A DNA stretch of 64,000 nt, from positions 44,602 through 108,601 of the forward strand of contig JBNKBE010000021.1 in the NCBI GenBank assembly GCA_050287085.1, given 5' to 3'. This stretch comes from Polyangiaceae bacterium. Lineage in GTDB: Bacteria; Myxococcota_A; Polyangia; Polyangiales; Polyangiaceae. Of this stretch, positions 1 to 64,000 are shown piece by piece. Numbering within the stretch: position 1 is the stretch's first letter; every line of letters starts with the position of its first letter. The notes beneath the pieces were generated by a model. That model had not been told where the DNA came from and searched no databases. It worked only from the letters and a program-made list of their open reading frames with translations. A program made the translations under genes and the position numbers.

Positions 1-10
1 GTGACCCGCA

Positions 11-1402
11 TCAGCGAACCTTCACCCGTGAAATGAGCTCTTCGAGCAGCTGGTCGGCGGTGCTTAGCACCTGGGATGCGGCTTGAAACGCCCGCTGGTA
101 CTTGGTGAGAGCGACCATTTCCTCGTCGAGGTTGACGCCACTGGTCGCCTCTCGCATGGTAAATAGTTGCTCTTCGATGCCCCTTCGCACGACTACGTCT
201 TGTTCAGCTTGTGCTTTGCGGGAGCCGACGTCCGCGACGATGGCGCCGTAGGCCTCAGCCCCGGTGCGTGTGCCGCCTTGAGCGTAACGCTGGTCGGCGA
301 GTTGCGACAGGGCGATCGCGTTGTTGCCATCGCCCGGTATCCCCGTGGGCGTGGCGGATGCTGCCACGCGTTGCACCGTAAGCGCTGGATTGAGTCGTAT
401 CTCGCGTGCGGCGCCGAGCGTTGCCGTGCTGAAGTCGAAAAGGTCTAGGCCCGTTGAACCATCAAGTCCGAACCCGGCTTGGTGTTGAGCGTTGAGGGCG
501 TCGCCCACCTCCTGGGCGAAGTCGTCCAGTTGCGACAGGATCTGGACAGCATGGACGTCGTGAAGCTCCCGTATCGCTCCCAGGCGACCCGCCGTTACGA
601 ACTTGGTGATTTCGCTTTGCGCTCCAGAGGCGCTCACCGCCGAGATCTTGAGGGAGCTGTCGTCCGCCAGGCTAACGCGGAGCGTTCGATAGACGTCACC
701 TTCTACCAGCACAGTGCCCGCGCCTTGGATGACGAGCTGTCCTTTCTCGTTCTCGAAGGTGTGAACGTTGACAAGTTCACTGAGGGAACCGATCAGCTGA
801 TCGCGCTTGTCCCGAAGGTCAGAAGCGTCGTGACCACCGGCTTCGGCGGTCTGGATCTGTTTGGTGACCTTGGCGATATCCTCCGTCAGGCGATTTACCT
901 GTTCGGTGGCGTCAACGGCCTGCTCCGTGAGGTCCGTTCTAAAGCGCGAGACCTGGCTAGCGGTTTCGTTGAGCCGTGTGGCGAATTGGTCTGCTCGCGA
1001 GAGGACTGCCGCGCGCGAGGATAGATTGCTTGGATCCGTGGACAGTTGACTGAAGGCGGCGAAGAGATCGGTCAGGGCCGAGCCCACGTCCTGGCCAGAA
1101 TTTACGTCGAAGAGGGACTCAACGTAACCCAGCATTCGATCGCTTTCTTCCGCACTGGCGGACATGCCGAGCGCCGCATAGTGCCGCTGGACGGCGAAGT
1201 TGTCGACGAGGCGGTCGACGCCGCGAACGACAACGGTTCCGAAGCTCGCGTCGCCGAGCGGAAGCGACTCCAGGTTCGCGCGGCGACGCGCATATCCAGG
1301 CGTATTGACGTTGGCGACGTTTTGGCCAGTTACGCCGAGGCCATACGACTGTGCGCTGATCGCGTCGCGCGCCGTATTGAGAATGTCGCTGAGTCCGGCC
1401 AT
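11..1402 (-). CDS. flgK: Flagellar hook-associated protein 1
   Basis: N-terminal GQNVANVNTPGYARR and C-terminal SGVNLDEEMVALTKYQRAFQAAS axial-protein motifs, internal DLRDKRDQL. Confidence 0.96.
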   Translation of the reverse strand: MAGLSDILNTARDAISAQSYGLGVTGQNVANVNTPGYARRRANLESLPLGDASFGTVVVRGVDRLVDNFAVQRHYAALGMSASAEESDRMLGYVESLFDVNSGQDVGSALTDLFAAFSQLSTDPSNLSSRAAVLSRADQFATRLNETASQVSRFRTDLTEQAVDATEQVNRLTEDIAKVTKQIQTAEAGGHDASDLRDKRDQLIGSLSELVNVHTFENEKGQLVIQGAGTVLVEGDVYRTLRVSLADDSSLKISAVSASGAQSEITKFVTAGRLGAIRELHDVHAVQILSQLDDFAQEVGDALNAQHQAGFGLDGSTGLDLFDFSTATLGAAREIRLNPALTVQRVAASATPTGIPGDGNNAIALSQLADQRYAQGGTRTGAEAYGAIVADVGSRKAQAEQDVVVRRGIEEQLFTMREATSGVNLDEEMVALTKYQRAFQAASQVLSTADQLLEELISRVKVR

Positions 1403-1453
1403 AGGTCATCGTCTCGTCGCGGGGGGAATTCGTGGCGCGACTGTTGGTGGAGC

Positions 1454-1469
1454 AGCAAGAGTGATGCCA
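1454..1469 (-). promoter_or_regulatory. Sigma-54 (-24/-12) promoter for flgK
   Basis: Minus strand TGGCATCACTCTTGCT = GG-N10-GC with TGGCA and TTGC, about 50 bp upstream of the flgK ATG. Confidence 0.75.
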
Positions 1470-1745
1470 TCCCGGACGCCTCTGAAGTCGCCTGCCATGG
1501 GCCGCCCGGGGGTAGCGCGTTGGGGAGAGCGCCATGAGACAGCCGCTGGGGCCGCCAGCCGCGTGGCGCCCGAAAGGCAACGCGTCCGAGCCTTCCGTCT
1601 GAAGCAGCATCGGGGCAGCCTCACCCCCGGACTGCGGCGCGGGCGTCAGCAACACGTCTCGAGCACCAAGCTTCCAAGGTGGAGCGAGTCCCGAGGGGCA
1701 GGAACGCGGTGGCGGGCGAGGCGCTGCGCGGTGGCGGGCAGGAAG

Positions 1746-2093
1746 CTACCCGCGGATGTTCACGGCGAGCGGTCGTGGTGCGACTTTTGAGGCTTGTCCA
1801 CCAGCACCCGGTAGGGTGGCGCCGGCCAGCATCTGCAGGACACCCTGGGTGCACGCCCGGGCGTGAGCCAGCAGGCGCTGGTTCTCAATCGCGCTGCGGC
1901 GCAGTGAGGTCAGTCGCGTCACGGCCGAGTCCGAAGCCGCGTTCGGGATCGGTAGCTGCTTGAGCCGCACGTCCAACGCGAGCTTGCGTTCCGCGGCTTG
2001 TTCAATGGCGGTGCGGTCGAGGCGTCGAAGCGCCTCCCGCTCGTCGCCGAGGATCTGCTCGAATTCGTCCAGGAGCAGATCGAGCTGCGTCAC
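1746..2093 (-). CDS. flgN: Flagellar export chaperone FlgN-like
   Basis: Helical 115 aa protein (LxxEREAL...ENQRLL) between flgM and flgK. Confidence 0.75.
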   Translation of the reverse strand: MTQLDLLLDEFEQILGDEREALRRLDRTAIEQAAERKLALDVRLKQLPIPNAASDSAVTRLTSLRRSAIENQRLLAHARACTQGVLQMLAGATLPGAGGQASKVAPRPLAVNIRG

Positions 2094-2378
2094 TTATAGA
2101 CTCCCGCTTTCGAGCATACGCTGCGCGACATGGGTGGAGTCCACCCGGAAGGTGCCGTCCGCAATGGCGGCTCTCAGGGCGTCGACCTTGGCGTGATTGA
2201 CTTGACCAGAGCTGGCCGCCAAGGACTGCGCTTCAGCCGAGATGGAGACCTTGGCTGCTTCGCTTGCACTGCCTCGTGTGGTACTCGAGGTCCCTTCCGT
2301 ACGCTGCTGGGGCGCGACGGGTTTGACCGCCATGCGTTGGTATGCGTCGAGGGCTGGGTTTCCGGTAATTCCCTTCAT
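2094..2378 (-). CDS. flgM: Anti-sigma-28 factor
   Basis: KVSISAEA...AKVDALRAAIADGTFRVDSTHVAQRML motif; GGAGG Shine-Dalgarno upstream. Confidence 0.92.
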   Translation of the reverse strand: MKGITGNPALDAYQRMAVKPVAPQQRTEGTSSTTRGSASEAAKVSISAEAQSLAASSGQVNHAKVDALRAAIADGTFRVDSTHVAQRMLESGSL

Positions 2379-2448
2379 ACTAATCCTCCATCATGTTGAA
2401 GACTCGGGGCACGGCTCTTCTTCGAGCCTTCGTGGATGCCATACACAT

Positions 2449-2475
2449 ACATCGGCTAGCGCGGCCGCTTCTTGA
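2449..2475 (-). promoter_or_regulatory. Sigma-28 (FliA) promoter for flgM-flgN
   Basis: Minus strand TCAA-N15-GCCGATGT versus consensus TAAA-N15-GCCGATAA, 70 bp upstream of flgM. Confidence 0.7.
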
Positions 2476-2524
2476 GGAAGTTCTGCGCTCTTTTTTTACA
2501 TGTGGCATCGCCGATGACCTTTGG

Positions 2525-2923
2525 TCATTTCAGTGTGTGTTGTGATGAAACAGGGTTAGGGGTAGGAGAAGGGGAGTGTACCGGTGTGGGGCCCCCGCGG
2601 GCTGCGTCTCCGGATTCGGAGGCGGAAGAAGGTGTTGGGGAGGCGGGACGTCCGCTGAGTGCTTCGAGCACCAGAGCTGAAAGGCCGATGCCATCCCCTT
2701 GGGTTACGTTGTCCGCGATGGCTCCTACCAGCATTGAACCGTAGACGGCGGAGCCGGTCCGGCTCTGACCCCCAAAAGCGTTGGTCTGCTCGAGAGAGCT
2801 TAGCATCTGACGGACGAAAATCGCCTCGAACTGACGCGCGGCTTGCAAACGCGCCGTCTCTTCGGGCCTGCGCGTCAGCGCGGTGTCCTGGGGGGTTGGG
2901 GGAAGAGCTCCGAGCGGAATCAT
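2525..2923 (-). CDS. flgJ: Rod-binding protein, single-domain FlgJ without muramidase
   Basis: LQAARQFEAIFVRQML...GIGLS motif; directly follows flgI. Confidence 0.85.
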   Translation of the reverse strand: MIPLGALPPTPQDTALTRRPEETARLQAARQFEAIFVRQMLSSLEQTNAFGGQSRTGSAVYGSMLVGAIADNVTQGDGIGLSALVLEALSGRPASPTPSSASESGDAARGGPTPVHSPSPTPNPVSSQHTLK

Positions 2924-4032
2924 TGAACGAGTACCTCGGCACGCAGCGCACCGGCTGAACGAAGGGCTTGCAAGATGCTTGCCAGTTCTCGCGGCGGCAC
3001 TCCGAAGGTTGCGAGTGCCTGAGCTACTTCGGCAAGCGAGTTGGCCCCGTCCAGGTATGCCACGGTGGGCTTCTCCTCGCTCGCGTCCACCTCGCTATCG
3101 GGGACGACCTGCGTGTTGCCACCCGCGAGAGCGTTTGGCTGTTCAACGCGGGGCTTCTCCGAAACCGTAATGGTAATACCGCCTTGCGCGATAGCGACGG
3201 GAAGCAGGCGCACGTCACCACCGGCGACGATGGTGCCGGTGCGCTCGTTGATGACAACCACCGCGGCTGCCTCAGGCGTCACGTCCAGGGTGCTGAGCTC
3301 GGAGAGAAGTTGAACGCTACGTCCCTTGTAATTCTTGCCGAGCTTGACCGAGATGGCCCCACCGTCGAGCGCCTTCGCGGTGCCCTGACCTAATTTTTCC
3401 TCAATGGCGCTCACGATGCGCTGGGCGGTGACAAAGTCTGGGCGCCGAAGTGCCAGCGTAATGACACCGTCTTCGGCATAGGCCATTTTGATTTCACGTT
3501 CCACCAGCGCACCACCGGGAATGCGTGCCGTGTTGGTCGTACCCGAGCGCACGCTGCTTCCAGAGGAGCCGCCCGCCGAAAACCCACCGATGACCAGGGG
3601 GCCTTGCGCCACCGCATAGGTCTTCCGATCGGCACCGCGCACGGCCGTTTGAACCAGAACTCCGCCCCGCAGGGAACGGGCGTTGCCGATCGATGAGATG
3701 GTTACGTCGAGCCGAGCTCCAGAGCGGGCGAAGGCTGGAATATCGGCCGTCACCATGACCGCGGCCACGTTCTTCAGCCGAAGCTGGCTTGCGTCCACTT
3801 GAACGCCCAGGCGGCGGAGCAGCGCTCTGAGCGACTGCATGGCAAAGGGGGCGCTGACGTCATCCCCGGTACCGTCCAGTCCGGTGACAACCCCGTAGCC
3901 GACGAGCTGGTTGTCGCGAACACCCACGACATGACACAGGTCCAAAAGGCGGTCTGCCCGTGCACTTCGCGGCACCAGAGCAGCGACTAGACCGAGTAGG
4001 AGGGCTACGAGGGGAAGAATACTTCGGGGCAT
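2920..4032 (-). CDS. flgI: Flagellar P-ring protein
   Basis: GVRDNQLVGYGVVTGLDGTGD, NVAAVMVTA, INERTGTIV, LQALRSAGALRAE. Confidence 0.97.
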   Translation of the reverse strand: MPRSILPLVALLLGLVAALVPRSARADRLLDLCHVVGVRDNQLVGYGVVTGLDGTGDDVSAPFAMQSLRALLRRLGVQVDASQLRLKNVAAVMVTADIPAFARSGARLDVTISSIGNARSLRGGVLVQTAVRGADRKTYAVAQGPLVIGGFSAGGSSGSSVRSGTTNTARIPGGALVEREIKMAYAEDGVITLALRRPDFVTAQRIVSAIEEKLGQGTAKALDGGAISVKLGKNYKGRSVQLLSELSTLDVTPEAAAVVVINERTGTIVAGGDVRLLPVAIAQGGITITVSEKPRVEQPNALAGGNTQVVPDSEVDASEEKPTVAYLDGANSLAEVAQALATFGVPPRELASILQALRSAGALRAEVLVQ

Positions 4033-4790
4033 CAGAATGGGTTTATCCAGTCGAGCGTTTGGGTCAGCCAGCCGCGGTTTACTGTTTGATCTATATCGCC
4101 TCGCCCGGTGAACTCGACTTGGGCATCGGCAATGCGCGATGAGGAGACCGAGTTGTCCATGGCGATATCGGAGGGGCGTACCAGACCGGAGACGTAGAGG
4201 TGATACTCCTCGTGATTGATCATCACGACCTTGGTGCCTTCGACGAATAGGTCGCCATTGGGGACCTCAGCCTTGACGCGAACGGCTACGGCGCCTTGCA
4301 ACTGCCCGGCCCGACTTGTCTGGCCGTCGCCCTTGAAGCTGGTTTTACTGAGGATTGAAATGAGCTCCTCAGTATTGATTTCGGGGTGCGCATCTCGCAG
4401 CGCCGGCAGCAGTCCAAGCATGGAGCTGATGCCGTCTTCGCGTGATGTTTCGTGATTGAGTGCGGTCTTGGCGCCCCCTTTTGCATCCGCTCGCTCCTCG
4501 ATTCGAATGAGTACGATGTCTCCCACCCGAACCGCGCGCGTGTCCTCCAGGTAGCCAGCGCTGGCTTCGCTGTAGATTGAGCCCTGGGCGGGTGCGGCGT
4601 CCTCGCGCGTCTGGGCGTATGAACCCGTTTCGTACACGCGTGACTTGGGCTTGAATGGGGCGATATGCGCAGGCCCGCAAGCGGTCGCGAGCCACAACAA
4701 CGCGGCCACTGAGCTCGAGCTACGGAACGTGCGTGTATTTGGGTGGATGAGCAGGGACGCCGGGGGCGTTCGGAATGGAAGCTGCGTCAT
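4032..4790 (-). CDS. flgH: Flagellar L-ring lipoprotein
   Basis: Lipobox LATAC, DTRAVRVGDIV, PNGDLFVEGTK, GLVRPSDI, SSRIADA, GWL...PF; ATG overlaps the flgA stop. Confidence 0.93.
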   Translation of the reverse strand: MTQLPFRTPPASLLIHPNTRTFRSSSSVAALLWLATACGPAHIAPFKPKSRVYETGSYAQTREDAAPAQGSIYSEASAGYLEDTRAVRVGDIVLIRIEERADAKGGAKTALNHETSREDGISSMLGLLPALRDAHPEINTEELISILSKTSFKGDGQTSRAGQLQGAVAVRVKAEVPNGDLFVEGTKVVMINHEEYHLYVSGLVRPSDIAMDNSVSSSRIADAQVEFTGRGDIDQTVNRGWLTQTLDWINPF

Positions 4791-5581
4791 TGTGGGCCTG
4801 TCACGGCCGCGGTATTGGCGCTGACCAAACGCGCTCGCAGCACACGGCCCGTGCTGACTATCCGAAATGTCCCTTCTTCTCCCACGTCCAGGCTTTGAAG
4901 GGCCGTGGCGCGGGCACCCACCGTTGCATTGCCCGTGTGGATCTCGAGTAGCACGGCGGCGCCCCGGACCGCTGCATGCCGAGCCGCGGACGCGTCCAGC
5001 TGCAAGAAGACGGTGAGGGGAACCTGCTGGTAGGGGGTGTGGTCGATGAGCAGTTCGGCGGTGAAGGTGGTCCGCACCACCCCGACCCGTTTGGGAAGCT
5101 TGGGAACTCGGACATTGCCCCACTCGATGTCGTCGGAGATCAGCACGGCGTGATTGGCCGTCACCGCGCGGAGCGTGACCCCCGCGGGCAAGGCGCGCCG
5201 TATGTGTGGCGTCGCGAGTTGAGCCAGTTCTGCGGCCGCCACTCTTCTGCCTGCCTTCTCCGCCACTACGAGCCGCGGTAGCGTGAAGTCCTTGGGGTCA
5301 AAGCCGGCGGCGCGTATTTGATGTTCTAGCTGGGCCAGGGTGAAGGTGCGGCGTTGTCCCGGGTGCGGGGCAGGACCCAGGTCGATGCTGCGGGCGGGCT
5401 CTTCCAGAGCTTCGACAACCTCGCCGAGCTCCACGCGAGCGCCAGCGATCGGGCGAGCGTCGTCCCCGGAGGCAAAGGCGCGGACGGCGCCGAAGAACAA
5501 GGCTGCCACCGCGCCGCGCCGTACCCAGGTTGCATGGCGTGACCACTTGCGCTTGTGTGGACGGGAGCGTTTTTTTGCCAT
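4787..5581 (-). CDS. flgA: P-ring assembly chaperone
   Basis: Signal peptide; C-terminal VRGAAV...ATALQSLDVGE...VSTGRVLRARL; located between flgG and flgH. Confidence 0.75.
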   Translation of the reverse strand: MAKKRSRPHKRKWSRHATWVRRGAVAALFFGAVRAFASGDDARPIAGARVELGEVVEALEEPARSIDLGPAPHPGQRRTFTLAQLEHQIRAAGFDPKDFTLPRLVVAEKAGRRVAAAELAQLATPHIRRALPAGVTLRAVTANHAVLISDDIEWGNVRVPKLPKRVGVVRTTFTAELLIDHTPYQQVPLTVFLQLDASAARHAAVRGAAVLLEIHTGNATVGARATALQSLDVGEEGTFRIVSTGRVLRARLVSANTAAVTGPQ

Positions 5582-6366
5582 TACTTCATCTGGGTTGCGG
5601 CGCGCAGCATGTCGTCAGCCGCGGTGATAATCTTGGAGTTGACTTCGTAGGCGCGCTGCGTGGATATCAGCCCGACCATTTCGGAGACGACGTCCACGTT
5701 CGACTTCTCGAGCGCACCTTGCAGGAGGGCGCCTCGACTGTCCGTTCCAGGGGCTCCGACCTGCGGATCGCCGCTGGCGGATGTCGCGAGATATAGATTT
5801 CGACCGAGCGAGCTTAACCCTGCCGGGTTCACGAATGCCGCAGTATTGATCTGGCCGAGCTGCGCCGGTGCTGCCTGCCCGTGCAGAGTAGCGTTGACCG
5901 TGCCGTCCGCACCCACGCTTACACTGAGCGCGTCGGGGGGGATAAGGATCGGGGGGTCGAGCGCGAAACCCTCAGCCGTGACGAGCTGACCCTGAGAGTC
6001 TTTCTGCAGGGCTCCCGAGCGCGTGTACGCGGGCACGCCGTCCGGCTGCTGGACGACAAAGAATCCGTCGCCCTCAATGGCGAGATCGAGAGGGGCGTCG
6101 GTCACCAAGATAGTGCCTTGGGAGAACTGGCGAGACGTGCCGGCCACTTTGACTCCGCTTCCGAGCTGGAGCCCGGTCGGTGACGCGGTATTGGCGTTCG
6201 TCTGACTGCCTGCGGCGCGCACCGTCTGGTAGAGCAGGTCCTGAAAGTCGATTCGCTGTTTCTTGTAGCCGTTGGTATTGGCGTTTGCGATGTTGTTGGC
6301 GATGCCGTCGAGCTGAGTCTGCTGTGCGGACATACCCGTCGCCGCAATATTCAAGGAACGAAACAT
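5581..6366 (-). CDS. flgG: Distal basal-body rod protein
   Basis: MFRSLNIAATGM...ANNIANANTNGYKK, FQDLLYQ, LEKSNVDVVSEMV; 261 aa. Confidence 0.97.
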   Translation of the reverse strand: MFRSLNIAATGMSAQQTQLDGIANNIANANTNGYKKQRIDFQDLLYQTVRAAGSQTNANTASPTGLQLGSGVKVAGTSRQFSQGTILVTDAPLDLAIEGDGFFVVQQPDGVPAYTRSGALQKDSQGQLVTAEGFALDPPILIPPDALSVSVGADGTVNATLHGQAAPAQLGQINTAAFVNPAGLSSLGRNLYLATSASGDPQVGAPGTDSRGALLQGALEKSNVDVVSEMVGLISTQRAYEVNSKIITAADDMLRAATQMK

Positions 6367-6378
6367 GATCTTCCTTGC

Positions 6379-6394
6379 TGCAATAGCGATGCCA
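6379..6394 (-). promoter_or_regulatory. Sigma-54 promoter for the flgG operon
   Basis: Minus strand TGGCATCGCTATTGCA (GG-N10-GC). Confidence 0.75.
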
Positions 6395-6437
6395 TCAGGT
6401 TCGGCGAAAAAGCCTCAAGGATATGGCTTCGCTGCCG

Positions 6438-6641
6438 TTAAGGCGCTGCCGCATCCGTCGAAACTTCGACACCACCGTCAGCGGGATAACTCTCAGGGCT
6501 TGCCGCGTCAGATTCGTTGCGGAGTTGGCACCAGGTAAGTCGACAGCGGTAGTCGGGAGGACAGTCCGATTGTCGTAGGCACTGTACCTCGGTGCAGCCG
6601 GTCACTAGTAGCAGCCATGGGAGGGTGAGCAGAACGCGCAT
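6438..6641 (-). CDS. Small Cys-rich lipoprotein (67 aa)
   Basis: MRVLLTLPWLLLVTG-C lipobox followed by C-x5-C-x5-C-x4-C; starts 2 bp after the upstream stop. Confidence 0.7.
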   Translation of the reverse strand: MRVLLTLPWLLLVTGCTEVQCLRQSDCPPDYRCRLTWCQLRNESDAASPESYPADGGVEVSTDAAAP

Positions 6642-6643
6642 CG

Positions 6644-7252
6644 TTAGAATCCCACGCGAAAGCCGAGATCGGCCGTTAGCCAAGTCAAAACAGAATCCGG
6701 AGTGGGGCGATCGCTTCCAAGGGGGAATGACGCGAGACCGAGCTCCGCGCTGAGAGCGAGTTCGTCGGTGAAGCGAAAGATATAGCCACCGCCTGCGCGA
6801 GCGCCGAGCAGGGTGCGAGGACGCCAAACCAAGATGGGACCGACGAATCCGGTCAATCCCCAGGGCAAGGTAGCTCTGCCGTGGAAAGCCAGTCCGAAGG
6901 AACCGCTCCGCTCGAGTTCGAACACGCCGAAGAGTCCCATGCTGAAGGGTGTTTCGCTGCCGCCCCATTCCCCACCCAACGTCATGCGCGTTCGCGCGCG
7001 GTGCCAGTAGAGATTGCCCGTTCCAGGATCCGCCCCTTCGATCCCGGTGCCTAGGGCGAGCACTCCTTCAACCTGTCGCGGTCCATCTGCCCGGGCGTGG
7101 GGGCACCAAGTCACCGCGGCCAATGCGAGCAGGCAGGCGTGCGCAGCAACCCGCCCCAGTGCGATTCGGGGCGCGGTTGTTCTGGCGCCAGTATCGGTCG
7201 CCGCGCGGGCGCGCCCGGCGGCGGAGACGCGGCAGCCCGTCTTGAAGGTCAT
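6644..7252 (-). CDS. Putative outer-membrane beta-barrel protein
   Basis: Signal peptide ending AxA, alternating Gly/hydrophobic strands, C-terminal DLGFRVGF with terminal Phe. Confidence 0.6.
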   Translation of the reverse strand: MTFKTGCRVSAAGRARAATDTGARTTAPRIALGRVAAHACLLALAAVTWCPHARADGPRQVEGVLALGTGIEGADPGTGNLYWHRARTRMTLGGEWGGSETPFSMGLFGVFELERSGSFGLAFHGRATLPWGLTGFVGPILVWRPRTLLGARAGGGYIFRFTDELALSAELGLASFPLGSDRPTPDSVLTWLTADLGFRVGF

Positions 7253-7263
7253 GCGGTCCGGCC

Positions 7264-8373
7264 TCAGGCGGCGCGATTGATGCGCTTGCGCTTCAACATC
7301 TCGACCAGCGTCGTCCGGTTGAGACGAAGCAAGGTGGCGGCGCGATTCTTGTTCCAGCCTGTTCGGTCGAGGGCCTGCTTGATCAGTTCGTTCTCGAAGG
7401 ACTCGACGGCCTGTCGCAGGTCCAGGCCCAGTTCTGGCAGCTGTGGCGAGGCGCTGCTCTGAGGAGAGTCGCCCAATCCACGCAGTTTCGCAGGGAGATC
7501 TTTGGGTTCGATGCGCTCACCGTTGCAGAGCAGTAGCGCTCGCTCGATTGTATTCTCAAGCTCGCGCACGTTTCCAGGCCAGTCGTAAGACGCCAGTAGC
7601 TGCCGGGTGGCGGCGGCCAGCGGGCGCGAAGCCCGCCCCGTCTTATGCGCCGCGCGATCCATGAAGTGTGCAACGAGGGTCGGAATGTCGCTTGCACGTC
7701 GGCGGAGGGGAGGCACTTGCAGATGAATCACGTTGAGGCGGTAGTACAGATCTTGTCTGAACGTGCCCTTGTTCACGGCGTCCTCGAGATCGATATTGGT
7801 AGCCGCGACGACCCGCACATCGGCTTTGAGGGTGCGCGTATCGCCGACTGGTGAATACTCGTGGGCCTGGAGAACGCGCAGAAGCTTGACCTGAAGCGAG
7901 AGCGGCATCTCTCCAATTTCGTCGAGAAAGAGCGTTCCCTTGTCAGCAAGGCCGATGCGTCCAACCTTCGACGTATGGGCTCCCGTGAATGCGCCGCGGG
8001 CGTGGCCAAATAGCTCGCTCTCGAGCAGGTTTTCCGGGATGGCGCCGCAGTTGACCGCGACAAATGGACCGTTCGCGCGGTCGCTTACCTGATGTACCGA
8101 GCGGGCCACCAGTTCTTTGCCGGTTCCGCTTTCGCCTGTGATCAGGACCGTGCAGGCCGTGTCCGCGACTCGATCGACCACCTCGAATACCTCGACCAGC
8201 TCGTCGGCACCACCTACTACGTGAGCCATCGAGCGTGGACGAGGCCGACTTGGCTCCACTGGGGCACTCGCGACAGCGTCGAAGTCTTCCTGGCCGTCGT
8301 TCCCGTTGGCCACCCAGCTTTCGGTGCCATCAAGTACGAGCTCAGAAAGGTAGTCTGCTTGTTGCTTGTCCAT
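7264..8373 (-). CDS. Sigma-54-dependent Fis-family activator, probable FleQ/FlrA-like flagellar master regulator
   Basis: [42 protein letters not shown] and a C-terminal HTH; start placed at MDKQQ, downstream of the promoter motif. Confidence 0.9.
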
Positions 8374-8444
8374 AGTCTTGTTCACCAGTGCCTTCGGGGA
8401 GGGATGCCAGGACGCGGGAGAGCGCCCATCTCGAAGGGGTAGTG

Positions 8445-8460
8445 AGCAAGCATCGGGCCA
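8445..8460 (-). promoter_or_regulatory. Sigma-54 promoter for the activator gene
   Basis: Minus strand TGGCCCGATGCTTGCT (GG-N10-GC, TTGC). Confidence 0.6.
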
Positions 8461-8645
8461 ACGTCGGGCCATTGGCACAAGCCGTTGGTTTCTTGGCGTT
8501 TTTTCCGCCTGCCTGGCTCTCCAAAGACCACACGGTAACCGGGTGTATCAAGACCGGGGCGAAAGCTAGCGCTCGCTGAGAGACACTTAATAAAGCGTAG
8601 CGATCGCACAGGCTTGTCCCGGGCCTGGGATGCAAGACACCCGTT

Positions 8646-8679
8646 GGGGTAAATTCTACCCCGGGGTCTGAAATTACCC
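8646..8679. promoter_or_regulatory. Candidate tandem enhancer (UAS) sites
   Basis: Palindrome GGGGTA-AATTC-TACCCC next to GGGT-CTGAAATT-ACCC, about 110-140 bp upstream of the flgB sigma-54 motif. Confidence 0.45.
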
Positions 8680-8787
8680 AGATAGTCCTAGCCGACTAAC
8701 TGGGGCTCTTCGTCGGTACAAGCCGCTATTTGCAGGGAAGAACGACGCCGGCCGGGGATCCTCAAACAAAAAAATGCAGAAGTGAGG

Positions 8788-8803
8788 TGGCACGGCGCGT
8801 GCT
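8788..8803 (+). promoter_or_regulatory. Sigma-54 promoter for the flgB operon
   Basis: TGGCACGGCGCGTGCT (TGGCACG, GG-N10-GC) preceded by an A-tract. Confidence 0.75.
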
Positions 8804-8815
8804 CATAGGAATCCC

Positions 8816-9214
8816 GTGGCGGATCTCTTTTCGGGCGTGGCCCCTTTCCAGCGTGCACTCGACTTCCATTTGGAACGGCACAACTTGTTGGCCTCGAACG
8901 TCGCGCATGTGGATACCCCCGGCTACAAGCCGAAGGACGTAGAGCGCACGAGCCACACCGCGTTTGGGGAGGCCTTGAGCGTAGCGATGGCGCGCTCCAA
9001 CCCAACACATATGAACGTGGGGGGGGGCGCCGGCGCAGAAGGTCGCGTTTTCGAAGACCTGAGCGCCGGGGGCGGAGCGGATGGCAACTACGTTTCCTTG
9101 GATCGTGAGGCCGCCAAACTGGCGGCCAATCAGCTGCGCTACGATCTTGTCAGTGTGTTGGTGAGCAGTGAACTGAAGGGGCTGATGTCAGCCGCTGGCG
9201 ACATGAAGGGGTGA
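8816..9214 (+). CDS. flgB: Basal-body rod protein
   Basis: ASNVAHVDTPGYKPKDV, DGNYVSLDRE. Confidence 0.95.
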   Translation: MADLFSGVAPFQRALDFHLERHNLLASNVAHVDTPGYKPKDVERTSHTAFGEALSVAMARSNPTHMNVGGGAGAEGRVFEDLSAGGGADGNYVSLDREAAKLAANQLRYDLVSVLVSSELKGLMSAAGDMKG

Positions 9215-9220
9215 TGTCTG

Positions 9221-9652
9221 ATGTTGGGTGTCTTTAGTGCAATGGAGATCTCCGCGTCTGGGCTATCGGCCCAGCGCACTCGCATGAACACCATCGCGAG
9301 CAATCTGGCGAACTCGCGGACAACGCGGACTGAAGCTGGCGGACCGTATCAGCGTGTAGATCCAGTGTTTCGAGCCGTGGCTCTGGAGAAGATGCGGGCG
9401 CTAACTCCGGCGGAACACTCCGTGAGTTTGGTGGGGGTTGCGCAGATCGCAAGCGATCCACGTCCAGGACCTGTTGTCTATGAACCGACGCACCCCGATG
9501 CCAATGCAGAAGGCTACGTCGAGTACCCCAACGTCAACGTCGTAGAAGAAATGGTCAACATGATCACGGCTTCGCGCGCGTATGAGGCCGGCATCACGTC
9601 CATTGAGGCGGTGAAGGGGCTAGCGCAGTCGGCGTTAGAGATAGGCAAGTAA
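9221..9652 (+). CDS. flgC: Basal-body rod protein
   Basis: SGLSAQRTRMNTIASNLAN, YEPTHPDAN-GYVEYPNVNVVEEM. Confidence 0.97.
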   Translation: MLGVFSAMEISASGLSAQRTRMNTIASNLANSRTTRTEAGGPYQRVDPVFRAVALEKMRALTPAEHSVSLVGVAQIASDPRPGPVVYEPTHPDANAEGYVEYPNVNVVEEMVNMITASRAYEAGITSIEAVKGLAQSALEIGK

Positions 9653-9653
9653 C

Positions 9654-9980
9654 GTGGGGATCGCACCCGTCGGTCCGGCGCCGTTTCCGCTTGAAGCAGG
9701 CGGGACTTCGAGCCCCCAGGCATTTCGACCGGTATCGCCCGATGGTGGACAGGTCGAGAAGGTCTCCTTTGCTGACGTATTTGGACAGATGGTGGTTTCT
9801 GCCAATCAGCAATCTCAGGTCGCGGAACAGGCGGCTGTGATGCTCGCCGAGGGGCGCAGCGATGATATTCATGGCACGATGATCGAGGGGCAGAAGGCCG
9901 CGATCCAGACCAAGTTGGTGGGTCAGGTGAAGAACAAGGTGGTCGACGCCTTCTATGAGCTCTGGCGGATGAACATCTAG
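9654..9980 (+). CDS. fliE: Hook-basal body protein
   Basis: SFADVF...DIHGTMI...KNKVVDAFYELWRMNI. Confidence 0.92.
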   Translation: MGIAPVGPAPFPLEAGGTSSPQAFRPVSPDGGQVEKVSFADVFGQMVVSANQQSQVAEQAAVMLAEGRSDDIHGTMIEGQKAAIQTKLVGQVKNKVVDAFYELWRMNI

Positions 9981-9991
9981 GGCAGCAGACT

Positions 9992-11620
9992 TTGGCTTTC
10001 TGGCAACAACTCAGAACTCTCTGGGCGTCCTTATCTACGGTGAAGCGCTACGCGCTCGTCGGCATGACGCTTGGCGTACTGATCATCGTTGCCGCCGTCG
10101 CTTTGATTGGTGCGCAGGTTAACTACGTCTACCTGTATACGGAGTTGGAACCCCGCGATGCGGCGGCGATTGTGGAGAAGCTGGGCGAGCTGCAGGTCCC
10201 TCACGAGATTGAGGCGGGGGGGACGGCTGTCAAGGTGCCTCGCAAGCGACTGCACGAGGTCCGACTGGCGCTTGCCGCGGAGGGCCTGCCCTCCGGTGGC
10301 GGCGTTGGCAATGAGCTCTTTGATACAGCACGGCTTGGAGCCACGGAGTTCGAGCAAGAGGTCAACCTAAGGCGGGCCCTGGAGGGCGAACTTGCGCGCA
10401 CCATTGCAACGATTGACGGCGTGGACAGTGCGCGTGTTCACCTGGTGCTCCCGAAGCGACGACTCTTTGCCGGTCGTACGGAGGGCGCGTCGGCTTCCGT
10501 ATTGCTGCACTCTCGTGGAGGGAGTCGGGTCGGGCGACGCGAGGTAAACGCTATCGTCCATCTCGTGGCGACGGCCGTGCCGCAGCTGACTCATGAGCGC
10601 GTCGCGGTTATCGGTTCGGACGGCGCGACGCTGCATCGACCCGAATCGGAGCAGGAGTCGGGCGTGAGCGACGCACAGCTCGACCGGCAGCGTGAGGCGG
10701 AGCGCGAGCTGGAGTCCCGCGTACGCTCGCTCTTGGAGCGCTCGACGGGACCCGGAGCGGTTGAAGTTCGCGTGCACCTTGACGTGGATACGTCGGCGCG
10801 AGAGCGTACTGAGGAACGCTTCAATCCGACCAATACCGCCGTTCGCAGCGAGCACAAGACGGAGGAACTGACGGGAGTACAGGAGGCGACCGTCGCGGGG
10901 GTGCCCGGAGCGGCGGCAAACCTACCCAACGTTGCCCCGGCGGTGGCTCCGGAACTGGCGGGTGGCGAGGGCAACCTGGTGCGACGCAGCCACACCCGCA
11001 ACTGGGAAGTCGACCGGGTTGTCGAAAAGACCCAACTGCCGCCCGGGCAACTGGAGCGCCTCAGCGTTGCCGTGTTGGTGGACGGCAAATACGAACTGAA
11101 AGAAGGTCAGGAAGTATACACCCCGCGACCGCAGGAGGAATTGGATCAGTTCCGCGCTGTCGTGGCGACGGCGGTTGGCTTCGACGAAAAGCGGGGGGAC
11201 TTGATAGAGTTGCGCTCTCTCCGCTTCTCTCGGCCACCGCCGCCGGAGCCCGAGCTCCCCGATCCAATGCGCAAGGTGCGGCAGTACGCCCCCTACGCGG
11301 CGGCAGCTTTTGGGGCATTGGTTGTGTTGTCGGCGCTAGCCATCGTGTTACGACGCAAGCGCAGGTTGGCGCAGAAGTTTGAGAAAGAGCTGCAGGCGCG
11401 CGCCGAACACGAGGAGGAGTTGCGCTTGGCGGCGGCGGAAGCGCGACTGCTGGAGGAAGAGTCTCAGGCGACGACTGATGAGCTCGACCCGACCAGAGCT
11501 TTGCATCGCCGCACCGAGGCCTTGGAGATCGCGACGAGTGATCCGGCGACGGCGGCCATTGTGCTTCGCCAGTGGTTGCATGAAGGGTCGGAAATAAAAG
11601 GAGCAAACGCGGGTGGATAA
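9992..11620 (+). CDS. fliF: MS-ring protein
   Basis: Two TM segments, GATEFEQEVNLRRALEGELARTI, ARVHLVLP, RLSVAVLVDG. Confidence 0.95.
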   Translation: MAFWQQLRTLWASLSTVKRYALVGMTLGVLIIVAAVALIGAQVNYVYLYTELEPRDAAAIVEKLGELQVPHEIEAGGTAVKVPRKRLHEVRLALAAEGLPSGGGVGNELFDTARLGATEFEQEVNLRRALEGELARTIATIDGVDSARVHLVLPKRRLFAGRTEGASASVLLHSRGGSRVGRREVNAIVHLVATAVPQLTHERVAVIGSDGATLHRPESEQESGVSDAQLDRQREAERELESRVRSLLERSTGPGAVEVRVHLDVDTSARERTEERFNPTNTAVRSEHKTEELTGVQEATVAGVPGAAANLPNVAPAVAPELAGGEGNLVRRSHTRNWEVDRVVEKTQLPPGQLERLSVAVLVDGKYELKEGQEVYTPRPQEELDQFRAVVATAVGFDEKRGDLIELRSLRFSRPPPPEPELPDPMRKVRQYAPYAAAAFGALVVLSALAIVLRRKRRLAQKFEKELQARAEHEEELRLAAAEARLLEEESQATTDELDPTRALHRRTEALEIATSDPATAAIVLRQWLHEGSEIKGANAGG

Positions 11621-12611
11621 CGGGGCACAGAAAGCGCTTTCCGGACCGGAGAAGGCCGTACTACTGCTGTTGTCGCTTGAGGAGACGGCGGCCTCGCCGA
11701 TCGTGGCTGAGCTCGAAGCCGAGGATGTCCAGCGCTTGCGCGAGGTTGCACAGCATATGCGGAGTGTTCCGGCCTCAGCGCTTGACGCCGTGTACGACGA
11801 CTTCGTGCGGCGCTCTCAGGTGGCCGTGGCTGTGCCCAAAGGTGGCCTGGGCTATCTGCGGCGCCTCACCAGTCGTGCTCTAGGTGAGGAGACCACTCAG
11901 GCGATATTCCAAGATAGTCCGCCCACGGCGATCGAGCGCGTGGCGGCGGCGGATGGGCATACCTTGGCCGGGCTCCTGGAAGGGGAGCATCCGCAGTTGG
12001 TAGCTGCGTTGCTGTCGCAACTGTCAGCGGAACGGTCTGCCGCGGTAATCGAGGCATTGCCCGAAGGCGTTCGTGCAACGGTGCTTCAGCGGCTTGGAGC
12101 GCTGACGGAAATACCGCGCTCATTGCTCGAGGGTGTGGCTGAGGCTCTACTCGCCGAGCTGCCGGGGGAGAGTTCCAACGAGACGCTGGCCATCAATGGC
12201 GTCAAGCGTTCGGCTCAGCTGGTGCGCAGTTTGAGCAAAGAAACCTGCGAGGCACTGCTTGGCGACGTGGAAAACCTCGACGAGGAATTGGCAACGGAGA
12301 TCCGCCGAGCCATGTACTCGTTTGACGACCTTCGAGCGATCGATCCTCGTGCGATGCGTGAGCTGCTCAAGGCAGTTCCAGGCGACCGACTCACTCTTGC
12401 GCTCAAGACCGCTAGCGTGGAGATGCGGACGCATATCTTCGGCGGAATGTCGAAACGCGCTGCGGAGCGGATTCAGGAAGACCTCGATCTCTTGGGCGCT
12501 GTGCGCCTGAGCGAGGTCGAACAAGCCCAGACCGAAATCGTCGAAATCGCTCTGAGGTTGGAAGCAGAAGGTACTCTTTCGTTAGGAAATGACGGTGAAG
12601 ACCTCGTTTAA
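11613..12611 (+). CDS. fliG: Motor switch/rotor protein
   Basis: KAVLLLLSL, EHPQ motif, MYSFDDL, torque helix MSKRAAERIQEDL. Confidence 0.95.
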   Translation: MDNGAQKALSGPEKAVLLLLSLEETAASPIVAELEAEDVQRLREVAQHMRSVPASALDAVYDDFVRRSQVAVAVPKGGLGYLRRLTSRALGEETTQAIFQDSPPTAIERVAAADGHTLAGLLEGEHPQLVAALLSQLSAERSAAVIEALPEGVRATVLQRLGALTEIPRSLLEGVAEALLAELPGESSNETLAINGVKRSAQLVRSLSKETCEALLGDVENLDEELATEIRRAMYSFDDLRAIDPRAMRELLKAVPGDRLTLALKTASVEMRTHIFGGMSKRAAERIQEDLDLLGAVRLSEVEQAQTEIVEIALRLEAEGTLSLGNDGEDLV

Positions 12612-13389
12612 AAAGCCTCGAATGACTCCCGACGGTGAGGTGAAGTTTGCAGATGTCGCAAGCCATCGGCCAGCACCGCCGTCGTGGCTGACCTCCGCCG
12701 AGGCGATGCTGACCGACCCCACGGTGAGCAGTCTCAGGCCGCCTCGCATTCCTCGTGAAGGCCTGGAGTTCGTGTCTAGTGAACGACCGCGCGTGGACTC
12801 GACGCCGCCTACTACCGTCGGCACGTGGTTGAAGGATCTTGACGGAATGCGCAAAGCGCGGCCTGCGTCGGTTCCCGCTCCCGGAGAGGTGTCGGACGTG
12901 CTGAGAGGGGGGGAGCCGGCCGTGCGTCGCGTCGACACGCTGATCGATGACCTGAACCCACGGGCGGATGAAGAAGCCGTTCAGGCGATTGAGGCGGCCC
13001 TGGCGGAAGTGGTTGCGGAGCGGCAGCGACAATTGATGGACGCAGAAGAACAACTGTTGGAGTTGGTCAGCGTGATAGCGCGACGGGTGATAGCGCGGGA
13101 GCTATCGCTTGACCCCTCATTGATTCGCGGCGTGGTCACGGAGGGGGTCCTTGCCTTGGCGGAGCAGGATCACGTTGTCGTCAAACTCGGGGACTTCTTC
13201 GGTGAGGTCTTGGAGCAGGTCGCGGCCGCTGCGGCCCAGATCGGCGTTGAGGCGGAGGTGATTGTGGATCCGGCGCTTGGACCTTACGGCTGCAGGATCG
13301 AGACCCGCTGGGGCAGCGTCAACGAGGCGGTGGAGGAGCGGCTATCGAATCTGCTGGCGAGCATTAGCATCTACCCGCCGAGGCGTTGA
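12589..13389 (+). CDS. fliH: FliH/SctL export ATPase stator
   Basis: IARRVIAREL, VDPALGPYGCRIETRWGSV; located between fliG and fliI. Confidence 0.85.
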   Translation: MTVKTSFKKPRMTPDGEVKFADVASHRPAPPSWLTSAEAMLTDPTVSSLRPPRIPREGLEFVSSERPRVDSTPPTTVGTWLKDLDGMRKARPASVPAPGEVSDVLRGGEPAVRRVDTLIDDLNPRADEEAVQAIEAALAEVVAERQRQLMDAEEQLLELVSVIARRVIARELSLDPSLIRGVVTEGVLALAEQDHVVVKLGDFFGEVLEQVAAAAAQIGVEAEVIVDPALGPYGCRIETRWGSVNEAVEERLSNLLASISIYPPRR

Positions 13390-14702
13390 TGTCGGAGCGG
13401 CTTGAACGGTTGGTTGCGCGGGCTCACGACGCACCCATGCACCAGCCCGTGGGCGTCGTAGTCGACGTGGTGGGCCTGGTGGTAGAGGTGGCGGGTCTCA
13501 AGGCGGGGGTCGGTGACTTGCTCGAGGTGGTCGATCCGTCCGCGGGTGGACTGCTCTTGGAGGTGGTGGGGTTTCGCGACAACAAGCTCCAGGCGACGCC
13601 CCTGGGCGCCACCTCCGGGATCCGTCCGGGCGCCGCCGTTCGACTGAGCAGTAGCCAGGCGCAGGTGGCTGTGGGCCCTCATCTGCTAGGACAGATCCTC
13701 GATGCGTTTGGGCGCTCTTTGGAGGGCAAACGAATGCCCCGCGGTCACCGATACCCGCTCAAGGCGGCGCCGCCGCCGCCTTTCGGACGCCGTCCTATCG
13801 ACCGGGCATTGGGCACGGGCGTGCGGGCTATCGATACCCTGCTCACCCTGGGCGTGGGGCAGCGCATGGGCATCTTTGCCGGAGCGGGGGTTGGCAAGAG
13901 CACCCTGCTCGGCATGATCTGCCGTAAGTCAACAGCCGACATCAACGTGGTAGGGCTGATCGGAGAACGTGGGCGGGAGCTCAATGACTTCGTGCGCAAC
14001 AGTCTGGGAGCGGACGGCATGGCGCGCAGTGTCGTCGTGGCGGCAACCAGCGATCAGCCGCCTCTTGTGCGTGCGCGTGGTGCTGAGACAGCCACGGCGA
14101 TAGCGGAGTACTTTCGCGATCAGGGCAAGAGCGTGTTGCTCGTCATGGACTCGGTCACACGCTACGCGATGGCTCTGCGTGAAGCCGCGTTGGCGGCGGG
14201 TGAACCGCCGGCGACCAAGGGCTATCCGCCCAGCGTCTTCGCGGCTCTACCCAGGCTGATGGAAAGGCCTGGTACCTCCAGCGGTGAGGGGGTTATCACG
14301 GCACTCTACACTGTCTTCGTCGAGGGGGACGACCTCAGCGATCCGATCGCCGACGCCGCTCGCGGCATTCTAGACGGACACATCGTCATGTCTCGACGGC
14401 TGGCAGAAAAAGGCCACTTTCCCGCGATTGACGCGCTTCAGAGCGTGTCGCGTCTGGCGCCCGAAGTGACCGACCAGCGACAGCGTGACCTAGCCAACCA
14501 CACTCGGCGACTGCTGGGAGCTTATCGGGATGCCCAGGACCTTATCCAAGTCGGGGCCTATGTCAGTGGAAGCGACCCTGCTGTCGACGAAGCACTGTCC
14601 GCGGTACCGCGCATCGAGGCCTTTTTGCGGCAGCCAGTTGCAGAAACAACTCCGTTCAAGGAGTCGTGGGCGCGCCTGCAGCAGGCTCTCGCCGTACGAT
14701 AA
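13389..14702 (+). CDS. fliI: Flagellar export ATPase
   Basis: GIFAGAGVGKS, GLIGERGRE, MDSVTRYA, GEPPATKGYPPS. Confidence 0.97.
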   Translation: MSERLERLVARAHDAPMHQPVGVVVDVVGLVVEVAGLKAGVGDLLEVVDPSAGGLLLEVVGFRDNKLQATPLGATSGIRPGAAVRLSSSQAQVAVGPHLLGQILDAFGRSLEGKRMPRGHRYPLKAAPPPPFGRRPIDRALGTGVRAIDTLLTLGVGQRMGIFAGAGVGKSTLLGMICRKSTADINVVGLIGERGRELNDFVRNSLGADGMARSVVVAATSDQPPLVRARGAETATAIAEYFRDQGKSVLLVMDSVTRYAMALREAALAAGEPPATKGYPPSVFAALPRLMERPGTSSGEGVITALYTVFVEGDDLSDPIADAARGILDGHIVMSRRLAEKGHFPAIDALQSVSRLAPEVTDQRQRDLANHTRRLLGAYRDAQDLIQVGAYVSGSDPAVDEALSAVPRIEAFLRQPVAETTPFKESWARLQQALAVR

Positions 14703-14748
14703 CCTCTGGAGCGGCGCTCCTTACAAGCACTAACCCCGCAACTCTCCC

Positions 14749-15192
14749 ATGGAACAGCGACTGAAGAAGCTTGCTACCTTGCTGAGCCTGCGCGAGCGGG
14801 AGCTTCACGGGGAGATGCGGCTATTGGCTCAGGCACGCGCCCATGAACGGAACGCGGAGGAGGTAGAGCGAGAGGCCAATCAAGCAGTGACCCACGCTAT
14901 CGAGCGTCGGCGCAGCTTGGCGACTCGAGCTGCCGGCGCTGAAGACTACCTCGTCGCCGACAATTGGACAGAGACGACACTCATGCGTCTGCGACGCGCG
15001 CAGCTATCACACCGCCGCGCCAAGACCGAGACTGCACGCTCCGCAGCTCGTGTGATGACGGCTCAAAACCGCGTCACGCAGGTTGAGACACTGATCGCTC
15101 GAGTGCGGGCGGAATTGGATGCTGAGCTGCGTCGCAAAGAGCGCCGACTCGAGGACGAAATCACTCAGAACCTGACCAGGAGAAATCGATGA
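14749..15192 (+). CDS. fliJ: FliJ-like coiled-coil export protein
   Basis: 147 aa coiled coil ending RKERRLEDE, directly after fliI. Confidence 0.75.
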   Translation: MEQRLKKLATLLSLRERELHGEMRLLAQARAHERNAEEVEREANQAVTHAIERRRSLATRAAGAEDYLVADNWTETTLMRLRRAQLSHRRAKTETARSAARVMTAQNRVTQVETLIARVRAELDAELRRKERRLEDEITQNLTRRNR

Positions 15193-15803
15193 CGGCTGAT
15201 GCAAGCAACGGGGTAGGACGAGGTGTGGCCCCTGGTCACTCAGAGCCAGAGGTGCGAGCCAGCGATGCCCAACGCGAGGAGTGGGCCATGCTCTTGGCGC
15301 GCCGCGTTGAGAGTGAGCTCAGAGACGTCGTAATCCCCGCCGCCGAAGCGGGCGCGGAGGGCGAGGGCCACAGCGCCGGCAGAATGACACCGGTTCGCGG
15401 ATCGCTTGACGGTGTGGTGTCGGTCGCCTCCGGGACGGAGACTGGTGCTCAAGAACCCGCGCCTCTAAATCGCGTCTGGGGCGAACTTGAACTTCAGGGT
15501 ATGGGTCGCATTCGCTTTGCCGTGGCGCGAGAAAACGGGAATATTTCCGTAGTCTTAGGGGTGGAAAATCTGCAGCAGAGGGCCCTCGTGGAACTGGAGA
15601 AGGGGACTCTTCTGCAGCGCCTCGAGCAAAGTGGCCTAAAGGTTGCTTCTGTGACTGTGACCAGCCCGGAAGCGGCTGGCACCGCGCTTGCTCAACCTCG
15701 GAAGGCAATCCAGCGTCACGGAGCCGATGGGCTCATCAACGCTTACCAACGGCGCAGCAAGCAGGACGAAGAGCAAGAATCTGAGCTTTCGCTCATTGGT
15801 TGA
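15189..15803 (+). CDS. fliK: Short hook-length control protein
   Basis: C-terminal Flg_hook-like segment MGRIRFAV...ISVVL...LLQRLEQSGLKVASVTV; located between fliJ and flgD. Confidence 0.6.
   Translation: MTADASNGVGRGVAPGHSEPEVRASDAQREEWAMLLARRVESELRDVVIPAAEAGAEGEGHSAGRMTPVRGSLDGVVSVASGTETGAQEPAPLNRVWGELELQGMGRIRFAVARENGNISVVLGVENLQQRALVELEKGTLLQRLEQSGLKVASVTVTSPEAAGTALAQPRKAIQRHGADGLINAYQRRSKQDEEQESELSLIG
15677..15692 (+). promoter_or_regulatory. Sigma-54 promoter for flgD-flgE, internal to fliK
   Basis: TGGCACCGCGCTTGCT, near consensus, about 120 bp upstream of the flgD ATG. Confidence 0.7.
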
Positions 15804-15813
15804 TGGAGCAGTT

Positions 15814-16503
15814 ATGGTAGCAGCAATTGGCGCTTCACAGAGTCTAGGGGCGGGCAGTCTAGCCGACGCGCTCGGTGGCGATGAGTCGCTCGACAAGCAG
15901 GCGTTCTTGAAGCTGCTCGTCGCTCAACTGCAGTATCAAGACCCCCTTGAACCACAAGAGAACTCTGAGTTCGTTGCGCAACTTGCGCAGTTTACCTCGC
16001 TCGAGCAGACCGTTGGCATCAACGACCGCTTGGATATGCTCGCAATTCAGAGTCAAGGCCTGGCCAATACGGAGGTCGTCAATCTCGTCGGAAAGGCTGC
16101 TACCGTGCGAGGTCAGATTGCGACGCTTTCGGAGACGGGCGAGCCGGTCCCATTGCGATTCTCGCTGGGCGGGCCAGCTGAGAAGGTGAATATCACTGTT
16201 CGGGATGAGTCTGGACGCGTGGTCCGGAACCTCGAGCTGGGTCCCCACAAGGTTGGACTCGTAACCAATGCCATCTGGGATGGCAAGAACGACGCCGGTG
16301 TGCTGCAGCCGGCGGGGCGCTATACGATTGGCGTTAGTGCTGAAGCTGCAGGCGAGGTGCCGGTTTCGGTGACGCAAGAGGTCACCGGAATCGTCCAATC
16401 GGTTTCGTATACTCGGGGCTTCCCCGAGCTGACATTGGATAACGGGCTAGCCGTTCCGGTTGCTGACCTGCTCAAGGTCGAATCTTCCCCCACCACTAAA
16501 TAA
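15814..16503 (+). CDS. flgD: Hook capping protein
   Basis: FLKLLVAQLQYQDPLEP...EFVAQLAQFTSLEQ, WDGKNDAG; ATG at 15814 follows GGAG. Confidence 0.95.
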   Translation: MVAAIGASQSLGAGSLADALGGDESLDKQAFLKLLVAQLQYQDPLEPQENSEFVAQLAQFTSLEQTVGINDRLDMLAIQSQGLANTEVVNLVGKAATVRGQIATLSETGEPVPLRFSLGGPAEKVNITVRDESGRVVRNLELGPHKVGLVTNAIWDGKNDAGVLQPAGRYTIGVSAEAAGEVPVSVTQEVTGIVQSVSYTRGFPELTLDNGLAVPVADLLKVESSPTTK

Positions 16504-16524
16504 GGATCGAGTCAGGAGGACTCT

Positions 16525-17823
16525 ATGGTTTTGCGTGCAATGTTTTCAGGTGTGTCAGGCCTTCGTGCTGAAGGTGAGGCACTAGGCGTCGTCGGTGACA
16601 ACATCGCCAACGTCAACACTGTTGGATACAAAAGGCAACGGGCGATCTTTCAGGATGTGTTGGGGCACTCCATCTTAGCGGGGACAGCGTCAGCGCTGCC
16701 TGGAGCAGGAACCCGCGTGGGGGACATTCAGCAGATGTTTACCCAGGGGTCACTGGCTAACACTGGTGTTTCAACCGATATCGCTCTCAACGGAGATGGA
16801 TTTTTTGTCGTAAACGGTACTGTCGACGGGATCTCTGGCAATTTCTATACACGTGCCGGTCAGATGACGATCGACAAGGACGGATACCTAGTCAACCCTG
16901 ACTCCTTACAGGTGCAGGGGTATGCACAGAATCCGGACGGTACGCTGCAGGCGGCGGTGTCATCGCTCAGAGTTCCCACGGCGTCGCTTGCTCCGCACGC
17001 GACTGAGGCAATCAGTATCACCGCCAACCTTGATGCAGGAACAGCCGTCAGGACAGACACGTTTGATCTGACGCAACCCACAGCTACTGCCGACTACAGT
17101 ACTTCGATCGTCGTGTACGATAGCCTGGGGGATGCTCGTACGCTCGACGTCTACTTCCGCAAGACCGCGGAAAATTCGTGGGACTACCATGTCGTGGCAG
17201 ACGGGGCTGAACTGGCAACGGGTACTCCGGCCGGAGAGTTCGAGGAGCTGGTTCAGGGTACGCTCAGCTTCACGACGGACGGTGCGCTCGACACGTCTCC
17301 ATTGACGACCATCGTGGCGGACTTTGCCGGAGGGGCGACGCCAGGGCAGGAGATCGTCCTCAACTTTGGCGACGATATTGCCAGCGGCGCAAGCGGCCTC
17401 GCCGGCACCACGCAATTCTCGTCGGCTTCGGCTGTTTCATCGCAAAGCCAAGACGGCTACGCGTCGGGCGAGTTCAGCGGCGTTGCCATCGACGGCCAGG
17501 GCCTTGTTCAGGGCTTGTATACCAACGGGCAGAAGATCGGCATCGGTCAACTTGCGGTCGCGAAATTCCGGTCCAATGATGGCCTAGGAAGGGCCGGGGC
17601 GGGGCTGTGGATCGAAACCCGGGAGAGTGGTACGGCCGCGCTCGGTGGGGCCGGTAGCGGTGGTCGTGCGTCCGTTTCGGCGGGAGCACTGGAGCAATCC
17701 AACGTGGATCTCGCTGAGGAGTTCGTGGGCCTGATTCAGCATCAGCGTTCGTTCTCGGCTAACTCGCGAACAATCACGACCGCCGACGAGATGCTACAGG
17801 AACTCATTAACATCAAGCGGTAG
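16525..17823 (+). CDS. flgE: Flagellar hook protein
   Basis: GDNIANVNTVGYK, YTRAGQ, VYDSLG, LEQSNVDLAEEF. Confidence 0.97.
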   Translation: MVLRAMFSGVSGLRAEGEALGVVGDNIANVNTVGYKRQRAIFQDVLGHSILAGTASALPGAGTRVGDIQQMFTQGSLANTGVSTDIALNGDGFFVVNGTVDGISGNFYTRAGQMTIDKDGYLVNPDSLQVQGYAQNPDGTLQAAVSSLRVPTASLAPHATEAISITANLDAGTAVRTDTFDLTQPTATADYSTSIVVYDSLGDARTLDVYFRKTAENSWDYHVVADGAELATGTPAGEFEELVQGTLSFTTDGALDTSPLTTIVADFAGGATPGQEIVLNFGDDIASGASGLAGTTQFSSASAVSSQSQDGYASGEFSGVAIDGQGLVQGLYTNGQKIGIGQLAVAKFRSNDGLGRAGAGLWIETRESGTAALGGAGSGGRASVSAGALEQSNVDLAEEFVGLIQHQRSFSANSRTITTADEMLQELINIKR

Positions 17824-17865
17824 CGTCCGTAGTTAGTCACAGAACCCCAAGTACAAAGGTGTGAA

Positions 17866-18375
17866 GTGGCGACCAACGACGACGCTGCCGAGGCAGCTCC
17901 GGCCCCGAAGAAAAGCAAGCTTGGGCTCATCATCACGATTGTAGTCGGGGTGGTGGTCCTCGTCGGCGGTGTGGCTGCTGGGGCGATGCTCGGCCCGAAG
18001 CTATTGGGCGGGCCGGCCCCGGCGGAAGCGGAAGCGACCGCAGCACCGGCGGAGCCGGCTGTCCCCGAGAAGGTCGTTACCGCGACGTTCGACCCCATCG
18101 TGATCGATATCGGGGGTCGCAACAGTATCCGCCATCATCTCAAGGTTGGCCTTTCCGCCGAGCTTAGGGACGGAATCACTGAGGACGACTTTCGACTCGT
18201 TGCACCGCGAGGTCGCGAGGCGGCCTTGACCTATCTCCGCACACTCGACTTCGAGACGGTTACAGATCCCAAGAAGTATCAATCTATCCGCAAGAGTCTC
18301 TCAAAGCGTATCAAGAAGGCCGTTGGCGAAGACAAGGTGCATCGAATCCTGCTGGTCGACTTTGTTGCTCAGTGA
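17866..18375 (+). CDS. fliL: Basal-body associated protein
   Basis: KKSKL plus a single TM segment, C-terminal ILLVDFVAQ. Confidence 0.85.
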   Translation: MATNDDAAEAAPAPKKSKLGLIITIVVGVVVLVGGVAAGAMLGPKLLGGPAPAEAEATAAPAEPAVPEKVVTATFDPIVIDIGGRNSIRHHLKVGLSAELRDGITEDDFRLVAPRGREAALTYLRTLDFETVTDPKKYQSIRKSLSKRIKKAVGEDKVHRILLVDFVAQ

Positions 18376-18480
18376 CAGCGAGACCCCTGGAGGACGCGGC
18401 CACTCCACGTAGAGGGGGGCGCGTTGTGCTCATAACAGGACTGCGCTCAGGACGAGTTTCGGTTTCGTTGGACGCCAAGG

Positions 18481-19371
18481 ATGGCAAAGTATCAAGAGTC
18501 TCAGATCCGCAAGCTCGACCTGACCGGTCCGGAGCGCCGCCTCGGCAGTGCCGTACGCGCCCTCGGTCGAATCTCGGAGAGTTTTGCCAAAGCCGCGAAA
18601 CGGTCGCTACCTTTCCTGGGGCGTCAAAAGCGACGATTGCTTGCTGGGGATGTTACCCTGGGAGCGGCGCTCCGCCGGGAAGACGATTCGCCAGGGCCGA
18701 CTTTCCGTGTCCTGCTCGAGTCGCAGGAAGCAAACTCCTGGGCGATGGTGCGTCTAGACACCGGCGCGCTTGCGGTGGTGTTGGACGGTGCACTCGGCTC
18801 CACTCAGCTCGAAGCAGCGCTTCCGCTTGAAGAACTGTTCGGCAAGGAGCTTTCGTCCGCGCAGCGCGCGTTGATTGGTCGGGTGGCACAGTCCGTAGCC
18901 GAGGACTTTGCGGCGGCCGTCAAGCATGCGTGCGCCATGTCCTTGACGGTATCGAGCGCTGAGGCGCTGCGAGCGGGCGAGGTGCTAGACCTGCCCAAGG
19001 ATGCGATCTGCGCAAGCTGTACGTTTGAAGGCGGAACCATCCCGGCCCACGTGGAGCTCTACATCGGAGCTGAAGCCCTCGAAGCGGCTGTTCACGACAA
19101 CGAAACCGTGGAGCTCAGCGCTGGCGATCCGCGCATGGCCCTGGCGATCCGCGGGGTGACGGTGCCCGTTGTAGCGGAACTTGGGCGCTTGGATCTGTCC
19201 CTTGCACGCGTGTTGTCGCTCAACGTTGGAGAAACCCTTAGGTTGGAGTCAGCCGTCGATGAGCCAGTTACGCTGCGGGTTTCCGGAGTTGCCAAGTTTG
19301 ATGTCGTACCCGTCGTTTCGCGGGGCCAGTTGGCGGTGCAGATAAAGGATCGGCTGAGAGGTGACCCATGA
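18481..19371 (+). CDS. fliM: C-ring protein FliM lacking the N-terminal CheY-binding peptide
   Basis: Middle domain (ELSSAQRALI) plus C-terminal SpoA domain (VAELGRLDLSLARVLSLNVGE); located between fliL and fliN. Confidence 0.85.
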   Translation: MAKYQESQIRKLDLTGPERRLGSAVRALGRISESFAKAAKRSLPFLGRQKRRLLAGDVTLGAALRREDDSPGPTFRVLLESQEANSWAMVRLDTGALAVVLDGALGSTQLEAALPLEELFGKELSSAQRALIGRVAQSVAEDFAAAVKHACAMSLTVSSAEALRAGEVLDLPKDAICASCTFEGGTIPAHVELYIGAEALEAAVHDNETVELSAGDPRMALAIRGVTVPVVAELGRLDLSLARVLSLNVGETLRLESAVDEPVTLRVSGVAKFDVVPVVSRGQLAVQIKDRLRGDP

Positions 19372-19742
19372 GTGAGGAAGAGCAAGAAGCACAAGGGACT
19401 GAAACAAGAGGTTTGGACTCCGGCTTCGAGGCAGCTGAGCTCGCTCCTGCGCCCCTTGTGTTCAAGGAAGGCGATAGCCTCGGCTTTGTGATGGACGTTC
19501 CGGTGCGTCTCACGGTCGAGATTGGCCGGAAGGCGATGCGCATTGGGGAGCTATTGAAGTTGGGCCCGGGGGCGATTCTTGAGCTCAACAAGGCCAATGG
19601 AGATCCCCTGGAGGTTTACGCCAATGACCGCTTGGTGGCACGCGGGGAGGCGGTTGTGGTGGGCGAACGATACGGGGTGCGGCTGACCGAGGTCTTGGTC
19701 AACGAAGAGGCTCAGCGAGACGAAATCGAGGAATTGATATGA
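19368..19742 (+). CDS. fliN: C-ring protein
   Basis: DVPVRLTVEIGR...ARGEAVVVGERYGVRLTE. Confidence 0.95.
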   Translation: MSEEEQEAQGTETRGLDSGFEAAELAPAPLVFKEGDSLGFVMDVPVRLTVEIGRKAMRIGELLKLGPGAILELNKANGDPLEVYANDRLVARGEAVVVGERYGVRLTEVLVNEEAQRDEIEELI

Positions 19743-20422
19743 AGGGGATGGCATCCTGGTGGATCGCTGTTGCACTGCTCGTTGTTGCGCCGGCTCGCGC
19801 GCAGCTACTCGAGGAACTGCCGGTAGAAGGTGAAGAGCCAACGCTGAAGTCAGAGGTGGCTCAGCCGAGCGCGCCTCCAGCGGCCAAGCGAGATTGGCTT
19901 CGCGCTGACCGTCCCGAAGCTGCGGCGGCGCCGGAGAGCGAAGCCGGGGCATTGGGCTGGGCGCCCGCAGTGGCGTTTGTGTTGCTTTCCGCGCTAGCGG
20001 GGGGGGCGGCTTTCCTACGTTTTGGGCGCCGCGAGCGGGTTGGCAGCGAGCGTCCAACGGCGCTCTCGGTCACAGCGCAGACCCGCGTTGGCCCCAAGGC
20101 GTCGGTGGCTCTACTCCGGGTTGGGGGGCGCACGCTATTGCTTGGCGTGACCGAGCACGCTGTCTCAGCGCTTGGGTGGATGGACTCTGCGCCAGCTCAG
20201 AGCGCTGCAGCGGACACGAACGCTGACGACGAAGAGGCGATGCTTGCGCCGGGTGACGGTCGTTTCACGCACCTGCTCAGTTCCGCGCTACGCAGGAATC
20301 CGGCTGAGGCGGCTGATCCGGCGACGCTGCTCGCCAGTCGTACGGAGGACATCGTAGGAGCGCGTGGGGCTACCCCTCGCGTCGAGGCGCAGGTCGCTGG
20401 ACTGACGCGCAGGAGGCGCTAG
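19739..20422 (+). CDS. fliO: FliO/FliZ-type export accessory protein
   Basis: TM segment then VGPKASVALLRVGGRTLLLGVT. Confidence 0.85.
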   Translation: MKGMASWWIAVALLVVAPARAQLLEELPVEGEEPTLKSEVAQPSAPPAAKRDWLRADRPEAAAAPESEAGALGWAPAVAFVLLSALAGGAAFLRFGRRERVGSERPTALSVTAQTRVGPKASVALLRVGGRTLLLGVTEHAVSALGWMDSAPAQSAAADTNADDEEAMLAPGDGRFTHLLSSALRRNPAEAADPATLLASRTEDIVGARGATPRVEAQVAGLTRRRR

Positions 20423-20425
20423 CTC

Positions 20426-21088
20426 GTGCTCGAGACGACAACGCAGCTGCTGGAAGGGCAGAGTCTTGCCAATTCGCTCAAGATTCTACTCGTTCTCACG
20501 CTGTTGTCGCTGCTTCCGGCGATCGTGTTGACGATGACCTCGTTCGTCCGGACCGTGGTGGTGCTTTCGTTCTTGCGTCAGGGTGTGGGTTCGCCCCAGA
20601 CGCCTCCGACTCAAGTCGTGGTTGGGTTGGCTCTGTTCCTAACGCTGTTCGTCATGTCGCCCGTGCTCGATCGCATGAATGAGGCTGGGCTCAAGCCGTA
20701 TCTGGCCGGTGATGTCACCGAGATGGTCGCGATGGAGCGCGCGATGGTGCCGCTCCGGGAGTTCATGCTGAGCCAGACGCGTCAGAGCGACCTTCTGCTG
20801 TTCTACTCTGCAACCGACGCTGAGCTGCCCGCGTCGCCGGAGGACGTCTCATTCCGTCTGGCGCTTCCAGCTTTTGTGGTGTCGGAACTGACAACGGCTT
20901 TTCAGATGGGCGTGATCGTCCTGCTCCCATTTTTGGTCGTGGATCTGGCTGTGGCATCGCTGCTGATGAGCATGGGTATGATGATGGTGCCCCCAACGAC
21001 TTTGAGCTTGCCGATCAAGCTCTTGCTCTTCGTGTTGGTGGACGGTTGGCACCTCGTGTGCGGGTCGCTACTCAAGAGCTACGCATGA
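20426..21088 (+). CDS. fliP: Export gate protein
   Basis: MTSFVRTVVVL, PPTQV, PAFVVSEL, MGMMMVPP, KLLLFVLVDGW. Confidence 0.97.
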   Translation: MLETTTQLLEGQSLANSLKILLVLTLLSLLPAIVLTMTSFVRTVVVLSFLRQGVGSPQTPPTQVVVGLALFLTLFVMSPVLDRMNEAGLKPYLAGDVTEMVAMERAMVPLREFMLSQTRQSDLLLFYSATDAELPASPEDVSFRLALPAFVVSELTTAFQMGVIVLLPFLVVDLAVASLLMSMGMMMVPPTTLSLPIKLLLFVLVDGWHLVCGSLLKSYA

Positions 21089-21097
21089 GGAAATGCG

Positions 21098-21367
21098 ATG
21101 ACAACTGATGGTGCAATAGAGTTGTTGCTTGGGGTGATTGTCGCGTGGCTCAAGATGGCTGGCCCGATGCTGATCGCCGCGCTCCTGGTGGGCGTCTTGG
21201 TGGGCGTCTTGCAGGCCGCCACGCAGATCAACGAGGCGAGCATTAGCTTTCTGACCAAGCTATTTGCCGTTGGATTGGTCATCGTCGCGCTGGGTTCATG
21301 GTCGGCACGCCAGTTGGTGGAGTACACGACGCGCACGATCAGCTCGATTTCGAACGTGGTGCAGTGA
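21098..21367 (+). CDS. fliQ: Export gate protein
   Basis: LQAATQINEASISF; 89 aa. Confidence 0.95.
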   Translation: MTTDGAIELLLGVIVAWLKMAGPMLIAALLVGVLVGVLQAATQINEASISFLTKLFAVGLVIVALGSWSARQLVEYTTRTISSISNVVQ

Positions 21368-22135
21368 ATGTCCGAGCTACTCGCCGAGCTCAGCCGATAT
21401 CTGTTGGAGGTGACGCGCCTGAGCGGCGTGTTGGTGGTCGGAACGGCTCCTTTTGAGGGGGCGCCGAGGCAGGCGAAAGTGGGGCTTGTGTTGTTGCTTG
21501 GACTTGTGGCCCACGGCAGTGGCTCCGGCGGCCTAGCACCTATTCACCCCTTGGGCATCGTACCGCTGCTGGTTTCCGAGTTTCTGATAGGGGTCTTGAT
21601 GGGGCTTGTCGTTCGCATGGCGGTAGCCGTGGCTGAGGTAGCGGGCACCACCTTGGCCCCGATGATCGGCTTTGGCGCAGCTCAAGTGTTCGACCCAGGC
21701 ACGGGGCAACAAGACTCGGTCCTGACGCGTGTGTACCGACTGTTTGCGGGGTTGGTCGCGGTCTCGGTGGGGTTGCATCGGGTGTTACTCGCGGCGGTGC
21801 TGGAGGGATTCGAGCGCTTGCCGGTGGGGGCCGCCTCACACCTAGAAGCGTCTGCCCAGGGGTTGCTGATCCTCAGCAGCGGTGTGATTTCGGGAGGGTT
21901 GTTGCTGGCTCTACCGGCGCTAGCCGCCCTGCTGATGGTGCAACTAGCCCTCGCCTTTGTCGCCCGCGCGGCGCCCGCGATGCAGATCTTCAACATTGGC
22001 TTCACTATCTTCTTGGGCACGGGCGGTGTCTTGCTGTGGCTAACGCTCCCGGATACGGGGCGCGCGTTGGCTCGCCAGTTCTCTCATGTGGGCGCGCAGT
22101 TGGAAGCTGTCCTTCTGGCGGTGGTACAAGGCTAA
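21368..22135 (+). CDS. fliR: Export gate protein
   Basis: Multi-TM protein, EFLIG, GFGAAQVFDP, ARAAPAMQIF. Confidence 0.92.
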   Translation: MSELLAELSRYLLEVTRLSGVLVVGTAPFEGAPRQAKVGLVLLLGLVAHGSGSGGLAPIHPLGIVPLLVSEFLIGVLMGLVVRMAVAVAEVAGTTLAPMIGFGAAQVFDPGTGQQDSVLTRVYRLFAGLVAVSVGLHRVLLAAVLEGFERLPVGAASHLEASAQGLLILSSGVISGGLLLALPALAALLMVQLALAFVARAAPAMQIFNIGFTIFLGTGGVLLWLTLPDTGRALARQFSHVGAQLEAVLLAVVQG

Positions 22136-22226
22136 GGCACAGCGATGAGCCGGCCCGCCACGGCAAGAGGAGCGGCCGGCGTAGTATGACTTTCCCTCCG
22201 CGGGCCCCTAGTCCCTCGGTGCTCAG

Positions 22227-23288
22227 ATGGCAGACGACCAAGAGAAGACAGAGGAGGCGACCCCAGAGCGTCGCAAGAAGGCACGGGACGAAGGGCAGTT
22301 TCCTCGAGGCAAGGATGCGGGCAATACCGCCGGCTCGATCATGGTCCTGCTGACTGTCGTGGCGTTCGGAGATTTCTTCAGGGCCGAGATTGGAAGCTTT
22401 GCCTGGCTCTGCTTTCACGAATCAGACTTTCTGATCCGAGGCAATATCTCGGACTTGCTAGGGCACCTGGTGCGCGTGCTCTTCTTCGTCATCGCTCCGC
22501 TGTCGCTTGCCGCCGCGCTTGGAGCCTTTGCGGTGGGTGTCGCGGAAGCCGGGTTCCACCCAAACATGGACCTCATTGCTCCCAAGTGGAGCCGCTTGGA
22601 CCCGCTCTCCAAACTCAAGCAGATGTTCTCGCCGCAGCAAGCGACGGTCAATGTGGCACTCCAGTTGGGACGGGTGGTTGCCGTCGCCGCAGTCGCTTGG
22701 TTTTCCGTGGCTGGCTCGCTGCCCGAGCTACTGAGTCTCTCCCGGACCGGCATCCGCGGCGCTGCCTTGCAGCTGGCCACAAGTCTACTCAAGTTGGCTC
22801 TCTGGGCATCGCTTGCGCTTGTCGTCTTGGTCGCAGTCGACTTCCTATACAACCGTTTCAAGCACGAAAAGCAGATTCGGATGAGCAAGCAGGAGGTCAA
22901 AGACGAGTACAAGAATCAGGAGGGCGATCCCAGGGTGAAGGCGCGCCAGCGCGCGAAGGCACGCGAGATGGCCAAGCGAAGCATTCTCCAGGCGGTTCAG
23001 TCTGCGGACTTCGTGATCGCCAACCCGACTCACGTGTCGGTGGCCATCCGCTATCGTCCGGAAGAAGGCGCGCCGGTCGTTGTGGCCAAGGGGTTCGACC
23101 AAGTCGCACTGCACATTCGACAACTGGCGGAGCGTTTCGAGGTTCCGGTGATCGAGAACGTGCCCTTGGCGCGCGCGCTCGCCCGCCAAGTCAAAGTGGG
23201 GCGTCAGATCCCTGTCGATCTCTACGCGGCGGTCGCCGAGGTATTGGCGCTCGTCTATCGACTGAAGAATCGTTCGCTCATGGCATAG
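22227..23288 (+). CDS. flhB: Export switch protein
   Basis: EKTEEAT, MSKQEVKDEYKNQEGDP, NPTH autocleavage site. Confidence 0.97.
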   Translation: MADDQEKTEEATPERRKKARDEGQFPRGKDAGNTAGSIMVLLTVVAFGDFFRAEIGSFAWLCFHESDFLIRGNISDLLGHLVRVLFFVIAPLSLAAALGAFAVGVAEAGFHPNMDLIAPKWSRLDPLSKLKQMFSPQQATVNVALQLGRVVAVAAVAWFSVAGSLPELLSLSRTGIRGAALQLATSLLKLALWASLALVVLVAVDFLYNRFKHEKQIRMSKQEVKDEYKNQEGDPRVKARQRAKAREMAKRSILQAVQSADFVIANPTHVSVAIRYRPEEGAPVVVAKGFDQVALHIRQLAERFEVPVIENVPLARALARQVKVGRQIPVDLYAAVAEVLALVYRLKNRSLMA

Positions 23289-23422
23289 GACAAGGCTTCG
23301 TATCGGGCCGGGGCGACCGGGTCGCTGCGGAACGGTCCTTCGTCGCGATGCGGAACTTCTGCTCGTTTCGAGGCGCGCGAAAACGGGCCACGCCGGGGGA
23401 GATCGGGGCCCGCTTCTCAGCG

Positions 23423-23438
23423 TGGCACGGTTGGTGCT
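23423..23438 (+). promoter_or_regulatory. Sigma-54 promoter for flhA-flhF-fliA-flgF
   Basis: TGGCACGGTTGGTGCT (GG-N10-GC) in the flhB-flhA gap. Confidence 0.7.
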
Positions 23439-23525
23439 TCTTCATTGCCCGAGCTGGGCGGACCCGCGTGAGCCAACCTCAAAGCGTTGTCGCTCGCAGC
23501 TCGAGCTAGGAAGAACGGAGCCGTA

Positions 23526-25610
23526 GTGACGACACATGCCGCTGTCAGCAGTGAGGCCAAAGCCTACTCGGACCTAGCGGTTCCTCTTGGCATCGTGGGG
23601 ATCGTCATGATGATGGTCCTGCCGCTACCGGCGGTGCTCGTCGATCTGCTCCTTGCCTGCTCGCTGGCGGTAGCCATTGGGGTCTTCCTGATCGGCTTGT
23701 TCATGGACCATCCGCTCCAGTTCAGCGCGTTTCCCGCTGTAATCCTCGTGGCAACGTTGCTTCGTCTGAGCGTCAATGTGGCCACGACGCGGCTGATTCT
23801 GCTCAATGGTGCAGGGGGACAGGCCGCCGCCGGACAGGTGATCGAGACCTTTGGCCTCTTTGTCGTGGGCGGCAACGTGGTCGTCGGTTTGGTCGTCTTC
23901 CTGATCCTCGTGGTGATCAACTTCGTGGTGATCACCAAAGGCGCAGGGCGCGTCGCAGAGGTGGCGGCGCGCTTTGCTCTGGATGGAATGCCTGGCAAGC
24001 AGATGGCCATAGATGCTGACCTGAACGCTGGGATCATCAACTCCGAGCAGGCGCACGATAAGCGGCGCAACGTGGAGCGTGAGGCCGACTTCTTTGGCGC
24101 GATGGACGGCGCGAGCAAGTTCGTCAAGGGCGACGCCATCGCTGGGTTGCTCATTACCGGGATCAACTTGCTCGGTGGTTTGATGCTTGGCATCGCAGCC
24201 GGGATGGACGTCGCGGAGGCGGCGCAGGCGTTTTCGATCTTGTCCGTAGGCGACGCGCTTGTCTCTCAGATGCCGGCACTGCTGATGTCGACGGCCGCTG
24301 GCGTTGTCGTCACGCGTTCCGCCACGGGGGAACAACTTGGCCGTGCCTTGCGCTCGCAGCTGCTGGGGAGTCGACGGGCCGTCGCCTCGACAGCGGGCAT
24401 CTTGACGGTGATGGCCTTCATTCCGGGCATGCCGGCCATTCCCTTCTTGGGTTTGGCAGGGGCGCTGGGGGCGGTTGCCTACCGCGCGGGCAAACGGAGT
24501 GAGAAGGCGCGGCGGGCTCAAGATCAGGCCAAGGAGGAGGTTCCGCAGCGAGAGGAGCCCATCGAGTCGGTGTTGCCCCTGGATGTCTTGAGCCTAGAGG
24601 TCGGCTACGAGCTAATCCGAGCCGTGGATCCGTCGATGGGGGGGACCCTCGTCGAACGCATTTCCAGCCTGCGTCGTCAGATTGCTCAGGAGCTGGGCAT
24701 CGTGGTTCCCCCGGTACACATTCGCGATAATCTGCAGTTGTCACCGGGCCGCTATCGCTTCGTACTGCTGGGTACGGAGATTGCGGGGGGAACTCTGGCC
24801 GGGGGGAAGTTGCTTGCCATGGACCCAACCGGTCAGGCTCCGGCCATCGATGGCGAGGCGACGGTCGACCCGACTTTCGGGACGCCAGCGCGCTGGGTGC
24901 GCAATCAGGACCGCGAGCTCGCAGAGGCTCTTGGCTATACGGTGGTTGACCAAGCCACGATCATCGCCACGCATTTGGCGGAAGTGGTGCGCCGTCACGC
25001 AGACCAGATCCTTGGGCGCTCAGAACTCCAGGCCCTCTTCGATGTCTTTTCTCAGAGCACGCCGAAGCTGGTCGAAGATCTGGTACCAAACTTGCTCTCG
25101 TTCGGTGAGGTGCTCAAGGTGATGCGCAACTTGCTTCGAGAGGGAGTCTCCATTCGTGACCTCAGGACGCTGCTCGAGGCTTTACTGGAAGTGGCCCCGG
25201 CTACGAAGGATCCTGAGCAGCTCACGGAATTGACACGCCAGAAGCTCTATCGTCAGATCACTGCCGCCTATTCGGATTCTGACAACAGCATTGGCACCCT
25301 CATTCTCGACCCCGCGGTGGAAGAGATGTTTCGGCGCTCGTTGACTGAGATCGCTCAGGGGATCGGGGGCGCGCTCGATCCCAATCAAGCGCGGGCTTTG
25401 GGGGATTCGCTTGAGCATGCAGTGGCGAGGATGCAGGCGATGGGGTTGCCCCCCTGTCTCGTGACGAGCCCGGATTTGCGACGTTACGTGCGTGCTTTTG
25501 CGGAGCGCCGGATCCCAGCATTGGGCGTCCTTTCCTTCCGCGAAATCGATCCAACTACGACGATTCGACCGATCGAATCGGTGTCCTTTAACAGTGCAGT
25601 GGCCGCATAG
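23526..25610 (+). CDS. flhA: Export gate protein
   Basis: RVAEVAARFALDGMPGKQMAIDADL, FFGAMDGASKFVKGDA; GTG start after GGAG. Confidence 0.97.
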   Translation: MTTHAAVSSEAKAYSDLAVPLGIVGIVMMMVLPLPAVLVDLLLACSLAVAIGVFLIGLFMDHPLQFSAFPAVILVATLLRLSVNVATTRLILLNGAGGQAAAGQVIETFGLFVVGGNVVVGLVVFLILVVINFVVITKGAGRVAEVAARFALDGMPGKQMAIDADLNAGIINSEQAHDKRRNVEREADFFGAMDGASKFVKGDAIAGLLITGINLLGGLMLGIAAGMDVAEAAQAFSILSVGDALVSQMPALLMSTAAGVVVTRSATGEQLGRALRSQLLGSRRAVASTAGILTVMAFIPGMPAIPFLGLAGALGAVAYRAGKRSEKARRAQDQAKEEVPQREEPIESVLPLDVLSLEVGYELIRAVDPSMGGTLVERISSLRRQIAQELGIVVPPVHIRDNLQLSPGRYRFVLLGTEIAGGTLAGGKLLAMDPTGQAPAIDGEATVDPTFGTPARWVRNQDRELAEALGYTVVDQATIIATHLAEVVRRHADQILGRSELQALFDVFSQSTPKLVEDLVPNLLSFGEVLKVMRNLLREGVSIRDLRTLLEALLEVAPATKDPEQLTELTRQKLYRQITAAYSDSDNSIGTLILDPAVEEMFRRSLTEIAQGIGGALDPNQARALGDSLEHAVARMQAMGLPPCLVTSPDLRRYVRAFAERRIPALGVLSFREIDPTTTIRPIESVSFNSAVAA

Positions 25611-25621
25611 GGCCGCAAGGA

Positions 25622-26689
25622 GTGACGGTGGAATACCAGACGTTTCGGGGTGCTGATGTCAAAGAAGCTCTATTCGCTGTTCGGCAGGCATTGGGCGCAG
25701 ATGCGATGATCGAGTCGACGCGACACCTCACGAATGGACAGAGCGGTGCACTGGGACATTCGGTCGTCGAGATCGTTGCTGCGCCTGCCACGGCGGGGCG
25801 TCCGCGTATGGGCGAAAGGCTGGGGGCACGGGGCGTAGGTCGAGTCAACGCCGCGCGGATTGAACGTGAACTGCTGGCCTTGCGGGCGATGGTCGACGAA
25901 CTCAGCGCAAGCCGTCCGCCTCGCGATCGCATTCGCGCGGTGCTCAATGCGGCGGGCTTCGAGGGAGACCTGGCCAAGAGTCTCGCTGCCGGCGCAACAA
26001 GACCCGCCAAAGATGGTCGAGCGGCTCTCGTGGAGTACCTGCGCTCTCGTGTGGGCGAAAGATTGCTATGTCAGCCGCGGCTGATCGAGAGGAACTTTCG
26101 GCAGCTCATCGCCTGCGTCGGGCCGACTGGCGTGGGCAAGACAACCACCTTGGCCAAGCTTGCCGCGCGCGCGCGACTGGAGCTTCAGCGCAGTGTTACC
26201 GTGGTGAGCTTGGATACGTTCCGTGTTGGGGCTGTGGAGCAGTGGCAGCGCTACGCTGAGTTGATTGGCGTCCAGTTCTATGTGGCTGAAGACGCTGCAA
26301 CATTTTCTCGCATCGTCGAGTCCTCACCCAGCGACATCATCTTGGTCGACTCTGCGGGTCAGGCTGCCCATGAAGACGCGTCCATGTTGCGACTCGGCAG
26401 CTGTCTGCAATCCGTCAAGAATATCCGCACGGAGGTTCAGCTGGTTCTTCCGGCTTGGATCCGAGCGCGAGACGCCGAACGGATAGCGGCCGCCTATGTC
26501 CGACCTCATCTTACCGGTCTGATTGTGACCAAGCTGGACGAGGCGGAACAGGTGGGTGGCTCGATTCATGCAGCCTTAGCCGGACAGCTTCCCGTGACGT
26601 ACCTATGTGACGGGGCGCGCGTCCCCGAGGACATTCGCGACGCGGCGCGGGAGTCCGTCCTAAACGCACTCTTTCCGGAGCAAACTTGA
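25622..26689 (+). CDS. flhF: SRP-family GTPase
   Basis: GPTGVGKTTTLAKLA, DTFRVGAVEQ, DSAG, TKLDE, VPEDI. Confidence 0.93.
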   Translation: MTVEYQTFRGADVKEALFAVRQALGADAMIESTRHLTNGQSGALGHSVVEIVAAPATAGRPRMGERLGARGVGRVNAARIERELLALRAMVDELSASRPPRDRIRAVLNAAGFEGDLAKSLAAGATRPAKDGRAALVEYLRSRVGERLLCQPRLIERNFRQLIACVGPTGVGKTTTLAKLAARARLELQRSVTVVSLDTFRVGAVEQWQRYAELIGVQFYVAEDAATFSRIVESSPSDIILVDSAGQAAHEDASMLRLGSCLQSVKNIRTEVQLVLPAWIRARDAERIAAAYVRPHLTGLIVTKLDEAEQVGGSIHAALAGQLPVTYLCDGARVPEDIRDAARESVLNALFPEQT

Positions 26690-27491
26690 GCGTGGAAGAA
26701 CAGTCAGCCATTCAACGGACTGCCGGTCGCGGGGTCACCGCCACCGCTGCCGTCAGGGCGCGTGTCGATCCGGGCCAACGCGAGGTATACGAGCGCTATC
26801 TCCCCATCGTGCGCCGCATCGCCATGCGTACCGTCCGCTCCTTGCCCCCTTCGGTCACGATCGACGACGTCATTTCCGCAGGATGGCTCGGCATGGTCGA
26901 AGCGCTCGGGCGACGTACGGAAGAGATGACGGACGAGCACTTCGAGGCGTTTGCGTCCTATCGGGTACGCGGGGCGATACTCGACCATCTGCGCATGCTC
27001 GATCCCATGAGCCGCAAGCTGCGGGGTGCCTCTCGCAAGATCACCCAGGTGGTCAACGAACTCATTGGTCGTCTCGGTCGTAGCCCGGAGCAAGACGAAG
27101 TGGCTAGCGAGCTCGGCATGGAGCTCGGCGACTATCAGCGGCTTCTGGGTGAGATCAGCGAAGCCGGCTTTGCCCGACTGGAGCTTTCGGAGATCGGGGA
27201 GCCATCGGCGGGTGACGCGTCCCCGAAGCGCTGGCCACTCGGAGCGAGTTGGTGGGCAGCATTGCCGACGCGATCGACGCGTTGCCCGAACGACTGAACA
27301 CCATCGTTGGTCTGTATTATCAAGAAGAGTGCAGCTTTCGAGAGATCGGTGAGGTTCTGGGAGTGACCGAGTCCAGGGTCTGCCAGTTGCACGCGGAGGC
27401 GATGCATTTGATTCGAGCTACCGTGGAGGGACGGCCGATCACCACCGCTAAGCGCCGCGGTTCACGCGCGCAGCGGAGTCCCGTCAAGTGA
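26686..27491 (+). pseudogene. fliA: Sigma-28 factor split by a one-base frameshift (genuine lesion or sequencing error)
   Basis: Regions 2-3 (FASYRVRGAILDHLR) are in one frame and region 4 (LYYQEECSFREIGEVLGVTESRVCQLH) in another; adding one base at CCCC 27221-27224 gives DASPEALATRSELVGS. Confidence 0.9.
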
Positions 27492-28225
27492 GCACAGGCA
27501 TCTGGGTCGCGGCGTCTGGCGCCACCTCCCAGCTGACCGCGTTGGATGTCGCCGCTAACAATACGGCCAACGCGACTACCGCTGGCTACAAGGGCGAGGA
27601 CGCGATCTTTCAGGAGTACCTGATCGATGCCGCACGGGCTGGCAATCAGGTATCCGCGATGCGCTACAACGGTGTTGCGGAGGTTCGCAGCGACCATGCG
27701 ACAGGGCCCATCCAGGTCACGGACCGCGGGTTGGATGTTGCGATTCGGGGCGAGGGGTTCTTTGCGGTTCAGACCCAAAACGGGGAGCGCTATACGCGAG
27801 CTGGTGCGTTTTCAGTGTCGCCGTCTGGCAATCTCGTTGCCGCCGATGGTGCGCTCGTCTTGAATACCGCGCGCCGTCCGATCCGAGTGAACGGCAATGC
27901 CAATGAGGCACGGATCACCGAAGGGGGAACGTTGATGGTGGGTGGAGAGCCTGCCGGCCAGTTGCGCCTGGTCCGCTTCGCAGACCAAGCTAGACTCGAG
28001 AAGGAAGGCAATACCCTATTTCGCGCGACGCCCACTTCGGGCGCTGCACAACAGGGCCCGATCACGCTCGAGACCGGTGCCTTGGAGATGGCAAATATCT
28101 CAGTCGTCAAGAGCATGACGGACATAGTGTCGACGACCCGAACATTTGACGCTCTCGAGCGCGCCATTGACGTGTTTCGGGACGCAGACACCCGCGCTGC
28201 CAACGACCTAATGCGTCGTCGCTAG
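27488..28225 (+). CDS. flgF: Proximal rod protein
   Basis: ANNTANATTAGYK, LDVAIRGEGFF, YTRAGAF, GALEMANIS. Confidence 0.88.
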   Translation: MSTGIWVAASGATSQLTALDVAANNTANATTAGYKGEDAIFQEYLIDAARAGNQVSAMRYNGVAEVRSDHATGPIQVTDRGLDVAIRGEGFFAVQTQNGERYTRAGAFSVSPSGNLVAADGALVLNTARRPIRVNGNANEARITEGGTLMVGGEPAGQLRLVRFADQARLEKEGNTLFRATPTSGAAQQGPITLETGALEMANISVVKSMTDIVSTTRTFDALERAIDVFRDADTRAANDLMRRR

Positions 28226-28301
28226 TGAATTGCCACGTCGAGAGATGAAAATGCCGCGGGAATTAGTGCTTTGCTGGTTTTGGGTCCCAATATGGAAACG
28301 A

Positions 28302-28317
28302 TGGCATGAATGATGCA
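28302..28317 (+). promoter_or_regulatory. Sigma-54 promoter upstream of fliW
   Basis: TGGCATGAATGATGCA (GG-N10-GC) in an AT-richer intergenic segment. Confidence 0.6.
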
Positions 28318-28668
28318 CCGGAGTATTGGTGGGCCCCATGTTGTTCTCGGCGGTATCGGCTGCAAGCAAATGACGAGAGATCGGCGAGAAACGAGCGAAC
28401 CATCAATGGGCAAAGCGTTCAAACCTGTAGCTAGACGCGGCCGCGAGTGCTGCTCGCTGCCGGAGGGTTTAGGAAGAGTAGATTGCGCAGAATCGGCGGG
28501 GCCGGTTTCAAAGGAAAAAGAGAGTCGATCAACGGACGTCGATGGAGCAGCGTTGGGGTGGCTCCCACCCCGAGCGGAGACACGGTGCTGCGGCATTTTG
28601 GAGATCGGTTCTAAGGAGTACTGATGCGACGGCTGGATTGAGCCGTTGCATTCAGAGGAGCTAGAAAG

Positions 28669-29145
28669 ATGAGGATCGAGACAAGTCGTTTTGGTGTGAT
28701 CGAGGCGGCCCCCGAGGAGCTGATCGAGTTTTCGCGCGGGATCGTGGGCTTCCCCCACGACAAGCAGTACGTGCTCATTCCCCATGCGACGTCTTCGATT
28801 GTCGCCTGGCTTCAGTCCGCGAAGACGCCGAGTCTGGCGTTTCCGGTGGTCTCTGCACACGGGTTGGTCGAAGAATACCCCGACGTAGACCTGGCACCCC
28901 TGGCTCGCCGAGCCGATCTCGGAGAGCGCTTCGACGACCTTGCCATTCTGGCTGTTCTCTCCGCGCCTCGGAATCAACCGGCCACGGTCAACCTAATGGC
29001 GCCGATTGTTGTCAACGCACACACGCGTCAGGGCGCTCAGATATTTCTTGAGGGGTCGCGATATTCCACGCGCGAGCTATTCGTGATCCCACCACGTCCC
29101 GACGAGAACGGTGGGGACAAGCCGCTAGAGGCTCGCGTCGGATAG
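28669..29145 (+). CDS. fliW: Flagellar assembly factor and CsrA antagonist
   Basis: MRIETSRFG, GIVGF, WLQS, TVNLMAPIVVN. Confidence 0.93.
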   Translation: MRIETSRFGVIEAAPEELIEFSRGIVGFPHDKQYVLIPHATSSIVAWLQSAKTPSLAFPVVSAHGLVEEYPDVDLAPLARRADLGERFDDLAILAVLSAPRNQPATVNLMAPIVVNAHTRQGAQIFLEGSRYSTRELFVIPPRPDENGGDKPLEARVG

Positions 29146-29298
29146 GCGCGTCCAGCCGGCACATTGCCGCGTGAGCCCAGCCCTATCCCTCGCGGATTGG
29201 GTCGTCTCCGACGCCCGCGCTCCATGATAAGCGCGTCGCCGCGTCGTCGTGCGGCTTCCAAGTTGCTCACCATTCGTCTTCGCGCTAACAGCGAGGGC

Positions 29299-29775
29299 GT
29301 GACGGTCTATATCACCGAACAAGGCGCTCGTCGCCTCGCCGAAGAACTGTCCCGTCTTACGACGGAACAGCGACCCCGAGTGGTCGCGGAGGTCGCGACG
29401 GCTGCCGCGATGGGGGACCGTTCAGAAAACGCCGAGTACATCTACGGCAAGAAGCGTCTGCGCGAGATCGATCGACGGATCGGCTACATCACGCGACGTC
29501 TAGACGAGGCAAGCGTGGTGCGCGTGTCAGACCTGCCACAGGACTCCACTCGTATCTTCTTTGGCGCGACCGTCGAGGTAGAAGACGAGGTCGGGCACGT
29601 TCGACGCTACCGTCTCGTCGGGCCGGACGAGACGCAACCAGAGTCCGGGGACATCAGTTATCAATCACCTCTAGGCCGCGCTCTGATGGGGCAGCGTGTA
29701 GGGCAGACCGCCGTGGTTCACAGACCCGCTGGCGATCTGGAGTTGACCGTGGTGGCGATCGGCTACGGTCGTTGA
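29299..29775 (+). CDS. greB: Transcription elongation factor
   Basis: YITEQG...AAAMGDRSENAEYIYGKKRLREIDRR, ISYQSPLGRAL. Confidence 0.93.
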   Translation: MTVYITEQGARRLAEELSRLTTEQRPRVVAEVATAAAMGDRSENAEYIYGKKRLREIDRRIGYITRRLDEASVVRVSDLPQDSTRIFFGATVEVEDEVGHVRRYRLVGPDETQPESGDISYQSPLGRALMGQRVGQTAVVHRPAGDLELTVVAIGYGR

Positions 29776-29778
29776 CCC

Positions 29779-30636
29779 TCAGCTTCTCGGGGGCGGGCGC
29801 ACGCTTTCGGGCACAAATAGGTCCGTCGCGAGGTCCGGCTCTGGGGCGAGGGAGTAGCCGCTGAAGTCCGTTGTCCCGACTCCTCGCAGCACGTCTTCGT
29901 CGAACAGGCACTGACCGGTCATCAAGAGCTGCTCCGTTGTGACTATCGCGTGGGCGGCGTCGGCCATGATGCGCGGGCTCCGGCTTCGAGACGGCAGCGT
30001 GTCGTCACCCAGCAACCGAAGTGCTGCGGTATCGATGGTGGTGACGGGCCACAGGCTGTTGACCGCGATTCCGTAGGGGCGCAGCTCAGCGGCGAAGCCG
30101 ATGGTGCACAGGCTCATTCCGTATTTGGAGAGTGTGTACCCCACGTGAGGCCCGATCCAGTCGGGGCGCAGAGCGGGTGGCGGCGAAAGGGTGAGGATGT
30201 GAGGATTCGGCGCCTGCTTGAGGTAGGGTAGCGCGGTCTTCACGCACAAGAAGGTGGCGCGAGTGTTGACCTGATGCATCAAGTCGAAACGTGCCATCGA
30301 CAGCTCGGACGTCGGCGCAAGGGCGATCGCGCTTGCGTTGTTGACGACGATGTCGATGCCGCCGAAGCGATCGACAGTGGCTTGGACGGCTTGGGCCACG
30401 GCCTCGTCGGAGCGAACGTCTGCGACGCACGCCAAGGCCTCGCCTCCAGCTGAGCGGACCGCTTCGGCCGTCGAGAAGACGGTTTCTGGCAATGTCGGAT
30501 GCGCTTCGGCGGTCTTGCCTATGATTGCGACCCTAGCCCCATCCTCGGCGGCGCGCAGAGCGATGGCGCGGCCGATGCCTCGCGTTGCGCCGGTGATGAA
30601 GAGCGTCTTTCCCGCCAAGCTGGCTCGTGATGTCAT
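29779..30636 (-). CDS. Short-chain dehydrogenase (HSDL2-like)
   Basis: TGATRGIG, NNASAI, YTLSK. Confidence 0.9.
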   Translation of the reverse strand: MTSRASLAGKTLFITGATRGIGRAIALRAAEDGARVAIIGKTAEAHPTLPETVFSTAEAVRSAGGEALACVADVRSDEAVAQAVQATVDRFGGIDIVVNNASAIALAPTSELSMARFDLMHQVNTRATFLCVKTALPYLKQAPNPHILTLSPPPALRPDWIGPHVGYTLSKYGMSLCTIGFAAELRPYGIAVNSLWPVTTIDTAALRLLGDDTLPSRSRSPRIMADAAHAIVTTEQLLMTGQCLFDEDVLRGVGTTDFSGYSLAPEPDLATDLFVPESVRPPPRS

Positions 30637-32507
30637 TTCTTTCGCCTCTTCTTCTTGGGTTCTGTTTCTGCGGCTTTGCCCCCACCGCTCAGCGTGATCT
30701 TGAGTGTTTGACCGATTCGGATGGGCTTCTTTCTCGAGATGGCGTTCTCTCTGGTCAGCTGGGCTACGCTGACGCCGTGCTTCTTGGCAATGCCTATCAG
30801 CGTGTCGCCCTTCTTGACCGTATAGGTCTTGACGGTCAGACGCTTTTCTTTCGGACCCAGGGTTACGAAGAGCTTCTGCCCCGGGAGGATAGGTTTACCC
30901 GGACGTAAGCGATTGGCACGCACAATCGCGGCTACCGAAGACGCGTACCGTTGCGCGATGACTGAGAGATTCTCTCCAGACTTGACGGTATGAATCTGGG
31001 TTACCACGGTTGGGCCGAGGTCGCGAGCCCAGCCTGGCGGATATACCTCCACGACCGTGCGGCGATCGCCGCTTATGTAAAGAGAGACGGCGCGCTGGAC
31101 CTCTGCGACGGAGACGTCGCGATAGGCCGCCGGTTCATCCAACACCTCGTTGGCGTGGTTCCACAACAATTCGCGATCCGCAAGCAGCCGGGCTCGTTCC
31201 TCGGAGAGCTGCAAGCGCTCGAGCCAGCGGCGGGCGAGGCGCGCCTTTGCCCTGCTCAATTCATCGGGTCGGGGGCCCCGCTCCCGCAATAGGGTGAGTT
31301 GCTCGTCGAGCCAGTGTTGATTGTTGTCCACGTTTGACAGCGACGAGACGTCGGTTCGTATGCCGAGCAGCGAGACGCCACGCCGTCGATCCAGCCAACC
31401 ACCAACCGCTCGGGCACTTGCCTTGTCGAGCACCTGCGTTTGCACGAGGCGACTTGTGTTCCCTCCGACTAGGATCTCGAGAGCCACCTCCAGGACTCGA
31501 TGCATCCGTGTTCCGAACGGGGGGACCAGCCAGCCCTCGAATACCGCGGGTTGGCGTGCGCGCGGGTCTTCCATCACATTGAGTCGTTCGGTTGTTTGAC
31601 GAGGAAAGTCTGTGGGAACCTCGCGGGCGACGAGCGGGCGGGGAGGGCGTGCGGGACCGAAGTAGCGCTCGATCCAATCGCGCGCTGAGACCGGATCAAA
31701 GGTCCCGGAAATCGCCAGCACGGCCCGGTCGGGCCCATAGTGCTCCGCGTGGAAGCGTTGCACGTCGGCGAAGCGGAGCCGCTCCACGTCTTCCACGTAG
31801 CCGATCGTCGGGTGCTGGTATGCGAAAGCGCCAAGGTAGGCGATTTCACTCAGGCGCTGGGGGCCGAGCCCGTAGCCGCTGTTTGCGTAGCGCTTGCGAT
31901 ATTCCTCGAGCACGACTTGGCGCTGGTTTTCGAACTTTTCTGGACTGAGCGCCAAGTGGCGCATTCGCTCCGCTTCCATCCACAATACGGGCTCCAGCGC
32001 TTGCGCTGGGACGGTCGAAAAGAACTGGGCTCTGTCCTTGTTGGTCAATCCGTTGGCGCGTCCTCCAAGCGCTGCGATGCGGAGCTGGTGTTCGCCTGAG
32101 TCCAGGTTCAGGCTGCCCTCGAACATCAGGTGTTCCAAGAGGTGGGCGAGCCCGCTCTGACCCAGGGACTCCTCGCTGGAGCCTGCTCGATAGCTGAGAC
32201 ATACCGAAACGAGCGGGACGTCCTGCCGCACATCGAGGACCACCCGGAGCCCGTTGGCGAGTTGGTAGACGATAACTCGGGGTTCGGCTGCTGCGTCGCT
32301 TTCCGCCGCCGGGGCCCCCGTTGCCCCCGCTGGCGGAAGCAGCAAGGCAAGAGCGCACAGAACACCGGCGAAACGGACGCCGAGCTTCCTTCGCGGACGT
32401 GTTGGAGTTGGACTGGTCGCTATCGGGCTGACGCAAGCGGGGCGCGATGGCGTGGACGCAGTCGATGGCTGAAGGCGCGCTGCCGCGGGCAAGAAGAGAG
32501 GAGGCAT
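30633..32507 (-). CDS. Exported M16 (insulinase) zinc peptidase with two C-terminal LysM domains
   Basis: SGLAHLLEHLMFEGS (HXXEH), VVLEE; HTVKSGENLSVIA and YTVKKGDTLIGIA LysM repeats; start uncertain. Confidence 0.88.
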   Translation of the reverse strand: MPPLFLPAAARLQPSTASTPSRPACVSPIATSPTPTRPRRKLGVRFAGVLCALALLLPPAGATGAPAAESDAAAEPRVIVYQLANGLRVVLDVRQDVPLVSVCLSYRAGSSEESLGQSGLAHLLEHLMFEGSLNLDSGEHQLRIAALGGRANGLTNKDRAQFFSTVPAQALEPVLWMEAERMRHLALSPEKFENQRQVVLEEYRKRYANSGYGLGPQRLSEIAYLGAFAYQHPTIGYVEDVERLRFADVQRFHAEHYGPDRAVLAISGTFDPVSARDWIERYFGPARPPRPLVAREVPTDFPRQTTERLNVMEDPRARQPAVFEGWLVPPFGTRMHRVLEVALEILVGGNTSRLVQTQVLDKASARAVGGWLDRRRGVSLLGIRTDVSSLSNVDNNQHWLDEQLTLLRERGPRPDELSRAKARLARRWLERLQLSEERARLLADRELLWNHANEVLDEPAAYRDVSVAEVQRAVSLYISGDRRTVVEVYPPGWARDLGPTVVTQIHTVKSGENLSVIAQRYASSVAAIVRANRLRPGKPILPGQKLFVTLGPKEKRLTVKTYTVKKGDTLIGIAKKHGVSVAQLTRENAISRKKPIRIGQTLKITLSGGGKAAETEPKKKRRKK

Positions 32508-32702
32508 TCTCCGGTACACTCTGATCCTATTCCTACTTTCTTTGCATCTGAGGAAGTGTGACCCGCCTCCAACCCACGTTGATCGATGTGCCAGGCCGGT
32601 GATGCGTGAACGAGCACCCTCGGCCGGTTGTTCGCTGCGCAAGGCGCGGATGCCTCGCGCCTCGCCTGGTGCTTTGTGGTTGGGCGTGGAACATTGGCGT
32701 CT

Positions 32703-33167
32703 GTGGCCAGTCAGGACAAGTCTCCCCGCGCATCGCGGGCTACCCTACACCACTACATGATGCCCGAACACGCAAACCCACGCGGCAGTGTTCACGGTGG
32801 GCTGATCATGAAGATGATGGACGAAGCCGGAGCGATTGCCGCCATGCGTCACGCTCAGCGACCTGTCGTGACTATTGCGGTGGATTCGATGACTTTCAAG
32901 TCGCCGGTGTACGTGGGTCAACTGCTGTGCATGAACGCCAGCGTGCAATACGTGGGACACACCAGTCTTGAGGTGGAGGTGTTGGTCACCGCCGAAGATC
33001 CGGTGAGCGGCAATACAACCCACACGAACTCGGCGTACCTCGTTTACGTGGCGTTGGACGATGAGGGCCGACCGTGTTCGGTGCCTCAGCTTGCGCTTGA
33101 AAGTGATGACGATCGCCGTCGTTTTGAGTCGGGCAAGTCGCGTCAGCATCGACGCATCGCGGGCTGA
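32703..33167 (+). CDS. Acyl-CoA thioesterase (hotdog fold, YciA-like)
   Basis: PEHANPRGSVHGG, MDE, VGHTSLEV, YVALD. Confidence 0.9.
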   Translation: MASQDKSPRASRATLHHYMMPEHANPRGSVHGGLIMKMMDEAGAIAAMRHAQRPVVTIAVDSMTFKSPVYVGQLLCMNASVQYVGHTSLEVEVLVTAEDPVSGNTTHTNSAYLVYVALDDEGRPCSVPQLALESDDDRRRFESGKSRQHRRIAG

Positions 33168-33196
33168 CCGACTTTCGGGTGGGGCTGCCTACCGTG

Positions 33197-34345
33197 TCAG
33201 GTGGCGGCCGTCTCGGTGCGAGGCACTTCGGCGCGCGGCGGTGGCTGCAGAGTCGCGAATTCAGCCGCAAAGGGGAGCAGCAGGGTTTGGCGCCAGCCTT
33301 CGAGCAGAGAGGGCAGCTCGGCGTCTTCTTGCAGCAGGCGCTCCTTCCAGTCTTTCATGATGCGCGCCGGCATTGCCAGTTCTGGCGCAACGCAAGCCCG
33401 CGCGCAGACCTCTGCCCGAAACCAAGCTAGCCAGCCCTCGATGCGGATTTCTTCAAACGTCGCGTAGGGCGCCGGCTCGATTGCCTCAAAGTCCTCTTGG
33501 CGCGCCGTGGAGACGGCCGTGCGCAGCCCGCGCATCCACTGATCGCCGTAGGCGTCCACAGCGTGCGGGGGCAAGCCCTTGATACGGCTCAGATCTTTGG
33601 GCGTTCTTGGCAGACGACTGGCCAAGGCCGTGAGTGTCTTTAGGGCTGGCGCCCGCTGTCGTTCCCATTCCGGAAGGGCGTTGTACCAGTTCATCAAGAA
33701 GCGCAGCGCTGCTTGATGAGGAGGTTGCAGCTGCCAGGCATGCCTAAAGGAATCGAGCGTCAGCGGTGGTGCCTTTTCTGGCTTGGGCCATAGCGACTCC
33801 ATGCAGACTTCGTGAACGCAATCGAGACGCCCCAATTCGGAGAGTCGTTGTCGCAGCTGTTGCGCTAGGCGCGGGAGGTGCGCCACGTCATCAGCGGCAT
33901 ACTTGAGCTGAGACGCAGGCAGCGGGCGCCGCTGCCAGTCGTCGGTCTGGTGGCTCTTCATCGTGCGCAGGCCCAGTACGCGATATAAGAGGTAGGCGAG
34001 CGAAACGTTGGCCTCGGCGCCCTGCAATGCCCAGGCGATCTGAGTGTCGAAGAGGCGAGGGGGGCGCGGCAGTCGCATCGCCTCGAGCAGCAGCGTCACG
34101 TCGTGCATGCCAGCATGCAGGACCCAGGTGACATCCTCACGGCCTATTACGGGCGCCAGTTGTCGTAGATCGGGCAGCGCCAGGGCATCGATCAGATAGG
34201 TCTCGTCGGTGGCGACGAGCTGGAGCAAACACAAGGTGGTGCCGCGCCGGTTCGACTCGAACTCAGTATCGATGAAGAACTCACCCGCGCCGGCTAGCTC
34301 CGTTGCTGCAGCCGTGAGTTCCGCTTCTGTTTCAATCCATTTCAC
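33197..34345 (-). CDS. rnd: Ribonuclease D
   Basis: IDTEF, LCLLQL, LFDTQIA, DWQRRPL..QLKYAADDV, HRDC-like region. Confidence 0.88.
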   Translation of the reverse strand: MKWIETEAELTAAATELAGAGEFFIDTEFESNRRGTTLCLLQLVATDETYLIDALALPDLRQLAPVIGREDVTWVLHAGMHDVTLLLEAMRLPRPPRLFDTQIAWALQGAEANVSLAYLLYRVLGLRTMKSHQTDDWQRRPLPASQLKYAADDVAHLPRLAQQLRQRLSELGRLDCVHEVCMESLWPKPEKAPPLTLDSFRHAWQLQPPHQAALRFLMNWYNALPEWERQRAPALKTLTALASRLPRTPKDLSRIKGLPPHAVDAYGDQWMRGLRTAVSTARQEDFEAIEPAPYATFEEIRIEGWLAWFRAEVCARACVAPELAMPARIMKDWKERLLQEDAELPSLLEGWRQTLLLPFAAEFATLQPPPRAEVPRTETAAT

Positions 34346-34478
34346 CCGAGAGGGTCTACACTAGCGTGCCGGGTCAAGCACCCCCGGCCTCGCCTTTTTT
34401 CCGCCAGGAGGCTGAGCTCCCATCCGCGGGCCCCAAGTTGCGAAGCCGCTTCGGTGTCGACGGCACCCGGGTCGCGGG

Positions 34479-35993
34479 TCAGCGTTTGCCGTACTTCTTG
34501 AGCTTGCGGTAGAGCGTGGTGCGACCGATGCCCAGTTCCCGCATGGCCTGGGTCACGTTCTCACCTGTCCTCTGAAGTGTTGCCTCAATCGCGCAACGCT
34601 CGAGATCACGAATCTTCATGGGCTTCTGCGCTAGCATTTCGAATAATACGTGTTGCCGCTGAGCCGCCGAGTCGGGCGCGCGCGACAACGGCTCACCGAG
34701 CTCTGCGCCAACCAGCGCCGGACCCTGCACGATGGCGGGTAAGTCGCTGATGTTGAGCACGGTACCTTGGGCTGCGGCGATGGCGGTCTGCAGAATCTCG
34801 CGCAGTTCACTCACGTTGCGGCGGTATGGGTGTCGTTCGAGCGCAGAGGCAGCCGCTTTGCTCAGCGTCAATCGCGGCTTACCCTGTTCACGGGCCAAGG
34901 TTTCAAGCAGCGCGGAGGCGATGACGGGGATGTCTATTGGACGCGCTCGCAAAGGTAGGAGCGTGAGATGCGAGTGCGCGATGTGCTGCATCAACTCGGG
35001 CCGAAATAGCCCGCGGGAAACGGCTTCACTGAGTTCCGTCTGCGTAGAAGCGATCAGTCGAAAGTCACTTCCTTGCTGGGACGTCAACGCGGCTAGCAGT
35101 TGTTCTTGGAGCGTAGGACTGAGCGAATCGATATTGGCGAGATAGAGGGTACCGCGATCGGCATCATCGATTGCGCCACTAGGTCGGAGCGAGGGGCTGG
35201 CGTGGGCGTTGACAAAGGCGTCTGCGCTGAAAGCCGTGTCACTCAGACGCTCGCAGTTGAGCGCAATGAAGGGACCGCGAGCGCGCGCGCTGTGGTCGTG
35301 AATGGCTCGCGCGGCGAGCGACTTTCCCGTTCCTGCTTCTCCTTCGAGCAGGACGTGTACGTCGGCCGCCGCAAAGGCCTGGACCTTTCGGAAGACACGC
35401 CGGGCCATCGGGGAGGTCCCCGCGATGCCCGCGAATCCGCGTCCGGACGCTTCTACTTCCAGGTGATTGATACGCTTCAGCATGCGGTGATGGGCCACGG
35501 CATGAGCGATGGCCACCATCAATGCCTCGGCGCCCGCCTCTTCGGGGACAGCCGCGTAGAAGCCCAGGCGGATGGGGCCGAGTCCAGGATTGGGATTGGC
35601 GGCTACCAGCACGAGTGGAACCGTTGTGTGCCGGCCTCGGATGATGCGCACCACCTGATCGAGTTGGCCCACGGCGCGTTCGTGAATACAGATGACGTCC
35701 GGTTGCTGATACTTGAGGTGCAGACACAGGCCCGCCAGCGTGTGACAGTCGCCCAGCGCGTGACCGGCGAGCTGCAAGGCGCGGATGGCCGCGGTAGCTT
35801 GTCCGCCCGCCACAAGTAACACGCGCCCCGGTGCGTTGCTGGAAGGAGGCAGGGTGTGGGCTTCGTCCCCCCCGGGACCGTGAAACCCGTGACTTCCGTA
35901 GGCCTGGCCCGATGTGTTGTCTGAGGTCGCGCTCATTTCGGTGGCGCCGCGGAGGTCGTTCATCAGATTGCGCATTCCGTTCATAGTATTCAC
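34479..35993 (-). CDS. NtrC-like regulator with degenerate receiver and AAA+ motifs and a Fis HTH
   Basis: GEAGTGKS, GPFIALNC, NVSEL, LGIGRTTLYRKL are present; GAFTGA and Walker B DE are absent; start uncertain. Confidence 0.85.
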   Translation of the reverse strand: MNTMNGMRNLMNDLRGATEMSATSDNTSGQAYGSHGFHGPGGDEAHTLPPSSNAPGRVLLVAGGQATAAIRALQLAGHALGDCHTLAGLCLHLKYQQPDVICIHERAVGQLDQVVRIIRGRHTTVPLVLVAANPNPGLGPIRLGFYAAVPEEAGAEALMVAIAHAVAHHRMLKRINHLEVEASGRGFAGIAGTSPMARRVFRKVQAFAAADVHVLLEGEAGTGKSLAARAIHDHSARARGPFIALNCERLSDTAFSADAFVNAHASPSLRPSGAIDDADRGTLYLANIDSLSPTLQEQLLAALTSQQGSDFRLIASTQTELSEAVSRGLFRPELMQHIAHSHLTLLPLRARPIDIPVIASALLETLAREQGKPRLTLSKAAASALERHPYRRNVSELREILQTAIAAAQGTVLNISDLPAIVQGPALVGAELGEPLSRAPDSAAQRQHVLFEMLAQKPMKIRDLERCAIEATLQRTGENVTQAMRELGIGRTTLYRKLKKYGKR

Positions 35994-36272
35994 TCGGGTT
36001 GGGGGGCTGGTGTCGGCTCGCAGCGGGGGCTCGGCTGCGATTCAGCCGCCGACAGGGGGAGGTAAAAGCGAACCAGCTGGCCGGGTGTGTGCTCCCGGCT
36101 TCGTTGCCGCAGTTCGCCGGCCCGAAGCCGTGGCCGCAGAGCCTGCGCTTCAGCATCCCCGTGGATTTCAGGCCTAGCGTAGCACGGCACTGGGCTGCAC
36201 TTGGGCGCCGGACCCGACGGCGCCGGATTCAGTCGGAGCGCAGAGTGGCAGGGCTCTAGCCGGTATTGGTAG

Positions 36273-36362
36273 CCCAGCACCGCGCTGCGACCCGGCACCG
36301 CGCTGCGACCCGGCACCGCGCTGCGACCTAGAGCTGCGCTGCGACCCAAAACTGCGCTGTAT
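36273..36362. repeat. 18-bp tandem repeat, about 5 units
   Basis: CCCGGCACCGCGCTGCGA twice exactly, plus three diverged copies. Confidence 0.85.
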
Positions 36363-36745
36363 CCCTGTGCTGCCCTGCCACGCCAAGCAGCGTTGCTGGG
36401 TCCAGGCGGTGCCTTTTGGCGGGTTAGGCTTGGGCAGAAAGGTTGTTTCATGGGCGGCTGCGGCGGTCAGACCAGGGGACCGAAGCGATCCGGCCGACTG
36501 CCATTCGTTTCCATCCAGGATCGGTCTTTACCCGTACCGCTTTAGGAAGATCGCACCAAAAAAGCGCAGCGTTGTGTCACGGCCGGGCGGAGCAGCTGGG
36601 TAAGTCTAGCCCATTTGAGCCGCGTCGACCCGCAAAAGTGCTCCGCCAGCAGGACGACTGGTACAAATCCGACCAGAGCTGGCTCGTGCACCAGGGCGCG
36701 CCGTCGCGCTTGACATAAACCCCGTGGTGAGGGAGCCAAGCGACC

Positions 36746-37426
36746 GTGTCCGCGAGCTATTTCGACGTTGATGGCACGCTCGTTGCGAGCAACCTCATCG
36801 CTCCGACGTTCTTTTACATGGTCAACCAGGCCACGCCGCTGAAGGCGTTGGTACGCGTCGGACGTGGTGTGGTCAAAGCCCCCGCCATGGCCGTGGCGGA
36901 GCTGCTAGACCGCCGCACCTTCAACGAGCTGCTGTACAGCACCTATCAGGGCATGAGCGAGGACCGCTTGCTCCTGCTGGCCGACGAAGTGGTGGCCCGT
37001 TGTGTCGTCCCGCGCTTGTTTGCCGGGGCCCGCGACTTGCTCGATCGGAGCCGAGCCGCCGGGCACGAGATCGTGCTCGTCAGCGGGGTGCCCGACTTCA
37101 TCCTGGAGCGCGTGGCTGAAGCCTTAGGCGGCGCTACGGTGATCGCCAATCGCCTCGAGATGAAGAACGGCATAGCGACTGGCAAGTTGTTGAGTCCAGT
37201 TGTGGCCGGACCAGAAAAAGCTCGCCTCATCCGCGAGCATGCTCAGGGCCGCGGATTCGACCTCAGCGGTTGTTACGCCTTCAGTGATAGTTATTCGGAT
37301 GTTCCGATGCTCAGCGTCGTCGGGCATCCCGCCGCGGTCAATCCGGACTGGCGCTTGAAGCTGCTCGCTCGAGCGTACGCTTGGCCAACCATTCACCTTG
37401 CTCCGCCTGTGGACGCTGCCGGCTAG
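36746..37426 (+). CDS. HAD-IB family phosphatase (ether-lipid locus)
   Basis: FDVDGTL, LVSG, AFSDSYSDVPMLSVVGHPAAVNPD. Confidence 0.9.
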   Translation: MSASYFDVDGTLVASNLIAPTFFYMVNQATPLKALVRVGRGVVKAPAMAVAELLDRRTFNELLYSTYQGMSEDRLLLLADEVVARCVVPRLFAGARDLLDRSRAAGHEIVLVSGVPDFILERVAEALGGATVIANRLEMKNGIATGKLLSPVVAGPEKARLIREHAQGRGFDLSGCYAFSDSYSDVPMLSVVGHPAAVNPDWRLKLLARAYAWPTIHLAPPVDAAG

Positions 37427-37464
37427 CGCAGTGTTCCCAAGTCCGAGTCTTTCCGAGTTTGCCG

Positions 37465-39060
37465 ATGAGCCATCCTTGTCTTGTTACCCTCGACCGGCAT
37501 AGCGCTCCGCGCGTGTTGTGCGCGGGGGATCGTCTGGTGGAAGTGGCGCTGCCCGCGGGTACCCGTGTGGTCTATGGAAGTCGCTTGACCGCCGCCCACG
37601 AAGCCCCAGCCAGCGCCGTCGATCGTGCACTGGCGCAAAGTCATAGCGAGCGTTCCCTGGAGGAGCGTTTGCGTCCCGGCATGCGCGTAACCGTGGTGGT
37701 CGACGCGGGGCAGCACTTCGGGCGGATCGACGCGGCTCGGGATCCGAGACCCGTCATGATTGCAGCTTTGCTGCGTCGCCTCGAGGCGCGCGGCGTGCAA
37801 GACGTCACGGTTCTACTCGCCGTGGGGCTCGAGCGTCGTCTGCGACCCGCTGAGGTTCAGCAGGTCGTCGGAGCCCGAAGCGTGCGTCGTTTGGGGGAGC
37901 GGTTGGTGCAGCATGACGCCGCGGACGCCCGCAGCCTGGCCGTGATCGCGGAAGACGAATTCGGGCATCCGATAGCCGTCAACCGTCGCATCGTCGAAAG
38001 CGATCTGGTGGTGTTGTGCAGCGTCGCGGCGACTTTGGACGACGGTGGCTACAAGCCGCTGATTCTGGGACTTGGCGACTACGAGGCGTGGCGCCGCCAT
38101 TTTGCTCCTGGCGTGCTGGCGATGTGTCCGGGGTATCAAGCTGCCAGCGACTCGCCGCTCAATGCCGCACTGCGACGTCAAGGCGAGTGTTGTGAGGCGC
38201 GCGTTCCGGTCTTTGCCCTGCAGGCGGTGCTGGGGCAGCAACCCTACGCTCGCGGCTACGAATTCCTGGGGAGCAATGAGGACGAGTTGAGTAGCAAAGA
38301 AGCGCTGCTGCTCAAGGGCTTGGTCGGAACGACCGCGCGGGCGCCCGATGTGATTCGCAATGCCCTCTGGAAACGCATCGCGCCCGGGGCGGGGGCGGTG
38401 GCTTTTTTCGCAGGGGACGTTGGGTCGGTCAAGGCGCAGTCAGACGCGTTGCTGGGGCGATTGCTCACCGTGCCTTCCGGACCACCCGCGGACGTTGTCG
38501 TCACGTCGGTTTCGCCGCTGCTGACGCAAGCCGGAACCCATGTGCAGAATCCGGTGCTCGTGCACCATGCCGCGCTGAGTGGGCTGGCGAACTTGCATTC
38601 CGGGCCGCCGCTGGTCCGTCCCGGTGGCACGTTGATCGTAACCCATCCGTGCACGGATCGCTTTGACCCGACCCTACACGCTTCCTACGCGCGCTTCTTC
38701 AACGAACTCCTGCCGGGGCATCCGAGCGTTGAACAGTTGCGTACGGCCGAGGGCCAATACGCGCGTGATCCGGCGTTGGTGGAGATGTTCCGCAAGGCGC
38801 ATGGGTATCATCCAGCGCACCCATTTTTCCTTTGGTATCAAGGTTTGGCGGCTAGCCAGGGGTTGGGCAAAGTCATTTGCGTCGGCGCAGACAACGAGTA
38901 CGTGCCTGCGCGCCTTGGTTGGGAGACCGCTGCCAGCATCGACGAAGCGTTGTACCGCGCTCGTGGAGGCAGCGCCCGCGCCCAGGACATTCTTTGCTTG
39001 CGAGCACCTCCGCTCGTCATTGCTCAGACCGAGCCCACAACCACGGGGAGAGCGGCATGA
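37465..39060 (+). CDS. Lactate-racemase (LarA/DUF2088) domain protein (ether-lipid locus)
   Basis: LLAVGLERRL, VQHDA, VNRRIVESDLV, GGYK, VRPGGTLI; stop overlaps the next ATG. Confidence 0.7.
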   Translation: MSHPCLVTLDRHSAPRVLCAGDRLVEVALPAGTRVVYGSRLTAAHEAPASAVDRALAQSHSERSLEERLRPGMRVTVVVDAGQHFGRIDAARDPRPVMIAALLRRLEARGVQDVTVLLAVGLERRLRPAEVQQVVGARSVRRLGERLVQHDAADARSLAVIAEDEFGHPIAVNRRIVESDLVVLCSVAATLDDGGYKPLILGLGDYEAWRRHFAPGVLAMCPGYQAASDSPLNAALRRQGECCEARVPVFALQAVLGQQPYARGYEFLGSNEDELSSKEALLLKGLVGTTARAPDVIRNALWKRIAPGAGAVAFFAGDVGSVKAQSDALLGRLLTVPSGPPADVVVTSVSPLLTQAGTHVQNPVLVHHAALSGLANLHSGPPLVRPGGTLIVTHPCTDRFDPTLHASYARFFNELLPGHPSVEQLRTAEGQYARDPALVEMFRKAHGYHPAHPFFLWYQGLAASQGLGKVICVGADNEYVPARLGWETAASIDEALYRARGGSARAQDILCLRAPPLVIAQTEPTTTGRAA

Positions 39061-42000
39061 ATCAGGAGACTTCTACGCCGTTGGGTGAACGGATGAGCTT
39101 GGCCGATACCTATCGCAACAAGAGTCTGCTCATTCTCGGCGGCACTGGCTTTCTCGGCAAGGTGTGGTGGACGTTGCTGCTGCATCGCTTTCCGGACATC
39201 GAGCAATTGTACTTGGTGGTGCGCTCGCGGACGACGCTGAGCTCCGAAGATCGCTTCTGGTCGGAGGTCGCGCAAAATCCTGGGCTCGATCCGTTGCGCC
39301 GTCGCCACGGCGACCGATTCGAAGACTTTTTGCGCCGCAAGGTCACTGTCTTGGACGGGGACATCATTCAGCCTTTCTGTGGAATCGAGGAGGGGGTGCG
39401 GCAATCGCTCCGCGGAAAGGTCCACGCGGTGGCCAACGCCTCGGGGATCGTCGATTTTCAGCCGCCACTCGACGTGGCGCTGGAGGTCAACGCGTTTGGG
39501 TGTCGCAATCTCGTTGCGCTTGCTCGCGACCTAGGTGACGTGCCCATCATGCACACCAGTACCTGCTTCGTTGCAGGCTACCGGACCGGGGTTATCGAGG
39601 AGCAGAATCCGCTTGAGCTGCCCTTTCCCTTCGTGGGTAAGCTGGAACGAGCTCACTGGGATCCAGAGCGAGAAGTTGCAGAGTGCCTCGACATCATCGA
39701 GCAGGCCAAGCATCGGGCGGGTGACGCCTTTCGGCAGAGCGCATTCGTCGACCAAGCCAAGCGTGCTCTGGCCGAGCAAGGTGAGCCCACGCGGGGCGCG
39801 GCGCTCGACGCTGAGGTGGCCGCGGTGCGACGGCGCTTCGTCGAAGGACAACTGTCCGCGTTTGGGCTCGAACGGGCACAGTATTGGGGGTGGCCCAACA
39901 CCTATACCTATACCAAGAGCATCGGTGAACAGCTTGTGGCCGGCGCGGGATTGCCTTTCTGCATCGTCCGTCCGGCGATCGTCGAATCTTGTGTTGCCTT
40001 TCCTCATTGCGGTTGGAACGAGGGCATCAACACGAGTGCCCCGCTCATCTACGCGATTCGCGAAGGGCAGCCTCAGTTTCCTGGGGGGCCTGTACGGCTG
40101 GACGTCATCCCTTGCGACATGGTGGCCACGGGGATGGTGTTGTCCTTGGCGGAGCTACTTCGGGGCGAAGCCAAGCCCGTTTATCAATACGGAACCGGCG
40201 ACAGCAACCCGATCAGCATGGCGCGGATCTACGAGCTGTCCGGCTTGTACAAGCGCAAGCACTTCCTGACCACCGGACGCGGCTCGCGTTTGGAGAATCG
40301 CCTGCAACGCCACCTCGAAGGGGCGTTTATTTCGGCTGATCACTTTGAGCGCTACGGGCCCAAGATGCTTGCGTCTGGTGCAAAGTGGCTAGCTGGCACG
40401 CTCGACAAGACCCCCCATGGTCCGCTTTCGAGCCTAGCCAGTCCGAGTGCGCGGAGCCTGCGCCGATTCGCGCGCCAGCAAGAGAAGGTCGCTCACATCA
40501 TCGGGCAGTTCATTCCCTTCACGGCACAGCTCGACTATGAGTTTCGTTGCGACAACACCCGCGCCGCCGTCGCTCGTTTGAGCCCGGAGGAGGCAGCTTC
40601 CTTCTACTGGGCGCCGCAGGACTTGGACTGGCGGCAGTGGTTTCTTGAAGTGCACGCCCCGGGTCTTGAACGCTGGGTATTTCCCAATATCGATCGCAAG
40701 CTCAAGAAGCCGCTTCGTCCGATCCGTCCCCATGCAACGCTGGCGGATCTGCTGGACGAAGTGGCGGCTCGATTCGACCTGCAAGTGGCCCTTCAGAAGC
40801 GTGAGCCGGAGGGCTTTTCGCGTGTCACTTATCGCGACGTGCGTTCGGGCGCACTGGCGTTCGCAGAGCGTTTTCGCGTCGCGGGGCTCCGGGCTGGCAA
40901 GCTCATGGTCCTCGCTGGCGCCCCTTCTCCAGCCTGGGTGATGGCCCTTTTTGGAGCCTGGTACTGCGGCGCCGAGGTGGTGCTCTTTCCGGCTGAGCAG
41001 GGATTGGATTTGTCCGGCGTTTGTGCTGAGCGGGGCGCGTGCGTGCTGGCGACTGATCCGGGGACGGCAAGTGCGGTGGGTGAGGCCGTCTACACGTGTA
41101 TCCTGGAGGAACCGGGTGAGGTGGACGGGGCAGCGTTGACACCCGAGTCAGAGCTCGCGCCAAATGCGATTGCGTGTCACGTCTGGAGCGACGGCGCGTG
41201 GGTTTCCGCGACGCACGGTGCGCTTACGAACCTACTGGCGTCGCTCGCTCCGCTCTTCGAGTTGAACCGGGATGATCGCATGCTTGCGGCGCTGCCGCTC
41301 ACGGCGCCCTTTGAATTGGTGACAGCCTGTCTGTTGCCCCTATCGCGGGGCGCTCGGGTTGTCTTTTCGGCGGGGCGGTCCGTGGCGGAAGTGGCTGCGT
41401 CACTCCGTGACGCAAGGATCACGGCCTTGGTCGGAGATCGGCAGCTTTGGCGTGAGATCGAGCAGGAGGTCTTGCTGCCGGCTCTTCCACACGCTGGACT
41501 TCGGGGACGTTGGCTGGAGCAAACTCTCGCGTTCAATCGCGGCGTGTTCGGTTCGACGGGCCTCGACGCGGGGCGACTGCTCTTTGCGGACGTGCATCGC
41601 GCGTTGGGCGGGCATCTCCGGCTGCTCATCAGCGGGGACGGAGAACTGGATACGGCGATCGCGGCTCGCTTCGCGGGTTCAGGGTTACCGTTGGTCAACG
41701 GCTACGGACGGCCCGGCGTGGGTGCACTGCTGTCTACGACGCGGGCTGGGGGCAGTGCTGTACCGATCCCGGCTGTGGAGCTTTGCGTGCGTGACGCGGG
41801 GGCTGACGGCGTGGGCGCGGTGTATTCGCGAGGAGCTGCTCTACACGGACAGCCAGGACCGGATGGTTGGGCTGACACGGGGGACATGGGGCGCATCGGC
41901 GCGCGGGGCGACGTGCAACTGCTGGGCCCGCGCTCGGAGGTGATTGCCAACGCTCTGACGGGCAATGTTTACCCCGTCGAGCTGGAGCGTCGCTTGCTTC

Positions 42001-43121
42001 GCCCGAGGGCCGTTGCCGCGTGGCGTGTTGTGGCTTTTGAAGGGGCGGCCTTTGGAGTCAGTCCCGCCCTGGTGGTGGTACTGGCACCAGGCTTTTCGAA
42101 AGAGCCCCGCGTTGCGTCGCGGCTCGAACGCACCTTGCAGCGAGTATCGCCCGCAGAACGACCGGTCCGGGTGGTTTGGCTAGAAGAACGTCCGCCGGAG
42201 GGGATCTTTGGCTCACGTTCCGCGCTAGCCAACTGGCTTGTCGAGACCCAGCCGGCTCCTGCAACGGAGGTCTTGGTGCGCGCTCTGGCTCCGTGCCTGG
42301 GCGGACCTACGAGCGCGCCGAACCGCGCGACGGCCTTGTCGGATCTGGGTCTGGGGGCGTCGGAGCTGGAGGCTGTGGCGGCCGCTCTGCCGCCTCGGAT
42401 TGCCAAGGCGCGTTTCTTGGAGGAGGCCATGGGCGCCGAGTTCTTGGGCGACCTGGAGCGTGCGTTCTATCGAGCGTGCGACTTTCCCGGCGTCCGGTCC
42501 CCTGCGGATTCGTCGGCGCGCGGACCTTGGTTTCGCGGCGTGACCCAATTCCTGCTGGGTGCCTGTGAGGCCCCGGCGCTGGCGCGTCTGTTGCCAACGC
42601 GAGTGGTGGGTTCGTCCTACCTACCCCGTTCGGGCGCGGTCTTGGTGGTCGCCACTTCCGCGGGGGAGTGGTCGCCGCACTTGGTTCGTTATGTTCTGTC
42701 GGAGTATCGCGCCCAGGCTCGGGTGCTGCTTTGGGAAGGGGATCTGCCCGCGCCGGGCCTGCTGCGCCGGATGCTTCTAGCGGCGCCTTGGCTCGAAGTC
42801 GTAGCGAGCGGCGAGGGAGCGAGCGGGTTTGGGGCGCGCGTGGCGGCGTTGCTCGAGCGAGGCCAGTGCGTCGCGGTATTGGCTCGGCCGGGCGGGCCAC
42901 GACCGGTGGAGCCGGAGGTGCTAAGCGCGGCTCTGAGCGCCGCAGCCCCGATTGTTCCGCTCCGGATCCGCACTGCGTCGGCTCCCGTAGAGACCGGGCA
43001 TCACCGGGAACTCGTGCGCCGTGGCGCGTTTGAGGCGACGGTGCTTCCGCCGGTCAGCCTTCGCGGAGCCCCGGAGGATCCGGGGGTAGCCGTGGCCAAC
43101 GCACTGCGCGACGGGGTCTGA
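39057..43121 (+). CDS. elbD: ElbD-like multidomain protein: fatty acyl reductase, adenylation, carrier and acyltransferase domains (last three degenerate)
   Basis: GGTGFLGK and WPNTYTYTK reductase motifs; AMP-binding remnants (GYG, DTGDMG, NVYP-ELE); ACP-like LSDLGL; PlsC-like C-terminus. Confidence 0.75.
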   Translation: MNQETSTPLGERMSLADTYRNKSLLILGGTGFLGKVWWTLLLHRFPDIEQLYLVVRSRTTLSSEDRFWSEVAQNPGLDPLRRRHGDRFEDFLRRKVTVLDGDIIQPFCGIEEGVRQSLRGKVHAVANASGIVDFQPPLDVALEVNAFGCRNLVALARDLGDVPIMHTSTCFVAGYRTGVIEEQNPLELPFPFVGKLERAHWDPEREVAECLDIIEQAKHRAGDAFRQSAFVDQAKRALAEQGEPTRGAALDAEVAAVRRRFVEGQLSAFGLERAQYWGWPNTYTYTKSIGEQLVAGAGLPFCIVRPAIVESCVAFPHCGWNEGINTSAPLIYAIREGQPQFPGGPVRLDVIPCDMVATGMVLSLAELLRGEAKPVYQYGTGDSNPISMARIYELSGLYKRKHFLTTGRGSRLENRLQRHLEGAFISADHFERYGPKMLASGAKWLAGTLDKTPHGPLSSLASPSARSLRRFARQQEKVAHIIGQFIPFTAQLDYEFRCDNTRAAVARLSPEEAASFYWAPQDLDWRQWFLEVHAPGLERWVFPNIDRKLKKPLRPIRPHATLADLLDEVAARFDLQVALQKREPEGFSRVTYRDVRSGALAFAERFRVAGLRAGKLMVLAGAPSPAWVMALFGAWYCGAEVVLFPAEQGLDLSGVCAERGACVLATDPGTASAVGEAVYTCILEEPGEVDGAALTPESELAPNAIACHVWSDGAWVSATHGALTNLLASLAPLFELNRDDRMLAALPLTAPFELVTACLLPLSRGARVVFSAGRSVAEVAASLRDARITALVGDRQLWREIEQEVLLPALPHAGLRGRWLEQTLAFNRGVFGSTGLDAGRLLFADVHRALGGHLRLLISGDGELDTAIAARFAGSGLPLVNGYGRPGVGALLSTTRAGGSAVPIPAVELCVRDAGADGVGAVYSRGAALHGQPGPDGWADTGDMGRIGARGDVQLLGPRSEVIANALTGNVYPVELERRLLRPRAVAAWRVVAFEGAAFGVSPALVVVLAPGFSKEPRVASRLERTLQRVSPAERPVRVVWLEERPPEGIFGSRSALANWLVETQPAPATEVLVRALAPCLGGPTSAPNRATALSDLGLGASELEAVAAALPPRIAKARFLEEAMGAEFLGDLERAFYRACDFPGVRSPADSSARGPWFRGVTQFLLGACEAPALARLLPTRVVGSSYLPRSGAVLVVATSAGEWSPHLVRYVLSEYRAQARVLLWEGDLPAPGLLRRMLLAAPWLEVVASGEGASGFGARVAALLERGQCVAVLARPGGPRPVEPEVLSAALSAAAPIVPLRIRTASAPVETGHHRELVRRGAFEATVLPPVSLRGAPEDPGVAVANALRDGV

Positions 43122-43123
43122 GC

Positions 43124-43762
43124 TTACCGGCGTTCTGCTGGCCGTTGCCACACGGACGTCTCGACGAGTCCGCCGGCGCAGCTTTGGCGGTGGGTTCGTT
43201 GTAATCCTTGGGCCAGCAGTAGGGGCCTCGGATCCACCAAGCGGCGCGCGGAGATGTCGGTCAAGCAGCGGAACGCCGAATACAGCGCTGAGACCCAAAC
43301 GCGTTGTCGTAGACCGACGAGTCCGCGACCATCGAGCACAAAGTCGGCGAGCAGCCACAGGCCGCCCGGCGCCAAGGTGCGATAGAGCTCCGATATCAGT
43401 TGTCCTAGCTGCTCGGCTTCAAAACAGTCCAATACAAATGCGGTGACCACCGCGTCAAAGGGCCCCGAGGGCAGCGTCTGGGTCGCGTCCGCGTGGCAGA
43501 AGGTCACGCGCGGATCGGAGTCGATGCGGCGGCGGGCTAGGCGCAGCATGCGCTTGCTGCTGTCCACTACGGTGATGCGCCCGCCCTCGAGCTCGGCCAG
43601 CAGAGTCGAAAGCAGCCGCCCGTCACCCTCACCAATGATCAGAACATGGCGCTGGCGTTTCAGAACTGGCAAGAGGCAGGTTCGCGCGCGTTCGAGCTGA
43701 CGCCCGAGCAGTATTCGCTCCAGCGGTTCATAGATGGCGGCGACGCGATCGAAGCTTTTCAC
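43124..43762 (-). CDS. Class I SAM-dependent methyltransferase
   Basis: VLIIGEGDG, VDSS, FDAVVTAFVLDCF, LAPGGLWLLADF. Confidence 0.85.
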   Translation of the reverse strand: MKSFDRVAAIYEPLERILLGRQLERARTCLLPVLKRQRHVLIIGEGDGRLLSTLLAELEGGRITVVDSSKRMLRLARRRIDSDPRVTFCHADATQTLPSGPFDAVVTAFVLDCFEAEQLGQLISELYRTLAPGGLWLLADFVLDGRGLVGLRQRVWVSALYSAFRCLTDISARRLVDPRPLLLAQGLQRTHRQSCAGGLVETSVWQRPAERR

Positions 43763-43793
43763 GACGGCTTGCTGAGTGATTGGCGGTAGGGGG

Positions 43794-44678
43794 TTACCAC
43801 CATCCGGGGATTGCGACCAAGAGCAGGGTCGCATCCAGCCAGGCGTGACTACTCTCGGGCTCACGACGGTGCGCGGTTGTGACCACGGCCGCGATGCCCA
43901 CCCCTGCGAGCAGGGCGGACGCCGAGAGAGCGCGGAGCTCTGGCGCAGCGCTGAAGGTGGCAAGCGCCGCGGCCAGGGCCAGCCCGAGCAGTCCAGAACG
44001 CAAGGTGGGGCGTAGGGGGGGGGGGATAGCGGCCGTTCCGAGCCTCCGATCCAGCGCCTGTTCAACGTCTTGAGTGGCCACCAGGTTCATCCACGCAAGG
44101 GTTAGCAGGCTCGCTAAGTGGAGCAGGGTCAAGGGCGTGGGGGCCGCGGGCCAGACGTAGGCCGTGACGCCAGCGGTGAAGATGGCGGCAACCGAGAAGA
44201 GGCGAGCCCTCACCCGCCACGCTTCGGACGAGGGGGCTCTGGATGCGTGAACGATCGCGAGGTAGGTCAGCGCGAAGGCGAGCAAGCCCAGGCTGGCTCG
44301 CCATGAGGTGGCATCAAAGCTCAGCCAAGCGAGGCCTGCTGTGCCGATTGCGACCACACACCACAGCACCAACACAGGACGCGCCCAACGGCGCTGGAGC
44401 CCGTGCCGCAAAGAGCGGCTGGCGCGCTTTCCCAGGTGTACCGCGTCGAGCCAGCGGTCGGCGCAATAGACCAGCCAGAGCGCAGCGAACAACACGACTT
44501 GTTCGCTGAGCGTGGGGAGCTCGCCGTGAGCGAGTCCAAACGCATATTGCCAGCTCACGCCGACAAGGGGCTCGAGCAAACACAGCGTGGTCAGGATGCG
44601 CACGTCCAGCGTGAGGAGCGAGCCGTCGAGCGCCGCGGGCGGGCGAACCCATGAACCTATCGCCACGTCCGAAGCCAC
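43794..44678 (-). CDS. Multi-TM membrane protein, UbiA-superfamily-like
   Basis: About 8 TM segments, WLVYCADRWLD aspartate motif. Confidence 0.55.
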   Translation of the reverse strand: MASDVAIGSWVRPPAALDGSLLTLDVRILTTLCLLEPLVGVSWQYAFGLAHGELPTLSEQVVLFAALWLVYCADRWLDAVHLGKRASRSLRHGLQRRWARPVLVLWCVVAIGTAGLAWLSFDATSWRASLGLLAFALTYLAIVHASRAPSSEAWRVRARLFSVAAIFTAGVTAYVWPAAPTPLTLLHLASLLTLAWMNLVATQDVEQALDRRLGTAAIPPPLRPTLRSGLLGLALAAALATFSAAPELRALSASALLAGVGIAAVVTTAHRREPESSHAWLDATLLLVAIPGWW

Positions 44679-44821
44679 CGTTCAGCAATGTGGCCGTCAA
44701 GGGGCGAGAGCCGCTGACGGGGCTTGGACGAACATAGCGCTCGGCTCGGAGATATCATCAGGCCCTTTGTCCTCTAACACAACTTCCCCCATTGCGAAGC
44801 GAAGCTCTTTGACGACCGCCC

Positions 44822-45682
44822 TCAGTCGGCCCCTTCGAGGCGCTCGAGGGTTTGCTCGATCGCGCGTTCGGCAAGGTTTTGCAGGGGCGTACCGAACGCG
44901 TGTCCCCATTGGCCGCTGCCTTCCGTCCAAGCTTCCACGCCCGCCTGCCTCAGCCAGCGCACGGTGCGGGGCGCGGCCCGTTCGCAGGCTCGCGTTCCGC
45001 AGAGCAGCAGCGCGATGCGTCCCCCGCGCGTTCGAAAGCGCTCGGCAGAGCGTATTGTCCACTGCTGATAGCCGCCTTCGATGAGCAGTACCGCGGCGAA
45101 CGCGGTTTCGATGCTGTCGAGGGCGAGTGAGCCCATGGTCGCTCCCTGTGAGTAGCCAATGTAGATGCGACGGCTTTCGTCGACGTTGGCGTACGCCCCG
45201 CCGGCGAGCGCAGCCAGCCCCTCGTTGACACGGGCTGCGAGTGCGCGATGGTTTTCGTAGTAGAACGCGTCCGCGCTCCCCATCGAGCGCCCGGGGATAC
45301 ACAATACGCTGGCTCTTTGCGCGACCACCCGCGACCAGAACTGGCAGTGCGCCCGGGGCGAGCCCCCCGCGCCGTGGGCTACCACGAGCAAAGGGAGCGG
45401 CAAGCTGGACGGTGGCGCGTAGACATGTGCCGCCTCACCCCCGCTCAGGACCACTTGGGCACGAAGTACGGCTGGCTCAGTACTCAGAGCGGTGCGCGCG
45501 TTGGGGCGCGCCTTGTCGAGCCGAGTCGCCGATGTTGGCGCAGGAAGTGCCTTCGGCGGAGACAGGGCGCGAGGCGGGGCGAAAGAGTGCGCTGGCGCAG
45601 GCTCCGGGGGCTGTGCTCGCTGCGGCGTGGGGGGAGCGGCGCAGGCGATGACCCACAGACCCAGCGCTCCCGCCGATCTCAT
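44822..45682 (-). CDS. Alpha/beta hydrolase lipoprotein
   Basis: Lipobox-like VIAC, HGAGG oxyanion motif, GYSQG nucleophile motif, late GH. Confidence 0.75.
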   Translation of the reverse strand: MRSAGALGLWVIACAAPPTPQRAQPPEPAPAHSFAPPRALSPPKALPAPTSATRLDKARPNARTALSTEPAVLRAQVVLSGGEAAHVYAPPSSLPLPLLVVAHGAGGSPRAHCQFWSRVVAQRASVLCIPGRSMGSADAFYYENHRALAARVNEGLAALAGGAYANVDESRRIYIGYSQGATMGSLALDSIETAFAAVLLIEGGYQQWTIRSAERFRTRGGRIALLLCGTRACERAAPRTVRWLRQAGVEAWTEGSGQWGHAFGTPLQNLAERAIEQTLERLEGAD

Positions 45683-46581
45683 CGGGACAGAGCGTCGGCG
45701 ACCAGCTCGGCGAGGTCGTCTTGGCGGCTCGGCGCAGGGGGCGAGCGCTTGGGGAGGGGTGACGAGGGCACGGGCTCGCTGCGTTGCGTCCAGCGTTTGA
45801 ACCAGCCCCCACCCGTTGAGGCCTCGAGACTGAAGTCACCTTGCGCCACCCGCGCCGGTGCGTCGCGCAAGGCGGTTCCCAGAGCTTGATGGGCGCGGGC
45901 GAAGTCTCGGGCGTCTCCCAGCAAGCTGGCCTGGGTGGCCTGAGCGGCGCGGCGCGCGGCGCGGAGATCGAGCCCGTGGTGGGAGGCAAATAGCGCTGTC
46001 CACAAGGCCAGAGTGGGGGCGTCGGCGGCGGTGAACTGTTGAATGCTCGGACCCCCGCAGCTCTTCTGGTAGACGTGTGCACCGTCGAGGAGTAGGGCTC
46101 CCAGGCCCAGTTGTACCGCGACGATCTCGGCACCGATCGGATTGCGCTCGGGCTCCGAGCCTTCCGCGCGTACCTCCTCGATGAAGATGTGCGCCAAGGA
46201 ACGGGCGAGTAGAGTTCCGAGCAGGGGAGGGACGGATAGCGTGCGGGCGTCCAGCTGCAGCTCCCACTCATCCCCGCCGTCGACGATACGGCTGAGCGCC
46301 CCGGAAGGTAGCGCGGGCGCGCAGGTGCCGCCGCAATGAGCGCCCGCTGGCGCGTCGCCCAGCAGGCTGATCCTGATCGGAATATCCGTCAGGCCAGTGT
46401 GGCTCTGGAGTCGGTCGAGGACCCGCTGCGCGCCAGAGCCGTCGCCCGTGAACGGATCCGGGAAGTACTCCGGTGTGGCCAATACGAGCGGGGAGGGGGT
46501 CATCTCCGCGCCGAAGCGCACAAGCTGCGCCGCGTAGGGCGGGACGAGCCGTCGGCACTGCTCAACGTTCGGAAACTCCAT
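45679..46581 (-). CDS. Hypothetical protein
   Basis: 300 aa ATG ORF with overlapping stop/start coupling to the downstream gene; CGGTC and KSCGG motifs. Confidence 0.7.
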   Translation of the reverse strand: MEFPNVEQCRRLVPPYAAQLVRFGAEMTPSPLVLATPEYFPDPFTGDGSGAQRVLDRLQSHTGLTDIPIRISLLGDAPAGAHCGGTCAPALPSGALSRIVDGGDEWELQLDARTLSVPPLLGTLLARSLAHIFIEEVRAEGSEPERNPIGAEIVAVQLGLGALLLDGAHVYQKSCGGPSIQQFTAADAPTLALWTALFASHHGLDLRAARRAAQATQASLLGDARDFARAHQALGTALRDAPARVAQGDFSLEASTGGGWFKRWTQRSEPVPSSPLPKRSPPAPSRQDDLAELVADALSR

Positions 46582-46684
46582 GGCTGGATTATGGCAAATC
46601 GACGATGCCCTGGCCAGGGCATCGTCGGCGCGCTCGATCTCCTCGCTGGGCCAGCTGAGTTGCCGGGCCAGCTGAGTTGCCGGG

Positions 46685-48109
46685 CTAGCTGAGGCTCCAT
46701 TGCGGCAGGCGGCCAGGGGGCGTTTTCGGCACCAGCTCCAGTCGCCGTGCCAAGTCTGAAACGAAGCGATTTTCGGGGTCGTAGCGCCGCTTGAGCGCCA
46801 GCCAGTCCTCCACCTGGGGGTACATTTGTCGCAGCGTTTGGGGGCTCAGGAAAGCGTCTTTGCCCAGGTACACGCGGCCCCCGGCTGCAATCACCATCGC
46901 GTCCAGTCTCTTCAGCAGGGCGGCCGTGGTGTCCCGGAGCGGGAAATCGATGGCGAAGGTGTAGCCTGCCGTAGGGAATGAGAGCAGGCCCTGACTTGCG
47001 GGACCAAAGCGCTTGAGAACATTGAGAAACGGCAGGTTGCCGGAACTGATGATCGCTTGCAGTATCTCCTGCATACGCTCGTAGCCGTCTTCCTCTGGGA
47101 TAACGAACTGGTATTGGGTGAATCCGCGTCGGCCATAGCCGCGATTCCAATGGCGTGCGAGACTATCGAGCGGGTAGAAAAAGTGGTCGTAGTGCGAAAA
47201 CGCCGCGCCGCCGCGCAGCTTCGCTTTGAGCACGACGTTCAAGAGCCGAATCGTCAGCGGATTGAGCACAAACTCGGGCAGTTCGAAGGGGAGTGACAAG
47301 CGGGCGGGTCTGCCCACCCGCAACGGATCCCTGCGCAATGCGGTCGGCAGTTCGTCAACGCGCGCGTGGTTGCCCACCGTCAGAACCCCAGAGCCCAAGC
47401 GCGGGCCGGTGGCGACGGGGTCAACGTACGCGACCGAATAGGCGAAGTCGGCGTCATATCGGGCCATCGCCTCGAGCATCTCCCGAAGATCTCGTGCCAC
47501 GATCGCCTTCTGCCGAAAGTAGCTCGACTCGATGCGACGCAGCTCGAGGGTCACGTCGAGCACAGCGCCTAGCAATCCCAACCCCCCAAATGAGCCCCAA
47601 AACAGGTCGGGTTCCACTTCTCGGCTGCACTCGACGATTTTTCCGCTGGCCAGCAGAACGCGCATGGAGTGCACGCAGTTGCAGAATGTGCCTTGGGAGT
47701 GGTGCGCTTTGCCGTGCACATCGTTGGCGATGCAGCCGCCCAAGGTGACGAAGCGAGTCCCCGGCGTAATGGCGGGGAAGAAACCTCGCGGAACGAAGTC
47801 CGTGATGATTTGCTCGAGGCTAACCCCTGATTCGGCGGTCAGCACGCCGGTTGTGCCGTCAAACGCCAGGTAGCGGTCGAAGCGCTCCGTCCCCAGCACG
47901 TGACCACGGTCGTTTAGGGCCGGATCCCCATAGCTCCGCCCCAGCCCACGCAGGGCCAGTGGGCGAGCCACTGCGTCTTGAAAAGACTTCAGCGCTTCGG
48001 GCTGACTCAGGGTCGAGTGCGAGCGCGGGTAAGCACCCCAACCGGTGAGTTCGGGTTGAAAACACGCGCCGTGGCTGGGCACGGATACACGAGGCGCCGT
48101 ATCGACCAT
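46685..48109 (-). CDS. FAD-binding oxidoreductase (DprE1/ALO-like)
   Basis: GLGRSYGD, PGTRFVTLGGCIANDVHGK, GFTQYQF, GGRVYLGKD. Confidence 0.88.
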   Translation of the reverse strand: MVDTAPRVSVPSHGACFQPELTGWGAYPRSHSTLSQPEALKSFQDAVARPLALRGLGRSYGDPALNDRGHVLGTERFDRYLAFDGTTGVLTAESGVSLEQIITDFVPRGFFPAITPGTRFVTLGGCIANDVHGKAHHSQGTFCNCVHSMRVLLASGKIVECSREVEPDLFWGSFGGLGLLGAVLDVTLELRRIESSYFRQKAIVARDLREMLEAMARYDADFAYSVAYVDPVATGPRLGSGVLTVGNHARVDELPTALRRDPLRVGRPARLSLPFELPEFVLNPLTIRLLNVVLKAKLRGGAAFSHYDHFFYPLDSLARHWNRGYGRRGFTQYQFVIPEEDGYERMQEILQAIISSGNLPFLNVLKRFGPASQGLLSFPTAGYTFAIDFPLRDTTAALLKRLDAMVIAAGGRVYLGKDAFLSPQTLRQMYPQVEDWLALKRRYDPENRFVSDLARRLELVPKTPPGRLPQWSLS

Positions 48110-48174
48110 GGGGACCGTGTGCCATACCCGTTCGCAGATGCCAACCCCGCCGCCGCGAAGTCGTACCCAGGCCG

Positions 48175-48654
48175 TCAGCTGGGCGCGGGCAGGTCAGCGT
48201 CCGGTAGATGCCCGCGCCGGACGCGTTCCATTTCCGCCAGCCGCGCCATGACGCCGCGGGCGACGATGGCCAGGACCTGCTCGATCAACTGATGATGATG
48301 ACCCGGGCTGCCTCCGAAGGTCAGTTGGCTCTTAGCGTGTTTTCCGCTGGGAAGCACGCCCTCGGCGACCACCTTGACGCGCAGCAGGTTGTCGCTGGTG
48401 GAGACCTTGAGCTCGTGAACAAAGAACCGGTATTCGATTCGCGAGTCGGCTGAGGCACCCCACTGCAGCGAGCGCGCTTCGCGATGCAAGACACCGGTCA
48501 GGTAGCGACGATAGCGCTTGGCGCCAAGACGTTCCGGGAAGGTCAAGCGATCGAGCACGACCGTGGGGCGGCCATCTCCTGCAAGACTTGCCCGTGTTGG
48601 ACCGAGTGCGAGCACGATCGCGATCAATCCTGAGACAAGCAGTCGACCGGTCAT
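48175..48654 (-). CDS. Secreted hypothetical protein
   Basis: N-terminal signal peptide; in operon arrangement after the S41 peptidase. Confidence 0.65.
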   Translation of the reverse strand: MTGRLLVSGLIAIVLALGPTRASLAGDGRPTVVLDRLTFPERLGAKRYRRYLTGVLHREARSLQWGASADSRIEYRFFVHELKVSTSDNLLRVKVVAEGVLPSGKHAKSQLTFGGSPGHHHQLIEQVLAIVARGVMARLAEMERVRRGHLPDADLPAPS

Positions 48655-48702
48655 GCCTGCGCCCCTACTTCAGACGCGAGGACGGGGCCAACTTTCGGGG
48701 GG

Positions 48703-50052
48703 CTATCGCTGGCGCTCAGCGATGCGGGCGCGCAGAACTTGGAAGCCAATTGAGAGAGCAAAGTCAGGACCGTTCGTGGGATCTCGCGGAACTTGGCGCG
48801 CCACCCCCAGATGCGTCGGAGAGAGCCCGGGTTCTTCTTCCTGCAATTTTCCTGGTCGCAGCGCGCCTCTCGGGGATTGGGCTCCGGCAGCGGGTTCAGC
48901 CGGCAGGTGGTTGTCGAGGTCCGCTTCCCGAACCACGCGGAAGGACGTGTCTTTGACGTAACCTGCTTCGACGAGTACGTCGGGATGAATCCCCCGCGCC
49001 TGGATCGAATGGCCCGCGGGGGTGTAGTACCGCATCGTGGTTAGGCGCAGCGCCGTTTCGTCGGGCAACGTGAACAGCGTTTGCACCGAGCCTTTGCCAA
49101 AGGTGGGAGAGCCGACCACGGTGGCGCGGTGTTGGTCTTGTAGTGCTCCTGCCACGAGTTCGGCGGCACTGGCGCTGAACTCGTTGACCAACACCACACA
49201 GGGCTCCGAGTGAAGTGCGCCGCCCGTCGTTGCGGACACGTCGTCGACGATACGCCCCCGACTGCGCGTGCTGTAGACCTGTCCGCCATCGAGAAACTCA
49301 TCGGCCACGGCGGCGGCTTCCAGGACCAATCCCCCGGGATTGTTCCTGAGGTCCAATACGACACCCGCTAGCCCTTGCGGCATCTGCTCGCGGAGGTGGC
49401 TTACCTGGTCAAGCAGTTCACGGTGTGTTCCGTGCTGGAATTGCTTGACGCGCACATAGCCGATGCGTTCGACGAGTTCCCGCGTGGCAATGCTGGCCAC
49501 CTCGATGACGCGACGTTCCAGCTCGAACTCTAGCGGCTTGTTATGCCCTCGCCGGCGTATTGTCAGTGTAAGTCGCGTGCCGGGACGCCCGCGCATCTGC
49601 TCGACGAGACGAGATAGGCTTTCTTCCGCCAGACGTTCGCCGTTGACGGCCACGATACGATCGCCCGGCAGGATGCCAGCCTGATCGGCGGGCGAACCCT
49701 CGATGGGGGCGATGACGATCACTTGCTCGTTGCGGAGGTCGACTTCCACCCCGATGCCACCGAAGGCGCCTTCCGTATCCGATCGCAGGCGGGCATAACG
49801 CTCCTTCGTGAGGTAACTCGAGTGGGGATCGAGCTCTGCCACCATGCCCTCGAGGGCGCCTTCGAGGAGTCGCTCTCGTTCGACGGGCTCGACGTATTCG
49901 TTCTCGATCAGCACCAGGCTTTCAGCCAGTCGTCGTAGCACCCCGTACGGGCTGTCGCTTTCTGCGTGAGCTCCCGCCAAGTGGGTGCATGTCGCACCCA
50001 ACGCGTAGCCGGTCAGTAGGAGTAATGTGGACTTGAGAAGAGACCGTCGCAT
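48703..50052 (-). CDS. S41 carboxy-terminal processing protease (CtpA/Prc-like) with PDZ domain
   Basis: LDPHSSY, GIGV, DLRNNPGG, SASAAE, TFGKGSVQ, YYTP. Confidence 0.93.
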   Translation of the reverse strand: MRRSLLKSTLLLLTGYALGATCTHLAGAHAESDSPYGVLRRLAESLVLIENEYVEPVERERLLEGALEGMVAELDPHSSYLTKERYARLRSDTEGAFGGIGVEVDLRNEQVIVIAPIEGSPADQAGILPGDRIVAVNGERLAEESLSRLVEQMRGRPGTRLTLTIRRRGHNKPLEFELERRVIEVASIATRELVERIGYVRVKQFQHGTHRELLDQVSHLREQMPQGLAGVVLDLRNNPGGLVLEAAAVADEFLDGGQVYSTRSRGRIVDDVSATTGGALHSEPCVVLVNEFSASAAELVAGALQDQHRATVVGSPTFGKGSVQTLFTLPDETALRLTTMRYYTPAGHSIQARGIHPDVLVEAGYVKDTSFRVVREADLDNHLPAEPAAGAQSPRGALRPGKLQEEEPGLSPTHLGVARQVPRDPTNGPDFALSIGFQVLRARIAERQR

Positions 50053-50529
50053 CACGTGTTTACAATAAAGGATCGACTGCTTTTTATTCAGAACTACAAA
50101 CTTTCTTGCGATTGTCGTCGAATAGAGCATTAATTCTTCACGTAAGTGTGCCGCCTCTAACGTGGCGCCATGACGCTCGACATCCGACATGTTTCACATC
50201 CTCATCGCCAACGGTCTGTGCGAGCATCCGCTCCGGCACCGGGCGCCGTCAGGGCGGTACGTGTCTGCGAGGCGGGCGGCCTTGGGCTCAGCGCTGGCAG
50301 GGCAGTTCGGGTCGGCCAGCGCTCGCGCGGGGCTCATGCTTCTCGCGCGGCCGGGGTTCGTCGGGCGGCTGTCCTCTGGGCAGTCGAGGCACGGCTGACG
50401 ATTGAGGACGCGGGCACGCCCGGGGGCGGCGTGCAACCGGCGACAACGGCGCCGATTTGTTGAAACCGATGAACGACCGCTTGCACAAGCGGCATCCGAG
50501 ACAACCACACCAACACACAGCGAGGTAGA

Positions 50530-50754
50530 ATGACCGAGAATACGACGAACCGGGGTAGTGATAAGCGCAAGCAAAGCCTCTACTTCCCGGAAGCAATGCT
50601 GCAGGAGATCAAGGATGAGGCTGCCCGCTTGGACCGGTCCCTGTCGTGGATCGTGCAGCGTGCATGGAAGATCGCGCGACTGGAGATCAAGAAGATACCG
50701 AGCGTGAACGACATTGAGGAAGAGGCGCTTTCCGCGCCGAAGCCGCAGCTCTGA
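50530..50754 (+). CDS. TIGR04563 (MXAN_4361/4362-like) small protein
   Basis: DKRKQSLYFPEAMLQEIKDEAARLDRSLSWIVQRAWKIAR matches the myxobacterial family as recalled; GAGGT Shine-Dalgarno. Confidence 0.85.
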   Translation: MTENTTNRGSDKRKQSLYFPEAMLQEIKDEAARLDRSLSWIVQRAWKIARLEIKKIPSVNDIEEEALSAPKPQL

Positions 50755-50926
50755 GGGGCGGCCGCGAGCATGCGCATCGCAGCCGGTTCTCGCCGCCTGA
50801 GTGGCCCGGTGCAGTAGTGGGTTGCGCTTTGGGGCGCGCCGGCGGCGGGGTGGAATGTGACCCGAGAAACCGCGAGAGCAGGGGGAGTGGCGGCGATTGC
50901 CAACAGCCAAGGAAGACTGCGTTTTT

Positions 50927-51652
50927 GTGAGCGAGAAGAACATCGAGGTGATAGGTCGTTTGTTGGCCTTGTTGGCACACGACCTGCGAAATCCCCTTTC
51001 GGCGCTGCACTCCAATCTGGGTTTCTTGGCCGCTGTCTTGGAGCATCCCGAGCCGGATGTGAGCGACGCTATTTCAGACGGCCTGATCTCCTGCGAGGGA
51101 GTTGGACACATTATCGACAATATGGATCTGCTGGGGCAGAGCCTGCGAGGCCACGAAGAGCGCGCGGCGGACCGCATCGTTCTGCCTGCGTTCGTCTCTG
51201 AGGTTGTGGCTGGGTGCCGTACGTTGTGCGACAGCCATGGTCTGAGCATCGAAGTGGTCAACGAGTTGCCCGGCAAGACCGTCACCGTGAGCGCAAATCG
51301 CGAACTACTTTCGCGAGCGCTGTCGAATCTGGTGCGCAACTCGATTCAGCATGCGCCTTCAGGCTCGGTGGTGCGCTTGTTCTTGACGGCTACTGAGCAT
51401 GGCGCCCGCGTGCGGGTGGTGGATGTGGGCCTGGAGATCGATCCGCGTGAAGCGGAATCCCTCTTTTCGGCCGAGGGACAACTGGCAGCCAAGTCCAGTC
51501 ATAGCGGTCGCTACAGTCGCGGGATGGGCTTGTTTGCCGCGCGCTTGGCGGCAGACGCGGCGGGCGCAAACATTGCTCTTTCGGGTGCGGTGGAGGGCTA
51601 CAGCAACAGCTTTACACTCGAGGTTGCCGTGGCCCGTGAAGGTGGCGGCTAG
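50927..51652 (+). CDS. Minimal histidine kinase without a sensor domain
   Basis: AHDLRNPLS H-box, NLVRNSIQH N-box, DVG, GMGL. Confidence 0.85.
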   Translation: MSEKNIEVIGRLLALLAHDLRNPLSALHSNLGFLAAVLEHPEPDVSDAISDGLISCEGVGHIIDNMDLLGQSLRGHEERAADRIVLPAFVSEVVAGCRTLCDSHGLSIEVVNELPGKTVTVSANRELLSRALSNLVRNSIQHAPSGSVVRLFLTATEHGARVRVVDVGLEIDPREAESLFSAEGQLAAKSSHSGRYSRGMGLFAARLAADAAGANIALSGAVEGYSNSFTLEVAVAREGGG

Positions 51653-51753
51653 CGGATGGGAGCTCCAATCGCACCGCTGCGTACCGCACGCCCAGCCCGC
51701 CCCCGCACCCTCGTTCGTTATCAGGGCTTTGCCGCGGCTTGTGACGGCTTAAG

Positions 51754-52908
51754 CTAGGGCTGCATGATCGCGGCCTCGTCTGGGGGCCGATAGAGGATCT
51801 TCCCCGTCTCGCCGGGGCACCCCCAACAAGTCGAGAAGTGCAGACGCGGGCGTATCGACGGGCTGTAGGCGAAGGCGAGCGGCCCCTCTTCGTCCCTCAT
51901 CACGAAGCTCGAGACCAGGCTGAACGTGTGATCGGGACGCGTGTGGTAGACGGCAACTACGCTTCCGTGGGTCGGGCTCCGAGCGGCTAGCACGAGGAAC
52001 TCCGTGCCCGCCACCGGACGCCACAACAAAGGCTGCGTGGTGAAGAGAAAGCCCTTGTCATCGCCGCCACCCCTTTCCAGGACCGTGGCTGCACTCTCCG
52101 CAGGGAAGCCTTCGCCGTCCTTTGATAGCGGCTCGGTCAAGGGGTGATTGGCTAGGACCTTGCGTAGCTCCTCGCTCTTCATTTCCGTCAGGATGAAGGG
52201 CTCTTCTTCATGCGACTCCGGAACTCGAGCGCCGTTGGGGGCGCCGTAGCAGCAACGGAATGCGGCTTTGGACCCAGCGCTTGCGCCCGCGCGGTGGGCG
52301 CAGCGATGAGACGCTGCCGGGCCGTCGGGCCCCGCCCCTCGGACCACAGGGGTCCCCGCCAGGGGCGTCGGATGACCGAGCGAGCTCGCGGTCCACTCGA
52401 GCTGGGCTCCCATTGCAAAGACCCCCTCCGGACTCGAACACGCCTCTGCGTTGGGGCAGGCCCAGGTGGGGCCGGTGGAAAACGCGGCATTGCGTTCTCC
52501 GCCACAAGCGCGTTCCCACTCGAGCTCGGTGCAGAGGCGGCCTCCGCGCTCGGAGCACAAGCGGCCCGCCGTATCCCAGTCGTGAGCGGCCGCTGGGACT
52601 CCGGGGCGGTTCGGATAGGGCCAAGGGTCGATGCGGAACGGTCCGAGTTTCGCGGCGAAAGCGCGGGGTTCGAGGGCTGGATCGCGCGGGAATGCGCCCG
52701 GCAAGGTCCCGGCAATGAACTCCGCCGTGTCGAAGGCAATCGCGGCGGTTGAGCGCGCGGGCTCTGCCGCTGGCGTGGGAGCCATGGCGGAGCCCGCGTC
52801 GCGCCCCTGTCTTCGGGTCGTATCGGGCTGGCGGGTGCAGCCTAAGAGGGTCGCGAACAGAATTAGGAACAAGGCCACGGCCAGTGCTTGCCGTACCTGC
52901 TTGTGCAT
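51754..52908 (-). CDS. Lipoprotein with an FGE-sulfatase (SUMF1)-like domain
   Basis: LLGC lipobox, GRLCTELEWERACGG, EWT, VRG, FRCC. Confidence 0.75.
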   Translation of the reverse strand: MHKQVRQALAVALFLILFATLLGCTRQPDTTRRQGRDAGSAMAPTPAAEPARSTAAIAFDTAEFIAGTLPGAFPRDPALEPRAFAAKLGPFRIDPWPYPNRPGVPAAAHDWDTAGRLCSERGGRLCTELEWERACGGERNAAFSTGPTWACPNAEACSSPEGVFAMGAQLEWTASSLGHPTPLAGTPVVRGAGPDGPAASHRCAHRAGASAGSKAAFRCCYGAPNGARVPESHEEEPFILTEMKSEELRKVLANHPLTEPLSKDGEGFPAESAATVLERGGGDDKGFLFTTQPLLWRPVAGTEFLVLAARSPTHGSVVAVYHTRPDHTFSLVSSFVMRDEEGPLAFAYSPSIRPRLHFSTCWGCPGETGKILYRPPDEAAIMQP

Positions 52909-52963
52909 CACAAGCACAGAGTTTGATGCTTGACCCGTGGGGCAGTCTCGGCGAAAGACGGCC

Positions 52964-53497
52964 ATGGCGTTCCAAGTAGGACCCGACACGGTCGTCCACT
53001 TTTCGTATTCCCTCTCGGATGCCGACGGCGAGTTGTGCGAAGCGTCCGAGGAGGAACTATCGTTTCTCTTCGGATATGGTCAGCTTGCCCCGGTACTGGA
53101 GGCGGCCTTTGACGGCCTATTTCCCGGGGAGGAGCGGGTGCTTACCCTAGAGCCGGAGGCGGCATTCGGCCCCCGTGACGAACAGGCTGTCGTGGAGTTT
53201 GACCGGGCGGATTTCGGCCCCGATGTGCGCCCGGGCGACGAGTTCGTGGTGGATCACGATAGCGGTGACGTCTCGGCGCTCACCGTCTTGGATGTGTTCG
53301 ACGATCGCGTGGTCGTCGATACCAATCATCCACTCGCGGGACAGCGCGTGTCGCTACGGGTGCGGGTTGAGGCAGTACGCCCCGCGACTTCAGTGGAACT
53401 CTCGCTTGCGGCAGAGGAGCTCGAGTCTCAGGAAAGAGCGTTTCCATCCTTGCTACCTAGCGCACGTTTGGTAAGACGCCCTTCGGAGCAACCATGA
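52964..53497 (+). CDS. slyD: FKBP-type peptidyl-prolyl isomerase (SlyD-like, no His-rich tail)
   Basis: LEPEAAFG, VVVDTNHPLAG...VEAVRPAT. Confidence 0.88.
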   Translation: MAFQVGPDTVVHFSYSLSDADGELCEASEEELSFLFGYGQLAPVLEAAFDGLFPGEERVLTLEPEAAFGPRDEQAVVEFDRADFGPDVRPGDEFVVDHDSGDVSALTVLDVFDDRVVVDTNHPLAGQRVSLRVRVEAVRPATSVELSLAAEELESQERAFPSLLPSARLVRRPSEQP

Positions 53498-54873
53498 ACG
53501 AGTCTGACAGTTTTAGGTTTGACGTGCGCGTACGCGAACGCCTTATGGCTCGCGGCATCGTCACCGCTGACGAAGTAGCAATGCACTTGTCGGCGCTTAC
53601 CGATCGCGAGGACGCTTGCGAGGCCCTTGACCTCGAGCAGCCTGCGTTGATGAGCGAAGAGATCCCCCCAGAGGAGCCGCCGATGGCGGGTATCGTTGGG
53701 CTGGGCGTACCGGCACTGTCGCCGATCGATCCGGCTCCGCCCATTAACCCGTTGGACGGTGGTCTCGGTCGTCACGGACTGGGCGGCATGGGGCCCGCAC
53801 CCAAGGTATCGCCCTTCGAGCCCGCGCCGCGGGTCTCTGCGCTGGAGCCCGCCCCCAAGGTGAACCCCTTCGAGTCCGGTCCGGTGTCTCCTTATGAGCC
53901 AGGTCCCCGCAATCCCTACGAGCGGGGCATGGGCTATCCGATGGGAATGCCAGCCAATCCCTACGAGAGCCAGATGAACCCCTATGCGGCCCCAGGCGGG
54001 TATCCGCAGATGCCGATGCAAGGCAACATGGGTCAAGGCGGCATGCCCCAGCCGGGCATGCAACATCCGGGCATGCAGCATTCAGGCATGCAGCACGGCG
54101 GTCCGCAGCACGGCGGTCCGCAGCAGGGTATGGGCGGACAGCCCGGGGCGGTCGGCGGCGTGCCGGCGCTGACCCCCGATGGGCGCTATGGGCAACAGAT
54201 GCCTCCCAATCCGTATTACCCCCAACCGCAATACGGCCATCAGGGTTATCCACCGCCGGGCTATGGTTATGGTCCGCCAGGAGGCATGGGGCCAGGGGGT
54301 TATCCGCAACCTCAGTCGGGACAACACTCGGCCCACCACCAATCACAGCAGCCGGGGATCCCGCCTGTTGGTAGTGGCTCCAGTCTGCCCTCCGGGGGCG
54401 CTTTGGGGGGGCTATCGGGCGGCATGACGTCGCCCATGATGAACGAGCCTGCGACGTCACCGATGATGCCTTCACAGGGTGGCGGCCCGGGCTCAATGGG
54501 TGCAGGGGCCCCGCTTGTCTCTCCGTTTGAGGCGTCCGGCCACCAGGGCATGGGACATCAGCAGGGGATGCCGCACCCCGGGATGTCTCCGCAACACGAT
54601 CCCTATGGGCGCGGCTACCCCCCCATGCCGCCCCAACCGACTTATCCTAACCCCTACGGAAATCCCAACTATCCTCCCCAGGCGCAGGTTCCTGGACAGG
54701 GTATGCCGGGGCAGGGCATGCCAGGCCAGGCGATGCCGGGGCAGGGCATGCCTGGACAGGGGCCTTCCGAGGCGCCGCGGGGGATCAATCCCTTTAACCC
54801 CTACGACCCAACGCGACCTGGGATCCCGGCTATCGATCCGCTGAAGCCCGGGAAAGACGGCGAGAACCGCTAG
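53494..54873 (+). CDS. Pro/Gly/Gln/Met-rich low-complexity protein with a short folded N-terminus
   Basis: ATGA overlap with slyD; N-terminal FDVRVRERLMARG...HLSALTD followed by about 400 aa of internal repeats. Confidence 0.8.
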   Translation: MNESDSFRFDVRVRERLMARGIVTADEVAMHLSALTDREDACEALDLEQPALMSEEIPPEEPPMAGIVGLGVPALSPIDPAPPINPLDGGLGRHGLGGMGPAPKVSPFEPAPRVSALEPAPKVNPFESGPVSPYEPGPRNPYERGMGYPMGMPANPYESQMNPYAAPGGYPQMPMQGNMGQGGMPQPGMQHPGMQHSGMQHGGPQHGGPQQGMGGQPGAVGGVPALTPDGRYGQQMPPNPYYPQPQYGHQGYPPPGYGYGPPGGMGPGGYPQPQSGQHSAHHQSQQPGIPPVGSGSSLPSGGALGGLSGGMTSPMMNEPATSPMMPSQGGGPGSMGAGAPLVSPFEASGHQGMGHQQGMPHPGMSPQHDPYGRGYPPMPPQPTYPNPYGNPNYPPQAQVPGQGMPGQGMPGQAMPGQGMPGQGPSEAPRGINPFNPYDPTRPGIPAIDPLKPGKDGENR

Positions 54874-54917
54874 GCTGATAGCGGCTGCGCTCGCTTGTTG
54901 CCGCAAAGCCTGAACAC

Positions 54918-54942
54918 AAAAACGTCGCTGGCAGTCAGCGAC
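54918..54942 (-). terminator. Possible intrinsic terminator downstream of the CPA1 antiporter gene
   Basis: GTCGCTG/CAGCGAC stem followed by GTTTTT on the minus strand, between convergent genes. Confidence 0.35.
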
Positions 54943-55143
54943 AAAGGGCGGGACGTTACTTCCTCGTGAGGCAACGTCCCGTTCGTGATCGCGGGGGCTG
55001 GCCAGCGCGGGCGCTGAGCCCCGGGCCCCTTGCGCTAGGATGCACGGGGCCGCTTTGCGGGTAGGACAAGCACGCTGGGCTGTCAGCGCGGCCCGCAGAG
55101 TGCGGCTCGAGTCGGCTCCTCCGCAGGGCAGCGTATAGCCGCG

Positions 55144-56520
55144 CTAGGGGTATTCCTTTTCGGAAGCAGGCACTCCAGGGTGGGGCGTGATATCTGTTTC
55201 GAATCCGGTTCGGGCGGGCCGCGGCAAAGAGGCTCCGGTGCGGAGCATGGCGGCGATGGGGTACAAGGCGGGTCGGGCGGCTCCGGCGGGCAGTTGGGCT
55301 GCGGACGGAGCTTCTGGGAGGTCCTCCAGTCGCGCCCCTTGCCACCGTAGGGCGGCGGCGAACACCAGGTTTGAGGTGAAGACGCCGGCGCAGGTGATGA
55401 CCGGGAGGGTATCGCTTCCCACGCCCCGAGCGCTGGCCAGCAGCGCCAGAGCACCCGCGCTCAGGCCTCGGGGAAAGCAGAGCCCGAGGGCGACGCGCTC
55501 CCGGGCGTCCACGGGGTCTCGGGCCGCGACAAAGACGGCGAGCCACCGCACGAGCGCGAAGCTGATGCCCAACAGCGCTCCGAGCCCGAGCAGGCGCCAT
55601 TGAGGGGCCAGCGACGCGCCCATGAAGACGAAAAGGAAGGCCTTGACCATGAACATGACTTGGCCGTGAAAGGCTCTAAGCGGGGCTCCCAGCTGAGTGT
55701 CCCCCTTGAGTCCCAAGAGCTTCGCGAGCAGAGGCGCATTCCCTAAGCCCAGGGCCACTGCGAACACACAGAGGGGGGCGCTACCCCCCGCGCTATCAGC
55801 CGCCAGACAAACGAGCAAGAGCACCCCCAGCGAAATGGGGTAGGCGCGTTCGCTGGTGTTGAGATGGCGGAGCACCAGTATCCAGATCAGACTCACAATG
55901 GCGCCCAGGGCGAGCCCGATCCCCCAGGAGCGCAGGGCCGTCAGTCCCGGCAGACCGCCTGTTCGCACGCTTGCCTCGATGAGGGAGAAGGCCAAGACGA
56001 TCGTCAGCGCGCTGGTGATGCTTGATTCGTCGCTCACGCGGCGGACAAGCTTCGAGCGGACGCGGTATTGGATCAAACTCGGCACGGCCGCGAGGGAGCT
56101 TGGAGCGCCGACCACCACTCCAAGCAGCAAGCTGCTGTGCCAGGTCCAGCTGCCGGGTAGGAGTTGGGTCCATCGGGCCGCTTGGCAGAGCAGAACGACA
56201 GCGCATAGGGTGCCGGCCAGGGCCAGTGTGCCGAGGAGGCTTCCGGTGCTCGCGCGCTTGCCGTTTCGAAAGCTGAACGAGGTGCCCGCTTCAAAGAGGA
56301 CAAGGACAAGCGATAGCACCGCCAGTACCGGTCCAGCTCCGGCGAGATCGCTCGGCGCGATGACTCCAGAGACGGGTCCCAGTCCGACCCCAACCATCAT
56401 CAACCACAGGACGTCGGGGACGCGCGTGCGCTGAAAGAGGAACTCACCCAAACCGCCAGCGAGCCACGTGCCGGCGACCGTTGAGAGTACGAGCGTCACC
56501 GAGTCGAGGGACGAAAGCAT
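55144..56520 (-). CDS. Cation:proton antiporter (CPA1/NhaP-like)
   Basis: RTRVPDVL, LVLFEAG, DESSI, FPRGLSA; about 12 TM segments. Confidence 0.8.
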   Translation of the reverse strand: MLSSLDSVTLVLSTVAGTWLAGGLGEFLFQRTRVPDVLWLMMVGVGLGPVSGVIAPSDLAGAGPVLAVLSLVLVLFEAGTSFSFRNGKRASTGSLLGTLALAGTLCAVVLLCQAARWTQLLPGSWTWHSSLLLGVVVGAPSSLAAVPSLIQYRVRSKLVRRVSDESSITSALTIVLAFSLIEASVRTGGLPGLTALRSWGIGLALGAIVSLIWILVLRHLNTSERAYPISLGVLLLVCLAADSAGGSAPLCVFAVALGLGNAPLLAKLLGLKGDTQLGAPLRAFHGQVMFMVKAFLFVFMGASLAPQWRLLGLGALLGISFALVRWLAVFVAARDPVDARERVALGLCFPRGLSAGALALLASARGVGSDTLPVITCAGVFTSNLVFAAALRWQGARLEDLPEAPSAAQLPAGAARPALYPIAAMLRTGASLPRPARTGFETDITPHPGVPASEKEYP

Positions 56521-56660
56521 CGCAGCAACGATAGCGCCCGCTGCTCCCCCGTTCGGACATTTATTTGCACGCTGCGAGTTCTGGGGTTGGAGCGGGACTT
56601 CTGCTAGCGTGTGCTCGCGTCGCTCGGGGAGGGCTGAGGCGCAACTCTGAAAGGCAAGCC

Positions 56661-57380
56661 ATGAACGCGTCCTCTGTGATTCTCATCTCGTTTGTCACCT
56701 CGGCTCTGACCTCCGGCGGGGTCTACTACTTGGCCGATAGACTGATGCCGAAGGAGGCGATAGTGACGCCTCAGGAGGTAACCGTGCCGGGTCTGGTGGG
56801 TTTGACCGAGGCCGATGCCCGGACGAACTTGGCTGCGGCCGGGTTGACCATGATGCTAGGGGGGCGTGAGCCATCGGAGGACGCTGCGGCGGGTACGGTG
56901 TTGTCCCAGTCACTGCCCCCTGGCACTCGGGTAGCGGAGAAACAGCCCGTGAGCGTGGTGCTTGCCGAAGCGCTCCCGGTCGTGCCGGCGGTGGTTGGCA
57001 AGACGGTGGCGGAGGCGACGCTCGCCTTGGAGGAATCAGGATTTTCGGTGCAGGTATTGGAGCCAGCCCCTCACCCATCGGTCGAAACCGGCCTGATCAG
57101 CGCACAGAGTCCGGAAGCTGGCGCTCAGCTCAAACCGAAGCGCACTGTTACGCTCACTCCGTCATCGGGACCGGGTGTTGCCGAGGTACCCAAAGTGGTC
57201 GGCTTGTCGCTGGGCAGCGCCAAAGTCAACATCCAGAAAGCGGGCTTCAAGCTCGGCCGCGTCAGTTGGGTCGAGCTGGCCGAGCGGCAGGGCTACCTGG
57301 TCGTGCGGCAGGACCCCGCTCCGAGCGAGGATGCGATGCCAGGGGCTGCCATCGATTTGGTTGTCAATCGCGGGGACTGA
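56661..57380 (+). CDS. Membrane-anchored protein with three PASTA domains
   Basis: VPGLVGLT, VPAVVGKT and VPKVVGLS repeats with SQS/QDP motifs. Confidence 0.9.
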   Translation: MNASSVILISFVTSALTSGGVYYLADRLMPKEAIVTPQEVTVPGLVGLTEADARTNLAAAGLTMMLGGREPSEDAAAGTVLSQSLPPGTRVAEKQPVSVVLAEALPVVPAVVGKTVAEATLALEESGFSVQVLEPAPHPSVETGLISAQSPEAGAQLKPKRTVTLTPSSGPGVAEVPKVVGLSLGSAKVNIQKAGFKLGRVSWVELAERQGYLVVRQDPAPSEDAMPGAAIDLVVNRGD

Positions 57381-57452
57381 GTCGGGCTCCGGCCTGGCGG
57401 TTCAGCGCGCCGTTGGCGCGGCGATCACATCGTGCTAGCACGACGGCCCACT

Positions 57453-58364
57453 ATGACGCGTTCGAAGCAGCAGTTGCCATTCCTTCGCCGCCGCGCTTGC
57501 GGGGTCCTGCTAGTATTAGGCTGCGGACTCCCCCTGGCCGCTTGTGGCGCATCGGTGACGACCCCGCCCTCGACAGCACCGGCTCTCGCCGGCGGCGTTA
57601 GCGCTCCGCCAGAGTGCAGCCGGAGTCCATACTACGAGGAGAGCTCGGCCAATGCATTGCCGCAATACCTGACGCTGCGCATCTCCGGCACCGAAGTCAC
57701 CAGGGGCGAGCGCGCCCTATCGAGTCGAGAGCTCACGGAGTTGATTCGGGAGCAATCTGAAGGTGAGGGGATCGCCGGTGCCGCAATCTATCTTGAGCCT
57801 GACTTCTCCGGCGAGATGCTGGGTGCTTTGGTATGGGAGCTCAGCGGAGCGGGGTTTCGTCACATCGTGGTCACCAACAGCGAACTGGCTGATGCCGAAG
57901 CTCGAAGCAGTGACGCGAACGATCGGGCCGCGGCAGCTGCGAGTCCCGGCGTGCCCACGGAGCCCGCGGCCGCGCCAGAGACTTCAGAGCCGGGGCCCGA
58001 GCCTCCCGTCGCGGCGCATAGCGACTCAGGCGCGCACGTCGTCCTGAAGCCGATCGGTCTTCACGTAGGAGGCGGGCCGAACGATGATGAAACCAAGGCG
58101 CTCTACTCGGCGCCGATCGAGCGGCAATTCGATGCGCTTCGGGCCTGCCACCAGTTCGCCGAGAACCCCTCGCGCAAAGGGTCTGTGGGGGTGGATCTAC
58201 TGGTTGGGACAAACGGAGGCCGCCCGAAGGTGAAGGACTACCGCAGCGCTATCCGCGGGGAAGCATTCAAGCGCTGTGTGGTCGACGTCATGTCGCAGGT
58301 CCGTTTTCCGGCCCCGCCGCGGGCGACGGTCATCAGCTACTCAGTGCTCTACAAGCCGGAGTAG
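57453..58364 (+). CDS. Lipoprotein with an ExbD-like middle domain and an AgmX/PglI-type (TonB-C-like) C-terminal domain
   Basis: LAAC lipobox; LRACH...GSVGVDLLV...RCVVDVMSQVRFPAP. Confidence 0.65.
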   Translation: MTRSKQQLPFLRRRACGVLLVLGCGLPLAACGASVTTPPSTAPALAGGVSAPPECSRSPYYEESSANALPQYLTLRISGTEVTRGERALSSRELTELIREQSEGEGIAGAAIYLEPDFSGEMLGALVWELSGAGFRHIVVTNSELADAEARSSDANDRAAAAASPGVPTEPAAAPETSEPGPEPPVAAHSDSGAHVVLKPIGLHVGGGPNDDETKALYSAPIERQFDALRACHQFAENPSRKGSVGVDLLVGTNGGRPKVKDYRSAIRGEAFKRCVVDVMSQVRFPAPPRATVISYSVLYKPE

Positions 58365-58433
58365 CGAGGCCGTGGCTGACCGCCACAGCCCGTCGAGTCT
58401 GACCGCGCCTCGACCACCCGGACTCGGCATGTG

Positions 58434-60035
58434 TCATGGCGCCTGACCAAAACGCCACAACCACACGCCCAAGAGGCCTAGCCCACACACCAGAACCACG
58501 CCCGTGCTGATAGCTTGGTTCAACGACACGACTAGGTAGCCTGCTGCGGCCACGGAGACCGCAGCAAGGGCGTAGGGCAGCTGGGTTCGGGTGTGAGCCA
58601 GGAGCGGACACTCGCAGGCAGTGGCCGACAGGATCGTGGTGTCGCTGAGGGGGGAACAATGGTCACCGAAGATCGAGCCGTCCATCACGGCGGCGACCGT
58701 AGCGATCAGCGTCGGGGCTGGAGCGCCTGCCGCAAGCGGGAATGCCACCGGTAGAAGAAGCGCCATGGTGCCCCAACTCGACCCCGTGGCAAATGAGATG
58801 AAGGCCGCCAGGGAAAATGTGGCAAGCGGCAGGTAGGTTGCGCTCAGCGTGTCGCGAGTGAGCGTCGCCAGGTAGCGTCCGCTGTGCAGGTCTTTGGCGA
58901 TGCTTCCGAGCGCCCACGCTCCAAACAAGATCGCAAGCGGAGGAAGAGCGCTGGTGAATCCTTGGCTCAGCGCTCGCGTGGCTCGGGCCATACTCAGCAT
59001 GCGGGTGCCAACGGTGAGAAGTAACGCCGTCACCGTGGCAAGGCCCGCCGCCACGCACAGTATCATCGCGCCGTGCCGAGCGTTCTGCAGGCACTGCTGC
59101 CACGCGCTCAGGCTGGTCGGGACGATGCCACCTCCGTCGTAGACGTAGCCGGCCGCGAGCGCGAGCAGCAGCACGGTGAGGGGCAGCGACACGACGAGGG
59201 CTGGTTGCCACCCGCAGATGCTCTTGTCCGTTTCGGCTTGTGGCGACGGCGTAGCGAGCCGTCGCGCCTTGCGTTCGGCGAGCAGCATGGGGCCTACGTC
59301 ACGGCCCAGGACCGCCGTGAGCAGCACCAGACCGAGGGAGGTCAATGAGTACAAGCGGTAGGGAATGGCCGCCAAGACGAGAGCGTAGCCGTCGCACGCG
59401 ACGCCATGGTCCCCGCATAGGGATTGGAGCAATCCAGCCTCATAGCTGATCCAGGTGGAGACGACCGCGACGGCAGCGATGGGCGCCGCCGTGGAGTCGA
59501 CCAGGTATGCGAGCTTCTCCCGTGATACCCCAAAGCGATCGGTCACCGGTCGCATGCTGGAGCCGACCACAAAGGTATTGGCGTAGTCGTCAAAGAAGAC
59601 GCCGAAACCCGCGAGGACCGTCGCGAGTTGGGCACCCTGCCGGCCGCGAACCCGTCGCGTGAGTGCATGTACCAACTTTGCCGTTGCTCCCGAGGCCTCG
59701 AGCAAGCGGATCATCGCCAACATCAGCAGCGCAAAGCCGGCGATGAAGAGGTGCCAGGGATCGCTGACATTGTCCCAGACATAGCGCTTCAAGGCCGAGG
59801 GGAGCCCTGCCGGCCCGTATGTGAGGGCTGCTCCGGCAAGCACTCCCGCACCCAATGCGGCAGCCGCATTTCTCGACCCGAAGGCGATAAGCAGAGTGAC
59901 GGCGATCGGGATTAGGCTTCGCCAAGAGGGCTCGCGGCCCAACGCTCCTTCCGAAACGCCGAGAGCGCCGAGGCCAAAGTAGCCTGCGACGAGCAGAGAG
60001 ATGGATAAGATGCGTTTGAGAACTACGCGCTGCAT
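58434..60035 (-). CDS. NhaC-family Na+/H+ antiporter
   Basis: FFDDYAN, SREKLAYLVDSTAAP, TGSSWGT, FGDHCSPLSDTTILS. Confidence 0.92.
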   Translation of the reverse strand: MQRVVLKRILSISLLVAGYFGLGALGVSEGALGREPSWRSLIPIAVTLLIAFGSRNAAAALGAGVLAGAALTYGPAGLPSALKRYVWDNVSDPWHLFIAGFALLMLAMIRLLEASGATAKLVHALTRRVRGRQGAQLATVLAGFGVFFDDYANTFVVGSSMRPVTDRFGVSREKLAYLVDSTAAPIAAVAVVSTWISYEAGLLQSLCGDHGVACDGYALVLAAIPYRLYSLTSLGLVLLTAVLGRDVGPMLLAERKARRLATPSPQAETDKSICGWQPALVVSLPLTVLLLALAAGYVYDGGGIVPTSLSAWQQCLQNARHGAMILCVAAGLATVTALLLTVGTRMLSMARATRALSQGFTSALPPLAILFGAWALGSIAKDLHSGRYLATLTRDTLSATYLPLATFSLAAFISFATGSSWGTMALLLPVAFPLAAGAPAPTLIATVAAVMDGSIFGDHCSPLSDTTILSATACECPLLAHTRTQLPYALAAVSVAAAGYLVVSLNQAISTGVVLVCGLGLLGVWLWRFGQAP

Positions 60036-60081
60036 GTGGAGAGCGGCCCTCGTGGCTGGTGCGCGTCACCCGAGCGCTGAT

Positions 60082-62247
60082 TCAGCGCGCTCTCAGGACT
60101 CCAAGAACGTTGTCGATCAACCGCATTCCTGCACGATGATTCAAGGTCAGAATCGACTCCGGGTGGAACTGAACAGCCGCGATGGGCAAGTTCTCGTGCT
60201 CGATCGCCATGATGACACCGTCTTCCGTTCGCGCCGTGGCTTTCAGGGAGTCGGGCAGTGTTTCGGGGCGAGCGAATAGCGAGTGATAGCGAGCCGCCTG
60301 AAATGGAGACGGTACTCCGGCAAAAAGTGGCGTGTTGTCGTGCAGGATGTTCGAAGGCTTGCCGTGCATTGGGTAATCGAGCACCCCCAGCGAACCGCCG
60401 AAGTACTCGACGAGGCCTTGCAGACCCAGGCAGACCCCAAACACCGGCAGGCCATGGCGGAGGGCGAGCTCGATCGTGCGGTTCAGCTGAAACTGCGAGG
60501 GCGTGCCGGGTCCCGGGGAAAGCACGACCATGTCCGCTCCGAGATCGGTGAGTGCGCTTTCAGCAAAGCCACTACGCACCGTGCTCACGCTTGCGCCTCC
60601 TTGGCGCAGGTAGTTCGCTAACGTGTGCACAAAGGAGTCTTCGTGATCGACGAGTAGGATGCGGCGGCCACGGCCCGCATCCGAAGGGGGTGGCTTGAGT
60701 GGTGCTCTGCGGTCAGCTTTGAGCGCGTCTAAGAAGGCCGCGGCCTTCAGTCGCGTTTCGGCCTCCTCCGCCTGGGGATCGGAATCGTAGAGCAGGGTCG
60801 CGCCGGCTCGCACCTCCGCCATCCCGTCTTTGATGCGCACGGTGCGGAGCGTGAGACCCGTATTCAGGTTGCCGTTGAAGAGCACCGCACCCACAGCACC
60901 GCCGTACCAGCTTCGGGGAGACTTCTCTTCCGCTTCGACGCGGGCGATGGCTGCAGGCTTTGGCGCGCCGGTCACGGTCACGGCCCAGGTATGGGTCAGA
61001 AAAGCGTCCAGCGCGTCAAACTCGGGACGAAGAGTTCCTTTCACATGATCGACCGTGTGGATGAGTCTCGAATACAGCTCGATCTGGCGGCGGCCAACGA
61101 CCTCGACACTTCCGGGCTCACAGATCCGACTCTTGTCATTGCGGTCGACGTCCGTACACATCGTCAGCTCTGACTCTTCTTTGCCAGAAAGCAGCAGCTG
61201 ACGGATCTGCTCGGCGTCTTCCACTGCATTGCCGCCGCGGGTGATCGTTCCCGAGATGGGACAGGTCTCTACTGTCGAACCCTCAACGCGCACATACATC
61301 TCGGGGGAGGCCCCCACGAGATACTCCGAATCCCCAAGATTGAGCAGGAGCGCATAGGGCGCCGGATTGTCCCGTTGAAGGCGCCGAAATAGCTCGGAAG
61401 GAGCAAAGTCGCACGACTCCCGGAAGGTCTGGCTCAGAACCAATTCGAATAGGTCACCTTGCCGAAATGACTCTCGGGCGCGTTCGACGGCTGCGGCATA
61501 CTCGCCCGGCGCGTGGTCGCAAACCTGAGCGCAAGCGGGGGCTGCGGCGTATTCGGTCTTGGCTCCGCTCCGCAGAAGGCCTTCTGTTGAGCGCTCTCCG
61601 ACGCGGAAGTCGTAGGTGTGGCGCGCAGCCCTCTCTTTCTGACGGTCCACGACGATGAGTTCGTCGGGCAGGTAGAGCACTAGGTCGCGCTGGGTAGCCG
61701 GGCGGACATGCTTCAGGGGGATGGGCTCGAATTGGAACGTCAAATCGTAGCCGAAAGCGCCGTACAAGCCGAGGTGCGGCTCCTGCTCGTGGTAGAAGAG
61801 TCGCGAGAGCACACGAACTACCGAGAAGAGAGACGGTTGCCGGCTTCGCTCCTCTTCGACAAAGCGTTCGCGACGAGGGCGAACCGCGCCTGTGATCACA
61901 TCTCCGGCGACCTCGAGCTGGGAGAGGCTGGCCTCGCCTCGGAGTGCTTCGGTGATCGGCGGTAGCAGTACTCGACCGCGCTCATTCAGCGCTAAGATCC
62001 GAAAGTCGCGGTCGCGCGCTTCGAGCGCGAGGGGTGGATTCACGAAGCCGATGTCCCAGCGAGAGTAGCGGCCAGGGTAGTCGTAGCCTGACGACAGCAG
62101 CACACCGCGTTGCGTGTCGAGCGCGTCGGACAGCGCTCGAAGCTCTGGCTCGGGGGTTATCAAGGTGCTTTCACGGCGGATCTCGATGCCTCCGCGCGTG
62201 GTGTACAGAGCCGGGGAGGGAGGAAGGAGGCTAGGAATGGTTGTCAT
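60082..62247 (-). CDS. trpEG: Fused anthranilate synthase TrpE(G)
   Basis: YPGRYSRWD, SPEMYV, DVDRND, TVTGAPK, then glutamine amidotransferase DHEDSF, GVCLG, QFHPES. Confidence 0.95.
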   Translation of the reverse strand: MTTIPSLLPPSPALYTTRGGIEIRRESTLITPEPELRALSDALDTQRGVLLSSGYDYPGRYSRWDIGFVNPPLALEARDRDFRILALNERGRVLLPPITEALRGEASLSQLEVAGDVITGAVRPRRERFVEEERSRQPSLFSVVRVLSRLFYHEQEPHLGLYGAFGYDLTFQFEPIPLKHVRPATQRDLVLYLPDELIVVDRQKERAARHTYDFRVGERSTEGLLRSGAKTEYAAAPACAQVCDHAPGEYAAAVERARESFRQGDLFELVLSQTFRESCDFAPSELFRRLQRDNPAPYALLLNLGDSEYLVGASPEMYVRVEGSTVETCPISGTITRGGNAVEDAEQIRQLLLSGKEESELTMCTDVDRNDKSRICEPGSVEVVGRRQIELYSRLIHTVDHVKGTLRPEFDALDAFLTHTWAVTVTGAPKPAAIARVEAEEKSPRSWYGGAVGAVLFNGNLNTGLTLRTVRIKDGMAEVRAGATLLYDSDPQAEEAETRLKAAAFLDALKADRRAPLKPPPSDAGRGRRILLVDHEDSFVHTLANYLRQGGASVSTVRSGFAESALTDLGADMVVLSPGPGTPSQFQLNRTIELALRHGLPVFGVCLGLQGLVEYFGGSLGVLDYPMHGKPSNILHDNTPLFAGVPSPFQAARYHSLFARPETLPDSLKATARTEDGVIMAIEHENLPIAAVQFHPESILTLNHRAGMRLIDNVLGVLRAR

Positions 62248-62366
62248 GGTTGTGCTCAGCGGCTTCCCTTGGTGGGACGGCCCGTGGCGGGTTGGCCCGC
62301 GGGGGGCAGGGGGTGGAGGCCAGGCCGGCCCTGGGATAGCGAACAGAGGGGGGAGAAAACAAAACG

Positions 62367-62391
62367 AAAAAAGGCCGCCTCTCGGGCGGCC
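62367..62391 (-). terminator. Attenuator terminator upstream of trpEG
   Basis: Minus strand GGCCGCC-CGAGA-GGCGGCC-TTTTTT. Confidence 0.85.
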
Positions 62392-62441
62392 AGGACTCAA
62401 TGGTGGCTGCAGCTTCTACGGCGCAAGGGCTCGTCCTGCAG

Positions 62442-62531
62442 TCAAGTCTGGCCGCGAGCGGACTCGGTCCACCAGCGTCGATTTGACCATCGCCAAACGT
62501 CACCCAAGGCGCGTGCGCGGCCGCCCGGCAT
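62442..62531 (-). CDS. trpL: Trp-rich leader peptide (TrpL-like)
   Basis: MPGGRARALGDVWRWSNRRWWTESARGQT*: four Trp codons including a WW pair; stop lies 50 nt before the terminator; start uncertain. Confidence 0.7.
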   Translation of the reverse strand: MPGGRARALGDVWRWSNRRWWTESARGQT

Positions 62532-62729
62532 CCGGCTAATGGCCAAGCGATTGTGGGTGGCCGTCAGGCAGCCAGGCGCGCGTTCTTGTCCGCAGGCGCT
62601 ACCGGGATTGGCCACGACAGCACCGATCGCCTCTCGCGAAGTACGTCGCACTACCCGCGAATGTAGGCCGCCAGCGATGCAAGTCATTGCGCTGGTCAGT
62701 CTGCTGAAGACACTGCCTACGTCAAGTCC

Positions 62730-63746
62730 TTATTGTGGCGTTGACGGCCCGGCGTCTGACAATTCGAGCAGCTGGACGCGATTGGCTTCCGGCTCAGCCA
62801 GCAACACCCGCCGACGCGTCGAGTCGAACCCGAGGTGGACGGCGTTGATATGGGTGGCGAGGGGCTGAAAGCCGTGGGCCAAGCCGCCCAGGTAGAGAGC
62901 CTCGGCGCTTGTGCTCGAGACAATGAACTCGCTTTCTGAAATGGCCACGAGCCCGCTTAGCTCGGAGCTTGGAAGTGCAATGGCCTGCAGGCTCTGTCCT
63001 TCTGGAGAAACGCGGTGGAGGGCATTGCCCTGGGCCGTGACGATGTGCAGGCCGAGCGCGGTCACGCACAAAGCACCCGGGGAGGCCACGCGCAAGACGT
63101 CGTCGGGTCGCACGAGGTCGAGGCGCTCTACGCCCTCTGGGCGCATCCTGTACAGGGCGGAGCGCGATGACGCGTCCTCCGAAACGGTGCCCTCTTCGCC
63201 TAGGTAGAGCGTGCCGTCGGGAGCGTAGGCCGCGTGACTCAAGCGACTGGCCCCGGCGATCCTCAGGCGCTCGAGGGCAGCTCCGGTTGCTGCCGCGAAG
63301 AATTGCACGTCCGCTAGGGCTGTGACCGCCAGCGTGGCCCCGTCGGGTGATAGCGCGATGCCCCCGGACGCCTGCAGCGGCGAGGTATCGCCGTGGGAGA
63401 AGTGCAGGACGTGTGATGCCTCCTCCGTCGGCGATAGGCGTGACACAAAGCTACCCTGTCCGGGGGCCGAGCCACCCCGATTGAGTACCCAATACACGTC
63501 GCGTCGAGGATCGTAGACGACGCCACTGGGCCTATCGAGTCCGATCCCTTCGAGGCCTCCCACTTTGCGAGCCCGAGGCTTTGGTGTGTCGTGGGAGGAG
63601 CGCACCAACATCGGAACCGTTGCGGCTCGCTCCTTGGCTTGGATCGCTGGCGACTCGGGCGGCAGTGGGCCGGGACCACAAGCGCCCGCGGCTAGGACCG
63701 CTGCTGCGGCCATGAGCACTCGCGTGGGACGACGTATGACTGTCAT
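62730..63746 (-). CDS. Beta-propeller lipoprotein (SMP-30/NHL-like)
   Basis: AGAC lipobox; PSGVVYD, GIALSPDG, YAPDGTLY and LGFDS blade repeats. Confidence 0.7.
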   Translation of the reverse strand: MTVIRRPTRVLMAAAAVLAAGACGPGPLPPESPAIQAKERAATVPMLVRSSHDTPKPRARKVGGLEGIGLDRPSGVVYDPRRDVYWVLNRGGSAPGQGSFVSRLSPTEEASHVLHFSHGDTSPLQASGGIALSPDGATLAVTALADVQFFAAATGAALERLRIAGASRLSHAAYAPDGTLYLGEEGTVSEDASSRSALYRMRPEGVERLDLVRPDDVLRVASPGALCVTALGLHIVTAQGNALHRVSPEGQSLQAIALPSSELSGLVAISESEFIVSSTSAEALYLGGLAHGFQPLATHINAVHLGFDSTRRRVLLAEPEANRVQLLELSDAGPSTPQ

Positions 63747-63877
63747 GAAGCTACGACACGGCTCCGTTTCGCTGCAACCTGGGCTTCTCGCTGCAGTCTG
63801 AGCCGAGGGCCACTTTGCCGTGAAGCCTCCCACCTCAAGAAAACCGGCAAGGAGGATGGGCCTCACTTGGATGGCGA

Positions 63878-64000
63878 CTAGAGGGCGGCCGGATCCTTGT
63901 CTGAGTCGGGATCCTTGTCGCCATCGCAGAGAGCAGCGGGGTCCTTGTCGGAGTCGGGATCCTTGTCGCCGTCGCAGAGAGCAGCGGGGTCCTTGTCGGA
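63878..64000 (-). CDS. 3' end of a gene entering from outside the window, made of 16-aa repeats
   Basis: 48-bp unit present 2.5 times, reading SDKDPAALCDGDKDPD and ending in TAG; copies differ only at synonymous positions. Confidence 0.7.
   Translation of the reverse strand, partial: SDKDPAALCDGDKDPDSDKDPAALCDGDKDPDSDKDPAAL

Follow-up and report, generated by a model that had tools for sequence, protein, structure and literature searches.

A chromosomal flagellar gene set in a Polyangiaceae bacterium likely encodes a working flagellum, with a predicted sodium-type stator and a FliM that lacks the CheY-docking peptide

Introduction

Papers still describe myxobacteria as organisms without flagella (for example, passages of PMC6060248). 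Flagella are already known in Myxococcota, from Anaeromyxobacter, from MAG reports and from survey tables. For Anaeromyxobacter dehalogenans 2CP-C, parts of Thomas et al. (2008, PMC2330069) argue that the flagellar cluster is ancestral and was lost in the gliding myxobacteria. Dataset S2 of a FliO survey (PNAS 2025, PMC12403147) scores flagellar FliO with FliP, FliQ and FliR in 8 of 22 Polyangiaceae, the named species Labilithrix luteola among the eight, and has no flagellar export genes in its rows for Sorangium, Polyangium, Chondromyces and Minicystis. The family appears there in table rows only, the main text never mentioning 'Polyang' or 'Labilithrix', and parts of the paper leave filament, stator, FliM and prevalence aside.

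Here we analyzed a 64,000-nucleotide stretch of a contig (C21) from an uncultured Polyangiaceae bacterium, called the window below and numbered from its first letter, which an earlier note had picked out for its flagellar genes.

Results

Flagellar genes in the window

Between 11 and 29145 the window holds 32 flagellar genes, 30 of them with NCBIfam or Pfam matches at E<=1e-3; flgA and fliJ were assigned from position and from weak matches below cut-off (PF13144, E 0.006, and PF02050, E 0.002). The earlier note had counted about 31, intact but for fliA, and the profile search combined with position agrees, since every flagellar frame in the window other than fliA is open. The features are as follows.

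1..11, minus strand: flgL, 5' end; the cluster continues past the window start
11..1402, minus: flgK, hook-filament junction (TIGR02492, 298 bits, over cut-off)
1746..2093, minus: flgN chaperone, likely (PF05130, E 3e-4, below cut-off)
2094..2378, minus: flgM, anti-sigma-28 (TIGR03824, over cut-off)
2449..2476, minus: predicted sigma-28-like promoter motif upstream of flgM (loose pattern)
2525..2923, minus: flgJ, short rod-cap form (TIGR02541, E 2.8e-10)
2920..4032, minus: flgI, P ring (NF003676, over cut-off)
4032..4787, minus: flgH, L ring (NF001301, E 5e-42; 70% identity to the copy in a second species, G320)
4787..5581, minus: flgA, likely (weak PF13144 match and position)
5581..6366, minus: flgG, distal rod (TIGR02488, over cut-off)
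6644..7252, minus: unannotated gene for a predicted 8-strand outer-membrane beta-barrel (its mature part spanning about 6647-7087 and its real start being uncertain)
7264..8478, minus: sigma-54 enhancer-binding protein, predicted flagellar activator (PF00158 and HTH_8; same location in relatives)
8788..8803, plus: predicted sigma-54 -24/-12 motif before flgB
8816..9980, plus: flgB, flgC, fliE (each over cut-off)
9992..12611, plus: fliF for the MS ring and fliG for the rotor, which retains its torque helix (profile matches; FliG alignment)
12589..15803, plus: fliH, fliI ATPase, fliJ (likely), fliK (profile matches; fliJ weak)
15688..17823, plus: flgD and flgE, hook cap and hook (profile matches)
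17866..18375, plus: fliL (NF009420, E 6e-11)
18481..19371, plus: fliM, 296 aa (with intact predicted middle and SPOA domains and no CheY-docking peptide at the N terminus)
19368..23288, plus: fliN, fliO, fliP, fliQ, fliR, flhB (profile matches)
23423..23438, plus: predicted sigma-54 -24/-12 motif before flhA
23487..25610, plus: flhA, export gate (TIGR01398, 826.8 bits, over cut-off)
25622..26689, plus: flhF GTPase (profile match)
26686..27491, plus: fliA, sigma-28 (reading frame in the assembly shifted by one base near 27221)
27488..28225, plus: flgF, proximal rod (TIGR02490, E 2e-52)
28669..29145, plus: fliW, CsrA antagonist (NF009799, E 4e-28)

The rod, hook and ring set (FlgBCDEFGK, FliE, FliF, FliG, FlgH, FlgI) is complete, and the export apparatus (FlhA, FlhB, FliP/Q/R and FliH/I/J, with fliJ weak) is all there. 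The charged torque helix of FliG singled out in the earlier note, MSKRAAERIQED, is indeed there, and it lines up with FliG of solved structure. No flhG lies between flhF and fliA. The barrel gene adjoins flgG and goes with flagellar clusters throughout the family: of the 84 carriers, 81 are flagellated. None of the 12 barrel proteins searched gave a Pfam match, nor was there a sequence match in the PDB. The two sigma-54 -24/-12 motifs in the region compare with 0.31 expected, and a strict sigma-28 pattern gave no site ahead of the flagellins.

Filament and stator genes upstream of the window

The earlier note had placed flagellin, cap and stator genes outside the window. That is true of the window itself; the contig carries them directly ahead of the window start, and there we found csrA, a maf/pseD-like gene, three copies of fliC, fliD and fliS, together with a stator pair. 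In C21 coordinates these include:

21775-22641: neuB-like gene
22740-23504: motA/pomA-like gene
23564-24478: motB/pomB-like gene
about 38.1-41.2 kb: three fliC genes

The genome encodes four short flagellins, three on C21 and one on C1, and the filament set found comprises flagellin with both terminal domains, FlgL, the cap FliD and the chaperone FliS. A genome-wide search for fliC, fliD, flgL, motAB and che genes, as the earlier note had proposed, recovered all of them; the general lack of fliC and motAB that it had envisaged as an argument against swimming is thus not what the genome holds.

For both stator subunits the best solved match is PomA/PomB (PDB 8BRI/8BRD). Residues R88, E96, D114, G154, T158, T185 and T186, and D24 of PomB, are in register, and R232 of the MotA subunit is replaced by alanine. 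PomA is also the best NCBIfam family for the A subunit, yet at 277.7 bits against a cut-off of 341. Threonines T158, T185 and T186 are given as marks of Na+ stators in parts of PMC10374538, and the stator of this flagellum is likely of the Na+ type, as predicted from these residues. The stator type (predicted Na+ or H+) varies between lineages, and such variation, together with the conserved torque residues of stator and rotor, fits selection on motor output. Flagellin occurs in 93 of 95 MotA-positive genomes; conversely, the MotA query had no match in 44 of 137 flagellin-positive genomes. Stator-less flagella in these relatives were considered and rejected, the MotB plug being present in 5 of 5 flagellin-positive genomes checked among those that the MotA query had missed.

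Taken together, these genes outline how the organelle could be made. The sigma-54 activator encoded between flgG and flgB would switch on the flgB and flhA operons, and completion of the hook would free FliA from FlgM. FliW and CsrA would meter flagellin, the Maf/PseD and NeuB-like genes would glycosylate it, and FlhF would set the flagellum at a pole.

The FliM switch and chemotaxis genes

The N-terminal motif of FliM serves in CheY docking, according to sections of PMC7534056. This peptide is missing here and in all 19 Polyangiaceae FliMs found. Among the FliMs read, it is intact in other Myxococcota classes, degenerate in the sister families and gone in Polyangiaceae. Outgroup FliMs match the docking consensus LSQxEIDALL, and no second protein carrying the strict motif was found in this genome. 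Because the docking peptide is lost, the motor may be mostly one-way or steered by a non-standard route, a proposal for which we see an even chance; such a motor would suit dispersal over classic run-and-tumble chemotaxis.

The genome has a che cluster at 184-194 kb of C2 (cheA-cheW-MCP-cheR-cheB plus cheX-cheY-cheD), and genome-wide CheA, CheW, a receptor, CheR, CheB, a stand-alone CheY and a phosphatase are all present. CheD occurs more often in flagellated relatives, 59 of 137 as against 29 of 138 genomes without flagellin, and in some of the flagellated ones it lies near flagellar genes. It was tried as a marker of flagellum-only chemotaxis and is not decisive, 17 of those 29 genomes without flagellin belonging to one genus. 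Even where the FliM peptide is missing, a second site allows CheY to switch motors. This second site, the full che cluster and the CheD enrichment count against an uncoupled switch.

Host genome and ancestry

RpoB of this genome is 82% and 80% identical to that of two Polyangiaceae-titled genomes and 63% (partial) to that of a Desulfobacterales-titled one, where identity to labelled kin runs at 86% within the genus, 70-80% within the family, 70-75% within the order and 63-69% within the phylum. By this housekeeping marker the host genome is Polyangiaceae, in keeping with the Polyangiales-like organism of the earlier note. The draft is split into 160 contigs, among them small ones of low GC and foreign look, and no 16S rRNA gene is assembled in it. 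Among the myxobacterial markers reported alongside the cluster, the TIGR04563 protein at 50530-50754 stands (112.7 bits, cut-off 65), the AgmX/PglI match at 57432-58364 is weak (32.3 bits vs a cut-off of 40), and the ORF at 38877-43121, earlier called elbD-like, has reductase and AMP-binding domains. As had been noted from the letters, no integrase or transposase family matched among the 70 window ORFs scanned; a search of the window found no tRNA genes. In the Agl-Glt gliding search, C8 showed two TolQ-like genes with TolR-like partners, and the GltJ model stayed under cut-off in 6 of 6 genomes.

Flagellin was found in 175 of 348 Polyangiaceae genomes; the remaining 173 gave no match, and they take in 6 of the 17 other genomes of the genus. 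The FlhA query at E<=1e-30 (279 of 348) was not used as a flagellum count, as it takes in SctV-like T3SS matches near 1e-85; in the phylum sample it matched 200 of 401, where those near 1e-130 from family f20 could likewise be SctV-like. FlhA identity declines with taxonomic rank. Across 40 genomes, 13 of 37 splits are common to the FlhA and RpoB trees, where shuffles gave a mean of 0.2 and a maximum of 3, and the patristic rho is 0.88. However, of the 14 FlhA splits with good support, 4 disagree with supported splits of the RpoB tree. In one of the four an order-level genome (G614) falls within the family, so there has been some transfer or error in the trees. Against G320, the flagellar genes have pN of 0.13-0.38 and pS of 0.66-0.80, as do glnA, greB and SDR, and by this comparison they are under purifying selection. 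Given flagellin in half of the family and an FlhA that largely tracks the RpoB tree, the system is, judged from these comparisons, ancestral in the family and patchily lost. The ancestral flagellum suggested earlier is thus borne out; the view of flagellated Polyangiaceae as a rare exception is not, published tables listing them as well.

Discussion

We consider it probable that this genome carries a complete, chromosomal, vertically inherited flagellar set, which would build a working flagellum, predicted to be sodium-driven, for swimming between surfaces. Gate, ATPase, MS, C, P and L rings, rod, hook, junction proteins, flagellins, cap and chaperones are all encoded, and the stator pair keeps the ion-binding residues and most torque residues. 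A broader proposal is tentative, and we hold it with considerable doubt: that about half of the Polyangiaceae would have an unrecognised swimming stage, their lineage-specific flagellum marked by stepwise loss of the FliM peptide, an unsteered or non-canonically steered dispersal motor, a dedicated, undescribed outer-membrane barrel and Na+/H+ stator swaps.

The break in fliA bears most directly on whether the flagellum works. Region 4 is in a different frame after about 27222, this is the sole copy in the assembly, and a genuine break would likely abolish the expression of flagellin. With no flagellin match in half of the family and in part of the genus, the cluster might then be a recently silenced relic heading for the same loss. 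However, a separate 34.6 kb contig of sequencing run X1 matches 16001-30364 without a mismatch, and its sole difference over these 14.4 kb is one additional base at the break; the frameshift is therefore probably an assembly error, the X1 contig carrying the missing base. The fliA halves are in frame in 15 of 15 relatives having both, the rest of the genes are unbroken and pN lies well below pS, which leaves a silenced relic very improbable. Run X1 contains this DNA and may be the source of the assembly, whereas almost nothing of it occurs in runs X2 and X3; no RNA run was listed among those that contain it. The same contig spans the cluster edge at 29.2 kb, where the earlier note had asked for read coverage in case the contig was chimeric. 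A chimera, or recent transfer of the cluster from another phylum, might be suspected in a draft so fragmented, with its foreign-looking small contigs and missing 16S gene, and yet we give it hardly any credence: depth across the junction is flat (14.1 vs 12.7), gene order from neuB through greB-SDR, and so the same edge, is identical in G320, GC is flat over the whole window, and the cluster has a family-wide spread and a congruent tree. In tetranucleotide distance, ten C21 windows fall at percentiles 5-92 of 582.

A flagellum that is built and turns could also serve mainly in surface sensing, adhesion or prey contact. The absence of the docking peptide from FliM, a PilB of the type IV pilus (over cut-off in the same genome), the glycosylation genes and conserved predicted barrel within the cluster, and the description of cultured myxobacteria as non-flagellated in parts of PMC6060248 would all suit such a role. 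We regard it as unlikely, given that torque residues of stator and rotor are conserved while stator type varies by lineage, and that swimming is reported in portions of PMC2330069 for Anaeromyxobacter strain K, whose cluster is homologous. Repurposing as a protein-secretion machine, raised in the earlier note, has a precedent in the flagellum-derived T3SSs of Myxococcales treated in parts of PMC3459982. We find it highly improbable here: FlgBCDEK, FliEG, FlgH and MotAB, which those parts report absent from such T3SSs, are all present, with filament, cap and stator intact, and separate SctV-, SctU-, SctR- and SctN-like genes lie on C4, C18 and C5.

New in the flagellum that we favor, as read from its genes, are the FliM without a docking peptide, the predicted Na+ or H+ stator types and the predicted barrel linked to flgG. 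Flagellin in 175 of 348 genomes, set against the absence of export genes from the survey rows for Sorangium, Polyangium and Chondromyces, suggests that the flagellum-less view of myxobacteria mostly reflects the choice of cultured strains. This bears on water dispersal of predatory myxobacteria and on the timing of the trade of flagella for gliding.

Comparison with known systems

The non-flagellar T3SS of Myxococcales ('Myxo'; Abby and Rocha, 2012, PMC3459982) has a homologous export gate and ATPase and, in the parts of that study concerned, is without rod, hook, L ring, FliG and stators, all of which the flagellar set here has; the separate Sct-like genes of this genome are likely a member of the 'Myxo' kind. 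With A. dehalogenans 2CP-C, which belongs to another Myxococcota family, the locus has in common one large chromosomal cluster of over 30 flagellar genes, with fliC and motAB, as given in parts of PMC2330069, where the che cluster of 2CP-C is embedded between motAB and fli genes. Unlike 2CP-C as portrayed there, this genome has its che genes on other contigs, motAB about 12 kb beyond fliS and a FliM without the docking peptide. The stator resembles Vibrio PomA/PomB in keeping the Na+-site threonines and glycine, R88, E96, D114 and PomB D24, and differs in having alanine at R232 and falling under the NCBIfam PomA cut-off, its ion use being predicted. The secondary (lateral) flagella of Shewanella putrefaciens reportedly also have a FliM without the CheY-binding motif (Bubendorfer et al. 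are said to have described this in 2014) in a motor that is otherwise complete, as here. That lateral system is said to be a second one beside a chemotactic polar flagellum, whereas the flagellum described here is the sole one of its genome and is accompanied by FlhF.

Flagellar gene content and assembly

The flagellum of the source genome is real, native and probably functional. The window (C21:44602-108601) belongs to a draft genome of 6.20 Mb, split over 160 contigs (62.8% GC; completeness 96.8%, contamination 0.85%). It holds 32 flagellar genes, 30 of them with family matches at E ≤ 1e-3, the matches for flgA and fliJ being only weak. The minus- and plus-strand arms are separated by a sigma-54 enhancer-binding protein gene and a single unannotated gene, and further flagellar genes lie upstream and on contig C1:

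Flagellar and linked genes of the source genome (window coordinates unless a contig is named)
Within 11-29145, minus strand: flgK, flgN, flgM, flgJ, flgI, flgH, flgA, flgG
Within 11-29145, plus strand: flgB, flgC, fliE, fliF, fliG, fliH, fliI, fliJ, fliK, flgD, flgE, fliL, fliM, fliN, fliO, fliP, fliQ, fliR, flhB, flhA, flhF, fliA, flgF, fliW
6644-7252, minus strand: barrel gene, its product starting like a signal peptide and ending in Phe
C21, directly upstream of the window: flgL, csrA, a maf/pseD-like gene, three flagellins, fliD, fliS
C21, ~12 kb further upstream: a neuB-like gene and a stator pair
C1: fourth flagellin

All four flagellins are short (~277 aa). The earlier note had reckoned with a genome without fliC and motAB as a case against swimming; with flagellins and a stator pair found on C21, that case falls away. 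Two sigma-54 motifs were found ahead of flgB and flhA, against 0.31 expected, and flgM is preceded by a loose sigma-28 motif. The GC content of the window is flat, no tRNA genes were found in it or in the preceding 40 kb, and the presence of the myxobacterial marker TIGR04563 at 50530 was confirmed.

Past ~27222, region 4 of fliA lies in a different frame. Among 23 related loci, six are cut short and two gave no match; the 15 holding both halves of fliA all have them in one frame. A single 34.6 kb contig from X1, a sequencing run holding DNA of the source genome, spans 16001-30364 with 0 mismatches and one extra base after 27221; it is a separate assembly, with X1 possibly the source sample itself. 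Given the in-frame relatives and the extra base, the break is probably an error of the source assembly. That X1 contig also runs across the fliW-greB-SDR edge (depth 14.1 vs. 12.7 downstream), which speaks against a chimeric join near 29.2 kb.

Several other features were observed. flhF is followed directly by fliA, without flhG between, in all four clusters read (window 25622-27491; G320, another species of the genus; G068 and G170, single-contig genomes of other genera). A small frame at ~6438-6640 (minus strand), between the barrel gene and flgG, resembles a cysteine-rich lipoprotein and may be no gene. Three large ORFs (738, 569 and 851 aa) between motB and a HAD gene (C21:24572-31228; locus L001:2-6529) are without clear family, one having a weak HEAT match, and are absent from the same place in G320. 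A HAD hydrolase, a LarA-family isomerase and a 1414-aa reductase/AMP-binding protein stand in a row at 36746-43121, an arrangement shared with the myxobacterial ether-lipid locus, and 46685-48109 (minus strand) encodes a DprE1-like decaprenylphosphoryl-ribose oxidase (436.8 bits vs. a cut-off of 500). Among contigs C70-C160, many of those <1.2 kb have a GC content of 37-55% vs. 63% for the genome and look foreign to the bin.

Host and descent of the flagellum

The FlhA search returned 80 loci, 18 at 63-80% identity (12 titled Polyangiaceae, six with broader or vaguer titles) and the other 62 at most 56%. RpoB of the source genome is 82% and 80% identical to those of two Polyangiaceae-titled genomes, 80% to that of a third, vaguely titled carrier of the same FlhA type, and 63% (partial) to that of a Desulfobacterales-titled genome; a fifth genome gave no match. 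By labelled rank, RpoB identity is 86% for genus, 70-80% for family, 70-75% for order and 63-69% for phylum. No 16S rRNA gene was found in the assembly. From the RpoB and FlhA identities, we infer Polyangiaceae as the host family.

The flagellum is common in this family. Flagellin (PF00669, E ≤ 1e-20) was detected in 175/348 family genomes at least 80% complete, 110/217 high-quality family genomes, 45/80 genera and 11/17 other members of the genus; this tally takes in the unpublished genome G218, and the FlhA family tally also the unpublished G257 and G258, none of which is the sole basis of a conclusion. Gene order from neuB-motAB through fliW-greB-SDR is identical in G320, and G068 and G170 also carry the cluster. 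In G170, ~25 kb of other DNA separates fliF and fliG (C1:1351.5-1376.8 kb; loci L216 and L127). An FlhA match at E ≤ 1e-120 occurs in 200/401 genomes of a phylum sample, some probably T3SS. Two families of this sample have no such match (0/24 f23 and 0/14 f30 genomes), so that the flagellum, on gene content, is lost from whole families. Among the matches listed, FlhA identity drops with rank: 66-81% for genus, 57-77% for family, 51-60% for order, 50-53% for class and 44-53% for the rest.

In line with the FlhA-against-species-tree check proposed in the earlier note, trees built for FlhA and for RpoB from a hand-picked set of 40 flagellated genomes are largely concordant, with 13/37 splits in common (1000 shuffles: mean 0.2, maximum 3) and a patristic rho of 0.88 overall and 0.75 within the family. 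Of the 14 FlhA splits with good support, nine are also found in RpoB; four conflict with it, one of these placing the genome G614 within the family. This pattern fits a flagellum that was present ancestrally and lost many times, with a degree of transfer or tree error. In the comparison with G320, flagellar genes have pN 0.13-0.38 and pS 0.66-0.80 (saturated), levels resembling those of neighbouring glnA, HAD, greB and SDR genes. Of the two readings first proposed, an ancestral flagellum and a repurposed secretion organelle, the first is supported by family-wide spread and tree agreement; separate SctV-, SctU-, SctR- and SctN-like genes in the genome cover the secretion role elsewhere than in the flagellar cluster, which speaks against the second. 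Non-flagellar T3SS-like genes are scattered at C4:121.5-123.4 kb, C4:315 kb, C18:8.3 kb and C5:217 kb.

Stator, rotor and switch

The best solved-structure match for MotA/MotB is Vibrio PomA/PomB. The stator keeps T158, T185, T186, R88, E96, D114 and PomB D24; R232 is not kept in MotA. The three threonines occur in all Na+ stators and are partly alanine in H+ stators (PMC10374538). MotA was matched in 95/275 family genomes at least 90% complete, 93 of the 95 flagellin-positive, and 26 carry close copies (57-74%, source genome included). The three threonines are present in each of the 25 full-length close copies; the five distant copies read all have A/A/T at 158/185/186, as do G068 and G170, where motAB lies inside the flagellar cluster; this suggests that stator type has switched within the family. 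FliG is full length and its torque helix is kept.

In the Na+-type MotA of loci L237, L240 and L241 (genomes G313, G310 and G307), the torque residues E96 and D114, both acidic, are replaced by A96 and S114. A second, divergent MotA/MotB-like pair (C26:38777-40140; loci L098, L100) is 29-31% identical to the flagellar one; no flagellar genes were seen around it. At C8:82-87 kb (L214) lie two divergent TolQ-like genes, each with two ExbD/TolR-like genes behind it; these may encode Agl gliding motors.

CheY binds an N-terminal motif of FliM; in Caulobacter, cells of a strain devoid of CheYs swim straight (PMC7534056). Here FliM (296 aa) begins at the segment that in other FliMs comes after the CheY-docking peptide, with an in-frame stop a short way upstream of its start. 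Its predicted model (pLDDT 80) matches Salmonella C ring FliM (E 5e-15), including the middle domain. The docking motif was found in none of 12 FliM matches from the titled loci closest to the source (one of them truncated where its locus ends), G320 FliM, or the 19 FliMs found in 22 family genomes, sets that overlap and are not additive; G022 FliM has a possible remnant. Among 20 more distant loci, 13 yielded a FliM: the motif is degenerate in 4/4 at order level, canonical in one and degenerate in two at class level, and at phylum level canonical by pattern in 4/6, with one more recognisable by eye. It is present in three deltaproteobacterial or Nitrospirota controls, and two alphaproteobacterial FliMs likewise lack it.

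The chances are roughly even that motor switching would be weak or non-standard. Against full uncoupling count a further CheY-binding site described for C rings, a cheA-cheW-MCP-cheR-cheB run facing cheX-cheY-cheD (C2:184-194 kb; L117), and CheD, present in 59/137 flagellated vs. 29/138 unflagellated kin, which are not independent. At L117, cheA has two Hpt domains, the PAS/HAMP receptor is 1051 aa, and a REC-GGDEF-EAL gene adjoins. CheD occurs in only 3/15 other members of the genus.

A predicted outer-membrane barrel

The barrel gene beside flgG, single-copy in the source genome, has no match in Pfam or PDB sequences. Its product is predicted to be an eight-strand outer-membrane barrel, the model (pLDDT 93) matching OmpA/OmpX-type barrels. 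The gene occurs in 84/275 family genomes, 81 of them flagellin-positive and the other three weak matches, and is flanked by the sigma-54 activator and flgG in 11/12 loci read; the remaining locus is too short. A profile search also recovered it from the clusters of G068 and G170 and from one class-level cluster. It belongs to a small family, with 132 clusters at E ≤ 0.001. Its linkage suggests a flagellar role; the gene may instead be a hitchhiker in the cluster.

Comparison with known systems

Myxobacteria have been stated to be without flagella (PMC6060248). A flagellum is already known in the phylum: Anaeromyxobacter has a 55.7 kb cluster, with strain K swimming and an ancestral origin argued (PMC2330069), and its flagellar transcripts were detected in paddy soil (PMC4405575). 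Flagellar assembly was noted for MAGs from Zodletone (10.1101/2021.07.06.451402). Pooled MAGs of Myxococcota and Bdellovibrionota showed flagellin expression (PMC11937823), and a 2026 preprint includes Myxococcota in its list of motile phyla (10.64898/2026.06.16.732483). In PMC12403147, Dataset S2 gives flagellar FliO together with FliPQR for 8 of all 22 Polyangiaceae rows, including Labilithrix luteola, and, within the 26 of 68 class rows covered, for Haliangiaceae, Nannocystaceae and Palsa-1104 MAGs; the main text does not mention Polyangiaceae. A full-text search, mostly outside subscription papers, found no literature on family-wide flagella, FliM peptide loss or the barrel in Polyangiaceae. 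New here are the missing FliM peptide, the apparent stator swaps and the linked barrel, a modest variant of a known flagellum and a clearly testable one.
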